This document shows positions 1 to 64,000 of a stretch of DNA of 64,000 nucleotides, in pieces. A program made the position numbers and the translations under genes. Numbering within the stretch: the first letter of the stretch is position 1; each line of letters starts with the position of its first letter. This DNA is from Oculina patagonica (taxonomy: Eukaryota): positions 13,268,001-13,332,000 of the forward strand of contig NC_135758.1 of the NCBI RefSeq assembly GCF_052425735.1, in the 5' to 3' direction. The notes beneath the pieces were generated by a model. That model did no database searches. It saw nothing but the letters and a program-made list of their open reading frames with translations, and was not told where the DNA came from.

Positions 1-107
1 GATAAACTCGCAAGGTTTAGCAGCGTTTAGTTAAATCTTGAAAACGTTATAAGCGTTCAAAGTTAGCTTGGGCCTCAAAAGTCCTCCCCGGGTCTAAATA
101 GGGTTAA
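1..107. mobile_element. Terminal part of a non-autonomous DNA element ending GGG-TTAA (piggyBac-like end)
   Basis: Ends in ...gtctaaatagggttaa at 107. Bases 1-80 are the reverse complement, with mismatches, of ~55086-55165, so this is a dispersed repeat. Superfamily inferred only from the GGG|TTAA end. Confidence 0.45.
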
Positions 108-519
108 TGACAGTCCTGGGTGTGAGCAGCCGTTCAAAACTTGAAGCGTCCACATTATGGGTTTGGCTGCATTGGGTGATAACACAGTTACAAACACAAA
201 CACTATTTGGAAAAAAACAGCCTTAAAATTTTAAAAGAAAACTGTTCTTCAGAAACAACATTTTCTGAAGCGAAATAGTACTTGAAATTCAACTTTTAAC
301 CCCTCAAGAAAGTTCTGTTCCTCAAAGTTCAGAAAAACATTTGATCTATAGAGGACTAGTTCCTAGGAATCAATCTATAAACTTTTAAGTTTAAAGGGGA
401 TTCTGTTTACAATGTTCGGAATACCTCTTGAAAGTCGACTTTCAAACCTTTTTGAGAGTTCTGTTATACTATGTCGGGCACAACTTGTTTCATATCGAAA
501 CAGTACTTGAAAATCAGCC

Positions 520-2103
520 TTCCATAAGGAGCTCATCAGCTAGGTAAAACATAATAATCTACCACGAGCTCAATATGCTGCCCTCAGATAACATGAATTC
601 CGTAAGGAACTCACCACCTTAGTTACATATAATAACCTAGCACGAGGTCAATATGCTGCCCTCAGATAAAATGAGTTCCATAAGGAACTCACCACCCGAA
701 TAAGACGTAATAATGTGGCACAAGGTTGATATACTTCCCTCAGATAACATGAATTCCATGGGGATCTCACCACCCAAGTAAGACATTGTAATTTAGCACG
801 AGGTCAATATGCTGCCCTCAAATAAAATGAGTTTCATAAGGAATTCACCACTCAAGTAACACATAAATAATGTGGCACGAGGTCAATGTACTGCTTTCAG
901 ACAACACGAGTTCCATAAAACCCACGATCTAAGTTAAACATAATAATGTAGAACGAGGTTAATATGCTGTCACCTCAGATAAAATTAGTTCCATAACTAA
1001 CAAACTCACAACCCAAGTAATTCATAATAATCTAACACAAGGTCAATATGCTGCCTTCAGATAACATGAGGTCCATAAGGAACTACCACCCAAGTAAGAC
1101 ATAATAATGTGGCACGAGGTCAATATGCTGCGTTTGGATAACATGAGTTCCATAGGGAACTCACCACCCGAATAAGACGTAATAATGTGGCACAAGGTTT
1201 ATATACTTCCCTCAGATAACATGATTTCCATGGGGATCTCACCAACCAAGTAAGACATTGTAATTTAGCACGAGGTCAATATGCTGCCCTCAAATAAAAT
1301 GAGTTTCATAAGGAATTCACCACCCAAGTAACACATAAATAATGTGGCACGAGGTCAATATACTGCTTTCAGACAACACGAGTTCCATAAAACCCACGAT
1401 CTAAGTTAAACATAATAATGTAGAACGAGGTTAATATGCTGTCCTCAGATAAAATGAGTTCCATAACTAACAAACTCACAACCCAAGTAATTCATAATAA
1501 TCTAACACAAGGTCAATATGCTGCCTTCAGATAACATGAGGTCCATAAGGAACTACCACCCAAATAAGACATAATAATGTGGCACGAGGTCAATATGCTG
1601 CGTTTGGATAACATGAGGTCCATAAGGAACTCGCCACCCAAGTAAGACATAATAATCTACCACGATGTCAAAATGCTGCCCTCAGATAACATGAGGTCCA
1701 TAAGGAACTCACCACCCAAATAAGACGTAATAATGTGGCACGAGGTCAATATGCTGCCCTCGGATAAAATCAGTTCTATAAGGAACTCAGCATTCAAGTA
1801 AGACATTATAATCTAGCATTATAACTCATCACCCAAGTAAGACATCTAGAACGAGGTCAATATGCTGCCTTTGGATAACATGAGTTCCATAAGGAACTCA
1901 CCACCCAAATAAGACATAATAATGTGGCACGAGGTTAATATGCTGCCCTCAGAGTTCCATAACTAACGAACTAACAACCCAAGTAATTCATAATAATCTA
2001 GCACGAGGTCAATATACTGCCCTCAGATAACATGAATTCCATGAGGAACTCACCACCCAAGTAAGACATTGTAATCTAGAACGAGGTCAATCTGCTGCGT
2101 TTG
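520..2103 (+). repeat. 78-bp satellite array (left part) with ~472-bp hexameric higher-order repeat
   Basis: Unit approx. GAGTTCCATAAGGAACTCACCACCCAAGTAAGACATAATAATCTAGCACGAGGTCAATATGCTGCCCTCAGATAACAT. Diagnostic variants recur at ~472-bp spacing, e.g. cccacgatctaagttaaac at ~921 and ~1393. Confidence 0.95.
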
Positions 2104-2163
2104 GACAAGGCGGAAAAACCACTGAGCATGCGCGTGCAAAATCCCGCCAATTTCGAATTAAAA

Positions 2164-5100
2164 ATGGCGGACGGTGCAGGGCGACAAATAGCATTTTGCC
2201 ACGTATTTAGGAACCAGTTACGGCTGCTTACATGAGTTTGAGACTGCGGCTTCTCACTGCATTTCAAAGTTCGATCACTTGACTTTCGGGTGGCCATTTT
2301 TGACGGCAATTGAACTAAGTTTTCCTAAAAGTTTTGGCATTTGTTCTATGGACTGAAGCGACAGCTGTACATGACAACAGGAGCCCAATCGACCGTGGTT
2401 TTTCCCGTTTGTTAAGGTGTTACGTGAATTGTTAAGGTCAGGAACTCCGTGGACGAAAGTTTGGACATTTTCAAAGAACATATCAAATATGACTTTTTTT
2501 TCGTTGCAATGACTTTTTTTAAACGCCCTTGAAAGATGGAAATCCAAATACGGGCGAAGGAGTCTGCATTGGCGTTTGTCTTCATCGCCTCACTCCCTTT
2601 CGATGAGCAGTTTAGCGAACGGTAAGCAGTTCATCTTGTTTATCGTGATGGCTGTTGTTTGTGTTATCGATTTTCTCATTGTTGTAAATAGCTCGTTTCC
2701 TAAAAGCGCTTTCTTAACTAGTATACTGTATTTAGAATTAATTTGTATGAATAAACATTTGTGAGTTCAAGTTATTTCTTGTCGTTGTTCTTGTATTCGT
2801 CGACACGGCCATTTTGTGCCGGTTTCCCTCACGATTTTCCCGCCTTTTTGCCGTGTAGCCGCTAATGTCAATATCAATTTAGCCGGTCTTCGGCTAAACT
2901 GCAACACAAACGCAAGATTTTTATGTTTACATCGCTTAAAATATGTTCTGTGTGAAGGCTCCTAGAGCTTTGAGCAATAAAGAAAATCTCGTAACAAGGC
3001 CCGAAAATATTTATTGTTGGGGGGAAATTTCCTGTGTGGCTAAAACTGAGTATTTAAACTACGGGTTTCAAGAAAGTGTGTACCTCTGTGTACGACATCA
3101 CGAAGAGCTAAGACAGAAAAATCGATATGTTCCCCCGACGACAAGTGAAAGTGGAAGACTCACCACTTGCCCACAGCGTTTTGTTTCAGTGTTTGAGGAC
3201 TTAGCTGGTCGGTAAATTGTCAGGCCGAAATATTTGTCAAACACATTTAACTCAGGCTGACATCGACACTCGCATACCTTGAAACAAACTATATTTCTCC
3301 CAGAAAGGCGAGTCCGCTTTTGTGTATAATTCATTTAAATTTCGTTCTTTTTTCTACAAGAGGGCAAAAGTCGAGAAAATATTTTTTTGTAATAAAAAGT
3401 GAAAGTGAAAGCAAAGACACCCGAACAGTGAAGGTTTCACCGAAAGATCCCCCTACCTGGAGTGAACTGCTTAAACACATCGAGAGTCTGGAGCGTGAAA
3501 ATGTAAACTTAAAGATCAAATGCAAGACTGAAGAGGAAAGGTCAAAACAGTTGTGTATTGCCGGAAAATTCAAACCTGAATGACCGCTTTAAAGGTGTGT
3601 GGAATTTAAATGGCTTTTATTTTTAAATGGGTTTCCCAATGAAATGGTATTCCAAGCATCTTTTTCAAGATGTTGCTTCAGTAGTTACCCAGATTAAAAA
3701 AATATTTTAGCTTAATAAATAGAAACACCATTTTAAACTGCAGTTGTTTAATTCAGATGTAACCTTACACTTCACTTGAAAAGAATGAATGAGAACCCCG
3801 TGACTGGTACCACAAATGGAAATACTACAAGTTATAATTATTTTTATTATCGCTAATGTTATTACTATAAATAGGTTTCCGAAGACAAGATATTTAGTAA
3901 GGATTGCAATAACATTTGCAGATACTGAACAGAAAAACAAGGAGCTTGAAGAAGAAAATGCCCAGCAACAAAAACATATCGATGAGGTCAAAGCTGAGAA
4001 TAACACTCTTTTATAGAGAAACGGAGGTATATGCTTACTAATAATTCTAAATGGCAGATATTGAAGAGCATAACTTAACATCAAGCAAGGAAAATAGATG
4101 CAATAATTGAATTTAGTCAAATCAAGACGTCTATTTATAAAATTTTAATTCAGTTATTTTCTCATGAGTAAAGGCACATCAGTAAATATAATAAAAAAAA
4201 CATCATGTGCACTATCCTGCTTGGGTTTTTTTAAAAAAAATACTGTGTATAAAATTCAACCAAACAAGTAAAAGCAGCATCTAACAAATGATATAGAACG
4301 AAGTCCACAAGTTCAAGGAATTTATAACACCCCTATGACAGAATGTAAATAAGGTCGAAAATTATTTTTAGGTGAATCAACATTCAGCAAGTTGGTTAAC
4401 TAATTACACAAAGTACTAGCACATCATTACACAATGGGTGGAGCACATCTGTACGACCCCACTGATATGGAGCAGTTTTGTAACAATCACGCTCCTGGTT
4501 TATTCAAACAAGTATACACAGCAATACTTAATGACTCCAAGGAGGTACCTTCTATAAAAAGGATGGAGCTGCAAAAAGTTAGGACCCTTGCTATACTTCA
4601 CAATCTTTGTTTTTTCGCAATCAGGTATTTTCCTTGAAATATATAATTACAAAATAGATGTATTTTATTACTGGTATACTGACTGCAACTATACTTACAA
4701 GTACTATTTAACCTTCCTCACGTTTTTCTTTTTTAACTCGTACAAATACATGCAGCACACACTAGTGTAAAAGCTCTACCCACCAATATGGACTGGAAAA
4801 GAAATGAGCTCACTGGGGACTAGTTGAGCTTTCAACAGTATTACTTAACTGGTACTGTTTAAAAGTTCCCCTTGACAACACAATACTTTTCTTTTCAGTT
4901 AGACTCTTTACACCCTCAAGACTTTTGCTCTTGCTTGAAATTGACTAGGTTTAAATTGAAAGAAAGTTTTGACAGGGTCAGGTTATACCAGGTTAAGCAC
5001 TCAGGAAGGGAACTTCCTCATAAGACATACAATAGAAATATACTAAGACACAAAGCTTCTTTTTAGAAAATTTGTCCTATGCAAAAGGCAAATGGCCTGA

Positions 5101-7305
5101 ATCTTAAAATGTCTGGTGCCAGTTACAATTCACTGATGTCAGGGATGGTCCTCGGATATAGTTGCCATCCGAAAACTCTTCGGAACTATGGAAAAGCATT
5201 AGCAGAGGCTAACAAGAAGGAGGTCAAGAAGAGAATCATGGAAGCTATGGCAGTAGGAATAATATTTTTTTCTTACATTGCACATGTCATTTTTTCATTT
5301 TTTTAGTTTTACTTTCTTCGAAAAAGTTATTAAGTCAAAAATTAATGATACAAAGTAAAGACAACATTTATGTCAAATGTTAGTGAAAAAATTGAAATAA
5401 CATAAGTGGCAGCCAATTTTTTATTTAGCAGTGGTGATAAAAGATGTACATGTAAAGGTCTCAGAATAGTGACACCTGAAAAAAATCATAGCCCAGTACT
5501 TACTAACATTCTGGTTGAGTGAAAGATACATGTACATGTAATTAGCTAACAGACATTAAGTATCATACAGCTGGCCATGGTATTCTACATGTACAATGTA
5601 CATGTACAAAGCAAGTTTTTGATGTTTCAACCCTAAGAATTTAAATTGTTTTCCTTCGCCCTTGACCTAGCATCATTACAATCATGGTACATGTACTTTT
5701 ACTCAATTGGGTTAACCATACTAAAGTGCTACACGTGTATGTTAGATACAAGTGTTCCGATCCTTTTCAGAAGAAGCAGTTCTTGCTCTTAATTGAAGAC
5801 GACATCTACTTTATTCACACATGTCATCATCCTACAACAGCCACCACAAGCACTGCCTGGCACATGTGCACAGGGTTGTTAGATGTGCAGGAGAAAATAC
5901 CAGCTGTATCCTTGCCACCTGACATCAACAAGCTCCATCCGACAGTCCCAGTGACTATGAAAAATGGTGTTGTCAAGCAGTGCAGACGAGGAATAGACGT
6001 GAAATCAATTCTGGAAAAATTTTCTTCCACCCTTCATGACTACTTTGTGTCAAGCTACCTGAGCACCTTGTAAATAGAGCACAGAAGATTGGACTTGACC
6101 AATGTGAAGCAAAGCTGTGAAAATCTAAGGTTAAAAGGGAAAAAAAATTAGTTGTGTTCTCTATAGCAAAGCACTACTGCATTAGGTGCTGGACAAGATA
6201 CTATGCCCCTTGGACTTGATACTCAGCACCTGAATAGCAACCAAGTGTTGCTTAATACATTTAATTAAAATGATCTAGTCCAGCTATGAGTATAAATGAT
6301 AAAACTTTGCTCACTTTTTGTAATTATTCTGACTGGTCTTAAAAACCATGTCTAAATGAATTTATAGTCCTTTAAAACTTTGCTCACTTTTTGTAATTAT
6401 TCTGACTGGTCTTAAAAACCATGTCTAAATGAATTTATAGTCCTTTATTGGGCAATAAAAATGATAAAAATAATTGCCACATGTTCTAAACATTAAATTG
6501 CTGCAACCCTTGACATAACCTCCAACGATATTCCCTTGCATGAAAGTTAAAAAGCAGGGCTAGAGAATAGTACATACATTTTTTTAGTGATACATGTAGG
6601 TCCCCAAGGAGGCATTCACAAACTGTGATTTAAAATTGAATGAAATCCATTATTATTCTGATCTTGTTTCCACTTCTGAATGATTTTAAAGAATCAGATG
6701 AAGCCAGACATGAGTTAGAGCTGCTAAGCACAACTTGGTTAATAGATGAATTCGAACAAAATCTAAAAGGTGTGGCCAATTATCGCACTATGAATCACCT
6801 ACTTGAAGCAAAACCTTGTGGTGCTAACAGGAGACTTCCCAACTTGGAAATATAACAAAAGATTATTGCAGAGGTTTGTTGTATTTACAATGAACATGCA
6901 AAACCCTCAGAAATTACACTCCTAAGTCTTTTAATTTCTAATAGAAAAAGTTAAATCAGTTCGATTCCGAAGTTAAATTAGAATTAAAATCGCACTTAAA
7001 AAGGTAATCATTATTTACTGTAGGTATACTGACCTTTTTCACTGACTAGGTATCTTGTATCCAATCGTTTTATAGGTATCTGGCATGAGAAGACGATGAA
7101 ATCGACGCCACTGACGAAGACGATGGAAACGACAACGATTCCGATCCTGATTAAACTGATGAAAACAACGACTCAAAATTTGATGTGCAGTTCTTCAAAG
7201 AGCAAGTTTCGAAGATCCAGCAGAAAGCTGTCACCCGGTTCCAGGAATTACCCCATCGTGACTATCGGTTACTCAACAGATATGAGAAAACCACGTCGTA
7301 AAATT
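2164..7305 (+). pseudogene. Decayed multi-exon transposase-like gene inside the TIR element
   Basis: Plus-strand exon-like fragments separated by AT-rich intron-like DNA: Cys/His-containing 2943-3290, coiled-coil-like 3400-4016, 4380-4624 (..AILHNLCFF..|gt), ~5067-5250, ~5770-6129 (LLIEDDIYFIHTCHHPTTATTSTAWHMCTG), ~6690-6873 (WLIDEFEQNLKG..LTGDFPTWKY after a frameshift), acidic tail ~7076-7300. In-frame stops and frameshifts throughout. Confidence 0.65.
6301..6446. repeat. Exact 73-bp tandem duplication
   Basis: aaaactttgctcac...tttatagtccttt occurs at 6301 and again at 6374. Confidence 0.9.
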
Positions 7306-7647
7306 GAGGTGAAAGCCGTGCACTGGAAGCTGCATTGGTACCGTTCGTTGTCTTGTCTGAAAATCGTGTGGAACTCCAACGAACGAAAACCAAAAACGGC
7401 TTCTTTAGAAGCCACTCAATATGCAAAAGTCAATGACAAATAAATAATAATCTTTCCCATAAAGTAAATCGAAAGAGCTTTGAAAGATCAGTAAGGAACC
7501 GACACCTTTTCGACTCACACGAACGAACCTCATGGTTATCCGCCATCTTGAATATCAAAATTTGAAAAATACGCGCAAGCGCATTAGCGTCGAGCGGGCA
7601 ATGTTACGTCATTTCGCTCAGCCAATCAGCGGTTTTTCCGCCTTGTC

Positions 7648-8465
7648 CTGCGTTTGGATAACATGAGTTCCATAGGGAGCTCACCACCCGAGTAAGACAT
7701 AATAATGTGGCACAAGGTTAATATACTGCCCTCAGATAACATGAATTCAATGAGGATCTCACCACCCAAGTAAGACATTGTAATCTAGAACGAGGTCAAT
7801 CTGCTGCGTTTGGATAACATGAGTTCCATAGGGAACTCACCACCCAAGTAAGACATAATAATGTGGCACAAGGTTAATATACTGCCCTCAGATAACATGA
7901 ATTCAATGAGGATCTCACCACCCAAGTAAGACATTGAAATCTAGAACGAGGTCAATATGCTGCGTTTGGATAACATGAGTTCCATAAGGAACTCACTAAC
8001 CAAATAAGACATAATAATGTGGCACAAGGTCAATATGCTGCCCTCGGATAAAATACGTTCCATTAGGAACTCCGCACCCAAGTAAGACATTATAATCTAG
8101 CACGAAGTCAATAGGCTGCCCTCAGATGAAATGAGGAACTCACCACCCAAGTAACACATAATAATGTGGCACGAGGTCAATATACTGCTTTCAGATAACA
8201 TGAGTTCCATAAAGCCCACGACCTAAGTTAGACATAATAATGTAGCACGAGGTTAATATGCTGTCCTCAGATAAAATGAGTTCCATAACTAACAAACTCA
8301 CAACCCAAGTAATTCATAATAATCTAACACAAGGTTAATATGCTGCCCTCAGATAACATGAGTTCCTTAAGGAACTCGCAACCCAAGTAAGACATAATAA
8401 TGTGGCACAAGGTCAATATACTGCCCTCAGATAAGATGAATTCAATGAGGATCTCACCACCCAAG
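7648..8465 (+). repeat. 78-bp satellite array (continuation after the transposon)
   Basis: Same unit and same higher-order variants as 520-2103; resumes in register at the TSD. Confidence 0.95.
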
Positions 8466-9208
8466 CATTGGCGTACGGGCACCTTCGGACCTGGGGGGCG
8501 GAGACCTTATTGCTCGAAAAAAAATGTCATGGGTTAAAACCGAATAAAGAGGCATATAAAATGGACGACAAAAACGACATTTAAATAATTGTGTACAAAC
8601 CTTAACTAGCCTGCTTGCTTGAAGTCCTTTGATTAATTCCGTGGCGTTGCCCGAAAATTTAAATGCACTGTATCCTTTTCTTCGGAAATATTTTATTCAC
8701 TCTAGTTCAGCAAAAAATACATTATTTTTGGGGAGCCAATTTACATTGTTTTTCCCCCACTTGAAAGTTAAACAAAAGCGTGTGAAACATTTCGTTGAAA
8801 GTTTTAAGTTAGTCTTGAGAACTTAACATTTGAGTCAAAAGCATTAACTTCATCGCATTGTAACAGCTTTGTTTCAAGGTCTCACACTGGATCCACCGCG
8901 CGTAAACGCTCAAACTATGGAAAAGCTGATTGCAACTGAATCAAACTGAGGGGTCATGCAGAATTTGCGAGAAAAATCGAAGATGATTAAAGCAGTTTGC
9001 GAGAGGAAACGAAAGCAGATGAATGAGAGATTTGGACTTTTGAACCCCCATGTTCGGTGTATTTCCAATACTTTTTCTGTTGGTGTGATTCGTTTTGAAC
9101 GTTATGTTGAGATTTTTCGGCTTATTTTCTTTTTTTCTCTAGGCTTGTTGCCCGAATTCCAAGCATTTTGCCCGAAAAATTTCGGCACTGGGGGGGGGGC
9201 TGCAGCCA
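8466..9208. mobile_element. Truncated non-autonomous DNA element remnant (possibly hAT-type)
   Basis: Starts cattggcgtacgggc, has repeated ttgcccgaa(a) motifs and ends in ggggggggctgcagcc. The second terminus and TSD were not found. Classification is from recalled resemblance only. Confidence 0.3.
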
Positions 9209-10779
9209 CTTATCTTTCCATTTTGGTGAAATACGCAGCTACTACAGATTTGACACGATAATAAAGTTGTTATTATTATGCAAAATAATATGGGAAGTCC
9301 TTGTTTAGACCAGGTCACATTGAGACACGTGTGGTGGTCGGAAAATAGAAAGCAATGTAGATGCGCGTACGTTTCGTTAAGGTTATCCACAACGGATTTA
9401 CTTTAAAAGAATTTTTAATTGTACAATTTTGTTTGAAAAGAGTACAAATTTACGGTGTCACTTACTCTGCGACAAAAATACAGTCTTGACCCGAATTTTG
9501 TTCATCATCATATAAAACACAAAACATTAGTGTGACGTAACAAATGACGTCACACCCGCCTCCAAGTTAAAGGATGTTATGAAGCATTGGATTTTTGAAA
9601 TAATGTGTTCAAAGGCTCTTTGTATGTCACATTTGGTGCTTTTGTCCTATCTGTAATTACGATTTCTACAATATTTAGCACTAACTCATCTCTTTGAGAG
9701 ATTTGTGAGATTTGATGCAAGAAATAGCAAGAGGTTTCTGTCAGTGACAAAATTTAGACACCCGGAAGCACATCTAAATTAATAGCTAACTTAAACAGAC
9801 AATCGGCTGCACGTGTTAATTCGGCGTTGGACACGTGCAAGAATGACACGTGCAGCCCACTGCCGCGTGCATCTAGATCTTGGCCATTGTGATGGTGTTT
9901 CGTGGCATAGTTTGGTAAGGAGATGTTAGAGGTCAATATCATTTTAGTGAAGATGAGTTCTCTCAGCTCAACCTCGTTCCCAGGGCTTTTTTCTTGGAGA
10001 TCTGCGGTGTCCATAAGATCATAACCGTTGTTAATTTCTACAGACAATTCAAAAATTCAATTGTCTGTAGAAATTAAGCAGTGACACAATGCCATCTTTT
10101 CTTTCTTAGCTTTGACAACTGATAGACACTATCGTTTTCCTCTGTAGATTTAGTGGACGTTTTTTTTTTTTTGCTCTTTGGACGTATTGTGAAGTGTTGG
10201 CTCTTATTGGCTGGATAGATAACCACTGTTATATTTAGGTTGTACTGTTCGGCTCCTTGTGAGCAATTTCCTCCCTGGATATAATCCTAGTAATGTACAT
10301 CCGTGAGATGATTAGATAGTTTCACGAGATATTAAGCTCCACAATTTGGAAGTTGGGTTTATTAAACCAGGTTAATAATTTGAGATCTCAGTGCCATTCT
10401 CTTTCCGCCTTTTCCTTAATCCAATTGTTAGCTGTCAAATAATTAAGACACTGTATGAACACAGTTTAACCTCGTATGATATAAGCGGACACAAGGACGC
10501 CCTATGATCAATTAGATTGGAAGATTATCCTCTTGTAGGAGGTTATTCAATGTTGTGTTTATATGTGGCTGGGAACACGACTAGGTATCCACTGTAGTTG
10601 TTTGACCACGGAAGGTGAACCGTTACCGAATGATCGATTCCATGATAATTGCTCGAGTAGACAACTGTTACAAATGTCAGACACAATTGTCAACATGCAA
10701 CTTTGCTAAAAGTGAAAACTCGGCTTCCGGCTTTATTCATGTACTCTCTAACAGTGATCGATCGAGACAACACTTCGGC

Positions 10780-11470
10780 AAAAATGTCGAATTAAAAAAC
10801 ATTGCCTGTCTTACTTGGCTCGTCACATAAGAACGGTAACAATAACCCCGGTATTAAGTGAACCAACTTCGCGACCAGGGCCTTTTCTATTAAGGGACAA
10901 AAAGGACTTTAGTCCATGGGAAAGAGTTTGGGTGTACACGTGTTTCAAAATGCGTGCTGCATATTGCACGTGCACGTGAAAACACGAGACAGTCCACAGC
11001 TGCACGTTTTCTGAAAGATGACGCGTGACATAATCATAATCTCAAAATTATCAGTTAGAGATATTTTGGTCATTGTTAGAGGTCGTGGTTTGTTTGTTTT
11101 CACTGTGGGGATGTATAACTGAGCAAGAGAAAATGAGGGATCTTTCTTTTGTCTTGTACTCAGACAACATTTATAAGTGGATGTATCGATAAAAAAGTGT
11201 TTGGTGAATGGTATATGGAACGTAAACACGTTTTGGCGAAATTTCAACGACCTCATTGACCTGACACCACGTGCAACTCCCCAAAATTCCGCGTTTATTA
11301 TCAAACCATGGACAAAGTAAAGTGTTTACGACTTAATGAGGGTGACATGAAACAGTTTTAACAGTTTCATTTAAAAAAGGGGAAGATGAAACTGACAAAC
11401 TTGTGGCCCTCCTTAGCAAAACAAGAAAACATTTTTCCCATGACATTTCTCTTTAGTCTTGTATTTTTTC
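10780..11470 (+). repeat. Segment A (~0.7 kb), with an inverted copy in the palindrome spacer
   Basis: Reverse complement aligns to 24600-25188 and continues at 26870-26960, e.g. ggccctccttagcaaaacaagaaaa vs ttttcttgttttgcttaggagggcc. Confidence 0.9.
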
Positions 11471-13585
11471 ACCAACTACCAGTTTACAGAGATTCACTTC
11501 CATAATCTCTCAGTAACACGACATTTTCAACGCCGCCTCGCTGTCATCAACTGCGTTTCAAGAGTTGGTTTCCATTTACCAATATTGTCAATAAGAAGAC
11601 GTATCTATCAAAGCTAGTTAATTTAAAATAAGTGATTCCAAAAATATCTTTTTAAAAATGTTATATTAATAACCACGACTTTTGGAGTTGCGTGCATAAA
11701 ACATGGAACTCCAAACGAGAAGCACTGCTCGGAGGCTGTAATCCTTCTTTCTCCAACGAACAATTAAGGTTTAATCGGTCATCAACCGCAAGTAGAAGAT
11801 ACATTGCATAAACAGAACCTCGTTCTGAGTGGATGAAAAACACTTGAATTCGATGACGGACCACAGAGCTCGAATCATTTCCCGAATGGAACGTCATTTT
11901 GATAGCTCCCGCCACGTGCAAACATGGTCATGTCATTCCATCGACAACAAACACCGACAGAACTTCACTAGGCAAACTTGTGGAGCCGCGGCGCGGAGGC
12001 GAAAAAATATTGATTCTGCATGTCACTGAGGTCTACTGATGTATGGAACTCAATTTCTTTATTTAAAAAAATAGGCTCGTTTGAGTAGATAATTGTGTCA
12101 AACAAGAGAGCCGGTGACAGCTAAAGAAGAGAAATCCCATTCTCATGTTCTGAATTACTTATCCTTTTCCCAGCGGTTAAATCTCAGTACCAGTGCAGTA
12201 AATCCCACATTCTCAGTTTTTAAAACGGCAAATCCAAGTTCTCATTATACCCGTTCATGACCCTCTAATCTCACCTAACTACAGCTGTCCGTGACTACTT
12301 CTATTTGTGTTACTTTGCGTATGTTGCAGATGTCGATGTGTTGAGTCAGTGTTAAGTCTAACGGTCATATTGATTGTCGTACATAAAACATGAAATTCCA
12401 AACTAGATGCCCTGCTCACAGGCTGTACTTCTTCTAACAAACGATAACTCCGTTTAAATCTTAATCAGTAGCTAATAGATAGTACACTGCATAAACAGTC
12501 CCATCGTTTTTAGCAGTACCCGTTTTGACTCCCTTCACCAAACCTCGTTCCCAGGGTCTCTCTCTCCCCGCCCCTTCTCGTTCCGTGGGGAGGGGAGAGA
12601 GGACCGAGGGCCTCATCTTCTTGCCGTCCTTTTCTAAAGGTTTCCGACCGTTCTTCTCCAATTATTGAAAAAGCCAGCATTGCGAGCCCACCGAAAGTTT
12701 TCACGAAACCTTGTTGACGAAAACCCCAGCGCTGGCAATCCGATAGAAGATACCGACAGAAAATGCTCAGTGTCTTCAACTGGACTGAAAAAAGCTCTAT
12801 AAAAACCATGACTGACGATAGCGTGATTTTGTTTTTCGGCCACACGCGAGTTAGGTTGGCAAAAAAGCTTTGTATTACAGTATAACTACGAAAGAAATAA
12901 TCGAAAGCCCAAACCCAGATAAGCCCAAGATACTCAAGTAATGGTGATGGGACTAAGTGGAATCCAAATTGGTGCCACCATCGTTAATTATTATATTTTT
13001 TATTTTTTCTGAAATCACACGTTACAATTTGGAGATGCATCCTTTGTGTCGTGTGTTTAAGGCTGAAGTTAGCTAACCTGCCTATAACAATGATAAAATA
13101 GTAACATGATTTTGTGAATACAAATTATGGAAAATTAAATCCGTCCCCGATTCGTATCCCGTTTCACGCACAATTTTAACCAAATTCACAGTCACAGCAG
13201 AATTCACGAATCAAGTGTCTTTTGTAGCTATTCTCACGCGTCACGGTCTAATTAGTTTTGTCCTGTTTTCACGATCACGCGTGACGGTCTACTCTGTGCC
13301 CTTTTCACGTGCCCTCTTCTACCCTTTATCCATATGCGCTAAAATTTAAGATGAAAAATCTCATTACCTAAACATCTAATAAGCTTAAATTGACATCTGG
13401 TCGAGAACTGAGTGCTGGACGCGTGATAGACTTTAAACTTCGTAAAAGCGATCTCGTAGTCTCGTCTTCGCTTCTAAAAAGAGACTGATCAAAGTCTAAT
13501 TTACATCCGATTATATTCAATGTTCCTATAACGTGCTTGATATACAAACAGTTTTAGGCCTTATGTGCCAAAAGTCGATTGCTTA

Positions 13586-13915
13586 CCGTAAAATTCCGGT
13601 TATAAGCCCCCCCGCTTATAAGCCCCCCCGGTTATAGGCCCATCAACCTGGAAACAAAAAATACATCCGGTTATAAGCCCCCCGGATATAAGCCCCCCTC
13701 TACCGGATGACAGTACTGAACAGGGCTAAATGATGCTTTTTTGTGCGTTTTTAACTTAAAAACGTATTTCGATCAACACTCCCGAGGCTCGTTTCGAAAC
13801 GTTTTTCTCCTTCCGCTTTTAAGCCCTCCCGAATATAAGCTCCTCCGCTTATAAGCCCACCCAAAAACCCTTACGAAGTTGTATAAGCCCAGGGCTTATA
13901 ACCGGAATTCTACGG
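13586..13915. mobile_element. 330-bp MITE, Tc1/mariner-pogo type
   Basis: TIR CCGTAAAATTCCGGTTATAAGCCC / GGGCTTATAACCGGAATTCTACGG, TA on both sides (13584-85, 13916-17), internal tataagccc repeats. Absent at the homologous site of the right arm (~39605-39625). Confidence 0.9.
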
Positions 13916-14469
13916 TATGTCCTCACGTGTTAGCGTTTGTGCACGCTTTCTTCCCGCATCACCAACAACTCTCATTTTGATTGAGCCACGTGAATGGCCA
14001 CGTCATTTTCTCTTTTCCTTTGTGTTACAATCTCATTTCATGTTTTTTCGTGACTGTATTTGTTGAGGCTCATATTCCGCCTATTTATACTCGTGCAAGG
14101 TCAAACAACACACTCATTGAATCTTTCGCAGGCCAGCTAGCCGATCTGGCTGGCGGTTACTAGCTTGCCTCTTGAACGATGAACCAACCATCTTTTGATG
14201 GTACAACCAGCAACTGAACGAGCCAATTTCAACCAATAATTTATGGCTGCCAGACTAGGCCATCCAAAACCAGCTTCCACCGAATGGCCGAAGATGGTTC
14301 AACGTACGGTTTTTTGAAAAAACAGCATCAAAGGAAGAGACTAGCACCTACAGCGTATTTTTTATTTTAAATTAGAACACTGTCTACCGCTTTGTAATAT
14401 TATTATTTTTCTTCGTGCTAGTATTTTAATATTTTTTAAATGATTTCTTCATTTTTTTTTTTGAATATG

Positions 14470-17300
14470 TAACCCGCAAGATTTTTAGTTGAAGAAAATT
14501 TCTGACAGGGGTAGAAGAAAACACTGCCACTGGACAAACGAAGTATCGAAAATTTGTAAATAATAACTCCCACTAACCAACTAAGGAAATACACGCATGC
14601 ACCAGAGTAACTTTCTGAAAGCGGAACCAATAGAAAAGAATTACGGCACGTATTTTTTTGATGCAAGTAGCCCGGAACAGTTAAAATAAAATGGAACACT
14701 ACCTAACGAAATGGACAATCTAAGTAGGACTACCTCGGCAAGACCCGGAATTTGTCCTTCGTTTACTCAATGGACGATGAAATGAAGGAAACAAGGAAGT
14801 CGGAGCGAGTTAATACACCAGGAGCGATGGCAAAGATATAGGAGTCAAAAAAAGAGGAAAAATTGAAACTGGACCAAGGTGAAAATGGAAAAAGATTTAA
14901 TAGACGCTTGGCAAGCTGAGATAGAACGCAGATATTATGGACAGGTTCGACTGTACAAAAACACAGAAACACCTGCGACGCTTGGACACTGCCCACCGAC
15001 AAATAAAATGGAACAGAAGACAACTTAAATTTGTGCAACTCATACTAATCATTATTATTTCTTGGCTGATATCAGGCAGGAACATAAATTTTTTTGGCTT
15101 TCTTTTGTGGCCAACTTAGTGGTGTTTAAAATGGAAATAATCTTGGAAGGACGTTAAAAGTTTTTGTGGTTATTGAGATTGTCAGTGATCGGAAGTGTTA
15201 AGATCGGTTTTTCGCATCAATTATGCTGAAAATTAAACGATTGGCGTCGGCTTTCATAGATTAACGAAGGACATTTTGCACATTTTATTCTAGTGCTTAG
15301 AAGCTTGTGCTGGGCCCATGTATTCTTGATAGTCTTTTTTACAGTGCCCCGACAATTTGCGCTAGCGCTCCGCGGAACAAACAAAATAGTTTCGCAACGT
15401 AACATTCATGCGCTATGATCGCAAAATTCGGCTAAAATATTTTCGATATGAATCTGTAGCTCCATAAAGCCCAAGTCAGTCAAATAAAGCAATTCTTCAT
15501 TTTACAAAGGGAACTTTTAAATTACTCTGTGTGTATTCAGTAAAGGGAGAAAAGCCAGAACGGCTACAACGGCCTGATGGAATAATAGAGCAATTCTATC
15601 ATCTTCAAAGGGAACGAACGAACGAAGAGAGAGAAGGTGAAGGCTACTATAGTTTACGTTTTTAGCAGGAAAGACTGAAAATAGATGGCCGCCAAGATGA
15701 GCAAAAGATCAAGAGGCCATAACCTTCGAATTTATTAGTTCGGTTCTTCATGTTCGGAGCGGGTTTGCTGGAAATTTTTACACGGTAAGGTTTCAATAAA
15801 CTGCAGTTAAATCAGCAATACAGGAGAAATATTTACAGGAAAATGGATGTAACGGACAATCAACAACTAATGACAAATTTGCTTATGATGAAAATAATAC
15901 CCTAGATACTAAATCTAGTAATCAGAATGAAACGACTTGATATTTACAGCAAACACGTTTGTTGTCGTTTCAAATTATTTTTAAGATGCGAATTGATTCT
16001 CGAACCGATGTTTTCCTGAAATAACCTTTGCTATGGACGATGAGACGTGAGATTTCCCGAAGTACGCTCCGCCAAGCGATGGTGATATTAGTTCTGCGTG
16101 TAAAAATGGCGGCTCGTTACAAGGAACACAGTCGCAGCAAATAATTCATAAAAATAAATCACGACAGAGGAACTTCAAAAAAGTTCGTAAACGAAAAAAA
16201 ATCCCGAGTAGTGAGTGGATTATAAAGATGTTAAGATGACATTAAGGAATCAATTGTCATCTCAGTTCAAAGAGCTAAGCGTGAACGGAGGTAAACTTTT
16301 TACCGTTCCGTTATGAAGTAGAGTAGTTTAGGGGCAATAACTGAAAAAATTTAAAAGATAAATAAAGAGCTGCACGTCCACCCTTGTCAGTAAATACCAC
16401 GAATTTTGTCGTGTATTTCAAGCATTTTTGTTGACAAATGGGATGAATTTTAAAATTGAAATTTGAAAGCGTACAACTGAGGCGTTGTGGTTCGCTTATT
16501 TTTGCTTTTCGAAGATGTTAATATGGAATAAAAGGATCACGTTTAGCTAACTTGAATACGTAAGAGAACTCTAAAATTTGCTTTCACATGTGAAGAGGAA
16601 TTATCGACTCAGTAGAGATAGTGATAGTTTCAAGCGAGTAAGAGTACGTAATTTAATCAATTTTAAAACAGATTTGTTAGGATTTATTATTTAACACAAA
16701 ATCAAGTGAAATCAGCCTGCATCATATTATACTCTCTTTCTAGGCAACTTTATAAATGTTTTTACACGAGGTCAACTGTGGGTCAGAAAAACAACAGTTA
16801 TTCACCGTGATATTTTATTGCAACAGCTACAGAATCAAGAAGACTTTGGAATAACATAGCTAACGTGATATTGATAAGGTAAGCTTCAAGAGATAGGTCT
16901 GCAACTTGTTAAAGCTAAACAAATGGGGCCATTCTCACAGGCAGTGAGTAATGATCAAGTTAAGTTTGAGTGATTTTAAACACACTGTGCGTTTTAAAAG
17001 TTGTGTAATTGATAGTGTGTTGCAAAAGCTATCGAGCAATTTTTTGCTTTATGCGCTGAAACAAGATTTAATTTCACAATGACAGGTTTCTTTGAGGCTG
17101 AATCTGTTCATTGCGTCCTCCTTTGTTCAACGGAAATGAAACGATCGCAGGTTGAAGGAAAGTTCATTGTGTTTGGAAATTATACTGCAATCTTTTTTAA
17201 AACGACAACAAAGGAAACTTAATTTCAAAATGTCTAGCTAGATTTGTTACAAAATGGCTGATGCTCATTCTTTATTTACTTTCTTCTGAGTATTAAAGCA
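14470..17300 (+). pseudogene. Heavily decayed coding-like region, candidate NACHT/NLR remnant (left copy)
   Basis: Only frame-hopping motif traces: KPERLQRPDGI (~15550-15585, possible eroded Walker A), LFLLF / MLIWNK (~16490-16535, possible helical domain 1), F..GFFEAE (~17065-17105, possible winged-helix FxHxxxQEFFAA). No long ORF. Confidence 0.35.
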
Positions 17301-17399
17301 ATTGTTTCTTGCTTTTTAATATCTCGTGTCTACTATTTCACTTTTAACCAGTATAGCTTCCCTTTTGTTATCTTTGTTCAGTTCACCCTCTCGTCGCAG

Positions 17400-20300
17400 G
17401 CAGTCATGTAAATCTGGTGAAAAGAGACTGCATTATACTTTTGCTTTTGTCTTAGTTTTTGGACAAGAAACTTGCTATGGACCAGATGTTTTTATTACAA
17501 ACAATTTTGTTGTTAAAATTCATTGTGTACGTTTCCTTGATCAAAGAACTCGAAGGAAAGAAACGAAGTAAGGGCGAGGACGACTGATTTTCGAAGCCAT
17601 TTTGTACGTCGAACAAATTTGAATTTATCAACCCGTTTTTATAGAATGCCGGAACAATGTGTCATTTCTCCTTGTGTGGACATTGAAGAGTCAAGAATTT
17701 AGAAATTACACATGAAAGAAACGAGGTTAGAGCATTCGCGAAATTACAGAACACATATTGAAGTGCGAGGAGTGACTCGAGCGGATGCTGTACGTTGCAG
17801 GCGCGAAACCTTTCGTTATCTGTTTCAAGCTAAGGAAATTACAAATTTTGTGATATTGTCAGAATTCTTTTTTTCAAAATTCTATCCCACCTGCTTTATT
17901 ACTCTCACTCCAGATTTCTTTTTTTTTATTTATTTTGGAAGTCGCTAACCAGTCTTACATTCATTCATCGCAGAAATAACTTTGCCTCTTGTTATGACAA
18001 TTGAACGGCAGTCCTGTGGGTCTAGTGAGGCTTGCAACTTTCGTTTAGTTCTTGCTGTTAAGTACTTTTGCTAGAGAGGATGATTGTTACTAATTAACGT
18101 AAAAGGGCACTTTCAAATTCCGATTTGCTGACGGATGTAGCTGCACGAGGAAGATTTTTAGGTCAGTTTCATTGTTTTGCACGACTCGGAGTTATGATTT
18201 ACAATTGCAAATGCGTCGTATATGATGCATTTTTATGGTTTCAAATTTGATGGAATTGCAGACATCTTTCCACAAACGAGTCAAATAACCAGCGAAATTC
18301 TACCTTGGTCTTTGCTTATAATCTTTACAAGGAAAGTAGCAGTAACTGAAATTTGAGCGATTATCACCGTATATCTGCAAATTGACGCCATATTGTAGAA
18401 ATGTGGATATTTTACTCCATCTTCTCGTGTGAATCAAAAATTACAAATAAAACATTTTCTTTTCCATGCGTTTCAACGAAACGAAAAGAAAGTTAAAAAT
18501 TGTCCATGGAAATGCATGGTTTAAGATGAACGGTATTGTGGGTGTAAAGCTCAACTTGACTCTGGTTTAATGACTGGAGGAGTTCTGTTAGTTCTTTCAG
18601 CGAATGAATCTCTTGAAAGAAAACAAGTTCTGTTGTGCAAGGATTCCCTATAGTATTTACTGACAACTAAATGTGAATTACAGACGACGAAATGGTGAAT
18701 TGTTTTTATTCTCTAAAAGCGAGCTCCATGTTTGTAGATTTGACTCCGTTATGAGCCTTTTGCCTTATTATTTGGAACAAAACTTCCTTTGGCCAAGATT
18801 TTTAGTTACAAACGGTTTTCTTGTTAACAATTCACTTCTTAAATGTATTTTGGTCAAAGATCTCGAAGGAGAGAACCGAAGTAAGGGCGAAGAAGAGATT
18901 TTCAAGCCGTTTACGCCGAACGAATTTGAGTTTATCAACACGTTCTTATAGCACGAGCAATGGGTTATTTTTTTGTCTGGACACAGAAGAGTCAAGAAAT
19001 TCGAAAAACATGAAAGAAACCAATTTGGAGCTCTCGCAAGACCCTAGAGCACAATGTAGTAAGCTTTACGTCGCTCATGGCGCAACACAATTCGTTTCAC
19101 TCTATCTTCAAGGAAATTACAATTTTTGATTTACGATTTTCTTTCCGACTTCTCTCTCAGTTCCTTACTACTCTCACTTGGATTCCTTTTTTGCTTCTTT
19201 TGAAATTCTTATCAGTGTTAAAGTCTCATCCCGGAGATGACATCGCCCTCTCTTTTTCGTGCAGATAATTTAGCATCAGTCTGTCGATTAGTGAGGATAT
19301 ACGTTTTGCAATAAAACATTTATTTCGCTAGAGAGAGAGCCTGTAACGCAAATGGACACCTGATTGATTTCTGGTGGATTTTTGTACGGGGAGGACTTTT
19401 AGGTCAGTTTTATTGGTTTCCGCAACTCGAAGTATATGTTTTATGTTGTAAGCGTCTTATTTTTGTAAGGTGTTAATTAAATGGAATTGCAGTATTTTTC
19501 ACAAAAGAGTCATATAGCGATGTGCTACCTTAGTCTTTCGCTAAAATTCGGTGAACGCGGATAACTGAAATCAAAGCGATGGCCGATAGCTCAGCATGGC
19601 GCCATACTGTAGGTATGTGGCTATTTCACCTTGTTCGTGTAAACAAAATAAATAAAACATTTTCTTTTCATCATTTTACTGAAGAGAAAATAAAGCTAAA
19701 AACTTGTACAAGAAAATGTTTAAATGAACAATTTTGTAGGTTTGAAGCTCGACTCGGTTTACTGACACGAGGAGTTAGGTTACACACCATAATAAAGCAC
19801 AAATTCCATACACCACAAGAGTAGAGAAAGTGACGGAAGCCATAGTTCCCTCGGTTGTCATATTTTTTCTACAAAGATGCGGGTCTTTCGCATGGCCACG
19901 GAATTAATTACTATATTCTCGTGACCAAATATCTGAATTTGACTTCAAAACAATCAATGACCGAAAAAACTTTCCCTGCGAAAAAGCTTGTCACGAATAG
20001 CTATTATGAATGGCTGTTGTTTACTGTTAGTTCACTCGGCGAAAGAGTCTCTTGAAAGAAAATTATTTTTTTTTAAGGATTCCCTTATAGTATTTACTGA
20101 CAACTAACAGACGACGAATGGTGCATTTTTTTATTCTCTTAACGCGAGCTCCATCTTAGTGGATTTGACTCCGTTATGAACCTTTTGTCTTATTATTTAG
20201 AAAAAACTTCATTTGGCCAAGATTTTATTTACAAACTTTTCTTGTTAACAATTAAGTTTTTAAATTTTCCATGGTCAACGAACTCGAAGGAGAGAACCAA

Positions 20301-23300
20301 AGTAAGAGTGAAGAAGAGATTCTTCAAGCCGTTTACGCCGAACATTTTCAACACTTCTTAAGCACAACAAAGGGTTTTTTGTTTGTCTGGGCACAGAAGA
20401 GTCAAGAATTCAAATAAACATGAAAGAAACCAATTTGGAGCTCTCGCGAGACCCTAGAGCACATCGTTCTAGTACGCTTTACGTCGCTCATGGCGCAACA
20501 CAATGCGTTATCAACTCTTATAATTTCAAGGAAACTACAATGTCTTGGTGATATTTTAAGAATTTTCCTTTCCGAAACTTCTCTCTCAGTTCCTTACTTC
20601 TCTCACTCGGATTTCGTTTTTGCTTCTTTTGAAAATTGCTTATCAGTGTTACACTCAGTCATCCCGGAGATGACATCGCCCTCTCTTACTTCGAGCAGAT
20701 AATTGAGCATCAGTTCCTGTCGGTTAGTGAGGCATTAAACTATCCTTCCTGTAGTAAAACACTTTAACTTTCGCTAGAGGAATGATTTGCACTGGATAAC
20801 GCAAATGGACACCTGAAAATTTCGATTTCTGGTGGATTTTTGTACGGGGAAGACCTTTTAGGTCAGTCTTCATTGTTTTCCACAACCGGGAGTCATGATG
20901 TTATATGTTGTAAATCGTGTATGTATTTGAAAAGTGTTAAATTTAATGGACGTGCAGATATTTTTCCACAAACGGGTCAAATAACAGAGATTTTACCTTA
21001 GTATTTCGCTTACAATCTGTTCGGTGAACGCTGAATAACTAATATCAGAGCGATTGTGGCCGATTATGCCCATTATGGCGCCATACTGTAGGTATGTTGA
21101 TATTTTACCCTTTGTGCTCGTGTAAACAAAATTGCAAAAAAAAAAACATTTTCTTGTTCATGCAATTTACTGAAGAGAAAAGGAAGCTAAAAACTTTTAC
21201 AAGAAAATGGTTTAACATGAACAATTTTGTAGGTGTGAAGCTCGACTTGATTCTGGTTTACTGACACGAGGAGTTTGGTTACACACCATAATAAAGCACA
21301 AATTCCATACGCGACAACAGTAGAGAAATGTGAAGCCATAGTTCCCTCGGTTGTAATGCCTTTTCTACAAAGATGCGGGCCTTTCGCATCGCTACTGAAT
21401 TTATATACTATCATTGCTCGCGACCAAAGATTTGAATTTCTTGACTTCAAAGAAATTGAAACAACTAAAATAACTATCCCTGCGAAAAAGCTAGTCATGA
21501 ATAGCTATAATTAATGGCCGTTAGTTACTGTTAGTTCACTCGGCGAATGAATCTCTTGAAAGAAAATAAGTTCTGTTGTGTAAGGATTCCCTATAGTATT
21601 TACTGACAACTAAATGTGAATTACAGACGACGAAATGGTGAATTGTTTTTATTCTCTAAAAGCGAGCTCCATGTTTGTAGATTTGACTCCGTTATGAGCC
21701 TTTTGCCTTATTATTTGGAACAAAACTTCCTTTGGCCAAGATGTTTTAGTTACAAACGGTTTTCGTGTTAACAATTCACTTCTTAAATGTTTTCTTGGTC
21801 AAAGATCTCGAAGGAGAGAACCGAAGTAAGGGCGAAGAAGAGATTCTTCAAGCCGTTTACGCCGAACGAATTTGAGTTTATCATCCCGTGATTTCTGTTT
21901 GTCTGGGCACAGAAGAGTAAAGAAATTTAGAAGTTGAACACGAAAGAAACGAGTTTAGAGCTCTCGCGAGTTCCTAGAGCACAACATTGAAGAGTGAGGA
22001 GTCGGTCGGACTGGACCGTCCGCTTTACGTCGCTCATAGCGCGAAACAGTTCGTTATCAACTCTCACAATTTTAAGAAAATTACAAGGTCTTGGTGATAT
22101 TTTAATTAAGAACTTTTCCTTTCTAAAATTTCCCTTTTAGTTTCTTAACTAATCTTTCTTTGGAATTGTTTTGTTTCTTTTGGAAATTGCTTATCAGTGT
22201 TACATTTAGTAATCGCGGAGATGCCATCGCCCTCTCTACTTCGTGCAGATAATTGAGCATCAGTCCTGTAGGTCTAGTGAGGCATTTAACTATCGTTCTT
22301 GCAGTGAAACACTTTTAACTTTCGCTAGAAAGCATGATTTGTACTGAATAACGCAAATGGACACCTGAAAATTCCGATTTGCTGGCGGGGGTTGTTGCAC
22401 GGGGAAGACCTTTTAGGTCAGTCTTTATTGTTTTCCACAACTCGGAGTCATGATGTAGTAAGTGTTATTGCGTCGTATATTTTGTGAGGTGTTAAATTTA
22501 AAAGAATTGCAGATATTTTTCAACAAAAGAGTCAAATAACTAGCGATGTGCTACCTTAGTCTTTCGCTAACAATCTGTACGGTGAACGCGGAATAACTGA
22601 AATCAGAGCGATTATGGCCGATTATGCCCAAATTGACACCATGTTGAAGGAATGTGGATGCTTTAGTATTTCTAATTGCAAAAAAAACGTTTTCTTGTCC
22701 ATGCATTTTACTGAACAGAAGAGTAAGCTAAAAATTGTCCATGAAAATGGATTAAGATGAACGGTATTGTATGTGTGAAGCTTGATTCGAATCACTTTTT
22801 TACGGCAGACGAAAAGTTCGGTTACATACGATAACATGGCACAATTTCCATACGCGACAACAGTGCAGAAATGTGAAGCCATAGTTCCTTCGGTTGTTAT
22901 ACCTTTTCTTCAAAGTGCGGGTCTTTCGCACAGCCACTGAATTAATATACTATCATTGCTCGTGACCAAACATTTGAATTTCTTGACTTCAAAGAAATTG
23001 AAACGACTGAAATAATTATTCCTGCGCGAACAAGCTAGTAATAAAAGGCTGTTATGAATGGCCGGGATTCACTGGTAGTTCACTCGGCGAATAAATGTCT
23101 GGGAGAAAAAAATCCGTTGTGTAAGGATTCCCTGAAGTATTTACTGACAAGGAAATGAGGATTATAGACGACGAAATGGTGAATTGTTGCAATTTTGTAA
23201 ACGCGAGCTCATCTCGGAGCTCATGAAGTGCGGGATGAATTGACTGCATTATGAAGCTTTCGCTTTCTGTCCTCATTTTTGTACAAGAAACTTACTATGT

Positions 23301-23830
23301 CCAAGATGGTTTTATAACAAGCAGTTTCATGTTAACAATTCACTTGGAAACGTTTCCTCGATCAAAGAACTCGAAGAAGAGAAACGAAGTTAGGGGGCGA
23401 GGACAAGGTCTTCCAAACTGTATGTTTATGGCGATCAAATTTGAGTTAATATTCATCCCATTTTATAGCATGAACGTTTCTTATTTCTCCGATTGTCGTG
23501 ACCCAAAAGAATCAAACAATTTAGAAATTACACATGAAAGAAGAGAGGTTGGAGCATTACGCCTTTTTTTATGAGGGATGTACTTGCACAAGAAAGACGT
23601 TTTAGGTCAGTCTTCACTGCTTTGCACAACTCGAAGTCAGTATGGTGTTATATGTTGGAAATGCGTCGTAGACAGTGTCTTTGTACAGTCAATGGGACTG
23701 CATTTTTTTTTTACCCGCAAACGATTCAAATAACCAGCGAAGCGCTATCTTGCCTCTTTCGCTAAAAATCTGTAAGGTGAACGAGGAATAGCTGAAATCA
23801 GAAAGATTATGGCCGATTATGCCGAAATTG
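17400..23830 (+). repeat. Tandem array of ~1.4-1.5 kb units (about 4 full plus a partial), left arm
   Basis: Marker cttgaaagaaaa..gttgtgtaaggattccct at ~18612, ~20051, ~21555 and ~23098. Units look like decayed coding sequence, e.g. ARNSSLSTLTI at ~22040. Confidence 0.92.
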
Positions 23831-23916
23831 ATTATTTACGGGAACAAGGTATTTAGTTGTACTCCGCAACAAATTCATTGGCATGAACTCTATTAAAAAA
23901 GATTAAATAATAAAAA

Positions 23917-24081
23917 AATAAGCTTTACCTGGTGCTAAAGAATGGTGAAAAACAACTCTGCCTTCTAGTGTACCACGGCGTTTATTGCGTAGCACGAATA
24001 AATAAGCTTTACCTGGTGCTAAAGAATGGTGAAAAACAACTCTGCCTTCTAGTGTACCACGGCGTTTATTGCGTAGCACGA
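23917..24081. repeat. 84-bp exact tandem duplication, left arm only
   Basis: aataagctttacctggtgctaaag...gcgtagcacga occurs at 23917 and 24001. The right arm has one diverged copy (~27580-27660). Confidence 0.9.
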
Positions 24082-24599
24082 AAACTCACGGCACTTGCTC
24101 AATCCTCACGCTTTACCAATTCTCGTGTTTGATTGGCTAGGGTTTAATTATGGTGTCGTGATAAGGTCCAATGGTGCACAGCTTTCTTCTAATGCCGTAG
24201 ATCAGCTCCACTAGCCCCACCCTCTCTAATTAGCTCCTTGTTCTTCGGTTAATTCATTTTTTTTAAAAAATTTTATATACCCTCTACTGTTTTAAGCCAC
24301 ACCTTTCCCTTTTACAGATTATAAATTTATATGAACAAGGAAACAAGGCATCTATGCCCCCTTTATAGGTATTTATCCACCGAAGTTACTTATTATTGTT
24401 GCTATTTTGTGAAAACGTGTTACAAAAAAGTAATAAAAAAGCCATCTACTTTTAAATTAGCTATCTTTGATAATATTTTAAACCGGTAACCTTAAACCAA
24501 CTCTTGAAGAGCATTTTTATGATACGAGGCAACGTTAGAAATGGCTTTTTACCGTCGTGTTACTAAAAGATTATGGGATGTGATCGTGAGTAGTTAGTG

Positions 24600-26960
24600 A
24601 AGAAATACAATGCTAGAGAAAAATGTCATCCGCAAAATTTTTCTTGTTTTGCTTAGGAGGGCCACAGGTTTGTCATTTTCATCTACCCATTTAACTGTCA
24701 TGTCTCATGTCACCCGCATTAAATAAAGCTTATCACTTGACTTTGTCTATGTTTTGATAATAAATACGGCTTTGTCTGGTTGCACGTGATGTGTCAGGTC
24801 AATAAGGTCGTTGAAATTTTGCCAAAACGTGTTAGACCTTCAGGCTTCATCACGAACACCAAACACTTTATAATCAATATATCCACTTATAAATGTTGTC
24901 TGAGACAAAATAACGACATCTCACTTTCTCTTGCTCAATTATACTTCCCCACAGTAAAAACTAATCACGACCTATAACAATGACAAAAATATCTCTATCT
25001 GATAATTTTGATTTTTGATTATTATGTCAGGCATCATCTGTTACTAAACGTGCAGTGGTGGACTGTCTCGTGTTTTGACGTGCACGTGCAACAAGCTGCA
25101 CGCACATTAAAACACGTGAACACCCAAACTCTTTCCCATGGCCTAAAGTCCTTTTTGCCCCTTAATAGAAAGGACCCTGGGAGCGAAGGACACCGCGGCA
25201 AAACGCACTGCGCAGAGTGGAAAATTAACATCCGGTCAGTTTTGTATTTCCGGTTGACTAGTAATCCAGTCGCGTAAATACAAAATTCCCGTCGCGCGAA
25301 TTTAAACACAAAACTTAAGAAATAGCAAAGAAACTTAAGGAAAATAATGTCTAATTCAAAAGTTTTTTTTTTTGTAGCTTCAACTTTTGCACCATAGGGT
25401 TTCCTGCTTGCACCAGCAGAAAATGATGCTGAATTTACAGGTCGCAAGCGCCGACAGTCGACAGCGGCAATTCGTTGACTGTGTCTATCACTTTGCCCGC
25501 TTTAATTCTCGCAATTAGGGGCGACAAATGAGAAAGAAAACAACATAAAACCAAAATAAAGAACCACTGAACTTTCAAGTTTAGGCTTTCGATAATTCTT
25601 GCCTTCACTGAGAAAAAAGTCAAAAACAAGAAAGAAAACAAATTGCTCATGTTGCTTGTTCAACATGAATGAATTGAGTCTTCGATACTCCCGGACTACC
25701 TGGAGTTTTTGTGGATTGAAAGCTGTTAGCCGAGAAGCTAAACAAGTTTAAATTGTGTTTCCATTCAAGACAAAGGCAATTTGATTTTCTTAATCCTCCT
25801 CACAAGGTCAAATATTCGTCTATTTGGCGGATGTTTTCCACATTTCCAGTCCGTGTGGCTACCTCACGCGCGAACGAAACTTGCAGATTCGCACAGGCGT
25901 TCATTACCAAACTTTCAACTATCGTACCGGTTATCTCTCCTCAATCTAAAAGGAAAAAGATCAAAGTTAGTTTAAAATTTAAACAAAAAGTACGGACCTA
26001 TACGGGTGTTTTTAAAATTAAAACGAAGGATGTGTGTATTTTTTAGGGAAGTGTTAGGTTAAATAAAGTAGAATAAAAATAAAGTAAAAAATAACAAATG
26101 CAACAATACTGGATAGGAAAGTATGAATTAGTCAAGGTTAATAGATAAGAAATGGAAGTAAAATTCCTTCTGTTTGTTGATAATAAGTTTTTAAGCTCAT
26201 CTGCTGCTCAAATAGATCAAAGCCTTAGCGATTAGCGAATCACGATACTTTTAAATTATCGAGTATTTTTCGTATATTTAGTTTGTATCATGAAGAGATT
26301 AAAAACGATTAAAAAGCAAAATAAGTGGGCACGAGAGCCGAAAGAGATATATTTTGCGAGAGTAGATTTATTTTAAAGTATTTACGTGTGGTATGATAGT
26401 TGGGGGTGTGTGGAACATTTAGTGATAGAAAAATGTGCGTGCCGCAAGATTTGGAGATGTTCACAGAAGAGGTAAGAGTGGAAAGAGGTGTACAGAGGTT
26501 TTTTAAATGTGTATGGAGGGGGTATGTGGACGGAGAGAAGATATAGAAGGAAGAGTGAGATGATTAAAAGGTCGATTTATGAAGGGGCAATGGAGGAGGC
26601 GTAAGAATGTTGGAAGTTTAAGGGTGTGAAAGTATTAGGGATTAGAGGGTGTATTTTTTTTTGGAATGTTAGTTTGTAGTTTTTTTTTTAAGGGTTTAGT
26701 TAGTTAATAGTTGTAAAGAACATAGTAGTGAAAAATTTTCGTGTATAATAAAAGTTTTATTATTATTATTTTATTATTATTAAAGCGTAGCGAGTGAAGC
26801 CCGTTGAGTGACTGGAAAGATGACCGGAAGTGTAAATTCAGCGATGCGTAGACGTTCTGCCGCGGTGTCGGAGGAAGTTGGTTCATTCAATCCCGGGGAT
26901 AATTTCCACCGTTCTCTTTGACAAGCAAGTGTAGGAGGCAATGTTTTTTAATTCGGATTT
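24600..26960 (-). repeat. Inverted copy of segment A, split by a 1.68-kb insertion
   Basis: Matches the reverse complement of 10780-11470 on both sides of 25189-26869. Confidence 0.85.
25189..26869. mobile_element. 1.68-kb non-autonomous TIR element with ~9-bp TSD, ends related to the 2104-7647 element
   Basis: Left end GACACCGCGGCAAAACG; right end CGTTCTGCCGCGGTGTC. Flanks are ggagcgaag (25180-25188) and ggag-gaag (26870-26877). The empty site is visible in segment A at ~10860-10880. Confidence 0.85.
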
Positions 26961-28719
26961 TGGAATTGTTTTTGATACCTGGAATATGTATATTGATTGT
27001 ATGAGGAATTTCCTAAAGAACCCAAAATACAATTTAAAATTTTAGTGTGATTCTATCCAACCAATACTAGCCAAGATAGAATGCGTTTAAGAAGCAGAAC
27101 ACCTCCACTGAAGAGTAAAAGAAAAGCGATACAGGTGCCTATCAGTTATCAACACCAAGAAGAGTAAAGATGACATTTGCAATTGGCAACAGCATTGATG
27201 ATGCAACAAAAAGACAACGGTTATGATCTACGTACACCTTAATGTTTTAGTGCTGTTTGGTAGCACGTTTTCGCAAAATAGCAACAATAATAAGTAAATG
27301 TGGTTGATAAATACCTTTAAAGTTGCCCTTTTTCCTTGTTCATAAATTGTAATGATTTACCATTTAGGGAAAGGGGGAGGACTTTAAAAGAGAGGGGGGA
27401 CTTAAAAAAAGCTTTTATGGTATAAAAAAGAGTAATGTAAAAGGCTCTCTCCTTATGAAATGAGCAGTTTCAAGATTATGTACCATTGGGCCCTATTACG
27501 ACACCATAATTTAACCCCAGCCAATCAAACACGAGAATTGGTAAAGCGGAGAGGATCGAGCAAGTGCAGTGAGATTTCATGCTACGCAATGGAAGCCGAG
27601 GTCCATATGGAGGCAGAGTTGTTTTTTACAATTCTTTAACTCCAGGTAAAGCGTTATTTATTATTATTTAATCTTTTTAACTAGAATTCATGCCAAAGAA
27701 TTTGTTGTCCATTAATTTAGCTGAGTCCGGTTGCTTTATAGCTAGAATTGTATAGAAACCAAAACTTGCGTGCACGCTCCTAGTAATAAACAATGCTTTA
27801 AAGCACGTTTTCACGCAACTAGTTATGTTAAAACTTAAACTTCTACAGGTTCTCTTTGTAAATTGTGCGTATTTCAAATTTGATCCTTCATGTCAATTTA
27901 TTTAGTGCGAAAAGTTAACTTTAATCGAGAGGATTGTGCCTTCATGTACACTTCGAATGTTGCAAATCAAATTCCCTGCATACATCTCCTATTTATGACC
28001 GAAATTACAGCATGAGACTAATGCTCAACTGAAAGAAAAAAAAAAAAAAGAAAAAAGTGGAACCACTGGCGTCTCTTTCCTTGAACTTAAAAATACCTTT
28101 CTGAAACCGTTACTCCCCTTCTCCGTAACTACCTCATATTATTGCCTGGTCAGAAAATAAAGTCATTTTAAATAACGAGAATTACCACAATAGTCACAAT
28201 ATTAATTTTTTTTAGCGACTTGCTAATTCTTTGATTCCATGGACAAAATGCTGTAAGGAAAACAAATGGCGTAAAAGAAAAGACAGCGAGTAGTTAACTT
28301 TGAAGAAGAAACTGTGAAATGCTTCTCTCCGAACATGTGCTAACGGTTACTTGAGTAGTCCTAATTTGTAACAATAAAATTCAATTTTTCGAGAATTTTA
28401 TCACTATTCAGTTGTACACAGCAGGGGTATTATTCTATTTTATGATTTCCTTTGGTCGTAAATAAATCCTTATGTGTTCAGATCACTTCTCATAGACCCG
28501 TATTTGTTCTACGACTCGTTGCCGAATGTCCTCTGTTGAACGAAGAACAGAACATAACACACTTGTCTCTCCAGCTGAAGCCGTGGATTTACTAAAGATC
28601 TTGCCGGTCAATGGCATCAAAAATGCTACGATTCTAACTTAAATAAGATAGCGTATAGTCCAACTGCCAAAATGTATTATTATTTTGGGAATAACTGATT
28701 TGTTTGCTTTATAGTACAG

Positions 28720-31700
28720 TAACCCCCAAACTACCAAGCTCGCAGGATAGTTATTTAGCACTTTTAATTTCTTTAAGTCAAGAAATTACATTAGTTTACG
28801 AACAATTGTGGCATAATGATTTAACGGAAGGACCCAGATCTTGCAAAAAGAGTTAAAATAAACCAAGGAACTATGGCCTTACATATCTGGGCTGTTGTCG
28901 CGTGTGTAATTGTACTATACTCATGGAAAAAATGTAACAAAATGTCTCTTATCAGAAACCGAAAGGATCGAGAAGTAACATCCATGCAATCCTAATATCT
29001 ACCGAACTACTTATCTTAAATCATTTCCTGTACAAGTAAAACTTTAGTTTCTCTGCAGTAAAATGTATGGACAAGAAAATGTTTTATTTCAATTTGATTA
29101 AAATGTGAAGATAGGGTAGAACATCCACATTCCTACAATATGGCGTCAATTTCGGCATAATCGGTCATAATCATTCTAATTTCAGTTATTTCTCGTTCAC
29201 CTTACAGATTTTTAGCCAAAGACCAAGATAGCACTTCGCTGGTAATTTGAATAATTTGTGGGAAAAAGTCTGCAGTCCCATCGGGGGTTGACCGTACAAA
29301 GACACTGTCTACGACGAATTCCAGCACATAACATTATCACTTCGAGTTGTGCAAAACAATGAAGACTGACCTAAAGGGTCTTTCTTGTGAAAGAACATCC
29401 CTCATAAAAAAGGCGTAATGCTCCAACCTTTCTTCTTTCACGTGTAATTTCTAAATTGATTGACTCTTTTGGGTCGACAAAAGGAGAAAAAAAAAGGAGA
29501 AAAGACCAATGTTCATGCTATAAAATGGAATGATAAACTCAAATTTGTTCGCCGTAAACATGCAGCTTGGAAGACCTTGTCTTCGCCCTTACTTAGTTTC
29601 TCTCCTTCGAGTTCTTTGATCAAGGAAACGTTTTCCAAGTGAAATTTATACATGAAAACTGTTTGTAACCAAACCATCTTGAACATAGCAAGTTTCTTGT
29701 ACAAAAAGGAGGACAAAAAGCGAAGGGTTCATAATGCAGTCAATTCATCCCGCACCAGATTAGCTTCGGGATGAGCTCGCGCTTAGAAAATTGCAACAAT
29801 TCATCATTTTGTCGCCTATAATCCTCATTTCCTTGTCAATAAGTACTTTAGGGAATCTTTACACAACGGATTTTTTTCCGAGACATTTATTCGCCGAGTG
29901 AACGAGCAGTGAATCCCGGCCATTCATAACAGCCTTCTATTACTAGCTTGTTCATGTAGGAATAGTTATTTCAGTCGTTTCATTTTTTTTTTGAAGTCAA
30001 GAAATTCAACGACCCGCACTTTGAAGAAAAGGTATAACAACCGAGGGAACAATGGCTTCACATTTCTGCACTGTTGTCGCGTGTGGAATTTGTGCCTGTT
30101 GTCGTATGTAACTGAACTTCTCGTCTGTCCGTGAAAAAGAGATTCGAGTCAAGCTTCACACCTAAAATACCGTTCATCTTAATCCATTTTCAACGACAAT
30201 TCTTAGCTTACTCTTCTCATCAGTAAAATGCATGGACAAGAAAACGTTTCAAAACGTTTTAAGGGTAAAATATCCACATTCCTTCAACATGGTGTCAATT
30301 TGGGCATAATCGGCCATAATTGCTCTGATTTCAGTTATTTCGCGTTCACAGAACAGATTGTTAGCGAAAGACTAAGACAGCACATCACTGGTTATTTGAC
30401 TCTTTTGTGGAAAAATATCTGCAATTCCATTATATTTAACACCTTACAAAGACAACATATACGACGCATTTACAACTTACAACATCATGACTCCGAGTTG
30501 CGGAAAACAATGAAGACTGACCTAAAAGGTCTTCCCCGTGCAACAACACCCGCCAGCAGATCGGAATTTTCAGGTGTCCATTTACGTTAATTTAGTGAAA
30601 ATTATGTTATCTACACCAAAAGTGAAAGTGTTTTACTGCAAGAACGAAAGTTGAATGCCTCACTAGACCGACAGGACTGATGCTCGATTATCTGCACGAA
30701 GAAAGAGAGGGCGATGTCATGCATCTCCGCGATGACTGTGTGTAACACTGATAAGCAGTTTACAAAAGAAACAAAACAAATCCGAAGAGAATTTTAAAAA
30801 GGAAGAGTTCTCAAAATATCACCAAGACTTTATAATTTACTCGAAATTTTGAGAGTTGATAACGAACTGTTTCGTGCTTGGTGCGACGTAAATCGTACGC
30901 TCCTGTCCGACTGCTCATACTACTACAATGATGTGCTCTAGGATCTTGCGAGAGATCTAAACTCGTTTCTTTCATGTGTACTTTCTAAATTTCTTGATTC
31001 TCTTGTGCCCAGACAAAGAGAAATAACCCATTGTTTGTGCTATAAGAACGGGTTGACAAACTCAAATTTGTTCAGCGTGAATTGCTTTAATAATCTCGTC
31101 TTCGCCCTTACTTCGCGTCTCTCCTTCGCCAGAGTATTTGGATCAAGGAAACGTTTACGAAGTGATTGTTAACGAGAAAACTGTTTGTGAGCTGAAACAT
31201 CGATCTTGGCCAAAGACAGTTTCTTTTAAAAAATAAGGACAAAAGGTTCATAACGGAGTCAAATTCTCTAAGATGGAGCTCGCGTAAAGAGAACAAAAAC
31301 AATTCACCATTTCGTCGTCTGTTATCCACATTGAGTTGTCAGTAAATACTACAGAGAATCCTTACACAACATAACTTATTTTCTTTCAAGGGATTCATTT
31401 GCTGAGTGAAGTTATAGTTAATAATGGCCATTCATAATAGCCATTCATGACTAGCCTCATTTTTTCGCAGGGATAGTTATTTCAGTCATTTCATTGTTTC
31501 GAAGTCAAGAAATTCAAATCTTCTGTCACGAGAAATGATAGTATATTAATTCAGTGGCTGTGCGAGAGACCCGCATCTTTGCAGAAAAGGCATTACAACC
31601 GAGGGAACTATGGCTTTACATTTCTGCACTGTTGTCGCGTATGGAATTTGTGCCATGTTATCGTATGTAACCGAACTTTTCGTCTGCTGTATTAAAGATA

Positions 31701-34700
31701 TTGGAGTCAAGCTTTGAAACACCTACAATACCGTTCATCTTAATCCATTTTCATTGACAAGTTTTAGCTTACTCTTCTCTTCAGTAAAATGCATGGACAA
31801 GAAAACGTTTTATTTGCAATTAGAAAGGGTAAAATATCTGCATTCCTTCAGTATGGCGCCATGTTGGGCATAATCGGCCATAATCGCTCTGATTTCAGTT
31901 ATTCCGCGTTCACTGAAGAGATTGTTAGCGAAAACCTAAGGTAGCACATCGCTAGTTATTTGACTCTTAAGTGGAAAAATATCTGAGATTCCATTAAATA
32001 TAACACCTTTCAAAAGACATAAACGACGCATTTACAACATATAACATCATGACTCCGAGTTGCAGAAAACAATAAAGACTGACCAAAAAGGTCTTCCCCG
32101 TACAACGACACCCGCCAGCAAATCGAAATTTTCAGGTGTCCATTTACGTTAATTTAGTGAAAATTATGTTATCTACACCAAAAGTGAAAGTGTTTTACTG
32201 CAAGAACGAAAGTTGAATGCCTCACTAGACCGACAGGACTGATGCTCGATTATCTGCACGAAGAAAGAGAGGGCGATGTCATGCATCTCCGCGATGACTG
32301 TGTGTAACACTGATAAGCAGTTTCCAAAAGAAACAAAGAGAATTTTAAAAAGGAAGAGTTCTCAAAATATCACCAAGACCTTATAATTTGCTCGAAATTA
32401 TGAGAGTTGATAACGAACTGTTTCGCGCTAAGGGCGACGTAAAGCGTACGCTCCTGTCCGACTCCTCATACTACCACAATGATGCCTCTAGGATCTCGCG
32501 AGAGCTCTAAACTCATCCTGGCCAAATGAAGTTTTTTCTAAATAATAAGACAAAAGGTTCATAACGGATTTAAATCCACTAAGATGGAGCGCGCGTTAGG
32601 AGAATAAAAACAATTCACCATTTCGTCGTCTGTTATCCACATTGAGCTGTCAGTCAGTAAATACTATAGGGAATCCGTACACAACTGAACTTATTTTCTT
32701 TCAAGAGATTCATTCGCCCGAAAGAACTTACAGGAAATAACTGCCATAAATAATAGCTATTCATGACTAGCTTTTTCGCAGGGATAGTTATTTTAGTTGT
32801 TTCAATTTCTTTGATGTCAAGAAATTCAAATCTTCGGTCACGAGCAATGATAGTATATTAATTCAGTGGCCATGCGAAAGACCCGCATCTTGTAGAAAGA
32901 GATATGACAATCGAAGGGACTATGGCTTCACATTTCTCTACTGTTGTTGCGTATGGAATTTGTGCTTTATTATGGTGTGTGACCGAACTCCTCGTATCAT
33001 TAAATTAAACCAGAATCGAGTCGAGCTTCACACCTACAAAATTGTTTATGTTGAACCATTTCCTTGGACAAGTTTTATTCCATTAAATTTAACAGCTTTC
33101 AAATACATCATATATATACGACGCATTTACAACATACAACATCATGACTCCGAGTTGCGGAAAACAATGAAGACTGACCTAAAAGGTCTTCCTCGTGCAA
33201 CAATACCCGCCAGCAAATCGGAATTTTCTGGTGTCCATTTGCGTTATTCAGTGCAAATAATGCTCTCTTACAAAAGTTAAAGTGTTTTACTGCAAGAACG
33301 AAAGTTGAATGCCTCACTAGACCGACAGGACTGATGCTCAATTATCTGCACGAAGAAAGAGAGGGCGATGTCATGCATCTCCGCGATGACTGTGTGTAAT
33401 ACTGAAAAGCAAATTTCAAAAAGAAACAAAACAAATCCGAAGGAAGATTAGTTAAGAGACTGAGAGAGAATTTTTAGAAAGGAAAAATTCTTAAAATATC
33501 ACCAAGACCTTGTAATTTCCTTGAATTTGTGAGAGTTGATTATAACGAACTGCTTCGCGCTATGTGCGACGTGAAACGTACCAAAATGATGTGCTCTGGG
33601 GTCTCGCGAGAGCTACAAATTTGTTTATTTCATGTTTAATTTCTTAATTCCTTGACTCTCCTGAGCCCAGACAAACAGAAATAGCCCATTGTTAATGCTA
33701 TAAGAACGGGTTGTTAAACTCAAAATTATTCGGCGTACACGGCTTGAAGAATCTCGTCTTCGCCCTTGTTTCGTTTCTCTCTTTCGAGCTCTTTGAGCAA
33801 GGAAACGTTAACGAAGTGAATTGTTAACAGGAAAACTGTTTGGAATAAAAACATCTTGGCCAAAGGACGTTTCCTAATTCTAAAAAATAAGCCAAACGGT
33901 TCATACGGCAGAGTCAAATCCACTGAGATGGAGCTCGCTTTTAAAGAATAAAAACAATTTACCATTTCGTCGTCTGTAATTCACATTGAGTTGTCAGTAA
34001 ATACTATAGGGAATCCTTACACAACAGAACTTATTTTCTTTTAAGAATTTCATTCGCCGAAAGAACTAACAGTAAATAACGGCCATTAATAATAGCTATT
34101 CATCACAAACTATTTCACAGGGATAGTTATTGCAGTTGTTTCATGTTTTGAAGTCAAGAAACTCAGATATTTGGTCACGAGCATTGATAGTATATTTATT
34201 CAGTGCCCATGCGAAAGACCCGCATCTTTGTACAAAGCGGATAAAACGACAGAATGAACCATGGCTTCACATTTCTGTTGTTGTGTATGAAATTTTTATT
34301 ATATTATAGTATGTACCAGAACTCATCCAGTCGGTAAACAAATGAGTCGAGTTGAACGTCACACCCACAATACCGTTCATCTTAAACCATTACCATTGGC
34401 AATTTTTAACTTCCTTTTCGTTCAGTAAAACGCATGGACAAGAAAATGTTTTAGTTGCAATTTTTGGTTCACACGAGAAGATAGGGTAAAACATCCACAT
34501 TCCTACAATATGGCGTCAATTTGCAGATATACGGTCACAATCGCTATACTTTTAGTTACTTCTTCTTTCCCCGTGAAGAATATAAACAAAAGACCAAGGT
34601 GTCATTTCCCTGGTTATTTGACTCGTTTGTGGAAAAATGGCTGCAATTCCGTCAAATTTAAAACCATAAAAAGGCATCGTATGCGACGCATTTACAACAT

Positions 34701-35500
34701 ATAACATCATAACTCCGAGTCGCGCAAAACAATGAAGACTGACCTAAAAGGTCTTCCTCGTGCAACTACATCCGTCAGCAAAATGGAATTTGAAAGTGTT
34801 CTTTTACGTTAATTCAGTAATAATCATCCTCTCTAGCAAGAGTACTTTCCAGCTAGAACTGAATGAAAGTTGAATGTTTTACTAGACCGACAGGACTGCC
34901 CGTTCAATTATAATAAAGCATTATACAATAAGCGAAATAATTTCTGTGATGAATGAATGTAAGACTGGTTAGCAACTTCCAAAAGAAACAAAAGAGAGAA
35001 ATCAGGAGTGTCCGGAGTGATTAAGCAAGTGGGAGAGAATTTTGAAAAAGTTGAATTCTTATCGTGAGAGTTGATAACGAAAGGCTTCGCGCCATGAGCA
35101 ACGCAAAGCATCCGCTCGAGTCACTCCTCGCACTTCAATGATGTGTTCTGAAATTTCGCGAAAACTCCAACCTCGTTTCTTTCATTCGTAATTTCTAAAT
35201 TGCTTGACTCAAGTAGAAATGACACACTGTTCGTGCCATAAGAACGTGTTGATAAACTCAAATTTCAGTTCAGCCTACGAAACAACTTGAAGAATCTCGT
35301 CCTCGCCCTTACTTCGTTTCTTTCCTTCGAGTTCTTCGACCAAGCTAGGAAACGTATACCAAGTGAATTGTTAACAAAATAAAAACATCTCTTCCATAGA
35401 AACTTTCTTGTCCAACAACTCAGATAAAAGCAAAAGGTTCATAATAAAGACACTATTTACCAGATTTACATGAGTGCCTGCGGCGACAGAGTGAAATGAA
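28720..35500 (-). repeat. Tandem array of ~1.3-1.5 kb units, right arm
   Basis: Marker (a)gggaatccttacacaac at ~29850, ~31355, ~32668 and ~34008, plus a more diverged partial unit at 28720-29130. Confidence 0.9.
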
Positions 35501-38500
35501 GAATAATAACAAAGAGGAAAGCTTCTGGTTAATAGTGAAATAGCAGACAAAAGATACTTAAATAATTGCTTTAATACTCAGAAGAAAGTAATATGAAAAC
35601 ATGAACATCAGCCATTTTGAAACAAATCTAGCTAGACATTTTGAAATTAAGTTTCCTTTGTTGTTGTTTTAAAAAAGATTGCAGTATAATTAAAGACGAG
35701 TTCGCGGATCTTCACAAAGACAACCATTCTACGAAATAAATACGCCAAATATCTCATTGGCTCGAAAAAGTTCAAATGAGAAATACTCTCACGAAATCGT
35801 TCTTCTCCATTGATGTAAAATTAAAGTATGTTTATCTTTTTTCCGTCGTGGACCAGCTTTTATAGGCAATCTAACTGAACTTAGTTTGCTCCGAGCTCAA
35901 AACGTTCTGAGTAATTCATGGATTTTTTCTTGGGTGAGCTGTCCACTTGTTCCCAATGAGATAAAATTGTATGGCCCTTGTTTGTTCATCCTCGCGCTTC
36001 AAAATTACCTATTCTCTCGAGAAGGCTTCTCGCAATTTAGCAGTGTGTTGTCGTGCGATAAACAGAAATTTCGTTGACTTATGAGCACAAACAAGTGCCA
36101 CCCGGACGACAGCTACAGCCATTGTAAACATTCTCATTTTTGTTTGCATGTTGATTTGGTTTCTCTGCGAAACATTCTATCTCGGTGGAATCTGTAACTC
36201 AGTAGACATCCCGGCCTGGAGGCCTCATTTTGCAATTCCTCAGGAGTCACGCTTTATGGGTGTTCGCTGGCTCGAGTATAAAACTCATATAATTTCCAAA
36301 GCACCAATGGACTTTAACCTCTCATCGTTTCAGTTACGTTGAACAAAGGAGGACGCAATAAAAAGATTCAGCCTCAAAGAAACCTGTCATTGTGAAAACT
36401 CGTTTCAGCACATAAAGCAAAAACATGCTCGATAGCTTTCGCAACACACTATCAATTACACGACTTTTAAAACGCACAGAGTGTTTAAAACACTGCAAAA
36501 TTAACTTGACAAGGCCTGTGGTCAGCCGTTGAGTATGGCACCATTTGTTTAGCTTTGACAAATTGCAGACCTATCTATTATTTTATCTTTGGAATCCCTT
36601 GTAGCTTACCATATCAATATCACTTTAGCTATGTTATTCCAAAGTCTTCTTGGTTCTTTAGCTGTTGCAATAAAAAATATCACGGTGAATACCTATTGTT
36701 TTTTTGACCCACAGTTGACCTCGATGTAAAATACACTTTATAAAGTTGCCAAGAAAGAGAGTATAATATGATAGCAGTTGCTGATTTCGACTTGATTTTG
36801 TGTTAAACTAACCTGAAATCCTACACAAATCTGTTAAATCTGGGCATTCAATATACGTTCTCTTACTCGCTTGAAACTATCTCTACTGAGTCGATAATTC
36901 CTCTTCAGATGTGAAGGCAAAATTTAGCAGTTCTCATTACGTATTCAAGTTAGCTGAAACGTGATCCTTTTATTCCATATTAACATCTTCGAGAAGCAAA
37001 AACTTAAGCGAACCACAACGCCTCAGTTGTACGCTTTCATAATTTTAACTTTTAAGAATTCATCCCTTTTGTCAACAAAAATGCTATGAACACCGATGAA
37101 AACATTCGTGGTATTTACTGACAAGATTGGACGTGCAGCTCTTCATCTGTCTTTTAAACAAATTCCTCAGTTACTGCCCCTAAACTACTCATACGAACAA
37201 CAAAAAGTTTAGCTCTGTGCACGCTTAGCTCTTTGAACTGAGATGACAATATCGATTCCATTAAGACTGTCATTCATCTTAAGTTAATCCACTTACTACA
37301 TGCAGGCATTTCTTTTTCGTTTACGAAAAATGCTTTTGTATGACAGGATTCCGTACTTCGGGAAATCTCACGTCTCATCATCCATAGCAACTAAAGGTTA
37401 TTTCAGGAAAACATCGGTTCGAGAATCAATTCGCATCTTAAAAAATAATTTCAACGACAACAAGACGTGTTTGCTGTAAATATCAAGTCGTTTCATTCTG
37501 GATTACTAGATTTAGTATCTAGGGTATTATTTTCATCATATGCAAATGTTGTCATTCAGTTGTTCATTGTCCGATTACATGCTTTTTTCCATGTAAAATA
37601 TTTCTTCTGTATTGCTGATTTAACTGCAATTTATTGAAACCTTACTGTACAAATGTTCCAGCAAACCCGCTCCGAACATGAAGAACCGAACTAATAGGCA
37701 TTCAAAGGTTATATGGCCTCTTGAAAATCTCTGTTGCTCATCATTGGCGGTCATCCATGCTTCAGTCTTGTCCTGCTAAAAATGTTAAACTATATAAGCC
37801 GTTTTTCCTCCTCTCCCTTCGATCGTTCGTTTCTCTTCGAAGAAGGATAGAATTGCTCTATATTCCATTGACCGCCTTGGACTCCATGGAGCTACATACT
37901 CACTGATATCGAACAAAAGATATGCTTTGAGGCGAAGTTTTAGACCGAAGCGCATGAATGTTGCAAACTTTTCTGTGTTCCGCGGAGCGCCAGCGCAAAT
38001 TGTCGGGGCACTGCGAAAAGACTGTCAAGAATCCTTGGGCCCAGCACAAGCTTCTGAGCACTGCAATAACATGTGCAAAAGTTCCTTCATTAATCTATGA
38101 AAGCCGGCGCCAGTCGTTTAATTTTCAGGAATAAAGTTGATGCGAAATATACCGATCTTAACACTTGCCAAACCAAGACAATCTCAACGACACGCACACA
38201 AAACTCGTTTAGACGTCCTTCCAGGTATTTATTTCTATTTTAAACACCTCTAAGTTGGCCACAAAAGAAAACCTAAAACAATTTGTGTTCCTGATATAAG
38301 GCAAGCAAATAATAACTGATTAGTAATGAGTTGGTCCAAATTAAAATCTTCTGTTCCATTTTACACGATTTTGTTGTCGGTGGGCAGTGTCCAAGCGTGG
38401 CAGTTGTGTATTTCTGTGTTTCTTGTACAGTCGAACCTGTCCATAAATAGTCAAGCGTTTCTAATCTCAGCTTGCCAGGCGTCGTTGTAATTAGCAAAAG

Positions 38501-39035
38501 AAACCTCTTTTTTCCAGATAGATTGTCACCCTGCGGTCCAGTATACTCAAAGTTGTAGCTCCTCTTTGTTTAAGTTAGAAAGCCATATTTTTCTAGATTT
38601 TCTTGTTTACCATCGCTCCTGGTTGCTCACTTGTCACATATGGTTTCTTCATTTCAGTCGATTTCCACAGTAGTAAACAGAAGGACCAAGGATTTCCAGA
38701 GGTCTAGAAGCCGAGGTAGTTCTACTTAGATTGTCCATTGTTCGTTGTAGGTAGTATTCCATGTCTTATTTTAAAAACGTGTTTCCGAGGCTTAGCCATC
38801 AAAAGAAATCACGTTTTGCCGTTAAAAGTCCAGGTTTCTTGGAGTTCCAGCTTTCCAGAGAAGTTACTCTGGTGTATTACCATTAGTTGATTAGTAAAAA
38901 TTCTAGTTTTTAACATTTGTCGATTACTTCGTTTGTCCAGTGGCAGTGTTTCTCTTCTACATTGTAATGCCACAGATGTCAGCTAAATATACTATTTCTG
39001 TCAACTTATAAAACGGGTTACATCAATGTCGAATT
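35500..39035 (-). pseudogene. Decayed coding-like region, candidate NACHT/NLR remnant (right copy)
   Basis: Inverted homologue of 14470-17300. The minus-strand sequence gagttttcacaatgacaggtttctttgaggctgaatctttttatt (~36358-36402) reads EF-H..Q..FFEAE.FI across frames. Confidence 0.35.
35691..36287. mobile_element. 597-bp insertion specific to the right arm
   Basis: Left arm reads uninterrupted ggaaattatactgc at ~17175. Here TATAAT flanks both sides (35685-90, 36288-93). Starts (t)taaagacgagttcgcggatc, a TTAA-AG Kolobok-like end, but no matching second end was found. Confidence 0.65.
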
Positions 39036-39971
39036 TAAAAAAAATACAATGGAAGATAACTCGATTCTAAAACAGTAAATATCTTAACAACATGCAAATA
39101 AAAATGTTACCAAAACTAAAGCAATGCCAACGAAACGGGAAAAATGACATAATTGTTACCGAACAGTGGTAGACAGTGGTCTAAAAGATTACAAAATTTG
39201 CGCTGTAGGTGTTAGTCTCTGTCCTTTGATGCCAATTTCTGCAAAACCAAACCATACGTTGAACCAATCTTCGGACATTCGCCACATTCGTTCGAAGCTG
39301 CTTTTGGATGGCCCAGTCTGGCAGCCATAGTGGTTAAAGACGTTAACCGCCAGCGAGGTCTGCTAGCTAGCTAGCCTGCGAAAGATTCAGTGAGTGTGTT
39401 GTTTGACCTTGCACGAGTATAAATATAGGCGGAATATGAAGCCTCAACAAATGACATAGTTACGAAAACAAGATGAAATAAGATTGTAACACAAAGGAAA
39501 AGAGTAAATTCACGTGGCCCCTCACGTGTCTCAATCAAAATTTCAGGCAAAGAGAATTGTTGGAGATACGTGTGGAAAATGTGCACAAACATTTACACGT
39601 GAGTACATATTATGTAACAGACTTTTGTCATATAAGTCCTTTAACTGTTTGTACATCAAGCACGTTACATTGAATATAATCGAATGTAAATTTTACTTTG
39701 ATCAGTCCTTTTTGGAAGCGAAGACGAGACAACGAGATCGCTTTTACGAAGTTTACATATACGGGTAAAAATAAGACAAAAATTAGACCGTGACGTGTAA
39801 AAAATAGCTAGAAAAGACGCGTGATTCGTAAATTCTGCTGTGACACGTGAATTCCGTTAAAATTTGTGCGTGGAACGGGATCACGAATCGGGGACGGGAT
39901 TAATTTTCCAGACTTTGTATTCATATATTACTATTTTGTCGTGGCTATAGGCAGGCTAACTTCCGCTTTTA

Positions 39972-39999
39972 ACACACACACACACACACACACACACAC
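39972..39999. repeat. (AC)14 microsatellite
   Basis: Read directly. The left-arm homologue at ~13050 has only gtgtgt. Confidence 0.95.
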
Positions 40000-40076
40000 G
40001 ACACAAAAAGATGCATCTCCAAATCGTACGCGTCCCATTCTGTTAAACCATAGTTAGTAGAGGCTTTTATTTTTAT

Positions 40077-40696
40077 TGTGGCTTTTATTGAATTTCAGAC
40101 CTTTCTGTCAGCCTTCTTGGCACCTTTTGTTGAAACAAGCCAGATCAAGCCTGTTGGCACGGCCCGGTTACTTTATGCTGCAGGCCCTACTAACCAGCCG
40201 GAGACGAAATGTCGGGCACCGACCGGGTGACGCTTGGGCCTTTCCAGGGCCATGTTGTGTCACAATTTCTACACTGATTTGACAAAAGGTAGACCTCGGG
40301 ATACGTGCTTGAAGGCCTTCAAGCCAGTCCCGCGCCCGAACATTGAGGAGTGGGGAGGGGGTCAGTCAAGGAAGGTTGTGCCGAGTAGCTCAGTCATTGA
40401 CCGAACAGCCCTAGGGAGACCAAGGTCAGGCATTAAATTGCTGGCTTGCTAAGGGGTGGGCATAGTCAGGTTGGGGTCAATTTCACCAGACTTTGCCAGT
40501 CACAGCAATGTCACGGTAATTTACTCATGATTGTCATGTTCTTGGCAGCTGGCTACAGCCCTGTGGCAGCTCTCGGCTGTTATCAGGGGTGACTAGGCAC
40601 TCCACCTAGCCCCCTAGTCTATCCAGGGACCCTCGGGGGAGGGAGTGTGGCTGTTACTGAATTTCAGACCTTTGTGTCAGCCTTCTGGGCACCTTT
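40077..40696. mobile_element. GC-rich 620-bp element bounded by 51-bp direct repeats
   Basis: tgtggct(t/g)tta(t/c)tgaatttcagaccttt(c/g)tgtcagccttct(t/g)ggcaccttt at 40077-40127 and 40646-40696 (4 mismatches). No ORF of note. Confidence 0.6.
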
Positions 40697-40704
40697 CCAC
40701 CTGG

Positions 40705-41015
40705 ACACCATCAATATAACCGTTAGACTTATCATTGATCAACACATCGACATCTTCAATATAAGCAAAGCAACGCCTATACAGAGTTAACAGGATTTAT
40801 CGTTCGTTAGAGGAAGAAGGACTACAGTCCGCGAGCAGGGCTTCCGGCTTTTGGTGTTTCACGTTTTATGCACGAAACACCAAACAAGAAAGTTTGCTCG
40901 CTAGGAAGACCATCAATATGACCGTTAGACTTATTTCTTATTCAACACATCGACATCTGCTGCATACGCTAAGAAACACCTATGTAAGTAGTCGCTGTAG
41001 TTAGGCGAAGTTAGC
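40705..41015. repeat. ~200-bp unit repeat containing an embedded hairpin
   Basis: accatcaatat(a/g)accgttagactt at ~40707 and ~40909. Further copies at ~42135-42200 and 42600-43360; one inverted copy at 12265-12450. Confidence 0.85.
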
Positions 41016-41119
41016 AATAGAAAGTGAGTTATAATTCTAATTTTTATATTTAAATCGAGTCCATGGCCATGGGTTTCTTTGTCCCATGCTCGCGTCATTG
41101 TTGAAAAATTCATCTTTGA

Positions 41120-41775
41120 TTTGCTGTCGGTGGGTATTTTCCAAGCGTTGCAGTTGTGTATTTCTGTGTTTCTTGTACAGTCGTAGAATCAATAGTCAAT
41201 GTAAACAGTAGGAGTACCTCTTTTTCCAGATAGATTATGTCACCGTGTGGTCTTCAGTTTATTCAAAGTTGTAGTTCATCTTTGCCTAAGATGCAAAGCC
41301 AAATTTTCCTAGATGTTCTTGATTACCATCGCTCCTGGTGTAATAAGACTCGCTTGCTGACTTGTCACGTATGGTTTCCTACATATCAGTCGATGTCCAT
41401 GACAATGAAACGAAGGACCAAGGATTTTCAGAGGTCCAGTAGCTGAGGAAGTCCTACTTAGATTGTCCATGTTCGTTGCAGGTAGTGTTCCATCAAAGGA
41501 AATCACGTTTTGCCGTCAAAATTTCTGGTTTTTTGAAGTTTCCGTTTTCCAGAGAAGTAACTCTGTTGTATTTCCATTAGTTGGTTACCGGTAGTTAAAG
41601 TTAAAAATTTACAATATTTGTCGATTTTAATCGACAATTGTTGTAAATTACTAACTTTTACTACTTCGTTTGTCCAGTGGCAGTGTTTCTCTTCTACCTC
41701 GTAATGCCACAGATGTAAGCTAAATATACTATCTCTGTCAACTTATAAAAATGCTTGCGGGTTACATCAATGTTG
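41120..41775 (-). pseudogene. Third, truncated copy of the start of the decayed coding region
   Basis: Direct repeat of ~38375-39035 and inverted repeat of ~14470-15010. The MDNLSRT-encoding segment (ttagattgtccat) is present in all three. Confidence 0.75.
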
Positions 41776-42599
41776 AATATAAATAAATGGCACGCAATGC
41801 ATGCAGAAGCGATCGATGACGTTTCACAAGGGATCTAACATAATTGTGAGTAAAGTTGTCAAAAACGTAACGTAAATAAAAGTAGCTAGCACCTTTTGCG
41901 TAGCTTGTTAGTGGTTGTATAAATAGCATAGTTATGATGTGATGGAATTTCAAATAAATACGGTAGTTATGAATTCACAGGCCAAGTATGCAAATAATAC
42001 GTTTTCTTCATAGATTTGCTCAATTGAACAATAGTTATATTTTATTTTATATTTTTAGATTTCCTTATGTTGTCTCAACAGAGATTGCGTTATATTGTAG
42101 CGTGACATCCGATGTTGCGTTCGTTTGGCCGAGCTTAGACTTATCAATGATTTACCATATCGACATCTGCAACATATGCAAATGAACGCCTTTGATAATT
42201 TAACTGGATTTATTTATTATTTATTTATTTATTTATTTATTTATAGTTCCCCAAAACAATATATAATATATAAAGAAAAAGGGTTACAGTAGGAGGAAAC
42301 TTAATTCCCATATTAAAGCAGTTCTCCGGACTAAGAGCAAAAAAATTAAAGACTGTTATTTACCACTGGTGTGAAAAAAACTGTTACCTTAGCAATTATT
42401 CAAAAGAACTGCTATTAACAATAAGAAGAAAAAAATTCAAGTTGGAAATAACACAGTCAAATAAATCGTGTTTACTATTTATGTGCTATGACATTTAATG
42501 ACTTGCTTCGAGGACCACACGCGGCTTCAAATTGTTATCACTTTGTCGTACGCATCTATTAAAAAAGGAAAACTTAAAGTATAATTAGTGCGAGCATAA

Positions 42600-43360
42600 T
42601 TTATCGTTCGAGCACAATTTATCGTTTCTTGGAGAAAAAAGGACTACGTACAGCCTGTGAGCAGGGCTTCTCCTTTGGAGTTTCATGTTTTATGCGCGAA
42701 ACTCCAAACAAGAATGTCTGCTCGCTAGGAAGACCATCAATATGACCGTTAGACTATCACTATTTGAACACATCGACATGTGCAACATACGCAAAGTAAC
42801 GAATATGCAGATTTAGCCGGAATTATCTTTCGTTGGAGGACGAAGGACTACAGCCTGCGAGCAGGGCTTTTAGTTCGGAGTTTCATGTTTTATGCATGAA
42901 TCTCCAAACTAAACTCCCTGATCGCAATGAGGACCATAGGTATGACCGTTAGACTGACTGATTCAACACATCGACATCTGCTACATTCGCAAAGTAACAC
43001 CTTTGCAACTAGTGGTCATGGAAAGCTGTAGTTATTTATAATTATATTTAATTCTTAATTTTAATTTATTGCTGTGCATATATTAATTAAATTTATCTAT
43101 ATTAGTTTTGAAAAGATCTAGAGCATTGAGATTTTGGTTTTAATGCGCTTTTAAGTGATTTGGTGGGAGTCAAAATGGGCACAGAGAAAGCACAGCCCAC
43201 GAGCAAGGAATCTGGTTTGGAGTTTCAGTGTTTTATGCACTTAACTCCAAACAAGAATGTCTGCTCGCATATGACCGTTAGACTTTTCATACGCAGAGTA
43301 ATTCTCATGCAACTAGAAGTCGCGGACAGCTGTGGCAAGGCGTAGTTAGCAATAGCTAGT
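42600..43360. repeat. Tandem copies of the ~200-bp hairpin unit
   Basis: tgaccgttagact at ~42742, ~42943 and ~43272. Each unit carries acagcc..gagca..ttggagtttc..aactccaaac. Confidence 0.85.
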
Positions 43361-44714
43361 GCAGTTATATATAAGGCAGGAATCCGATATTCCGGAAATA
43401 TCACTCACGGACCAGTGTAGTGAGATGAAAATTCAGTGTGAGTCATTCCTCGTTGCTATAACCACGATTTTCCAGCCTAGCTGTTGTTAGCTTTGACTGA
43501 GGAAATGTGTTATTTTTCCGTTAGTGATAAGCAGAAAGAAGAACACAGAGATCTCTACCGCATCCAGGAATACAAATGTGCAAATCAGTTTGTCTTCATG
43601 TCACGCTAGCTGTTACTTTGGATCAATGTAAATCTCTTCTTTTCAGTGCATGGCTCTAGAAATCTGGTCAACTCTACCCCATTGGAATGAGAGGTAAGCG
43701 ATGATGTTGTATAATGTTGTATAAAGAGGAGGGTTCAGTTTCCTGTTAGCAAAAAATAGTCACCGAATCCGTAACCTCCAGCTCAAATCGTCCACAGGTT
43801 TGTCTGAATTGCAACTGAAATCTGATTCAAAATTCGAAGGCACCAATGTTGCACGGCTGCTCTGGACACTTACCTTCAGTTCAGTCTTATGAACCGGTGC
43901 CGTGTTTGGTGATAAATGTTCACACCAGTACCACACAGTCGTTAGTACGCGCGGACTAAAAAGACGCGGGATTCGTTAATTCTCAGTTCAGAAGCCCCAA
44001 CAGATTTAGTCAGGTAGTTGTTGCCTCAACTGACACCCTTGTAAGGTAGCTTGGGACTGTTTCGCAGTCCAGCCTTTCTGGTTTTTATTTAAAGCGATGT
44101 ACAAACATCGTTATTGGGAAAAATGATAAATCATGCAATGAGTTGCAAAGGCGTCCTCCTTTGCTAAAACCTATCGAAGAGATCAAAGGAAAATGTTCTA
44201 ATATCGTGAAAGGCAAAGCGAGAAACACAGTGATACCAAGCATTGTTTACAACGAGCACAGAACGTGTGTGGCTTTGCAAGGCTTTTGCTTGAGAGCGAT
44301 ACAAAATTTCTCTAAGGGAAAACAGGTAGGGTGAACCGCAAATAAGCAATCCGACCGTATCTAACGGCGCACTTAATAAAAGCGGGTTACTTAATTTACT
44401 ATGCACATTTTATTTTCATTCCTAGGGTAGCATCACTTGCTGTGTTTAAAGACTAGTCGAACATCTACTGGGTGGGGCAATCACTGTGTTAACATAACAA
44501 GAACAACAACCAAAATGCGGGTAGGTATTTATCACATTATGACATTATTGATTATGTAAAGATGAGCAATTTTAAGAGTAATTACATGTCGGCACTGGTA
44601 CCGTGTTTGACACTGCTTGCCCACTTTTTTGCTTTAACCTCCCGTCGTGTTTGATTCTCAGTGCAACTACTAGATTATACACAAGCAAAAGCTAAGGATA
44701 AAATCCACTGTTGT

Positions 44715-44797
44715 TGTGTCGTCATGACGCCATTGTCAAAAAGACTTAAGTACAAAATGTAAACAACGGCAAGTGTTTGAAAATAGATGATAGGTGA
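44715..44797 (-). mobile_element. Penelope-like element, distal fragment
   Basis: Reverse complement continues the 47727-47912 frame across the Pao TSD (GH*HHLSSIFKH) and then matches the 3' UTR at 48420-48485 (tttacattttgtac...ttgacaatggc..tgacgacac). Confidence 0.7.
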
Positions 44798-45089
44798 TGT
44801 GAATTTCACGGCCAGTCCAGTCCGTATCAGAGTTTCTTAGCTAACGTACATCTCTAAGCCATGCGTGTCTACGCAGCCCTACATTTAGTCCTACGTTTCG
44901 CTTCGAAATTCTCTGAAAATTCGTAACTTTCTTCGCGAACTTCGCGAACTAACTGCTCCAAATCTAATTACAAAGTCAAAAAATACTCGTTTGCCAAAAT
45001 CAAAATGTCACGTGCATGCAAAACACGGAATTATTCAGAGTTACGTTGCCAATCGCGCCCACGTGCATTTAAGCACGAAAGACACGACA
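44798..45089 (-). repeat. 3' LTR (292 bp) of the Pao element
   Basis: Starts TG after the TSD and ends CA at 45088-89. 44940-45089 is repeated at 47568-47719. Confidence 0.9.
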
Positions 45090-45142
45090 GTGGCCCCACA
45101 AACGTCAACGTTTAAGCGTTTGTTAATCCTCGTAAGTGTCTT

Positions 45143-47566
45143 TCATCCCTGTCCATCTAATAGGCACAGCTTCACGATTGGACGATGCAACTCCTTGCTT
45201 GACGTCTTCACCTTAGCGGATCGCACCTTTGAATCTCTTCCCTCAAAGACCTCAGTTACACGACCCACAGTCCACTTGTTGCGAGGGACATTCTCTTCCA
45301 AAACGAGCACCAAGTCGCCCACTCTAACCTTCCTTTGGTCTCTTAACCACTTTCCTCTTTCAGTCAGACTCGGCAGATATTCATTAATCCACCTCTTCCA
45401 GAAGACGTCGGCTAGGTATTGGACCTTTCTCCACTGTTTCCTGCCCAAATGGTCTTCCTTGACGAAAAGCCCTGGTGGCAACCCAGACACCTTCCTTTGC
45501 AGCAAGAAGTGATTGGGGGTTAATGCTTCCAAATCGGCAGGGTTATCTGATGCTGCTACGATTGGACGATTATTCATAATGGATTCCACTTCAGTTAGCA
45601 GTGTTCGCAACGCAAATTCACCGAGCAATCTATCTCCTGCGACAGCCTTCAGATGCTTTTTGGTAGTCTGCACTAGTCGCTCCCAGACCCCGGACATGTG
45701 AGGTGCTGCTGGGGGATGAAAGGTCCACTTGACTTCTCTTTGTTGCAATTCTTGGCAAATTTTTGCGTGGTTCCACCTATCGATGGCTTCGTTCAGTTCG
45801 CGCTCCGCGCCAACAAAGTTAGTGCCTCTATCTGATCTAATTTCCTTGGGAGGACCCCTTCGGTTAATGAACTGTCGCAAGGCCATGATGAAATCGTCAG
45901 TTTCCAATGAGGGCACAAGTTCGAGGAAAACAGCTCGCGTGGACAGACAAGTGAAAATGCATCCCCAGCGCTTTGCTAAACCGCGGCCTCACTTAACCAT
46001 TAGTGGACCGAAAAAGTCGACACCAGAGAACGTGAAGGGCGGATTGTATGGTTTTAATCTCTCTCTAGGAAGGGGAGCCATAATCTGCTTCATAGGCCTC
46101 TCGTTCAATCTGCGACACTTCACACAATTTCTAATGGTGCTCTTTGCTAAACCTCTGCCTCCGAGAATCCAGAACATTTTCCTTGTTTGAGCCAGGGTCT
46201 GCTCCTTGCCGGCATGGGCTAAACCTTCGTGGCAATGACGGACGATCAGCTGACTGATGTGATGGTTCCTTGGAAGTATAACGGGATGTCTTTCGTTATA
46301 CGACAGCACTACTGCCTCCTCTAAGCGACCTCCGACACGAAGAATTCCTTCCGTCAGTACCGGTTTCAACTTTACAAGTTTGGACGACGTCTTTACTTCC
46401 CTGCCGGCCTTGAGGTCTCTCAGTTCTTCTGCAAAGGTTTCAGCCTGAACCAACCGCACGAGAAACAGTGTTGCCTCTTCTAACTCTTCCGTGGTTAGTG
46501 TTCGTGTCGTTGGGGAGACTTCCCGGGACCTCAGCCAGTAGCAAAATCGCACTAGCCAAGCAACGTAACGTAGCAACTTAAACCAAGAGCTGTAGTGCGA
46601 TATCATCTCGTAAACGGTCGGTTTGCTCGCGCATCGAGCATCTGAGTGAACTCCAACGTGAGGGTTAACAGTCCTGATTGAATGAATTTGTGCTTCATTT
46701 CGAACTTCAGGATCGTCATGTGGAACTTCGCCAATCTCAGTTTTGGGCCAGTTGTTCTCCGACTGCCACAAGTACTCTGGTCCTTTCCACCAGCGATGCT
46801 GACTTGATAACCTTTTAGGCTTTAAGCCACGTGAGGCGTCGTTAGCTGGGTTCAACCTTCCAGGACAGTGTCTCCATTGGTCCGGCCTGGTAATCTCACG
46901 AACTTCCGCAATTCTGTTAGCTACGTAGGTGTTGAAACGCTTTGTTTCATTCTTGATGTACTGCAAGGTAGTTTGAGAATCGGTCCAGAATACGACTCTG
47001 TCAATCTTGTAGGTTAACTCATCCCTGCAAACTTGATAAATCTTGGCAGATAACGTTGCAGCTTGTAACGCGAGTCTTGGGATTGAAATAGCTCTCACTG
47101 GCATCGTCTTTGATTTACCAACCAGAAACGAGCACTGAATGGACCCATCTTCATAAACGAACCGCAGATAAGAGCACATGCCGTAACCCTCGTCTGACGC
47201 GTCTGAGTACTGGTGGAGAGAGATTTCCTTTACTTCTCCTTGTAGCTGGAGATAGCATCTTGGTATTTGAACTTGCGATAAAGCTGATAATTCAGACTTC
47301 CAACGTTCCCAGTGGGCCAGCTCAAATTCTGGGACAGGATCGTCCCAATCCAACTGCAGTTTCCACAGCCGCTGCATAATCTTCTTTGCGTCTAGCACCA
47401 CTGGACAAACGAAACCCACAGGATCGTAAAGGGAACTAATAGTCGACAGGATACCTCGTTTCGTAGCTGGTTTGTCTGGCTTTAAGACTCTAAACTGGAA
47501 AACATCTGTTTCGATATTCCACAGGACTCCCAACGCTCTCTCGATCGGCAGCTGATCCAACTTCAT
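45143..47566 (-). pseudogene. pol: BEL/Pao pol 3' half: Pao RNase H-like region, HHCC zinc finger, DDE integrase, C-terminal DUF5641-type tail
   Basis: ERALGVLW, TKRGILSTISSLYDPVG, LHQYSDAS, FWTDS, HCHEGLAHAG..CVKC, GVDFFGP, SDRGTNFVGA, GVWERLV, LTPNHFL, FWKRWINEYL. The two listed ORFs are in one frame (846 nt offset), broken by a single TGA at 45989-45991 where Trp is expected. Confidence 0.95.
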
Positions 47567-47567
47567 C

Positions 47568-47719
47568 TTCGCGAACTAACTAACTGCTCCAAATCTAATT
47601 ACAAAGTCAAAAAATACTCGTTGCCAAAATCAAAATGTCACGTGCATGCAAAACACGGAATTATTCAGAGTTACGTTGCCAATCGCGCCCACGTGCATTT
47701 AAGCACGAAAGACATGACA
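47568..47719 (-). repeat. Truncated 5' LTR (first ~152 bp)
   Basis: Differs from 44940-45089 by one substitution, a 1-bp indel and a 4-bp duplication. Confidence 0.9.
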
Positions 47720-47724
47720 GGTGA

Positions 47725-47925
47725 TGTTAATGTCCTTCCACACGATCAAGTAAATGTCCGCAAATGTAGCCTACATAGCCGCCATCACACAGGTCACATT
47801 GAAATTTATAAAGAACACATTGTTGGTTTACAATCAGTGGCTTTGTTTCATGCATTTTAAGTTCTTGGTCAATTCTGCAGCTCACAAACACCAGCTGGAT
47901 GGCTTTAGGCACTTTTTGGCTAAGG
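47725..47925 (-). mobile_element. Penelope-like element, GIY-YIG endonuclease fragment
   Basis: KPLIVNQQCVLYKFQCDLCDGGYVGYICGHLLDRVEGH fits the PLE GIY-YIG pattern VVY.F.C..C...YVG.T.R.L..R..EH. Confidence 0.85.
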
Positions 47926-48049
47926 GCCTTGCGCTGTTTTTTGACAATATCCGTTAAGGGTTAAATTCTAATTGATAAGACCTCTTGATTAATGTCTCCT
48001 GTATCTTTCGGTGGTGGTAAAGACTGCTGGTCGCAAACCTTTGATTAAA

Positions 48050-48520
48050 CGATTTGTTAAAACAGCTGAGGCAGCTAAAACCCAATCAAAACGTACAATC
48101 GGGCTCCATTGGTGCGAAACTTTTTGTGTATTTTTTATTTTCGCATTCCCTATCATATCAATTTCTTCCCCTGTTGCTTTGCCTTGACGTGTCAGGTAAG
48201 CTTGCGTGCCCTTGCGACCCCCAGAGCTGTGCCGGCGGGAACCTCACGCTCCTGGCATGTTCAACCATGCCGGATTGGTCTGCGGGAGAGGGGTCAGACA
48301 AAACAAGCACCCTGGCCCTCCAGATTGGAGGTTGGGCGTGGGGCCAGCATCCCCACCCTGTAAAAACTCTGATTTTCTACCGAAACGTCATCATATCAAT
48401 TTAGCGTCAACACTGCTTTAAACACTTGTTTTTATTTACATTTTGTACATGAATCACCTTGACAATGGCTTGTTGACGACACCGAAACGTCGAATTTTAT
48501 CGTTACTCTTTGTTTGTTAA
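48050..48520 (+). mobile_element. Penelope-like 3' end in opposite orientation, interrupted by an RTE-type fragment
   Basis: RQLKPNQNVQSGSIGAKLFV resembles the PLE C-terminus (LKPxLNxQ). The 3' UTR resumes at ~48395 and includes ttgacaatggc..gacaccgaaacgtcg. Confidence 0.7.
48165..48390 (+). mobile_element. RTE-clade LINE 5' UTR-like fragment or derived SINE
   Basis: GC-rich island with gccttgacgtg..gcttgcgtgcc..gagctgtgccggcggga..ctcctgg..ccatgccgga..cctccagattggaggttgggcgtggggccagcatccccaccctgtaaaaac, which follows the layout I recall for RTE/BovB-type 5' UTRs. Confidence 0.65.
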
Positions 48521-50821
48521 TATTGTAGCAAACATCTACTAGATCGATTTTAGTTTTACAACATATATTATAAACCACTCCTGTCACCAAAAGTGGTCAC
48601 CAATATTTAATTTATAAACTTTGCATCGTTGTTTTAAGCTTAACAAGACACCAAGCTTTATACCACTTTTTCCTTAGGTACCTTACGAAGATAACTATGT
48701 TAGGTTCGATCTGTAGCCATCAAATACTGCGGTTATAACAAACCAACACAGTTGCAATTAGTTAAATAAGGCAACAGATCTCTTAGGTTTTGTTTAACCG
48801 ATAAACAAATAGTACGATTTATGGGCACAAGAAACCACATGAAATAGCTGAAGAACACTCATAACCAGATCAATAAAACGCTGGATTGGTGCATACACGT
48901 TAGTCGATCCACCTTGATGTGTCCTTTTTTTGCTTCATGTGGAGAAAGGACCCCGTAAAGAAAAGGAAACAACTGCCTCGATAAATGGATTTGTAGCGGT
49001 AGTTACCTTTGCTTAACTGACGTTCATGGCGTTTACAGCAAAAGAAGAACAAAGCATGAATACTTGAAAGACCATGCACTACTACCAATAATACCTTTTG
49101 GAGTTGTCGCGTACGCTTTAACGCTTCTGCAGGACAAGCGTTCCCGATATAGTTGTACATAGGAGACGTCTGTTAGCAGGCTAATACACGTTTACTCTTT
49201 AACCAACCAAAGTTAAAGGAGAAGGTCAAGATTGTCGTTTGTAACCTGTCTTAATCTCCCCCTGTTCGTAGCTGTTCTTGCTCTTTTTTGGCTTATTTTT
49301 ATCTCTTTGGCCTTCTTTTCCATTAGCTTTATTTTCCTTTGCCGATTTTATGACAATTTTGAACATCGTTAAAAAATGACATCATGTAGAGCAATAACTG
49401 AATAACTTGGATTCATATTTTTTTTTTTCTTGTTAGGGTGGCGAACAGACTTGACTAGAACTTGATTCCTATCTTGACTAAACTCTATAAACGTCTTGCA
49501 GCGGAAAGATCAAAGTTGAGGAAGAAGATGGAAGATATAAACATCAAAAGAAGAAAGACACCTACCTAATAGAGTAACAAGCATCAGTTCCATCCTGAAC
49601 ATTCAATCTGATTGCTCCTTTGAAAGCCTTTCAGTATTATTAACTATTCGAATCTTGGTTTCATTCAGAATGGAAACTACAACAGACATGGAATCTTACG
49701 AAGTATTGACCAGTTCAAAACAGCGTAATGATTATGGAAAATTAGCTGAACGCAGGCATGCGACTCATGTAGATGTTTGCAGAGAATTTTATCTTTAGCG
49801 TTCACGATCGTATTAGGTCAAGGCGATTTATTTAAAAGCCTAAAGGCTCACTTTCATCCTGCATGCTTAGCAACCGTTTGACTCTTGTTTTATTTTTTAA
49901 TCTTTTTTGGACGCTGGAACTACTAGCTCCAATAAAATCTTCCCCTGTTTTCACGCACTATGATCTGAGTTACTTCAAAATTCAAACCAGTACAAAGACG
50001 GCATTAATTATTCACATATGACAAGTAATGCATGCTGGATGAAAATGGGCCTTTAAACATTCAGATATGTTCAAGATTGAAAGAAAATGAGATGTACACT
50101 CTTAACGATAGGCATAAAGTGTCTTAATCGATAAAAGCTCATCGAAAGACGCATGTCAAATGCAAAGTAATATGAAAACGGCAACTAAGTGCTTATTAAA
50201 CAGTATTTCCTTTCATTCCTTCATCCTCTTTTTGAATATGGCACTTTGTGGTGATAACTGATAAATGTAAACAAGCTGCTTGCTTTAGCCTTATGATAGT
50301 TCTGTTTGCTTTCAGCTCAGTAAGCCTTATGGTGGCTCAGTTTTACTATGATACGTCCCTCTGTTTTGCTTTTATTTCACAGTATTGCTGCGCACTTGAT
50401 CCATATCAGCTACTTACTATCAGAGCCCATAAACCCTCCACCTTAGCCACCTTAACAGGTATCCTTTTGGCTCGTCACTTTTAAAATTACAGACAAAAGA
50501 TTGTGTGACAAGTCAAACGAACGCCAGTGGAGGAGGCTTCCAGGTTCTCTGAGAAGTTTTGTCCTCTCCGTACAATCTTCAATATGACGGTTCTACGAGT
50601 GGTCTCCCCCTTTTTCTTCCTAATTTTTCCTCACCATCCTCCTCAGCTATGCCGACTTCGAAACCCGTAGCCCTCATTTAAGTCGTCGTGCAATGCTGTT
50701 CCCTGTGGGGAAGTATCGTATACCTACAAGTAACGGGTGCGAAGCGAAGATGGTGGCTCTACGATGGAAGCGGAATAAGCTGACAAATTACTCATAGCCT
50801 ATCTCTGTCTTGATTTAAAAA

Positions 50822-51280
50822 AACAAGGCCCTTGGAACTGCCAGGGGCCAGCAACTCTCTTAGCCCTTCCTCCCTTCCCCCTGTGGGTTTGAGAGAGCCC
50901 AGGGGCACTGCTAGGAAGCCTTCCCATGCCCGGTCACAGCTGAGCTCTCAGCGGCCTCAAGGCTACTGAGCGCAGCCCCCCCAAAAAAACGAAATCCGGA
51001 AGCAGTCCTGGCCACATTTCAAAGCAAAGTCTTTGCGGAGACAAGCCAAAAACCTGACTTCAGCCAGCCCCCCAGCCGGATTGCAATTCAACAGCTGACC
51101 CAGGGCTCCCTAGGGTTGTTAGGTCAGGGCCCGGGCTACCTGCCCACGGTATCGTTGACGTTGCGCCCCTCAAATCAGTCTCGGACCGCAATGGCTACAA
51201 GCAAACCTCTTTCCTATTGTATGGCACAAGATGAACCCCAGGGGTTGGACAAAACAGTGACAGGCGGAGTTTGCATTATT
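50822..51280 (-). mobile_element. GC-rich repeat fragment distantly related to 40077-40696
   Basis: Reverse complement shares ordered blocks with 40380-40650: ccctagggag.c..ggtcag, agtcaggtt, agactttgc, agctc..gctgt, ggggga(a)gggag. Confidence 0.45.
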
Positions 51281-52065
51281 TGCACTATGATCTGGAGGAA
51301 AAAAAGCTCACGACCAATTTCTCGGAAAGAGGTCCCCAGTGCTTCCCTCCAACAGGTGACCTGTCCACTTCTTATTTTAGGTGCTCGCATGTCCCATTTA
51401 TGAGTCATTTACCCGAAGATAAGGTAAAGTGATCTTTTCCTTAACGTATGGTCAATATTAAGTGCACGCTTATCCGATTATAGACGTGTGATCGTTCTAA
51501 AGACTCTAAAGTTAGCCTGAAGCAGAGCGCACGTCTTTGGCGGGTAGCAACGGTTAATGAAAAGGGGTCTAGAAGGTTCTTGACGAAAGCGAGGTATGGA
51601 GGTGAATTTCTAACACGTCAACAAAGGAAGAAAAGGTGCCTTGGCTACCTTTCGTATGCGCAATAACAAATTTCCGACAATGAACACACTAGGCAATGAA
51701 AGTTGTTTTGGCTTATGTATTAAGGCGAGAATGCCTCTCGATCTCATTAGTTAATGAAACGGCATGCTCGCTTCGTCTGTTGATGAGTGCATGAGTTAAT
51801 AAGGCCATCCAAAAAAAAATTTGTTTCCCACCTTGACGCAATTTGTTTTTGAACACCATAATTAGAAACGCTAAACCACTATACAAGCTTATTATTCAAC
51901 AAATTGGACACAATTCCCATCTATGGTCAGAAAGTCCAATGTATCCTTTATCCGTACAAAACAGATATCCTGTGTTATTATTCAACAGATGCGCGCGCTG
52001 CCCATATATGGTCAAAATGTTAACGATATCTGTCATCCGTACATAACAGATATCCTGCGATATTC

Positions 52066-52475
52066 GTAGGTTGCGAAGATTCGTCCGAAATCTTGTAAAG
52101 CGCTGCAGAATTACAGTTTTTCTATGTGCAAAATGTGTTTCTTTGACAATTTGTTGAATAATAAAACAATTATCCTGCTCAATCTTGCGGAATATCGTCT
52201 GATTTTAGCCAACTCGGCCTACGGCCTCGTCGGCTAAGTATCAGGCGATATCCCGCGCGATTTCGCAGGATAATTGTTAAATATACGAAGGTTGCCAAGA
52301 TTCGTCCGAAAGCGCTACATAATTAACCACGGTTTTCCTAGCTGTAAAATGCGTTTCGTTGTCAATTTGTTGAATAATAAAACAATTATCCTGCTCAATC
52401 TTGGGGAACATCGTCTCGCGTCAGCCAACTCGGCCTATAGCCTCGTCACCTAAGTACCAGGCGAGATTTCGCAGA
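52066..52475. repeat. ~220-bp tandem duplication containing a 114-bp foldback mini-element
   Basis: AACAATTATCCTGC (52165) ... GCAGGATAATTGTT (52278) with internal complementarity. A second, degenerate copy starts at ~52381; aggttgc.aagattcgtccgaaa occurs at ~52068 and ~52289. Confidence 0.8.
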
Positions 52476-53373
52476 TGTAGCGACTACATTGACATTGACT
52501 ATTGTTGACTTTATATTCGTACTAACTTTGTTTCGTATTGATTTTTACGTCATGCGTACCTATAGCGTATAATCATTGTCGCCTGACAAAATACGCTTTG
52601 TAGACCTCGTGGTTTGGTTTGGTCGCCATGTTGATAGTACACTTTTAAGTTTTTATGGAAATTACAGTCAATATTCGCGTTCTTAATTATTATGGTGATC
52701 GCTTTAAGCGACAGCGCGATTTTGCAAGGAAATAATGAAACTCCTGTGCTTCCCAGCCAGCAGCTCCAATCCTGGATCCATCAGTTCAAGTCATCAGAAG
52801 TAACCATAACATACAGTTTCGGCCCATATTCCTCGACTGCCTTCTGCCATGGCGGGGCCCCTCCCTAACGAGTCTTCAAAGAGCTGGTGCTGACTTGGAA
52901 TACTAATCGAGCTGGTGCTGAATGAAAATACTAATCGAAACAACACGCCAAGGCCATCTTTTGGTTAAAACGTTATAGTTATGTTCCACTATTTTAAGAA
53001 TTAAGTTTGTGTCATAGTGGAATAGTACTTAGAAATTAAACGTTAAATAATGAAGGAAGTACTGGTTTACAATGTTCAAAGACAACTCGCTCCAGAATGA
53101 GATAAAACTTGGAAATGAGGGAGAAAAATTTAAGGCGTTCTCTTCTATAACATTCAAACAACTTTTTCCTAAGCAGAATAGTATTTGGGACTGACACTAG
53201 TTTGCACGAGCAATGAGATATATTTCAAAGCAGCTGTTCCCACCCCCCAAATAAAATTCACTATTTAGCGTTAAAAAAGCCCAAAAAACGCTTGTCACAA
53301 AATACGGTCTTAGCAACAACTTGGACGCAGAAACAACTTGTTCCGTAGTAGTTAGTACTTTAAACTTTTAAAG

Positions 53374-53573
53374 TAAACTGCAAAACAGTTGTTCCTTTTG
53401 CAAACGCGCTTGGTCGTCGAACAAAAGCGAGAGGTCTGAAGTCAACGTCAAAACTGTGAGTGAGACTGGGGAGAGACACTTTTTGCGAGGCTCGCAAGAC
53501 GTTCGGTGCTTCGCGCTTTCGATAAGCATTTTTTTCAACGAGTTCAGAGAAAAAACGACTGTCTTGCAGTCTA
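53374..53573. mobile_element. 200-bp MITE
   Basis: Imperfect TIR taaactgcaaaacagt ... actgtcttgcagtcta. Confidence 0.65.
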
Positions 53574-54066
53574 CCTTTAAAGCGTCCTAACTAACTCACC
53601 TATGGAAGCAGCTGCCTTCTTATGTTAGACAATCCAGTAACTTGAGAGACTTTCGAAAACATTTGACTTTTTTAGTTTTAAGGCTAGTTGCAAATGTAAT
53701 TATTGTATTTCATAGATTTTAGCGACTTATTTTTAGTATAATTATCATTTTTTGAGTTTTTAATCCTGGGTGTAACATTTAGTGTAGGTGGGTTAAAGCA
53801 TTTTTACATTTTAAATTTTTTTACTCATAAGATATTGTAATCTAGCTATTTTTAAATTTTTAATTGTTTTTATAATGTATTTTAAAGGGGTCTTTTAATT
53901 ATTGTCATGCGCTTTTAACATGAGCCTCTGGCTCGGATATAGAGGGCAACCTCATCCCGCGCATGACATTAATAAATTGATTGTTCCACATGTTCAAAGC
54001 AAATTTTCTGTTAGTAGAGTAAACTTTTGCTTTACAATGTTAAAAATAGTTTGTTCTACAGTGGAC

Positions 54067-54068
<2 letters not shown>

Positions 54069-54152
<84 letters not shown>
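54069..54152. repeat. (GTAA)21 microsatellite grading into GTCA units
   Basis: Read directly. Confidence 0.95.
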
Positions 54153-54154
<2 letters not shown>

Positions 54155-54629
54155 CAGTCAGTCAGTTAGTCAGTAGGTTAGCGATGTAGGCATTCGTGAA
54201 TGACTGTGAAGGAGTGGTTCATTCTCGCTACAATACTTCAGTTGGGCGAAAGTATCATTTTAGTAGGAATTTTGTACAAGAAGACAGGCAGCTAATCAGA
54301 TGATGAGTTCGTATAGTGTCATGCCAACGCAACAATTTTTGGACCACTCACGAGACCTCTTCCAATTTTGGATCGGAAAAAGCAACACTTCTTCTTCCTC
54401 CTTGCCTTCCCTTACCCTTTTAAACTGGCATTAACTATACCCTTTCTAAGCCTTCCTTGCAAGCCACCTCGCCAACCCTTCTTATCCCCACCCAGGGATA
54501 CTATAATTGACATGCAGTATCTAAACTAACAGAGAGCAAGTTCATATATCAGGAAATCATGCAAATACGCTACACACGGTAAATGCCACTGCACAAAGAG
54601 TAATGGAAGTACAGGCTTATATGAAAATT

Positions 54630-54864
54630 TCACTGCTTAGACTTTGGCTTAACTTTCATCTCAGCACGTTTTAGTGAATACTGATATCCTCTAAAGTGAT
54701 ACCAAATGATTCCATCGGCAAACGAAGACTGTGGGCCATTAAGATATAAACCGTTGAGATTGGACTTGTGACAATCCCTGTACCACCAGGCACCTTTATA
54801 CTTTTCAGCACAGTTGCCACTTTCTTTGTCATTGTCGTTATCTTCCGTGGTAAACTGCATATTA
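54630..54864 (-). CDS. FReD gene exon 4 (fibrinogen domain C-terminal part, stop codon)
   Basis: Acceptor ttttcctAG, phase 2 matching exon 3. [55 protein letters not shown]; TGA at 54630-32. Confidence 0.93.
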
Positions 54865-55084
54865 CTAGGAAAAAAATAAACAGTTACGTACAGGCAATTT
54901 GTTAATGTACAGATAAAATAAACTGGTTAATATTTCTATACTAGTTCCAGCACAGGGAGATTTCTTTATGAACAAGAAGCTTGAGAAGCTTGAGAAGCTT
55001 AAAATCGGGCGCTTAATAATTAGCTATCTGTTTTGACTTGAAAGGCAGGGTACAGTACAGTAACAATCACTGGAAAAACAGTCA

Positions 55085-55270
55085 CTTTGAGGCCCGCGCT
55101 GACTTTGGACGCTTATAACTTTTTCAAGATTCAACCAAACGCTGCCAAACTTTGCGCGTTTATCTAAAATTTATCTTGCAATAATTTGGTAGGATTAGTT
55201 ATTGTGCCAGTAACTTGAAATCACCATGGCAACGTCATTTTGACAGGCTTGTTTTCCCAAATTTGAATTT
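55085..55270. mobile_element. Repeat fragment of the same family as 1-107, in intron 3
   Basis: tttgaggcccgcgctgactttggacgcttataac...tttatc matches the reverse complement of 1-80. Its right-hand extent is uncertain. Confidence 0.55.
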
Positions 55271-58055
55271 TTCGTGTTTCTATTTAATAATGAAAATCTG
55301 GACTGTTTTCAAGATTGCATTATTACTTAATGACATAATGGTCTCAATTTATAAAAATATATTTCGCACAATACAACTAAACGATTGAACTAGACGTCTA
55401 GAAAATATAAATTTGTAACACTTAATAAAGTGCAGCCTTTTCGCAATACTTAATAAAGGCGGGTTTTTTACCTGAAGACCAATTTTTCCAACGCTTTAGG
55501 TGGCTGACGCATTTCAGTATTTTCCAGCCCTTACACTTTAATGGAACAGTATACAACTCCTTATCAGGTAACTACTATTGTCAAGAAAATGATCACAACT
55601 TATTGACCAATGATTAGGTATTTGTTTCATACCATTACTGTAATAGCAACTGGTGAAGAATAGTAGTACTGACCCAAAGTATAAGGGCTGGAAAACACTG
55701 AAAACCATTTTAGCCGCGTTTCAAGGAATCCAAAAAAGCTTTACTTATCCCATATATATTTGTTTTGCAGTATTTTGTTAATTTTTGGACGATTTTGGGG
55801 GATGTCTGGGAGGCGATAGTTTTTCTCAAAGGATTAGTAAAATTTAGACAAATAAGAAATATTGGAGATTTTATGTGATTTTAAAATTTGAATTTGAAGT
55901 TAAAAATTGGTGGACGGACACCAAACAGTCTCCTGACAACCCGGAGTGCTCTTGCAAGGGGGTCAACTGTTTGGAGGTGTTTCCATTCTTTTCTTCAATC
56001 CCTTCTTTAAATCTCTTAAAGTTCCATTCAAATTCAGGTAGAACCCCACCTTAAGTTTTGTTCTTGTGAGAAAACAACAGAAGTCAAAGGTTGCGTGATA
56101 TAACCAAGCATGGATTTTAATTCTCCCTCCCTTTCCATCTCCTTAGCCTTTCACCCCCACCTGTCCCTCCCTTTCTACTCTCATTCAATTTAATGTTTGT
56201 TTAAATTTCCTAACCAATTCAGTATCGTACTAATCTGTGCCAAGCAATCAGATAATAACAGAAATTTGCCTTAATTTTGATTTCCCATACCAAGACCTTA
56301 GAGTATAAACCGCTAATAAAACAAAACACACTTGATAATAATTCTCTGAGGTTATACACCTTGCAGAATTAACGTACTAACGAACTTGATAACAAACCCC
56401 ATGTCGTACTAAGGATTTTTACTGATCAACATAGAAAATAAGTTCACAATGGTTTGTTCCCAAAACGTTTTTTAATGTACAGATGGTCTGTATATTGACC
56501 TGTAACTTGTATACCGTATTGAAAATTCAGAACGAACCGACTTCTGCCCGCTACCATGATATCATGTTGAAAAATTAGCTCGTTCGTAGCAAAATCGTTA
56601 GAGACAGACAAGATACAGCCGTTTACTGGCAGTCTTTGAAAATCCTGAATTTCTTCAAAATGAGCCAAAATAAAGTTTTAAAATTTCCTTTATCAATATG
56701 GTTCTTATCTTTTTATTCAATTCTATGAACTGCTTTTATGCAGTACTGTCCACAAAGATTTCAATTTCCTCAAAGTTTCGGGACAAATGGATACAAAATA
56801 TTTCGTGCAGAATGTAATTTGATTAAGCGAATGTTTTCACGTCTATAAATACTTCAAGCAGTGAATGAAAAACCGTTTTGTTTTCATCGATGAGAACCAC
56901 TTTCAAATAGTTAATGCATAAAAAATAACAATCAGACCAGAATACAATAATTATTAATGTAAGGTCTCGCTATTATGTCTCGGCAGAGATACTTCTGTTT
57001 TGCAAGTTCAAATGTATGCAAATTGCGTGTGAAATGTAATTCGATTCCATTGTCTTGTTTACAAACTCTTTCTTAAGAAAGTTGTATTTTCGTGAATAAA
57101 ACCCATTGGCCTGTTTTGTTTTCCTGATCATGTTTGTCTGTGATTTTTACAAAACATGTGGTCTTTTTTTTTTCGGAACTTTAAGTTGTACAAAAATTCC
57201 TATTTTGAACACAGATGTCACTTCCGGAATTTCTCATCTAAAATTCAATTGGTATTTAATTATAATTATTCGAAGTTTTCATTTTCAAGTCATCTTTTCA
57301 TTCGATAGCTTTACTGATCTCGTAAAAAATTCCATTCAAGTTCACACCAATACTGTACATTGCCAATGTTTTTCACTAGTCAAATCTAAAATATATCCAA
57401 ACCATGTTATGCAAACCTTCTACTCTTTGTGACAGGCGACTTTGACGCCCAACTGTGCGGAAATGAAAATCGACATACTTCTTGCTAAATATATAAAAAA
57501 TAGTTTTAAAGTGGAGTCCGCCTCAAAAAAATGTACCGCCAGATCACACTGCTATTTGTAGAAACCAGCAAAGCGTCTAGTTTCAAAGTTTCCCACAAAA
57601 ACATTGCGTGACATAAATGACGTTACCCCTTTTATTTACAAAAATAGCTTCAACTTGTCAAAGCAACTTCAGTTTCACAATGGTGATTATTAGTACTTTA
57701 CCCCTTAAGCTTTTTTCTCTGTCCTCCCGCCGAAGCAAAGAAGAGAACCAGATTGCAGATTAGCCCAAAAGTCGACCCAGTGTTCCTACAACGATTTACT
57801 GTCAAAACTGAAATGAAACCGATTGGCCCAGGCTATCCCCGTCATTTTTAGCCGACAGGAGACTATCGTCTAGGACGACCAAAGGGTAAACTATAAATCG
57901 GCCACGCCCGATTAATAAAGCGGTCATTAATTTAAAAGAAAACTTGTAGGTTATTGTCCTTGCTGTTTTGTGACCGCTGATTGCAATACGAGCTGCTTAT
58001 ACACACTTGTCTCAAACCCTAATAGCCATAAATCCCGAATATCGAATTTTCTTAC

Positions 58056-58479
58056 TTTGCTTCCTGAGGAGCAGAATTCATGGAGTCACCAGCCGTTCCA
58101 TTGTAACCTCCAATCAAAAGCCGGTACTTATCTCCCCCGTTTGACACCGTAAAAGTCGTGTACTCAGCGTAAGTGATGTTCCCATCAAAGTCTTCCAGGT
58201 CAACCTTTAGCATGACGTCATCAGCGGCTGTCAAACGGTGAAGATTATCGTTTCCAAGCCAGAACTCGCCCTTTAAATCTCCAAACCCGTTTTTATAGGA
58301 TTCCCAACCAAGATAAAAGTCAACGGAACCGTTCAAACGTCTCTGAAAAACGGTCCAACCTCCACCGTCCATGGTCATGTCACATAACACTTGTATTGGT
58401 TTGCCGCCATCTGGATTGATGGTATACACTCCACTGGATGTGAAACCATCTTGAAAGAGTTGGGCGCAGTTTACGGGCG
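58056..58479 (-). CDS. FReD gene exon 3 (fibrinogen domain N-terminal part)
   Basis: Acceptor ccaacAG (phase 1), donor AA|GTAAG (phase 2). PVNCAQLFQDGFTSSGVYTINPDG..VLCDMTMDGGGWTVFQRRLNGSVDFYLGWESYKNGFG..EFWLGNDNLH..YNGTAGDSM. Confidence 0.95.
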
Positions 58480-59335
58480 CTGTTGGTTGATATAAAGAAA
58501 ATAAAAAGATTTGAATTATTTTTTAATTGATTTAATTTCCAATTGTTTTATGTTTGAATGGAAATGTTGCTATAAACTCGGATGTTTTTTTTAATATCGG
58601 CTGCCTTATTGCTACAAACAACTAAAAACAGGAAGATGACTGTACGGTCTGGATTAAACTGGAAATTTTAGCAGCTTATAATTAATCTAAAATGACGGTC
58701 ACTCCGTACGGTCAGCCTTTCTGCTTTCTGAGTTGTTCTTATCTCTACATTTTGCTGATCAGATCACCAGGATTCGGTTCCTTTGTATTGTCCGTTGGCC
58801 CTTTCTAAGATTAAAAGTGTTTACTTATTGTTTTACTCCGGGTACTTAATTTTGGGGATTTTCACTTTTAATTTTCGCGAAATTATATTTCCGCGCAAAA
58901 AAAAAAAAACCCGAAAACTTACGACGCGGAATGTCACACGAAGCTAGTAAAAGTTCTTTCATAAACTTGAAGTCTGCACGCATGATATATTATGTCTTAT
59001 GTTTTCGTCCTGAAGTTAAGATTCCGTATTTATGGTCTCTTTCCCTGAATCGTACAACAGACAAGACATATCGTACATGCTGACTCTTGTATACTATAAA
59101 CTTGTGGTTTTTTGCAAGCGAACATTTCAACCTGTTTTTAATTGTTTTGGTTCAATAACATTGTAAATATTGCACTGTAAAATTAAAATCTGTAGCGTAG
59201 CGGATCAACATTTGGAAACACTTTGCGCACTTTATTTTCTCCGAAAAGCTTTTGGAAATGACAGATAAGCATCTTGGAAATTATTTTTAGTTTAGATCTG
59301 TCTAGCAATCTATTATCTATCAATTCTAAACTCAC

Positions 59336-59450
59336 TGCAAGGTTTTCCTGTGTAGCCGTCATTACACTTGCATCGTATGGTGTCATCTTGATAGTTGGGA
59401 ATACAAATCCCTCTATTACCACAAGGAGAGCTATCCGTCTCACAGCCACT
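59336..59450 (-). CDS. FReD gene exon 2 (EGF-like domain), not shown in the ORF track
   Basis: Acceptor cgagcAG (phase 0), donor A|GTGAG (phase 1). SGCETDSSPCGNRGICIPNYQDDTIRCKCNDGYTGKPC has six Cys with EGF spacing. Confidence 0.9.
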
Positions 59451-59689
59451 CTGCTCGAAAGAAATATTACATGTACACAAGAACACGATTTCCGTTAAAC
59501 GTGCATACTTAAATATTTTTGTTATTGAACACTTAAGCAGGAGGGGTGCTCGCGATTCATTTGATTAATCAAAGTGGCTTTGAGTCACCGAACTCGGACA
59601 ATTAATTATGAAACGAGAATCGAAAACTGCACTGAACTGACATATAAAGATTTGCCAGAGCAAATCATGTTAAACTTTCCACACTTCAG

Positions 59690-61043
59690 TTCACTTCGTG
59701 TTAGATTATTTTGTCTAACTTGGTTGGTGATTTCCTTATGGAACTAATGTTATCTGAGGGCAGATTTTTAGCCTCTTTAATTCCACATTATTATGTCTAA
59801 CTGCTGTGGTGAGCTCCTTATGAAACTCATGTAATCAGAGGGCTGCCTATTGAGCTCGTTGAACATTATTTACTGTCTTACTTGGGTGATGAGTTCCTTT
59901 TTGAACTCATGTTATCTGAGAGCAGCATATTGACCTCGTGCTAGATCTTACTTGGGCAATGAGTTCCTTTTGGAACCCATGTTATCTGAGGGCAGCATAT
60001 TGACCTCGTGCTAGATCTTACTTGGGCAATGAGTTCCTTTTGGAACCCATGTTATCTGAGGGCAGCATATTGACCTCGTGCTAGATTATTATGTCTACTT
60101 TGGGCGATGACTCCTTTTGGAACTCATGTTATCTAAGGGCAGCATATTGACCTTGTGCTAGATTATTATGTCTAACTTGGTTGATGAGTTCCTCTTGGAA
60201 CTCATGTTATCTTAGGAGCAGCATATTGTCCTCGTGCTAGATTATTACGTCTTACTTGGGTAATGAGTACTTTTTGGAACTCATGTTATCTGAGGGCAGC
60301 ATATTGACCTTGTGCTAGATTATTATATCTAACTTGTGTGATTAGTTCCTTTTATATCTCATGTTATCTGTGAGCAGCATATTGATCTCGTGCTAGATTT
60401 TAACGTCTTACTTAGGCAATGAGTTCCTTTTGGAACCCATGTTATCTGAGAGCAGCATATTGACCTCGCGCTAGATTATAATTATTATGTCCAACTTGGG
60501 TGATGAGTTCCTCTTGGAACTCATGTTATCTGAGAGCAGATTATTGATCTCGTGCTAGATTATTATGTCTAACTTTGGTGATGAGTTCCTTTTGGAACTC
60601 ATGTTATCTGAGAGCAGCATATTGACCTCGCGCTAGATTATTATGTCTAACTTGGGTGATGAGTTCCTTTTGGAACTCACGTTATCTGAGAGCAGCATAT
60701 TAACCTCGTGCTAGATTATTATGTCTAACTTGGGTGATGAGTTCCTTTTGGAACTCACGTTATCTGAGAGCAGATTATTGACCTCGTGCTAGATTTTTAC
60801 GTCTTACTTGGGTAATGAGTTCCTTTTGGAACTCATGTTATCTGAGAGCAGCATATTGATCTCGTGCTAGATTATGTCTAACTTGGGTGATGAGTTCCTC
60901 TTGGAACTCATGTTATCTGAGAGCAGCATATTGACCTCGTGTTGAATTATTATGTTTAACTGGGGTGATGAGTTCCTTTTGGAACCCATGTTATCTGAGG
61001 GCAGCATATTGACCTCCTGCTAGACTATTATGTCTTACTTGGT
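59690..61043 (-). repeat. 78-bp satellite array in intron 1, inverted relative to 520-8465
   Basis: Unit tgatgagttccttttggaactcatgttatctgagagcagcatattgacctcgtgctagattattatgtctaacttggg is the reverse complement of the left-array unit with array-specific variants. Confidence 0.95.
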
Positions 61044-61180
61044 TGGTAATTTGCTTAACGTTGCAACAGCTGTTTTTTGTCTCTGGAATGTGGAGCGTGC
61101 GTAGTAGAGTCATCGTAGCCAGATTGTGGCTACGCTTGGAGTTTCCCAGTACTTTTGTCGCCCTCAGTCACGTGCAAATG

Positions 61181-61472
61181 ACCAATCTTGTCCCCAGAGC
61201 CTGCGTTCGCCTTGACCAGCGGTCGGAAAAGTCAACGGCTCTGGATGAATCCGAAACCGGAACCAGGAAATCCTGGTTCCGGTTCGATTGTGCGCGTGCG
61301 CTGGAGATTGTGTTGAAACGAACAAGTTTTCAACAGCCAATCATATTCAGACGCTTTTGTGACGGTGTTTTTCAGAATAGCCCAGAGGTCCCGATCCCTA
61401 CCGCAGACCAGAAGGATGGCGGCCTCTGCGTACGTGATTGGCAAAAGACAAGAGCTCTAGGGGTCGAGAATG
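61181..61472. mobile_element. Small TIR-type repeat(s)
   Basis: ccaatcttgtccccagagcc ... ggcctctgcgtacgtgattgg, followed by agagctctaggggtcgagaatg. Similar termini (aacctcgttcccaggg) occur at ~9970 and ~12541. Confidence 0.45.
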
Positions 61473-63340
61473 AAACAGGCCAAAACACCTGTAATTGAGT
61501 GAAGTCTTTTTTTTTTTCAGGGTTTACTAACGATTTCATCAAAACTTTTTTGGCCAAAAGGAAGGATGCGAATAAAAGAAAGGAGTGGGAATAAGAAAGC
61601 CGAGGAAAATGGCAACGGTCCAAATTTTGGCTTATGGGTATGCGCCAAAGTAAAATATTGTACATTTTTTATGAAATCTTTATTAAAATCTTGCTACAGT
61701 GTGAAAAAGTGCTTCTTACCAAAGTTAAGGATAATTCAGGATCGTAGCACTCAAAACCCAGTTTCACGATGAAAACGCGGGTTTTTTCAGAAATTTAGCA
61801 CTGAAAGGGTAAAAGCTTGTCATGCCGCATTTTGGAAGAGTTAGCATGCCGCTGTCGAAATTTCGTCATTAGTAGTTTTTTGTTTGTCCTGAATGTGGGA
61901 TTTTTCCTTTATTTTATGAGGGATTAATTTTAGAATTCGATAACAAGTGAAATGAAAGGCAACTTGCTTGCGTTTGCCGCTTGCCGTATCAGAGCAGTGG
62001 TTTCTCGGGCACTTTAAAACGGTTTCAATTTCTCGACAGATCAAAAACGACGTGACTCTGAACTAAGTTCACAAAGCAAGAGTTCTCGTGAATTTTGAAT
62101 GAGCCATAAAAACTTATTAAAAGTTGACAGATTGGAAAACGACGTGACTAACTTAAATACACAAGAGCATAAGGGAATTAAAACTGTTTTAATTCATGAC
62201 CGATTGAACCTTTTCTACTAACAAAAGTAGTTTTCAACTGAGCAAAAATTCTCGATCGCTAAAAATATTTTTACACCGATTGAACTTTTTGACAGATCAA
62301 AATTTCTGAAGATACTAGACCTCGACTTCTGCCGCTGTTTCAATCATTCATTGTCAGTTTTTGACAGGGGGGTTTGTATTTCGCTAGCTTGAATGACATC
62401 TGTGTTTTTTATCTTATCTGCTAGGCCAAGTAAAAAAACAAATGTTTCTCGTCCCACCCGCTTCGGTTTTTGGGACCACTTTTCTTTTTTTTAATATTTG
62501 ATATTGGAACGAACAACAACCAACAGGCGTTACTCCTCAATTAAGTACAAACTCTTACTAGGATCAAAAGAATATATGTTTAATGCAAAGCCTCCTTACA
62601 TACACATGAATAAAGGGACAGTTTATGTAATTTAATTATGTACTAGTGCGTGGAAAAAAGCAACAACTGTTTTTGACTGATTTTATTTATCCACTTTTCG
62701 ACTTGGAAGCCTTTTGCCGGTTAAATCTGCGAGACCTTAAAACAAGCCCTGAATGCTTTAGAGAGGAATATTTCCTTCGCAGTCGCTATTTCAGCCGAAG
62801 TTTTGTCGTTCGTCACCATTTTATTTCTTCTATGTCGCCATTTAAAGGCCGTATCGCTTGTCGGAATTTACCCTAACAGGGCCTCGCAAATGCATGCTTT
62901 CGTTTTAGTGTTGCTGTAGGTCACGGTTGTAGAAAGTGTACGTTTATTTGAGGAAAACGTCATAACAACGAAAATGTTCGCACGGGTTCATTTTCGAACA
63001 AAAAAGGGTCCATTTTTTTTCTTTCTGAGAAATGTATAGTCCGTATGTTTGCTTAGGAAAATAACACCAAATACAATACATTTAATAGTTTGACTATCCG
63101 CCTTTAAACTAAATGAGCAATGTTTCGTTGCTCGCGTCTTGCATGTCGGTCAACCTCATCGTGATATCATATCATGGAGACGAACTTGTTCGCCCGTCTT
63201 CAATACAAGTAGTTTCTCATGCAAAATATTAAGTCCGAAAATTGTTTAAGAACTGATCGTTTTTTGGTCCGAAGATTATCGCCCGAATTAAAAAAGTACT
63301 TATAAAAAATATATTTTTTAAACAAATGATAACAAATTAC

Positions 63341-63661
63341 CTTTAATCCTGTGTAACTGAAATTTTCTTCCTTTGTAAAGTTTATAAAACCAACAAATCG
63401 ATCAGAGTCGCTCAGCTCACATTTGAATCTCTGGGCGTTATTTATTGTAGTTCCAAAGTTGTAAGATCGACATCGCTCTTCCTCGACGCACTCAAGTCGA
63501 CATGAACCTTGTGACTTAACTTCTGTTTCTTTTATCACGCTTCCGTTGAGCCTTTGTCCTGCTATCGCTTTAGCGAAGTTAACAGCTTTCATACCAGGCT
63601 TTGAAATACGACTTATTCCGTACACAGCCGTCCAGACAAGAATTATTAGCCAGAGATGCAT
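63341..63661 (-). CDS. FReD gene exon 1 (signal peptide + PAN/apple domain); spliced product 364 aa
   Basis: ATG at 63661, hydrophobic MHLWLIILVWTAVYG, PAN pattern CRLECVEEERCRSYNF..CELSDSD, donor AAG|GTAAT (phase 0). Exons total 321+115+424+235 = 1095 nt with an open frame. Confidence 0.88.
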
Positions 63662-64000
63662 GTTCAATCTTCAATGATTGTTTAACTAGAATGTGTTAAG
63701 GAGTATGAATATATAACTCCAGCTTACTGGGTTGCAGCTGTAAAGTAAGTGAATTCTTATAATTAATTTTATGAATACTTCACTGCCTTTTTTTATGGAT
63801 GACAAGTTGTCTAGTTGTCTTCACTCTGACTGGATATGGTGAAGCGTGCGTACGTGACAAAATACTTCTATTATTGCCTCTTTTTGGTTGCTCTTGCGCA
63901 AAGAAATTAATTGCCATCCGCCAGCACGACATTCCCCCTCATTTTATTGGCTGAGATCCCTGCAGGTGGGAATTAAAAGCCCAGGGGGGGGGGACTCGCA

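Follow-up and report, generated by a model that had tools for sequence, protein, structure and literature searches.

Several described transposase groups serve as comparisons for the family reported here. In P elements of Drosophila, the RNase H fold is split by a large insertion that lies past the second Asp of the catalytic triad and before its Glu, and an N-terminal DNA-binding domain and a coiled coil precede the fold; these elements duplicate 7-8 bp of target DNA, and internally deleted non-autonomous derivatives are typical of them. FB-NOF elements make a 9-bp duplication, and NOF is a candidate affiliation. Literature searches on NOF/MULE-NOF, and on a new superfamily combining a 9-bp target site duplication (TSD) with a RING finger, returned nothing decisive. 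Members of the hAT superfamily duplicate 8 bp, or 5-7 bp in variants, and within the KDZ group (Kyakuja-Dileera-Zisupton), Zisupton and Dileera make 8-bp duplications, while Kyakuja duplicates 7 bp and its CA..TG ends lack terminal inverted repeats (TIRs) (PMC12730594). Mutator-like elements (MULEs), including Rehavkus, make 9-bp duplications, have G-initial ends, and in some groups carry a zinc finger past the core, namely, a PHD finger in Rehavkus and a RING finger in some Ghost elements (PMC6446971). On DUF6589 (PF20231), an uncharacterized eukaryotic family that occurs in cnidarians, molluscs, and fungi, we found almost no literature.

The window analyzed here, 64,000 nt of the genome of the coral Oculina patagonica, holds at positions 2104-7647 what is very probably a cut-and-paste DDE transposon, in the form of a non-autonomous copy that lost internal sequence and has since decayed. 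Its family belongs to a large group apparently unnamed in Pfam, the PDB, and the open literature. Such elements may already be held in Repbase or Dfam, perhaps filed as MuDR on account of their 9-bp duplication.

Element boundaries and related copies

The element, 5,544 bp long, interrupts an array of a 78-bp satellite at 520-8465. Its ends are as follows.

2095-2103, no strand: left copy of the target duplication, CTGCGTTTG, identical to the 9-mer at 7648-7656
2104-2125, plus strand: left (5') TIR, GACAAGGCGGAAAAACCACTGA, then GCATGCGC; complementary to 7626-7647 at 21 of 22 positions
7626-7647, minus strand: right (3') TIR, GACAAGGCGGAAAAACCGCTGA, preceded by CCAATCAG (CTGATTGG on the other strand)
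7648-7656, no strand: right copy of the 9-bp target duplication, CTGCGTTTG, matching 2095-2103

The inverted ends thus span 22 bp with one mismatch (GACAAGGCGGAAAAACCACTGA against the reverse complement of GACAAGGCGGAAAAACCGCTGA), and an inverted-repeat tool reported 23 nt at 96% once one flanking base was counted. Uninterrupted satellite units, such as those at 7793-7820 and 7960-7980, read ...CTGCTGCGTTTGGATAACATG... with the 9-mer CTGCGTTTG single, so that the empty site is visible and the ends can be read exactly. The first-pass annotation had described a transposon bounded by 22-bp TIRs and a 9-bp duplication, and these observations support it. TIR-like cores are not enriched within the element (8 in the element versus 63 in the whole window).

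Two further full copies of the element, each with its own 9-bp duplication, and elements of related families were found in the same genome.

C1:27647394-27652900: full copy, duplication GGTTGGTAA
C4:6291673-6300347: full copy with three nested insertions, duplication GCGACGGAG
C13: related family element, 7,204 bp, duplication AATCTAGCT
C1: related family element, 8,026 bp, with a perfect 21-bp TIR, duplication CGCAGCTTC

The three copies have different duplications and no flanks in common, so they are not segmental duplicates. All three duplications are 9 bp, where the first-pass annotation had proposed a tally of 7 versus 9 bp, and with the two related families the count is five of five clean insertions. 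Aligned termini of the element and of the 7.2-kb and 8.0-kb families share the end motif GACA..GCGGAAAAAC..CTG, and TIRs across four families measure 21-29 bp. Comparison of two copies of an intronless 1,120-aa gene placed the left boundary at a related terminus, AACAAAGGAG..CTGATTGG; an inverted-repeat search around three such genes (L055, L057, and L056) returned no TIRs. No undeleted autonomous copy with the same ends was found in the assembly. Fixed-length duplications and TIRs in several copies at unrelated sites are the signature of a cut-and-paste DDE transposon.

Gene structure and internal deletion

The gene of the window copy is read on the plus strand, with the following exons and associated features.

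2943-3213, plus: exon for an N-terminal Cys/His-rich domain, presumed DNA-binding, in an open frame
3402-3593, plus: coiled-coil exon with an inferred start and a frame broken near 3560-3583; weak leucine-zipper-type Pfam matches
3922-4027, plus: second coiled-coil exon, from sequence and frames, with an in-frame TAG at 4014-4016
4371-4624, plus: exon for the helical region before the catalytic core; tblastn to relatives P0081 (residues 13-67) and P0233 (179-261)
5067-5252, plus: exon; tblastn to P0081 71-141, AG acceptor at 5065-5066, GT donor at 5253
5771-6129, plus: exon with the putative first catalytic Asp pair, from the family profile, tblastn, and motif columns; in-frame TAA at 6071-6073
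6300-6447, no strand: 73-bp tandem duplication in an intron, two exact copies, specific to the window copy
6692-6872, plus: exon with the putative second catalytic Asp; tblastn in two frames to P0081 251-319 and P0233 446-514
6873-7075, plus: short intron holding or adjoining the internal deletion; homology stops at 6868
7076-7310, plus: terminal exon remnant with an acidic tract at 7089-7151, then an in-frame TAA at 7152-7154

Compared singly rather than as a joined spliced protein, the window exons align consecutively with the first ~320 residues of cnidarian and glomeromycete fungal proteins of ~700-1,150 aa. All homology blocks end at canonical splice sites, with donors at 4625, 5253, 6130, and 6873 and acceptors of the homology-bounded introns ending at 5066, 5770, 6691, and 7075, in keeping with the intron-rich gene proposed at first pass. 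These sense-strand introns are predicted from homology and splice-site consensus; public reads contained no sense-strand splice joints, and one cDNA contig is unspliced across 4235-5255.

The Cys/His domain is kept in the C1/C12 elements (E values of 7e-12 and 1e-11) and in the C13 element (6e-5), and its exon has no Pfam match. At the position of the first coiled-coil exon, the C1/C12 elements have a weak counterpart (E of about 0.08), and copies A and B of our element differ there by 7-bp and 4-bp indels. Relatives of the exon at 4371-4624 also occur elsewhere in the O. patagonica genome; its true start is uncertain because of an in-frame TAA at 4401-4403. Pfam searches with nine open frames of the window yielded nothing beyond weak coiled-coil noise.

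In the core, the family profile matches window positions 5750-6112 at an E value of 1.5e-8. The open frame 5771-6070 encodes the motif LLIEDD..IH..H.P....STA.HMCT, whose DD codons occupy 5798-5803, and LTGDFPTW lies at 6824-6847, with its D codon at 6833-6835. These motifs, suggested in the first-pass annotation to be the first two catalytic Asp of an RNase H fold, do fall on the family's first two columns of conserved Asp, which in P0081 are D142/D143 and D308. The exon of the second Asp is frameshifted in the window copy by a 29-bp loss near 6800, seen as a gap against copy B; its counterpart in copy C is intact, with one HSP over residues 243-323. Overall, copies A and B differ by 168 substitutions and 30 indels, several within exons, and the tandem duplication at 6300-6447 is missing from copy B and from a contig of run X1.

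Homology to P0081, P0233, and P0234 ends at 6868 and restarts only at the acidic tract, which is similar to the acidic stretch that P0234 and the L055/L056 proteins have behind their RING finger. About 360 codons are absent, from the GxxH motif and the helical insertion through the catalytic Glu to the RING-H2 finger, so that of the conserved D/D/E only the two Asp motifs remain in the window copy. The deletion is common to all three copies, with homology ending at about residue 320 in each, just as an internal deletion of the core before the acidic tail, already suspected, would have it. With the second half of the core gone and with stops and frameshifts in all three, the copies are non-autonomous fossils.

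Protein family and predicted fold

The family comprises 2,108 clusters (50% identity) at an E value of ≤1e-3 among 1.84 billion representatives, and its proteins, from cnidarians, glomeromycete fungi, and other eukaryotes, are annotated everywhere as "uncharacterized protein." Intact members begin with the Cys/His domain, with an inferred role in DNA binding, and a coiled coil. Their core carries the motifs (I/L)DDYxxIH, GDWPxQ, GxLHxxLN, and VENxHSxLR, and a helical insertion domain splits it. Behind the core come a RING-H2 finger, an acidic stretch, and, in some members, a C-terminal cysteine-protease-like domain. D142/D143 and D308 are conserved in at least 90% of sequences, and H338, N342, and E492 are invariant. 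AlphaFold models of intact relatives (pLDDT of 87.7 and 88.1) adopt an RNase H-type fold with a helical insertion, in which the first Asp pair is on strand 1 and the second Asp column directly past strand 4. Intact relatives thus combine an RNase H-like fold with a conserved D, D, and E, and both the conservation and the predicted secondary-structure positions of these residues point to a catalytic role.

Comparison with solved structures places the core among DDE transposases. The top Foldseek match was Hermes (E of 7.7e-4), and a second look with VIA gave Hermes at Z 11.7, the P element at 10.3, ISCth4 at 8.3, Transib at 6.9, and RAG1 at 6.8. In an unbiased VIA scan with the core alone, the best match was the Drosophila P element (PDB 6p5a/6pe2; Z 13.8, 288 residues, rmsd 5.0), followed by Hermes at 11.4 and then by integrases and other DDE enzymes. 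A PDB sequence search with a 1,120-aa relative gave no match, an exact-sequence look-up of P0081 gave no record, and an ESM Atlas feature search with the single first-Asp exon gave nothing usable.

A rival reading is capture of a host gene, carried as cargo in an element moved by an unrelated transposase. Such capture would account for the gene's unfamiliarity and the absence of Pfam matches, the only points in its favor, and we consider it extremely improbable. At least three families of TIR- and TSD-bounded elements, related in their ends, carry homologous genes, the protein has a DDE transposase fold, and the N-terminal domain varies together with the element families. A DDE-type transposase gene, as first supposed, is the reading we retain.

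Relationship to described transposon groups

The nearest described family is DUF6589, which the first-pass annotation had named merely as one comparison. DUF6589 is nearest by protein-language-model features (score of 0.96, with 25 of 30 matches being DUF6589 clusters) and by shape, where a mollusc cluster with PF20231 in 35% of its members aligns at TM 0.86 over 396 residues (rmsd 2.9); core fold and overall architecture are the same, and host ranges are similar. One relative, P0121, gives a sub-threshold match to PF20231 (E of 0.0016, 17.7 bits against the 27-bit Pfam gathering cut-off), and for 65 of 66 relatives PF20231 is absent among the families listed. DUF6589 is abundant in the O. patagonica genome (87 PF20231 matches), and the match lists of PF20231 and of the family profile share no genome sites. 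Word-index searches for DUF6589 proteins with P0121 and profile A2 returned only close relatives without Pfam labels.

The structural ranking raises the question of whether the family diverged within the P or hAT superfamily. Its top matches, the P element and Hermes (PDB 4d1q and 8edg; Z 11.4-11.7 over about 275-300 residues), each cover the insertion domain as well as the RNase H core, and hAT-type clusters appear at TM 0.47-0.52 in the Atlas search. The family shares with P elements a large insertion placed after the second Asp and before the Glu, together with an analogous N-terminal order, and the invariant His of its GxxH motif, just past strand 5, probably occupies the site of the hAT CxxH. 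However, identity in these alignments is only 8% to the P element and 8-9% to hAT, and the insertion consists of helices throughout, with no trace of a GTP-binding domain. Among the Pfam families listed for the 66 relatives (for 48 of them, the 25 most-matched families), there is no hAT dimerization (PF05699), Hermes DNA-binding, THAP, or P-transposase match. A RING-H2 finger past the core and a strict 9-bp duplication, rather than the 7-8 bp of P elements or the 8 bp of hAT (5-7 bp in variants; PMC12730594), also argue against membership, which we regard as improbable.

A very divergent Mutator (MULE/MuDR) member, with the Rehavkus and Ghost groups included and MuDR taken in the sense of Repbase, is an unlikely affiliation, if one with several points of contact. 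The IS256-type transposase ISCth4 matches the core at Z 8.3-8.7, and a basic residue seven positions past the Glu motif presumably parallels one in MULEs. The 9-bp duplication falls within the 9-11 bp of MULEs. Nine base pairs is also the length typical of MULEs and Rehavkus, and a zinc finger lies past the core in some of these groups (PMC6446971). Against this, the P element and hAT fit the core better than ISCth4 does, and the MULE model PF10551 is absent among the families listed for the 66 relatives. The core is about twice as long, with ~350 residues from the first Asp to the Glu compared to a DDE domain of ~170 residues in the MULE data set; the family's diagnostic peptides DDYHN, GDWP, ADWP, IDDY, ENFHS, KPKPWR, and HYNK all are missing from the published MULE alignments, and Rehavkus has other motifs, D-x-T-G and the NAIERYF type (PMC6446971). 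The ends, at 21-29 bp, are also short for MULEs, in which TIRs often reach 100 bp or more, a usual but not universal length.

The KDZ group, the other half of the "MULE- or KDZ-related" label given at first pass, likewise comprises large transposases with zinc-binding modules in both fungi and animals. Neither its transposase model (PF18758) nor the CxC models are among the families listed for the 66 relatives, and a 9-bp duplication with GAC..GTC TIRs is unlike the 7-8 bp of KDZ elements (PMC12730594), making membership very improbable. The label is thus unsupported on both sides, with neither Pfam model among the families listed for the 66 relatives and with P and hAT outranking the IS256/MULE-like ISCth4.

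Proposed mechanism and implications

In the mechanism we propose for this unnamed group, the transposase of a full-length relative would bind the GACA..GCGGAAAAAC termini, excise the element, and insert it at a target site whose strands were cut 9 bp apart, which would yield a duplication of that length. The three 5.5-kb copies would derive from a progenitor that already lacked the region from just past the second Asp to beyond the RING finger, and these copies would therefore have moved only in trans, gathering stops and frameshifts after moving.

A fuller reading, which we offer tentatively, is that the element is a fossil of a formally unnamed eukaryotic DDE superfamily. Its marks would be GACA..GCGGAAAAAC termini of 21-29 bp, an asymmetric pair of subterminal motifs (GCATGCGC before the gene, CCAAT/CTGATTGG after it), and duplications strictly of 9 bp. 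Its core would be P/hAT-like and sister to DUF6589, and behind it would come a RING-H2 finger, joined in some members by a deubiquitinase-like cysteine protease. The pairing of the finger with such a protease would suggest that the transposase engages the host ubiquitin system. As the deletion derivative retains the DNA-binding and coiled-coil part with half of the core, as in KP-type repressors of the P element, by analogy the amplified derivative may once have encoded an inhibitor of transposition.

Taken alone, the window copy is unremarkable, a dead non-autonomous transposon. Together with its relatives, it links a large protein family to firm structural hallmarks, short conserved TIRs and a 9-bp duplication. 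In this family, a RING-H2 finger and a protease-like tail are an unusual accessory set for a DDE transposase. If Repbase and Dfam hold no such family, it would constitute a new superfamily adjoining DUF6589, and this in turn would hint that DUF6589 proteins are transposases.

Ends, copies and target duplications

The first-pass annotation had described a transposon bounded by short terminal inverted repeats (TIRs) and a 9-bp target site duplication (TSD), and both boundaries hold, with TIRs of 22 positions, a 9-bp TSD and an empty site that can be read. Uninterrupted units of the host satellite a few hundred bases off read ...CTGCTGCGTTTGGATAACATG... and contain the 9-mer once, which makes the site as it was before insertion of the window element directly readable.

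Ends and host of the window element (window positions)
520-8465, 78-bp satellite array hosting the element
2095-2103, TSD CTGCGTTTG, repeated at 7648-7656
2104-2125, left TIR
7626-7647, right TIR, inverted, with 1 mismatch to the left TIR over 22 positions

A DNA search of the whole 529-Mb O. patagonica assembly returned two further full-length copies, along with several fragments and short derivatives. Collecting copies genome-wide and checking TSD length, as had been proposed, gave 9-bp duplications, differing from one another, at all three full-length copies. The window element (copy A) and one of the others (copy B) are separated by 168 substitutions (~3%) and 30 indels, many within exons.

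Other full-length copies and related elements (C1, C4 and C13 are assembly contigs)
C1:27647394-27652900, full-length copy, GGTTGGTAA at both flanks
C4:6291673-6300347, full-length copy, flanks GCGACGGAG, interrupted by three later insertions
C13, related element, 7,204 bp, TIR G(G/A)CACGGCGGAAAAACCGCTGATTGGCTG, TSD AATCTAGCT
C1, related element, 8,026 bp, 21-bp perfect TIR GACAGAGCGCAAAAACGGCTG, TSD CGCAGCTTC

Several variants were seen along the way. Neither copy B nor a contig of the public sequencing run X1 has the exact 73-bp tandem duplication of window 6300-6447, which therefore arose after insertion or is polymorphic. Locus L004 (C4:40008214-40010937) carries the element's first 1.9 kb at 89% identity and runs on into a gene body in which protein identity over the next exon is just 46%; two families appear to share this 5' region or to have exchanged it. 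Two derivatives of ~1.8 kb, L007 (C13:27976329-27978135) and L008 (C1:2238988-2240646), retain element positions 1-977, 1461-1765 and 1933-2181, and near L007 lies a right-end TIR whose orientation is unexpected, pointing to rearrangement or nesting.

The gene and its relatives

Pfam found no family in the open frames of the window element. Exon-by-exon protein search of the O. patagonica genome gave graded relatives, the farthest of them uninterrupted open frames of 1,059-1,123 codons. A search with one of these frames (L055:3907-7266) retrieved 84 proteins, about 620-1,190 aa in length, from corals, other cnidarians and glomeromycete fungi (Rhizophagus, Gigaspora, Diversispora); each is annotated as uncharacterised, and none had a transposase Pfam domain among the matches listed. 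The relatives' proteins align to the window exons in collinear order, as set out here for P0081 (O. patagonica LOC144658110, 973 aa), which serves for residue numbering.

Protein homology blocks of the window gene
4449-4616, P0081 residues 13-67
5067-5279, P0081 residues 71-141
5780-6133, P0081 residues 136-249
6694-6786, P0081 residues 251-281
6797-6868, P0081 residues 296-319

Among the proteins available, the closest to the window exons is P0233 of Porites lobata, whose identity per exon is 39-64%. Canonical splice sites bound every homology block, so the earlier description of the gene as intron-rich draws its support from homology and splice sites rather than from RNA, and the introns are to be taken as predicted. 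An N-terminal Cys/His exon (window 2943-3213) is kept in three related elements.

Internal deletion and decay

Homology to full-length relatives ends, in each of the three copies, at about P0081 residue 320 (P0233 residue 514), immediately past GDWPTW..KK. In the window a 203-bp intron follows, and then an acidic tract (7089-7151) similar to the acidic stretch after the RING finger in relative protein P0234 and in the proteins of loci L055 and L056. The missing ~360 codons hold the GxxH motif, a helical insertion, the catalytic Glu and a RING-H2 finger. The suspicion that the core had been deleted before the acidic tail was thus correct, the stop in homology being identical in the three copies. 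As the deletion is common to copies with different duplications, the deleted form would have transposed at least twice, necessarily mobilised in trans. DNA search of the O. patagonica assembly found no partner that has these ends and lacks the deletion. Every copy has become a pseudogene, and the window object is a dead non-autonomous transposon.

Disabling changes in the window copy
4014-4016, stop codon TAG
6071-6073, stop codon TAA
7152-7154, stop codon TAA
about 3560-3583 and 6800, frameshifts

Sequencing reads

Reads of four public runs were compared with the element. A polyA RNA run under the same species label yielded 34 reads, none at 99% identity to the window copy, and a small-RNA run placed two reads on the element. 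The cDNA run X4, whose loose ends carry template-switch oligo and poly-A, covers much of the element piecemeal, and one of its contigs crosses the proposed intron 4625-5066 unspliced. Both X4 and X1 join 6124 to 7034, leaving out 909 bp (window 6125-7033) that begin with CT and end with AC. On the minus strand this stretch reads GT..AG, its donor (AAG|GTCAGT) is good and its acceptor is rich in pyrimidines, suggesting either an antisense spliced transcript or a further deleted copy. The X1 joint contig is ~0.8% divergent from the window copy and has a different flank, indicating that X1 holds a copy unseen in the assembly. Another X1 contig, of 252 nt, has 28 bp of each element end (2104-2131 and 7618-7645) with 18 unrelated bases between them, and is a miniature derivative or a product of excision or rearrangement.

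Catalytic motifs and fold

In an alignment of 48 sequences (P0081 numbering), D142/D143, D308 and E345 are conserved in at least 90%, and P310, G335, H338, N342, D414, E492, H495, S496 and R499 are invariant. The window peptide LLIEDD falls on the D142/D143 columns and LTGDFPTW on GDWPxQ, the motif containing D308. AlphaFold models of P0081 were confident for residues 1-700 (pLDDT 87.7) and for the core, 120-540 (pLDDT 88.1). They place the Asp pair on strand 1 of a mixed sheet, D308 right after a later strand and GxxH after the next, followed by ~110 helical residues and a helix bearing E492, a predicted layout that is that of an RNase H-type transposase with an insertion domain.

The sole Foldseek match with E <0.001 was Hermes, and structural re-alignment gave Z scores of 11.7 for Hermes, 10.3 for the P element, 8.3 for ISCth4, 6.9 for Transib and 6.8 for RAG1. 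A Foldseek-independent scan of 48,161 PDB representatives put the P element transposase at the top (Z 13.8, 288 residues), with Hermes next (11.4) and then retroviral integrases, ISCth4, Tn5, Transib, RAG1 and other DDE enzymes. By these structural matches, the modelled family is one of DDE transposases. The first-pass annotation had taken the two peptides for the first two catalytic Asp of an RNase H fold; alignment and models bear out both the predicted assignment and the predicted fold.

Hallmarks of the group

In the related C13 and C1 elements, the genes belong to the same family and extend through the RING finger. Aligned ends give the terminus consensus GACAnnGCGGAAAAAC(C/G)GCTG, to which the left terminus of the intronless 1,120-aa genes, AACAAAGGAG..CTGATTGG, is related. 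In the window and C1 elements the gene-upstream end reads on ..CATGCGC.. and the downstream end ..ATTGG.. (CCAAT on the other strand). These subterminal motifs are kept between families with exons ~50-60% identical in protein. They are asymmetric (window 2126-2135 and 7616-7625; loci L064:5293-5324 and L060:7299-7330): GCATGCGC, at the gene-upstream end, is similar to an NRF1 site, and CCAATCAG, at the gene-downstream end, is a CCAAT box. They may act in a promoter or as binding sites for the transposase.

The family profile matched 92 stretches of the O. patagonica genome, exon by exon, so that loci number well below 92; in a library of 1.84 billion proteins the family comprises 2,108 clusters at 50% identity. 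A 1.7-kb element at window 25189-26869 has termini GACACCGCGGCA(A/G)AACG, akin to the group end motif, and its flanks, GGAGCGAAG and GGAGGAAGT, form an imperfect 9-bp duplication. This element probably represents a non-autonomous relative. Full-length relatives (L055:3907-7266 at C12:13.37 Mb, L057, L056; P0081 ~720-973) have a C-terminal domain with the pattern GSNAC(T)xIA ... (E/D)SHxH, and PF04843 (herpesvirus tegument deubiquitinase) matches two members weakly (E 5e-4), which suggests that these proteins combine a transposase, a RING-H2 finger and a deubiquitinase-like cysteine protease. A large share of family fragments and of DUF6589 matches lies at C4 ~30-43 Mb, apparently a region rich in transposons and possibly pericentromeric.

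Classification

A Mutator-like (MULE) or KDZ affinity, toward which the annotation had leaned, is not supported. Among the Pfam matches listed for 66 relatives (for 48 of them, the best 25 families by number of matches), no MULE, KDZ, hAT, P, CACTA or DUF6589 model rose above threshold; those matches were RING fingers, two weak hits to a herpesvirus deubiquitinase domain and one sub-threshold DUF6589 hit (P0121). KDZ elements make duplications of 7-8 bp (PMC12730594). The 9-bp duplication of the window element's group is also made by Rehavkus and MULEs, but their cores have about half the length of this family's and their motifs differ (PMC6446971); the family's diagnostic peptides were not found in the MULE alignments of that study.

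The nearest described family is DUF6589 (PF20231), an uncharacterised eukaryotic family. Against DUF6589 clusters, language-model features score 0.96, and the core model superposes on that of a mollusc cluster, 35% of whose members carry PF20231, with a TM of 0.86 over 396 residues. In the O. patagonica genome, the places matched by PF20231 and by the family profile are disjoint. On our reading, the family and DUF6589 are sister lineages within the P/hAT-like class of DDE transposases. Repbase or Dfam may already list such elements, possibly under MuDR on account of their duplication length. The interest of the window element lies in the poorly described superfamily to which it belongs, and not in the dead copy itself.

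Follow-up and report, generated by a model that had tools for sequence, protein, structure and literature searches.

A stretch of 64,000 nucleotides from the stony coral Oculina patagonica (contig NC_135758.1, positions 13,268,001 to 13,332,000; hereafter the window, numbered from its first letter) contains an inverted pair of colinear arms, at 13023-24438 on the left and at 27245-40028 on the right, separated by a spacer of 2.8 kb. As far as its sequence allows us to judge, this structure is quite likely to have arisen long ago by palindromic segmental duplication of intergenic, non-coding DNA, ~11-13 kb in length. The source segment would already have held an array of five tandem units, ~1.5 kb in period (a macrosatellite), and one event would have copied this segment in reverse beside itself, leaving a spacer of ~1.1 kb. 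Such a layout is expected when intrastrand fold-back priming follows a DNA break, or when replication switches template, and the palindrome probably formed in one of these two ways. The arms would then have drifted without protein-coding constraint to their present substitutions and many indels, each of them gaining its own transposon insertions, with array units exchanged or re-duplicated within the arms and a high-copy transposon landing in the spacer. Both the mechanism of formation and the lack of a present function are points that we infer. The components of the locus, in their order along the window, are as follows.

12265-12508, minus strand: left outer hairpin repeat of ~200 bp, ~1.2 units, with an inverted match to 41014-40783 (74-79% identity)
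13023-17443, plus strand: non-repeated outer part ('leader') of the left arm, non-coding; blocks of 73-88% identity align it colinearly with 40028-35446
15804-16066, no strand: low-divergence block 1, 96% identity to ~37626-37352
16434-16659, no strand: low-divergence block 2, 96.4% identity to 37072-36841
17444-23831, plus strand: left tandem array, period ~1.45-1.55 kb, with units L1 starting at 17444, L2 at 18757, L3 at 20182 and L4 at 21700, and a partial L5 at 23242-23831
23916-24082, no strand: perfect 84-bp tandem duplication of the left arm only (TRF 2.0 copies, 100%), single-copy in the right arm
23997-24438, plus strand: left inner segment, 72% identity to 27662-27245
24439-27244, no strand: spacer, ~1.1 kb before transposon insertion, mostly an inverted copy (78% identity) of 10788-11571
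25190-26877, no strand: high-copy TIR transposon in the spacer, ends GACACCGCGGCA..., target duplication of ~9 bp
27245-28739, minus strand: right inner segment, with ~1.3 kb that lacks a left-arm counterpart
28740-35445, minus strand: right tandem array, with units R5 28740-29773, R4 29773-31245, R3 31245-32556, R2 32556-33911 and R1 33911-35445
35446-40028, minus strand: non-repeated outer part of the right arm, from self-alignment, carrying a private 596-bp insertion (35692-36287)
40077-40696, no strand: private 620-bp insert, right side only, with 51-bp terminal direct repeats
40707-41014, plus strand: right outer hairpin repeat of ~200 bp, 1.5 units, from self-alignment and fold test
41120-41787, minus strand: third, shortened copy of an outer arm segment, with a direct match (70%) to 38370-39043 and inverted matches to 14510-14833

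Self-alignment recovers the inverted colinear arms around a ~2.8-kb spacer that the original prediction had described. Fifteen blastn blocks (E-values as low as 0.0) form a chain that pairs 12265-24438 with 41014-27245 in inverted orientation over 10,747 aligned columns, at a mean identity of 80% counting gaps. Over the 9,506 ungapped columns the arms diverge by 11.8% in substitutions (K2P 0.128), leaving an overall substitution identity of 88%, and many indels separate them as well. The ends of homology on either side of the spacer are defined at base level, and at the inner segments the chain has a gap, of 1483 bp in the right arm and of 165 bp in the left. The arm core begins at 13023 on the left and at 40028 on the right, and the outer boundary of the palindrome is not sharp, its 12265 and 41014 ends falling inside a repeat family that occurs also outside the arms. 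Private insertions are present on each arm as claimed, and they bear out the earlier view that the palindrome is not a mirror artefact of one read. The left arm carries a MITE (~13579-13917) with TIRs and a target duplication that is probably TA, and the right side carries the 596-bp element, bordered by a 6-7 bp ATAATT-type duplication, the 620-bp insert, whose direct repeats (40077-40127 and 40646-40696) are 92% identical, and, near 39975-40021, a run of (AC)n. Empty sites for the private MITE and TE insertions are found in the opposite arm. There are hints of uneven divergence along the arms, and only two arm-arm blocks, of 220-300 bp, reach 96% identity. In 200-column windows and against the 11.8% background, the binomial P is 5e-9 for block 1 and 8e-6 for block 2; the alignment of block 1 has indels of 1-5 bp, and hence this block is not coding, and that of block 2 has indels of 1-2 bp. 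The segment from which the third copy derives (38370-39043) has its left-arm equivalent at 14511-15100.

The tandem array that had been announced for each arm does exist, and the ~1.5 kb given as its length is in fact its period: each array extends over ~6.4 kb and comprises ~4.5 units of 1.43-1.54 kb, filling only the inner half of its arm. Direct self-matches in the left array lie at offsets of 1439-1572, and all copies map onto one unit, with an internal deletion of 240 bp in R2. The units are 72-89% alike, and in the chain the five left units align with the five right ones in the same order, from L1 with R1 to L5 with R5. Identities between corresponding units of the two arms (85% for L1-R1, 87% for both L4-R4 and L5-R5) exceed those of most pairs within an arm (72-84%), and the unit tree recovers L1+R1 and L4+R4 as clades with 100% support. 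Because the units are colinear across the arms, from L1-R1 to L5-R5, the tandem array predates the inverted duplication. Within-arm clades (R3+R4 and L2+L3) are found in unit segment 291-769, and later exchange within the arms turned the array into a mosaic.

The repeats at the outer ends of the palindrome do fold as hairpins, as had been proposed, with weaker folding in the left-side copies. Three right-side units reach z values of -2.6 to -6.9, compared with -2.3 for a further partial left copy at 11681-11824 and -1.1 at 12378-12508. The same ~200-bp family occurs at 42135-42213, 42617-43034 and 43192-43285, and further hairpin repeats (42135-43285) follow the third copy of the outer arm segment. 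Outward of these ~200-bp repeats, homology was sought as far as the inverted satellites of 78 bp (520-8465 and 59690-61057) and none was found; the satellites are hence not part of the palindrome. In the spacer, 10867-11571 matches 25188-24494 and 10788-10870 matches 26955-26874, and this inverted copy is as diverged as the arms. A one-step fold-back was considered as the origin of the copy and rejected, since such an event would not leave the segments arranged as A, C, A', C', as they are here. The transposon, which stands at a depth of 2000-4000 compared with ~25 for its flanks, splits one spacer sequence, and its empty site is visible in the 10788-11571 copy. Each half of the split sequence keeps the order of the uninterrupted copy at 10788-11571, and the target duplication is common to both; the two halves are thus tied to each other across the part that contigs cannot bridge.

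The existence of the locus in nature was addressed with Logan short-read contigs from runs labelled as three coral organisms. At single-copy depth, these contigs span the left arm into the spacer (24053-25214) and cover the right part of the spacer (26844-27242) and the right arm (27339-29150); they break at the high-copy spacer transposon and at ~27243-27338, and no single contig or read was seen across the whole spacer. Both arms and both junction regions occur together in each of the three samples. Taken with the transposon-split sequence, the contigs indicate that the inverted duplication is real and present in independent samples, even with 27243-27338 left unbridged. Depth is single-copy at 23200-25189 and 26981-29150, which applies to the inner 0.6-1.9 kb of each arm and to a likeness of at least 95%, and older, more diverged copies may exist elsewhere in the genome.

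No protein-domain, ORF or codon signal is detected in either arm, and the decayed coding region of the original prediction is thus not upheld. Pfam searches of the two arms, with 121 + 134 stop-to-stop pieces 42 aa or longer, gave no credible match and none better than E 0.008, a value at chance level because 255 pieces were tested. The spacer ORFs (the longest, at least 74 aa) and the longest ORFs gave chance-level Pfam matches only, and no transposase or other Pfam domain was found inside the palindrome. As a positive control, the same procedure on the flanks returned Fibrinogen_C (2e-50), Peptidase_A17 (1e-48), rve, PAN and EGF. The longest ORF open in both arms has 45 codons, and substitutions are even over codon positions. 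The ten aligned unit copies do contain open stretches, in several frames and on both strands, with frames that are not common across units, and these were dismissed as coding candidates. A leucine-rich repeat (LRR) consensus has zero matches in the six frames of both arrays, where Pfam likewise reports no LRR, and no NACHT or P-loop remnant is matched by Pfam in the arms; Walker-A-like strings, which all occur at one homologous position of the unit, 7 residues behind a stop codon, were set aside as chance. Rfam gives no match at gathering thresholds, only two at E up to 1 (0.47 and 0.68) that are far below gathering, and a tRNA search found none. Exact-pattern metagenome scans with one conserved unit core and one leader block gave 0 matches each, which is uninformative. 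RNA-labelled runs hold 10-23% of the sampled words of 22500-29500 and 13045-21700. A hairpin-RNA (endo-siRNA) locus would be expected to be transcribed across both arms and to yield small RNAs; in the stretch around the spacer, contigs from RNA runs occur only at 23466-25095 and on the transposon, and the right arm shows no such contig. The two inner segments share conserved CCAAT-like motifs and a conserved CAG|GTAAAG site.

Several other readings of the locus have to be weighed against an inverted segmental duplication of non-coding DNA. That the assembly joined two haplotypes, or a read and its mirror, head to head is extremely improbable: the whole spacer is bridged by no contig, but 11.8% substitutions, many indels and different transposon insertions go far beyond allelic differences, the two arms and their junctions are found together in every sample, and the split spacer sequence continues across the join. 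For practical purposes, this artefact may be taken as refuted. A giant foldback-like element had also been put forward; it would be of foldback or TIR type, move as a whole and have the arms as its terminal inverted repeats. Long inverted arms with internal tandem repeats, hairpin-forming repeats at the outer ends and a genome rich in unusual transposons would agree with it. The flanks of 12265 and 41014, however, share no direct repeat and hence no target-site duplication; the arms are 12-20% diverged, carry separate insertions and are single-copy in depth at their inner ends; no protein domain, transposase included, lies inside; the outer repeat family is found outside the arms as well; and a 1.5-kb period restricted to the inner half contrasts with the short-period repeats that run throughout the TIRs of FB elements. 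The proposal of such an element is not supported by these observations, and we consider it very improbable. The arms might instead be two copies from an old dispersed repeat family of low copy number, or stem from separate duplications, and have come together by multi-step rearrangement of a duplication-prone region. The third outer-arm copy, the equally old inverted copy of 10788-11571 in the spacer and the recurrence of hairpin repeats on both sides all point in this direction. Nonetheless, one copying event is the simplest account of 11 kb of colinearity with five ordered units and a common inner end, and it would take a coincidence for two copies to arrive independently at sites 2.8 kb from each other; a multi-step origin is unlikely.

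The remaining alternatives concern the content of the duplicated segment. An inverted pair of genes, or of recently dead genes, such as an NLR-like receptor with the 1.5-kb units as exon-intron modules, is highly doubtful. A repeat built of modules could look like tandem exon duplication, RNA-labelled runs contain 10-21% of the words of 13045-21700, and the conserved CCAAT-like motifs and CAG|GTAAAG site are in keeping with such a pair. Against it stand the 255 pieces without a Pfam match, although the control within the window worked, the shared ORF of at most 45 codons with no third-position excess, the zero LRR-motif matches, the Walker A strings adjoining stop codons, the frameshifting indels of the conserved blocks and an RNA contig (23466-23998) that covers the would-be intron. 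For known domains, a gene pair is thus largely refuted. The convergent inverted gene duplication of the original prediction can be retained as an inverted duplication, but no observation identifies the duplicated unit as a present or former gene. It is likewise improbable, if somewhat less so, that the palindrome is not inert, with the 96% blocks and conserved inner segments acting as constrained regulatory or ncRNA sequence and transcription from the centre yielding a long ncRNA or an imperfect hairpin RNA. The 96% blocks and the one-sided RNA contigs may nevertheless leave room for function or for arm-to-arm gene conversion.

Under the preferred reading, a structure that could be taken for a gene cassette, for a fossil NLR or for a giant foldback would be the product of a common type of genome rearrangement: an inverted segmental duplication, old and neutral, of intergenic DNA that contains repeats. 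It would be neither a broken pair of genes nor a giant mobile element. The locus would record an ordered series of events at one place in a coral genome, from a kilobase-unit array to its inverted duplication and then to within-arm exchange and transposon insertions. More generally, it suggests that a palindrome of this kind in a coral assembly can be real and need not be an assembly error.

Foldback (FB) transposons of Drosophila and their relatives have near-identical arms made of short repeats, are flanked by target duplications and exist in multiple copies. The coral locus resembles them in its long inverted arms with tandem repeats, but its arms are diverged, have a 1.5-kb repeat period, lack flanking target duplications and stand at single-copy depth at their inner ends. 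The fold-back inverted duplications described in humans have spacers of 766-70,466 bp, with a median of 3.4 kb (Hermetz et al. 2014, PMC3907307). As in those, two inverted copies here surround a short single-copy spacer, which at ~1.1 kb (now 2.8 kb) is in the same range; the coral duplication, however, is small (~12-kb arms), fixed and ancient, whereas the human ones are new and pathogenic (PMC3907307). It also differs in that junction microhomology has become unreadable after 12% divergence and in that its spacer holds an inverted copy of sequence from outside the left arm. The palindromes of the human Y chromosome (P1-P8) have arms that are kept >99.9% identical through gene conversion and that carry expressed genes. 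The coral palindrome shares their plan of arms and spacer, together with hints of uneven divergence in its 96% blocks, but its arms have drifted to 88% substitution identity, far from the near 100% of a palindrome maintained by gene conversion, and they hold no detectable gene. Macrosatellites are tandem arrays of kilobase units, such as D4Z4 or DXZ4, and the coral array belongs with them, comprising at least three head-to-tail units of kilobase size. Compared with these arrays it is short, old (units 72-89% alike), devoid of an ORF and duplicated within a larger segment, and it is like them in its 4-5 head-to-tail copies of ~1.5 kb and in its unit turnover and mosaic exchange.

The palindrome is most likely a real, ancient, non-coding segmental duplication with a pre-existing macrosatellite. 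Its arms are inverted and colinear, as the original prediction held: self-comparison with blastn gives an inverted chain of 15 blocks that pairs 12265-24438 with 41014-27245 over 10,747 aligned columns at a mean identity of 80%. A more sensitive search places the core arms at 13023-24438 and 27245-40028, beyond which homology is limited to a repeat family of ~200 bp, and the inner homology ends are sharp (~24431 on the left, ~27250 on the right). Arm-to-arm substitution divergence is 11.8% over 9,506 ungapped columns (K2P 0.128; 543 transitions, 574 transversions). This divergence is uneven, with blocks 15804-16066 and 16434-16659 reaching 96% identity to their right-arm partners (P 5e-9 and 8e-6, respectively, against the arm average); because both contain indels of 1-5 bp, they represent either non-coding elements under constraint or old tracts of conversion between the arms. 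Private insertions are likewise borne out. The left arm holds a MITE of 339 bp with inverted ends of ~26 bp, probably flanked by a TA duplication, and the right arm a 596-bp element with an ATAATT-type flanking duplication, each facing a visible empty site in the other arm. An (AC)n run and a 620-bp piece with 51-bp terminal repeats occur only in the right arm, and a perfect 84-bp tandem duplication only in the left.

The spacer is interrupted by a mobile element:

25190-26877: TIR transposon with ends GACACCGCGGCA... and a target duplication of ~9 bp

Four public runs supplied Logan contigs for alignment to 23200-29150: three DNA or unlabelled runs under three organism labels (X1, X3 and X5) and one run labelled as RNA. 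Each of the three non-RNA runs yields one ~1.16-kb contig (24053-25214) that leads from the left arm through the spacer into 25 bp of the transposon, and another (26844-27242) that spans the transposon end and the right-hand portion of the spacer; right-arm contigs over 27339-29150 are found in two of the three (X1 and X3). Junction and arm contigs stand at single-copy depth (~22-38 in X1; ~53-240, mostly 100-200, in X3; ~14-43, mostly ~18-23, in X5). The depth of 25190-25985 (~2,100-4,300 in X1 and X3, ~200-1,000 in X5) therefore marks a high-copy transposon, the first ~800 bp of which lie at roughly 100x single-copy depth in all samples; its 26185-26781 portion yields no contigs in any run. 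Contigs break at this transposon and at a short repeat (~27243-27338). On the right arm, the sole contig of X5 (organism C) is 94 nt long (27274-27367); this run covers 23200-27378 except for a gap common to all runs (25986-26781), but yields no contigs over 27379-29150. That taxon may lack this right-arm-only piece of ~1.3-1.8 kb or carry a diverged version of it.

The two halves of the spacer are tied together by their sequence, since 24494-25188 and 26874-26955 are colinear with the uninterrupted 10788-11571 and the transposon sits between copies of its ~9-bp target. This sequence is ~785 bp long and lies just beyond the outer end of the left arm; most of the original spacer is an inverted copy of it (78% identity). 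It has single-copy depth and carries neither TIRs nor a Pfam match. The contig comparison also reported an opposite-strand joint (23826 to 29150), which arises because the compared stretch ends at 29150 and the contig continuation resembles the left arm. An origin of the arms as two alleles is ruled out by the 12% of substitutions, the many indels and the different insertions. Junction contigs at single-copy depth, a spacer sequence split by a transposon and the divergence of the arms together argue against a mirror artefact.

Each arm contains the predicted tandem array, for which ~1.5 kb proves to be the period and ~6.4 kb the measured length:

17444 (L1), 18757 (L2), 20182 (L3), 21700 (L4) and 23242-23831 (partial L5): units of the left array
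between 28740 and 35445: units R5 to R1 of the right array

The inverted chain matches L1-L5 to R1-R5 in order, and cross-arm identities (L1-R1 85%, L4-R4 87%, L5-R5 87%) lie above most within-arm pairs (72-84%), which shows that a five-unit array was already present when the segment was duplicated. Trees built from two unit segments give 100% support to the cross-arm clades L1+R1 and L4+R4. In one of these segments (unit positions 291-769), R3+R4 and L2+L3 cluster by arm, with R3 and R4 only ~5.5% apart, and 18581-18757 matches the end of L3 at 96.6% identity. These within-arm likenesses show later exchange or re-duplication of units, making the array a mosaic.

The surroundings comprise the following features:

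520-2098 and 7657-8465: 78-bp satellite arrays, left
59690-61057: 78-bp satellite array, right, inverted orientation
45143-47566 (~45.1-47.6 kb), minus strand: BEL/Pao-type LTR retrotransposon, long ORFs with Peptidase_A17, integrase zinc-binding domain and core, and DUF5641
54633-63670 (54.6-63.7 kb), minus strand: gene with PAN, EGF and fibrinogen-C exons
63203-63670, minus strand: PAN domain of that gene
58055-58522 and 54633-54926, minus strand: its fibrinogen C-terminal domain, in two parts
11681-11824 and 12265-12508: ~200-bp repeat family, left
40707-41014, 42135-42213, 42617-43034 and 43192-43285: ~200-bp repeat family, right

The gene points its 3' end towards the palindrome, which from these surroundings is therefore intergenic, in a repeat-rich part of an AT-rich window (GC 35-46%). 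The 78-bp satellites lie outside the palindrome and form no part of it; the left one (520-8465) is interrupted by a 5.5-kb transposon (2095-7656) and the right one is apparently intronic to the fibrinogen-domain gene. A 168-bp direct repeat (44925-45090 against 47559-47720, 95% identity) accompanies the BEL/Pao element.

The arms had been interpreted as a decayed gene cassette in convergent duplication, or as a giant foldback-like element. For a gene, no evidence emerged. Every stop-to-stop piece of at least 42 aa (121 from the left arm, 134 from the right) was scanned against Pfam, with best E-values of 0.008 and 0.013, chance level for that number of tests; the same procedure on the window flanks recovered Fibrinogen_C (2e-50), Peptidase_A17 (1e-48), DUF5641, integrase, PAN and EGF, which shows that the method is effective here. 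No frame stays open in both arms together for more than 45 codons, differences between arms fall evenly over the three codon positions, open stretches in the unit alignment occupy multiple frames on both strands, out of register between units, and Rfam and tRNA scans are empty. A fossil NLR is unsupported, as the LRR consensus has no occurrence in the six frames of either array and the few G....GK[ST] strings lie shortly after stop codons, at a single homologous position in the unit. At the inner arm ends (24080-24200 and 27480-27600), paired CCAAT/ATTGG motifs are kept in both arms, and a short frame that reads outward from them stays open up to CAG|GTAAAG. This combination looks promoter- or first-exon-like, but the frame shows many non-synonymous changes and has GTG in place of ATG in the left arm.

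The foldback element is equally unsupported, lacking a target duplication (no direct repeat is common to the sequences flanking 12265 and 41014), near-identical arms and any transposase found within the palindrome. At a likeness of 95% or more the inner arm ends come out as single-copy, a threshold below which old, diverged copies may lie elsewhere in the genome; the array has a kilobase-scale period and is confined to the inner halves of the arms; and the outer ~200-bp family is also present outside the arms. Its units, which form short tandem runs at the left and right outer ends (11681-12508 and 40707-43285), have an internal hairpin stem of ~30 bp; three right-side units fold strongly (z -2.6 to -6.9) and the left-side copies more weakly (z -2.3 and -1.1). 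They may be a MITE-like element or kin to hairpin-ended elements of the same genome.

RNA-labelled runs contain 10-23% of the words sampled from 22500-29500 and 13045-21700. In the one aligned to 23200-29150, contigs cover 23466-23998 and 24323-25095, with none on the right arm, and this one-sidedness speaks against DNA carry-over and for some genuine unspliced transcription around the centre. A functional role for the conserved blocks and the central transcription is possible but has a low probability.

The layout is that of a segment, a short spacer and the same segment inverted. A break with intrastrand fold-back priming, or a replication template switch, would set an inverted copy beside its source, and one of these most likely formed the palindrome, although junction microhomology is unreadable after 12% divergence. 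A single clean event is at odds with the spacer copy, as old (78%) as the arms, with the resulting order A, C, A', C' (sequence outside the left arm, arm, and their inverted copies), and with a third, truncated outer-arm copy at 41120-41787; the locus was therefore rearranged more than once. A simple one-step fold-back fails to account for the 10788-11571 copy in the spacer. The palindrome exemplifies a known kind of rearrangement and is of low general interest; its spacer measured ~1.1 kb before the transposon arrived, as against 766 bp to 70 kb (median 3.4 kb) in human inverted duplications (PMC3907307).
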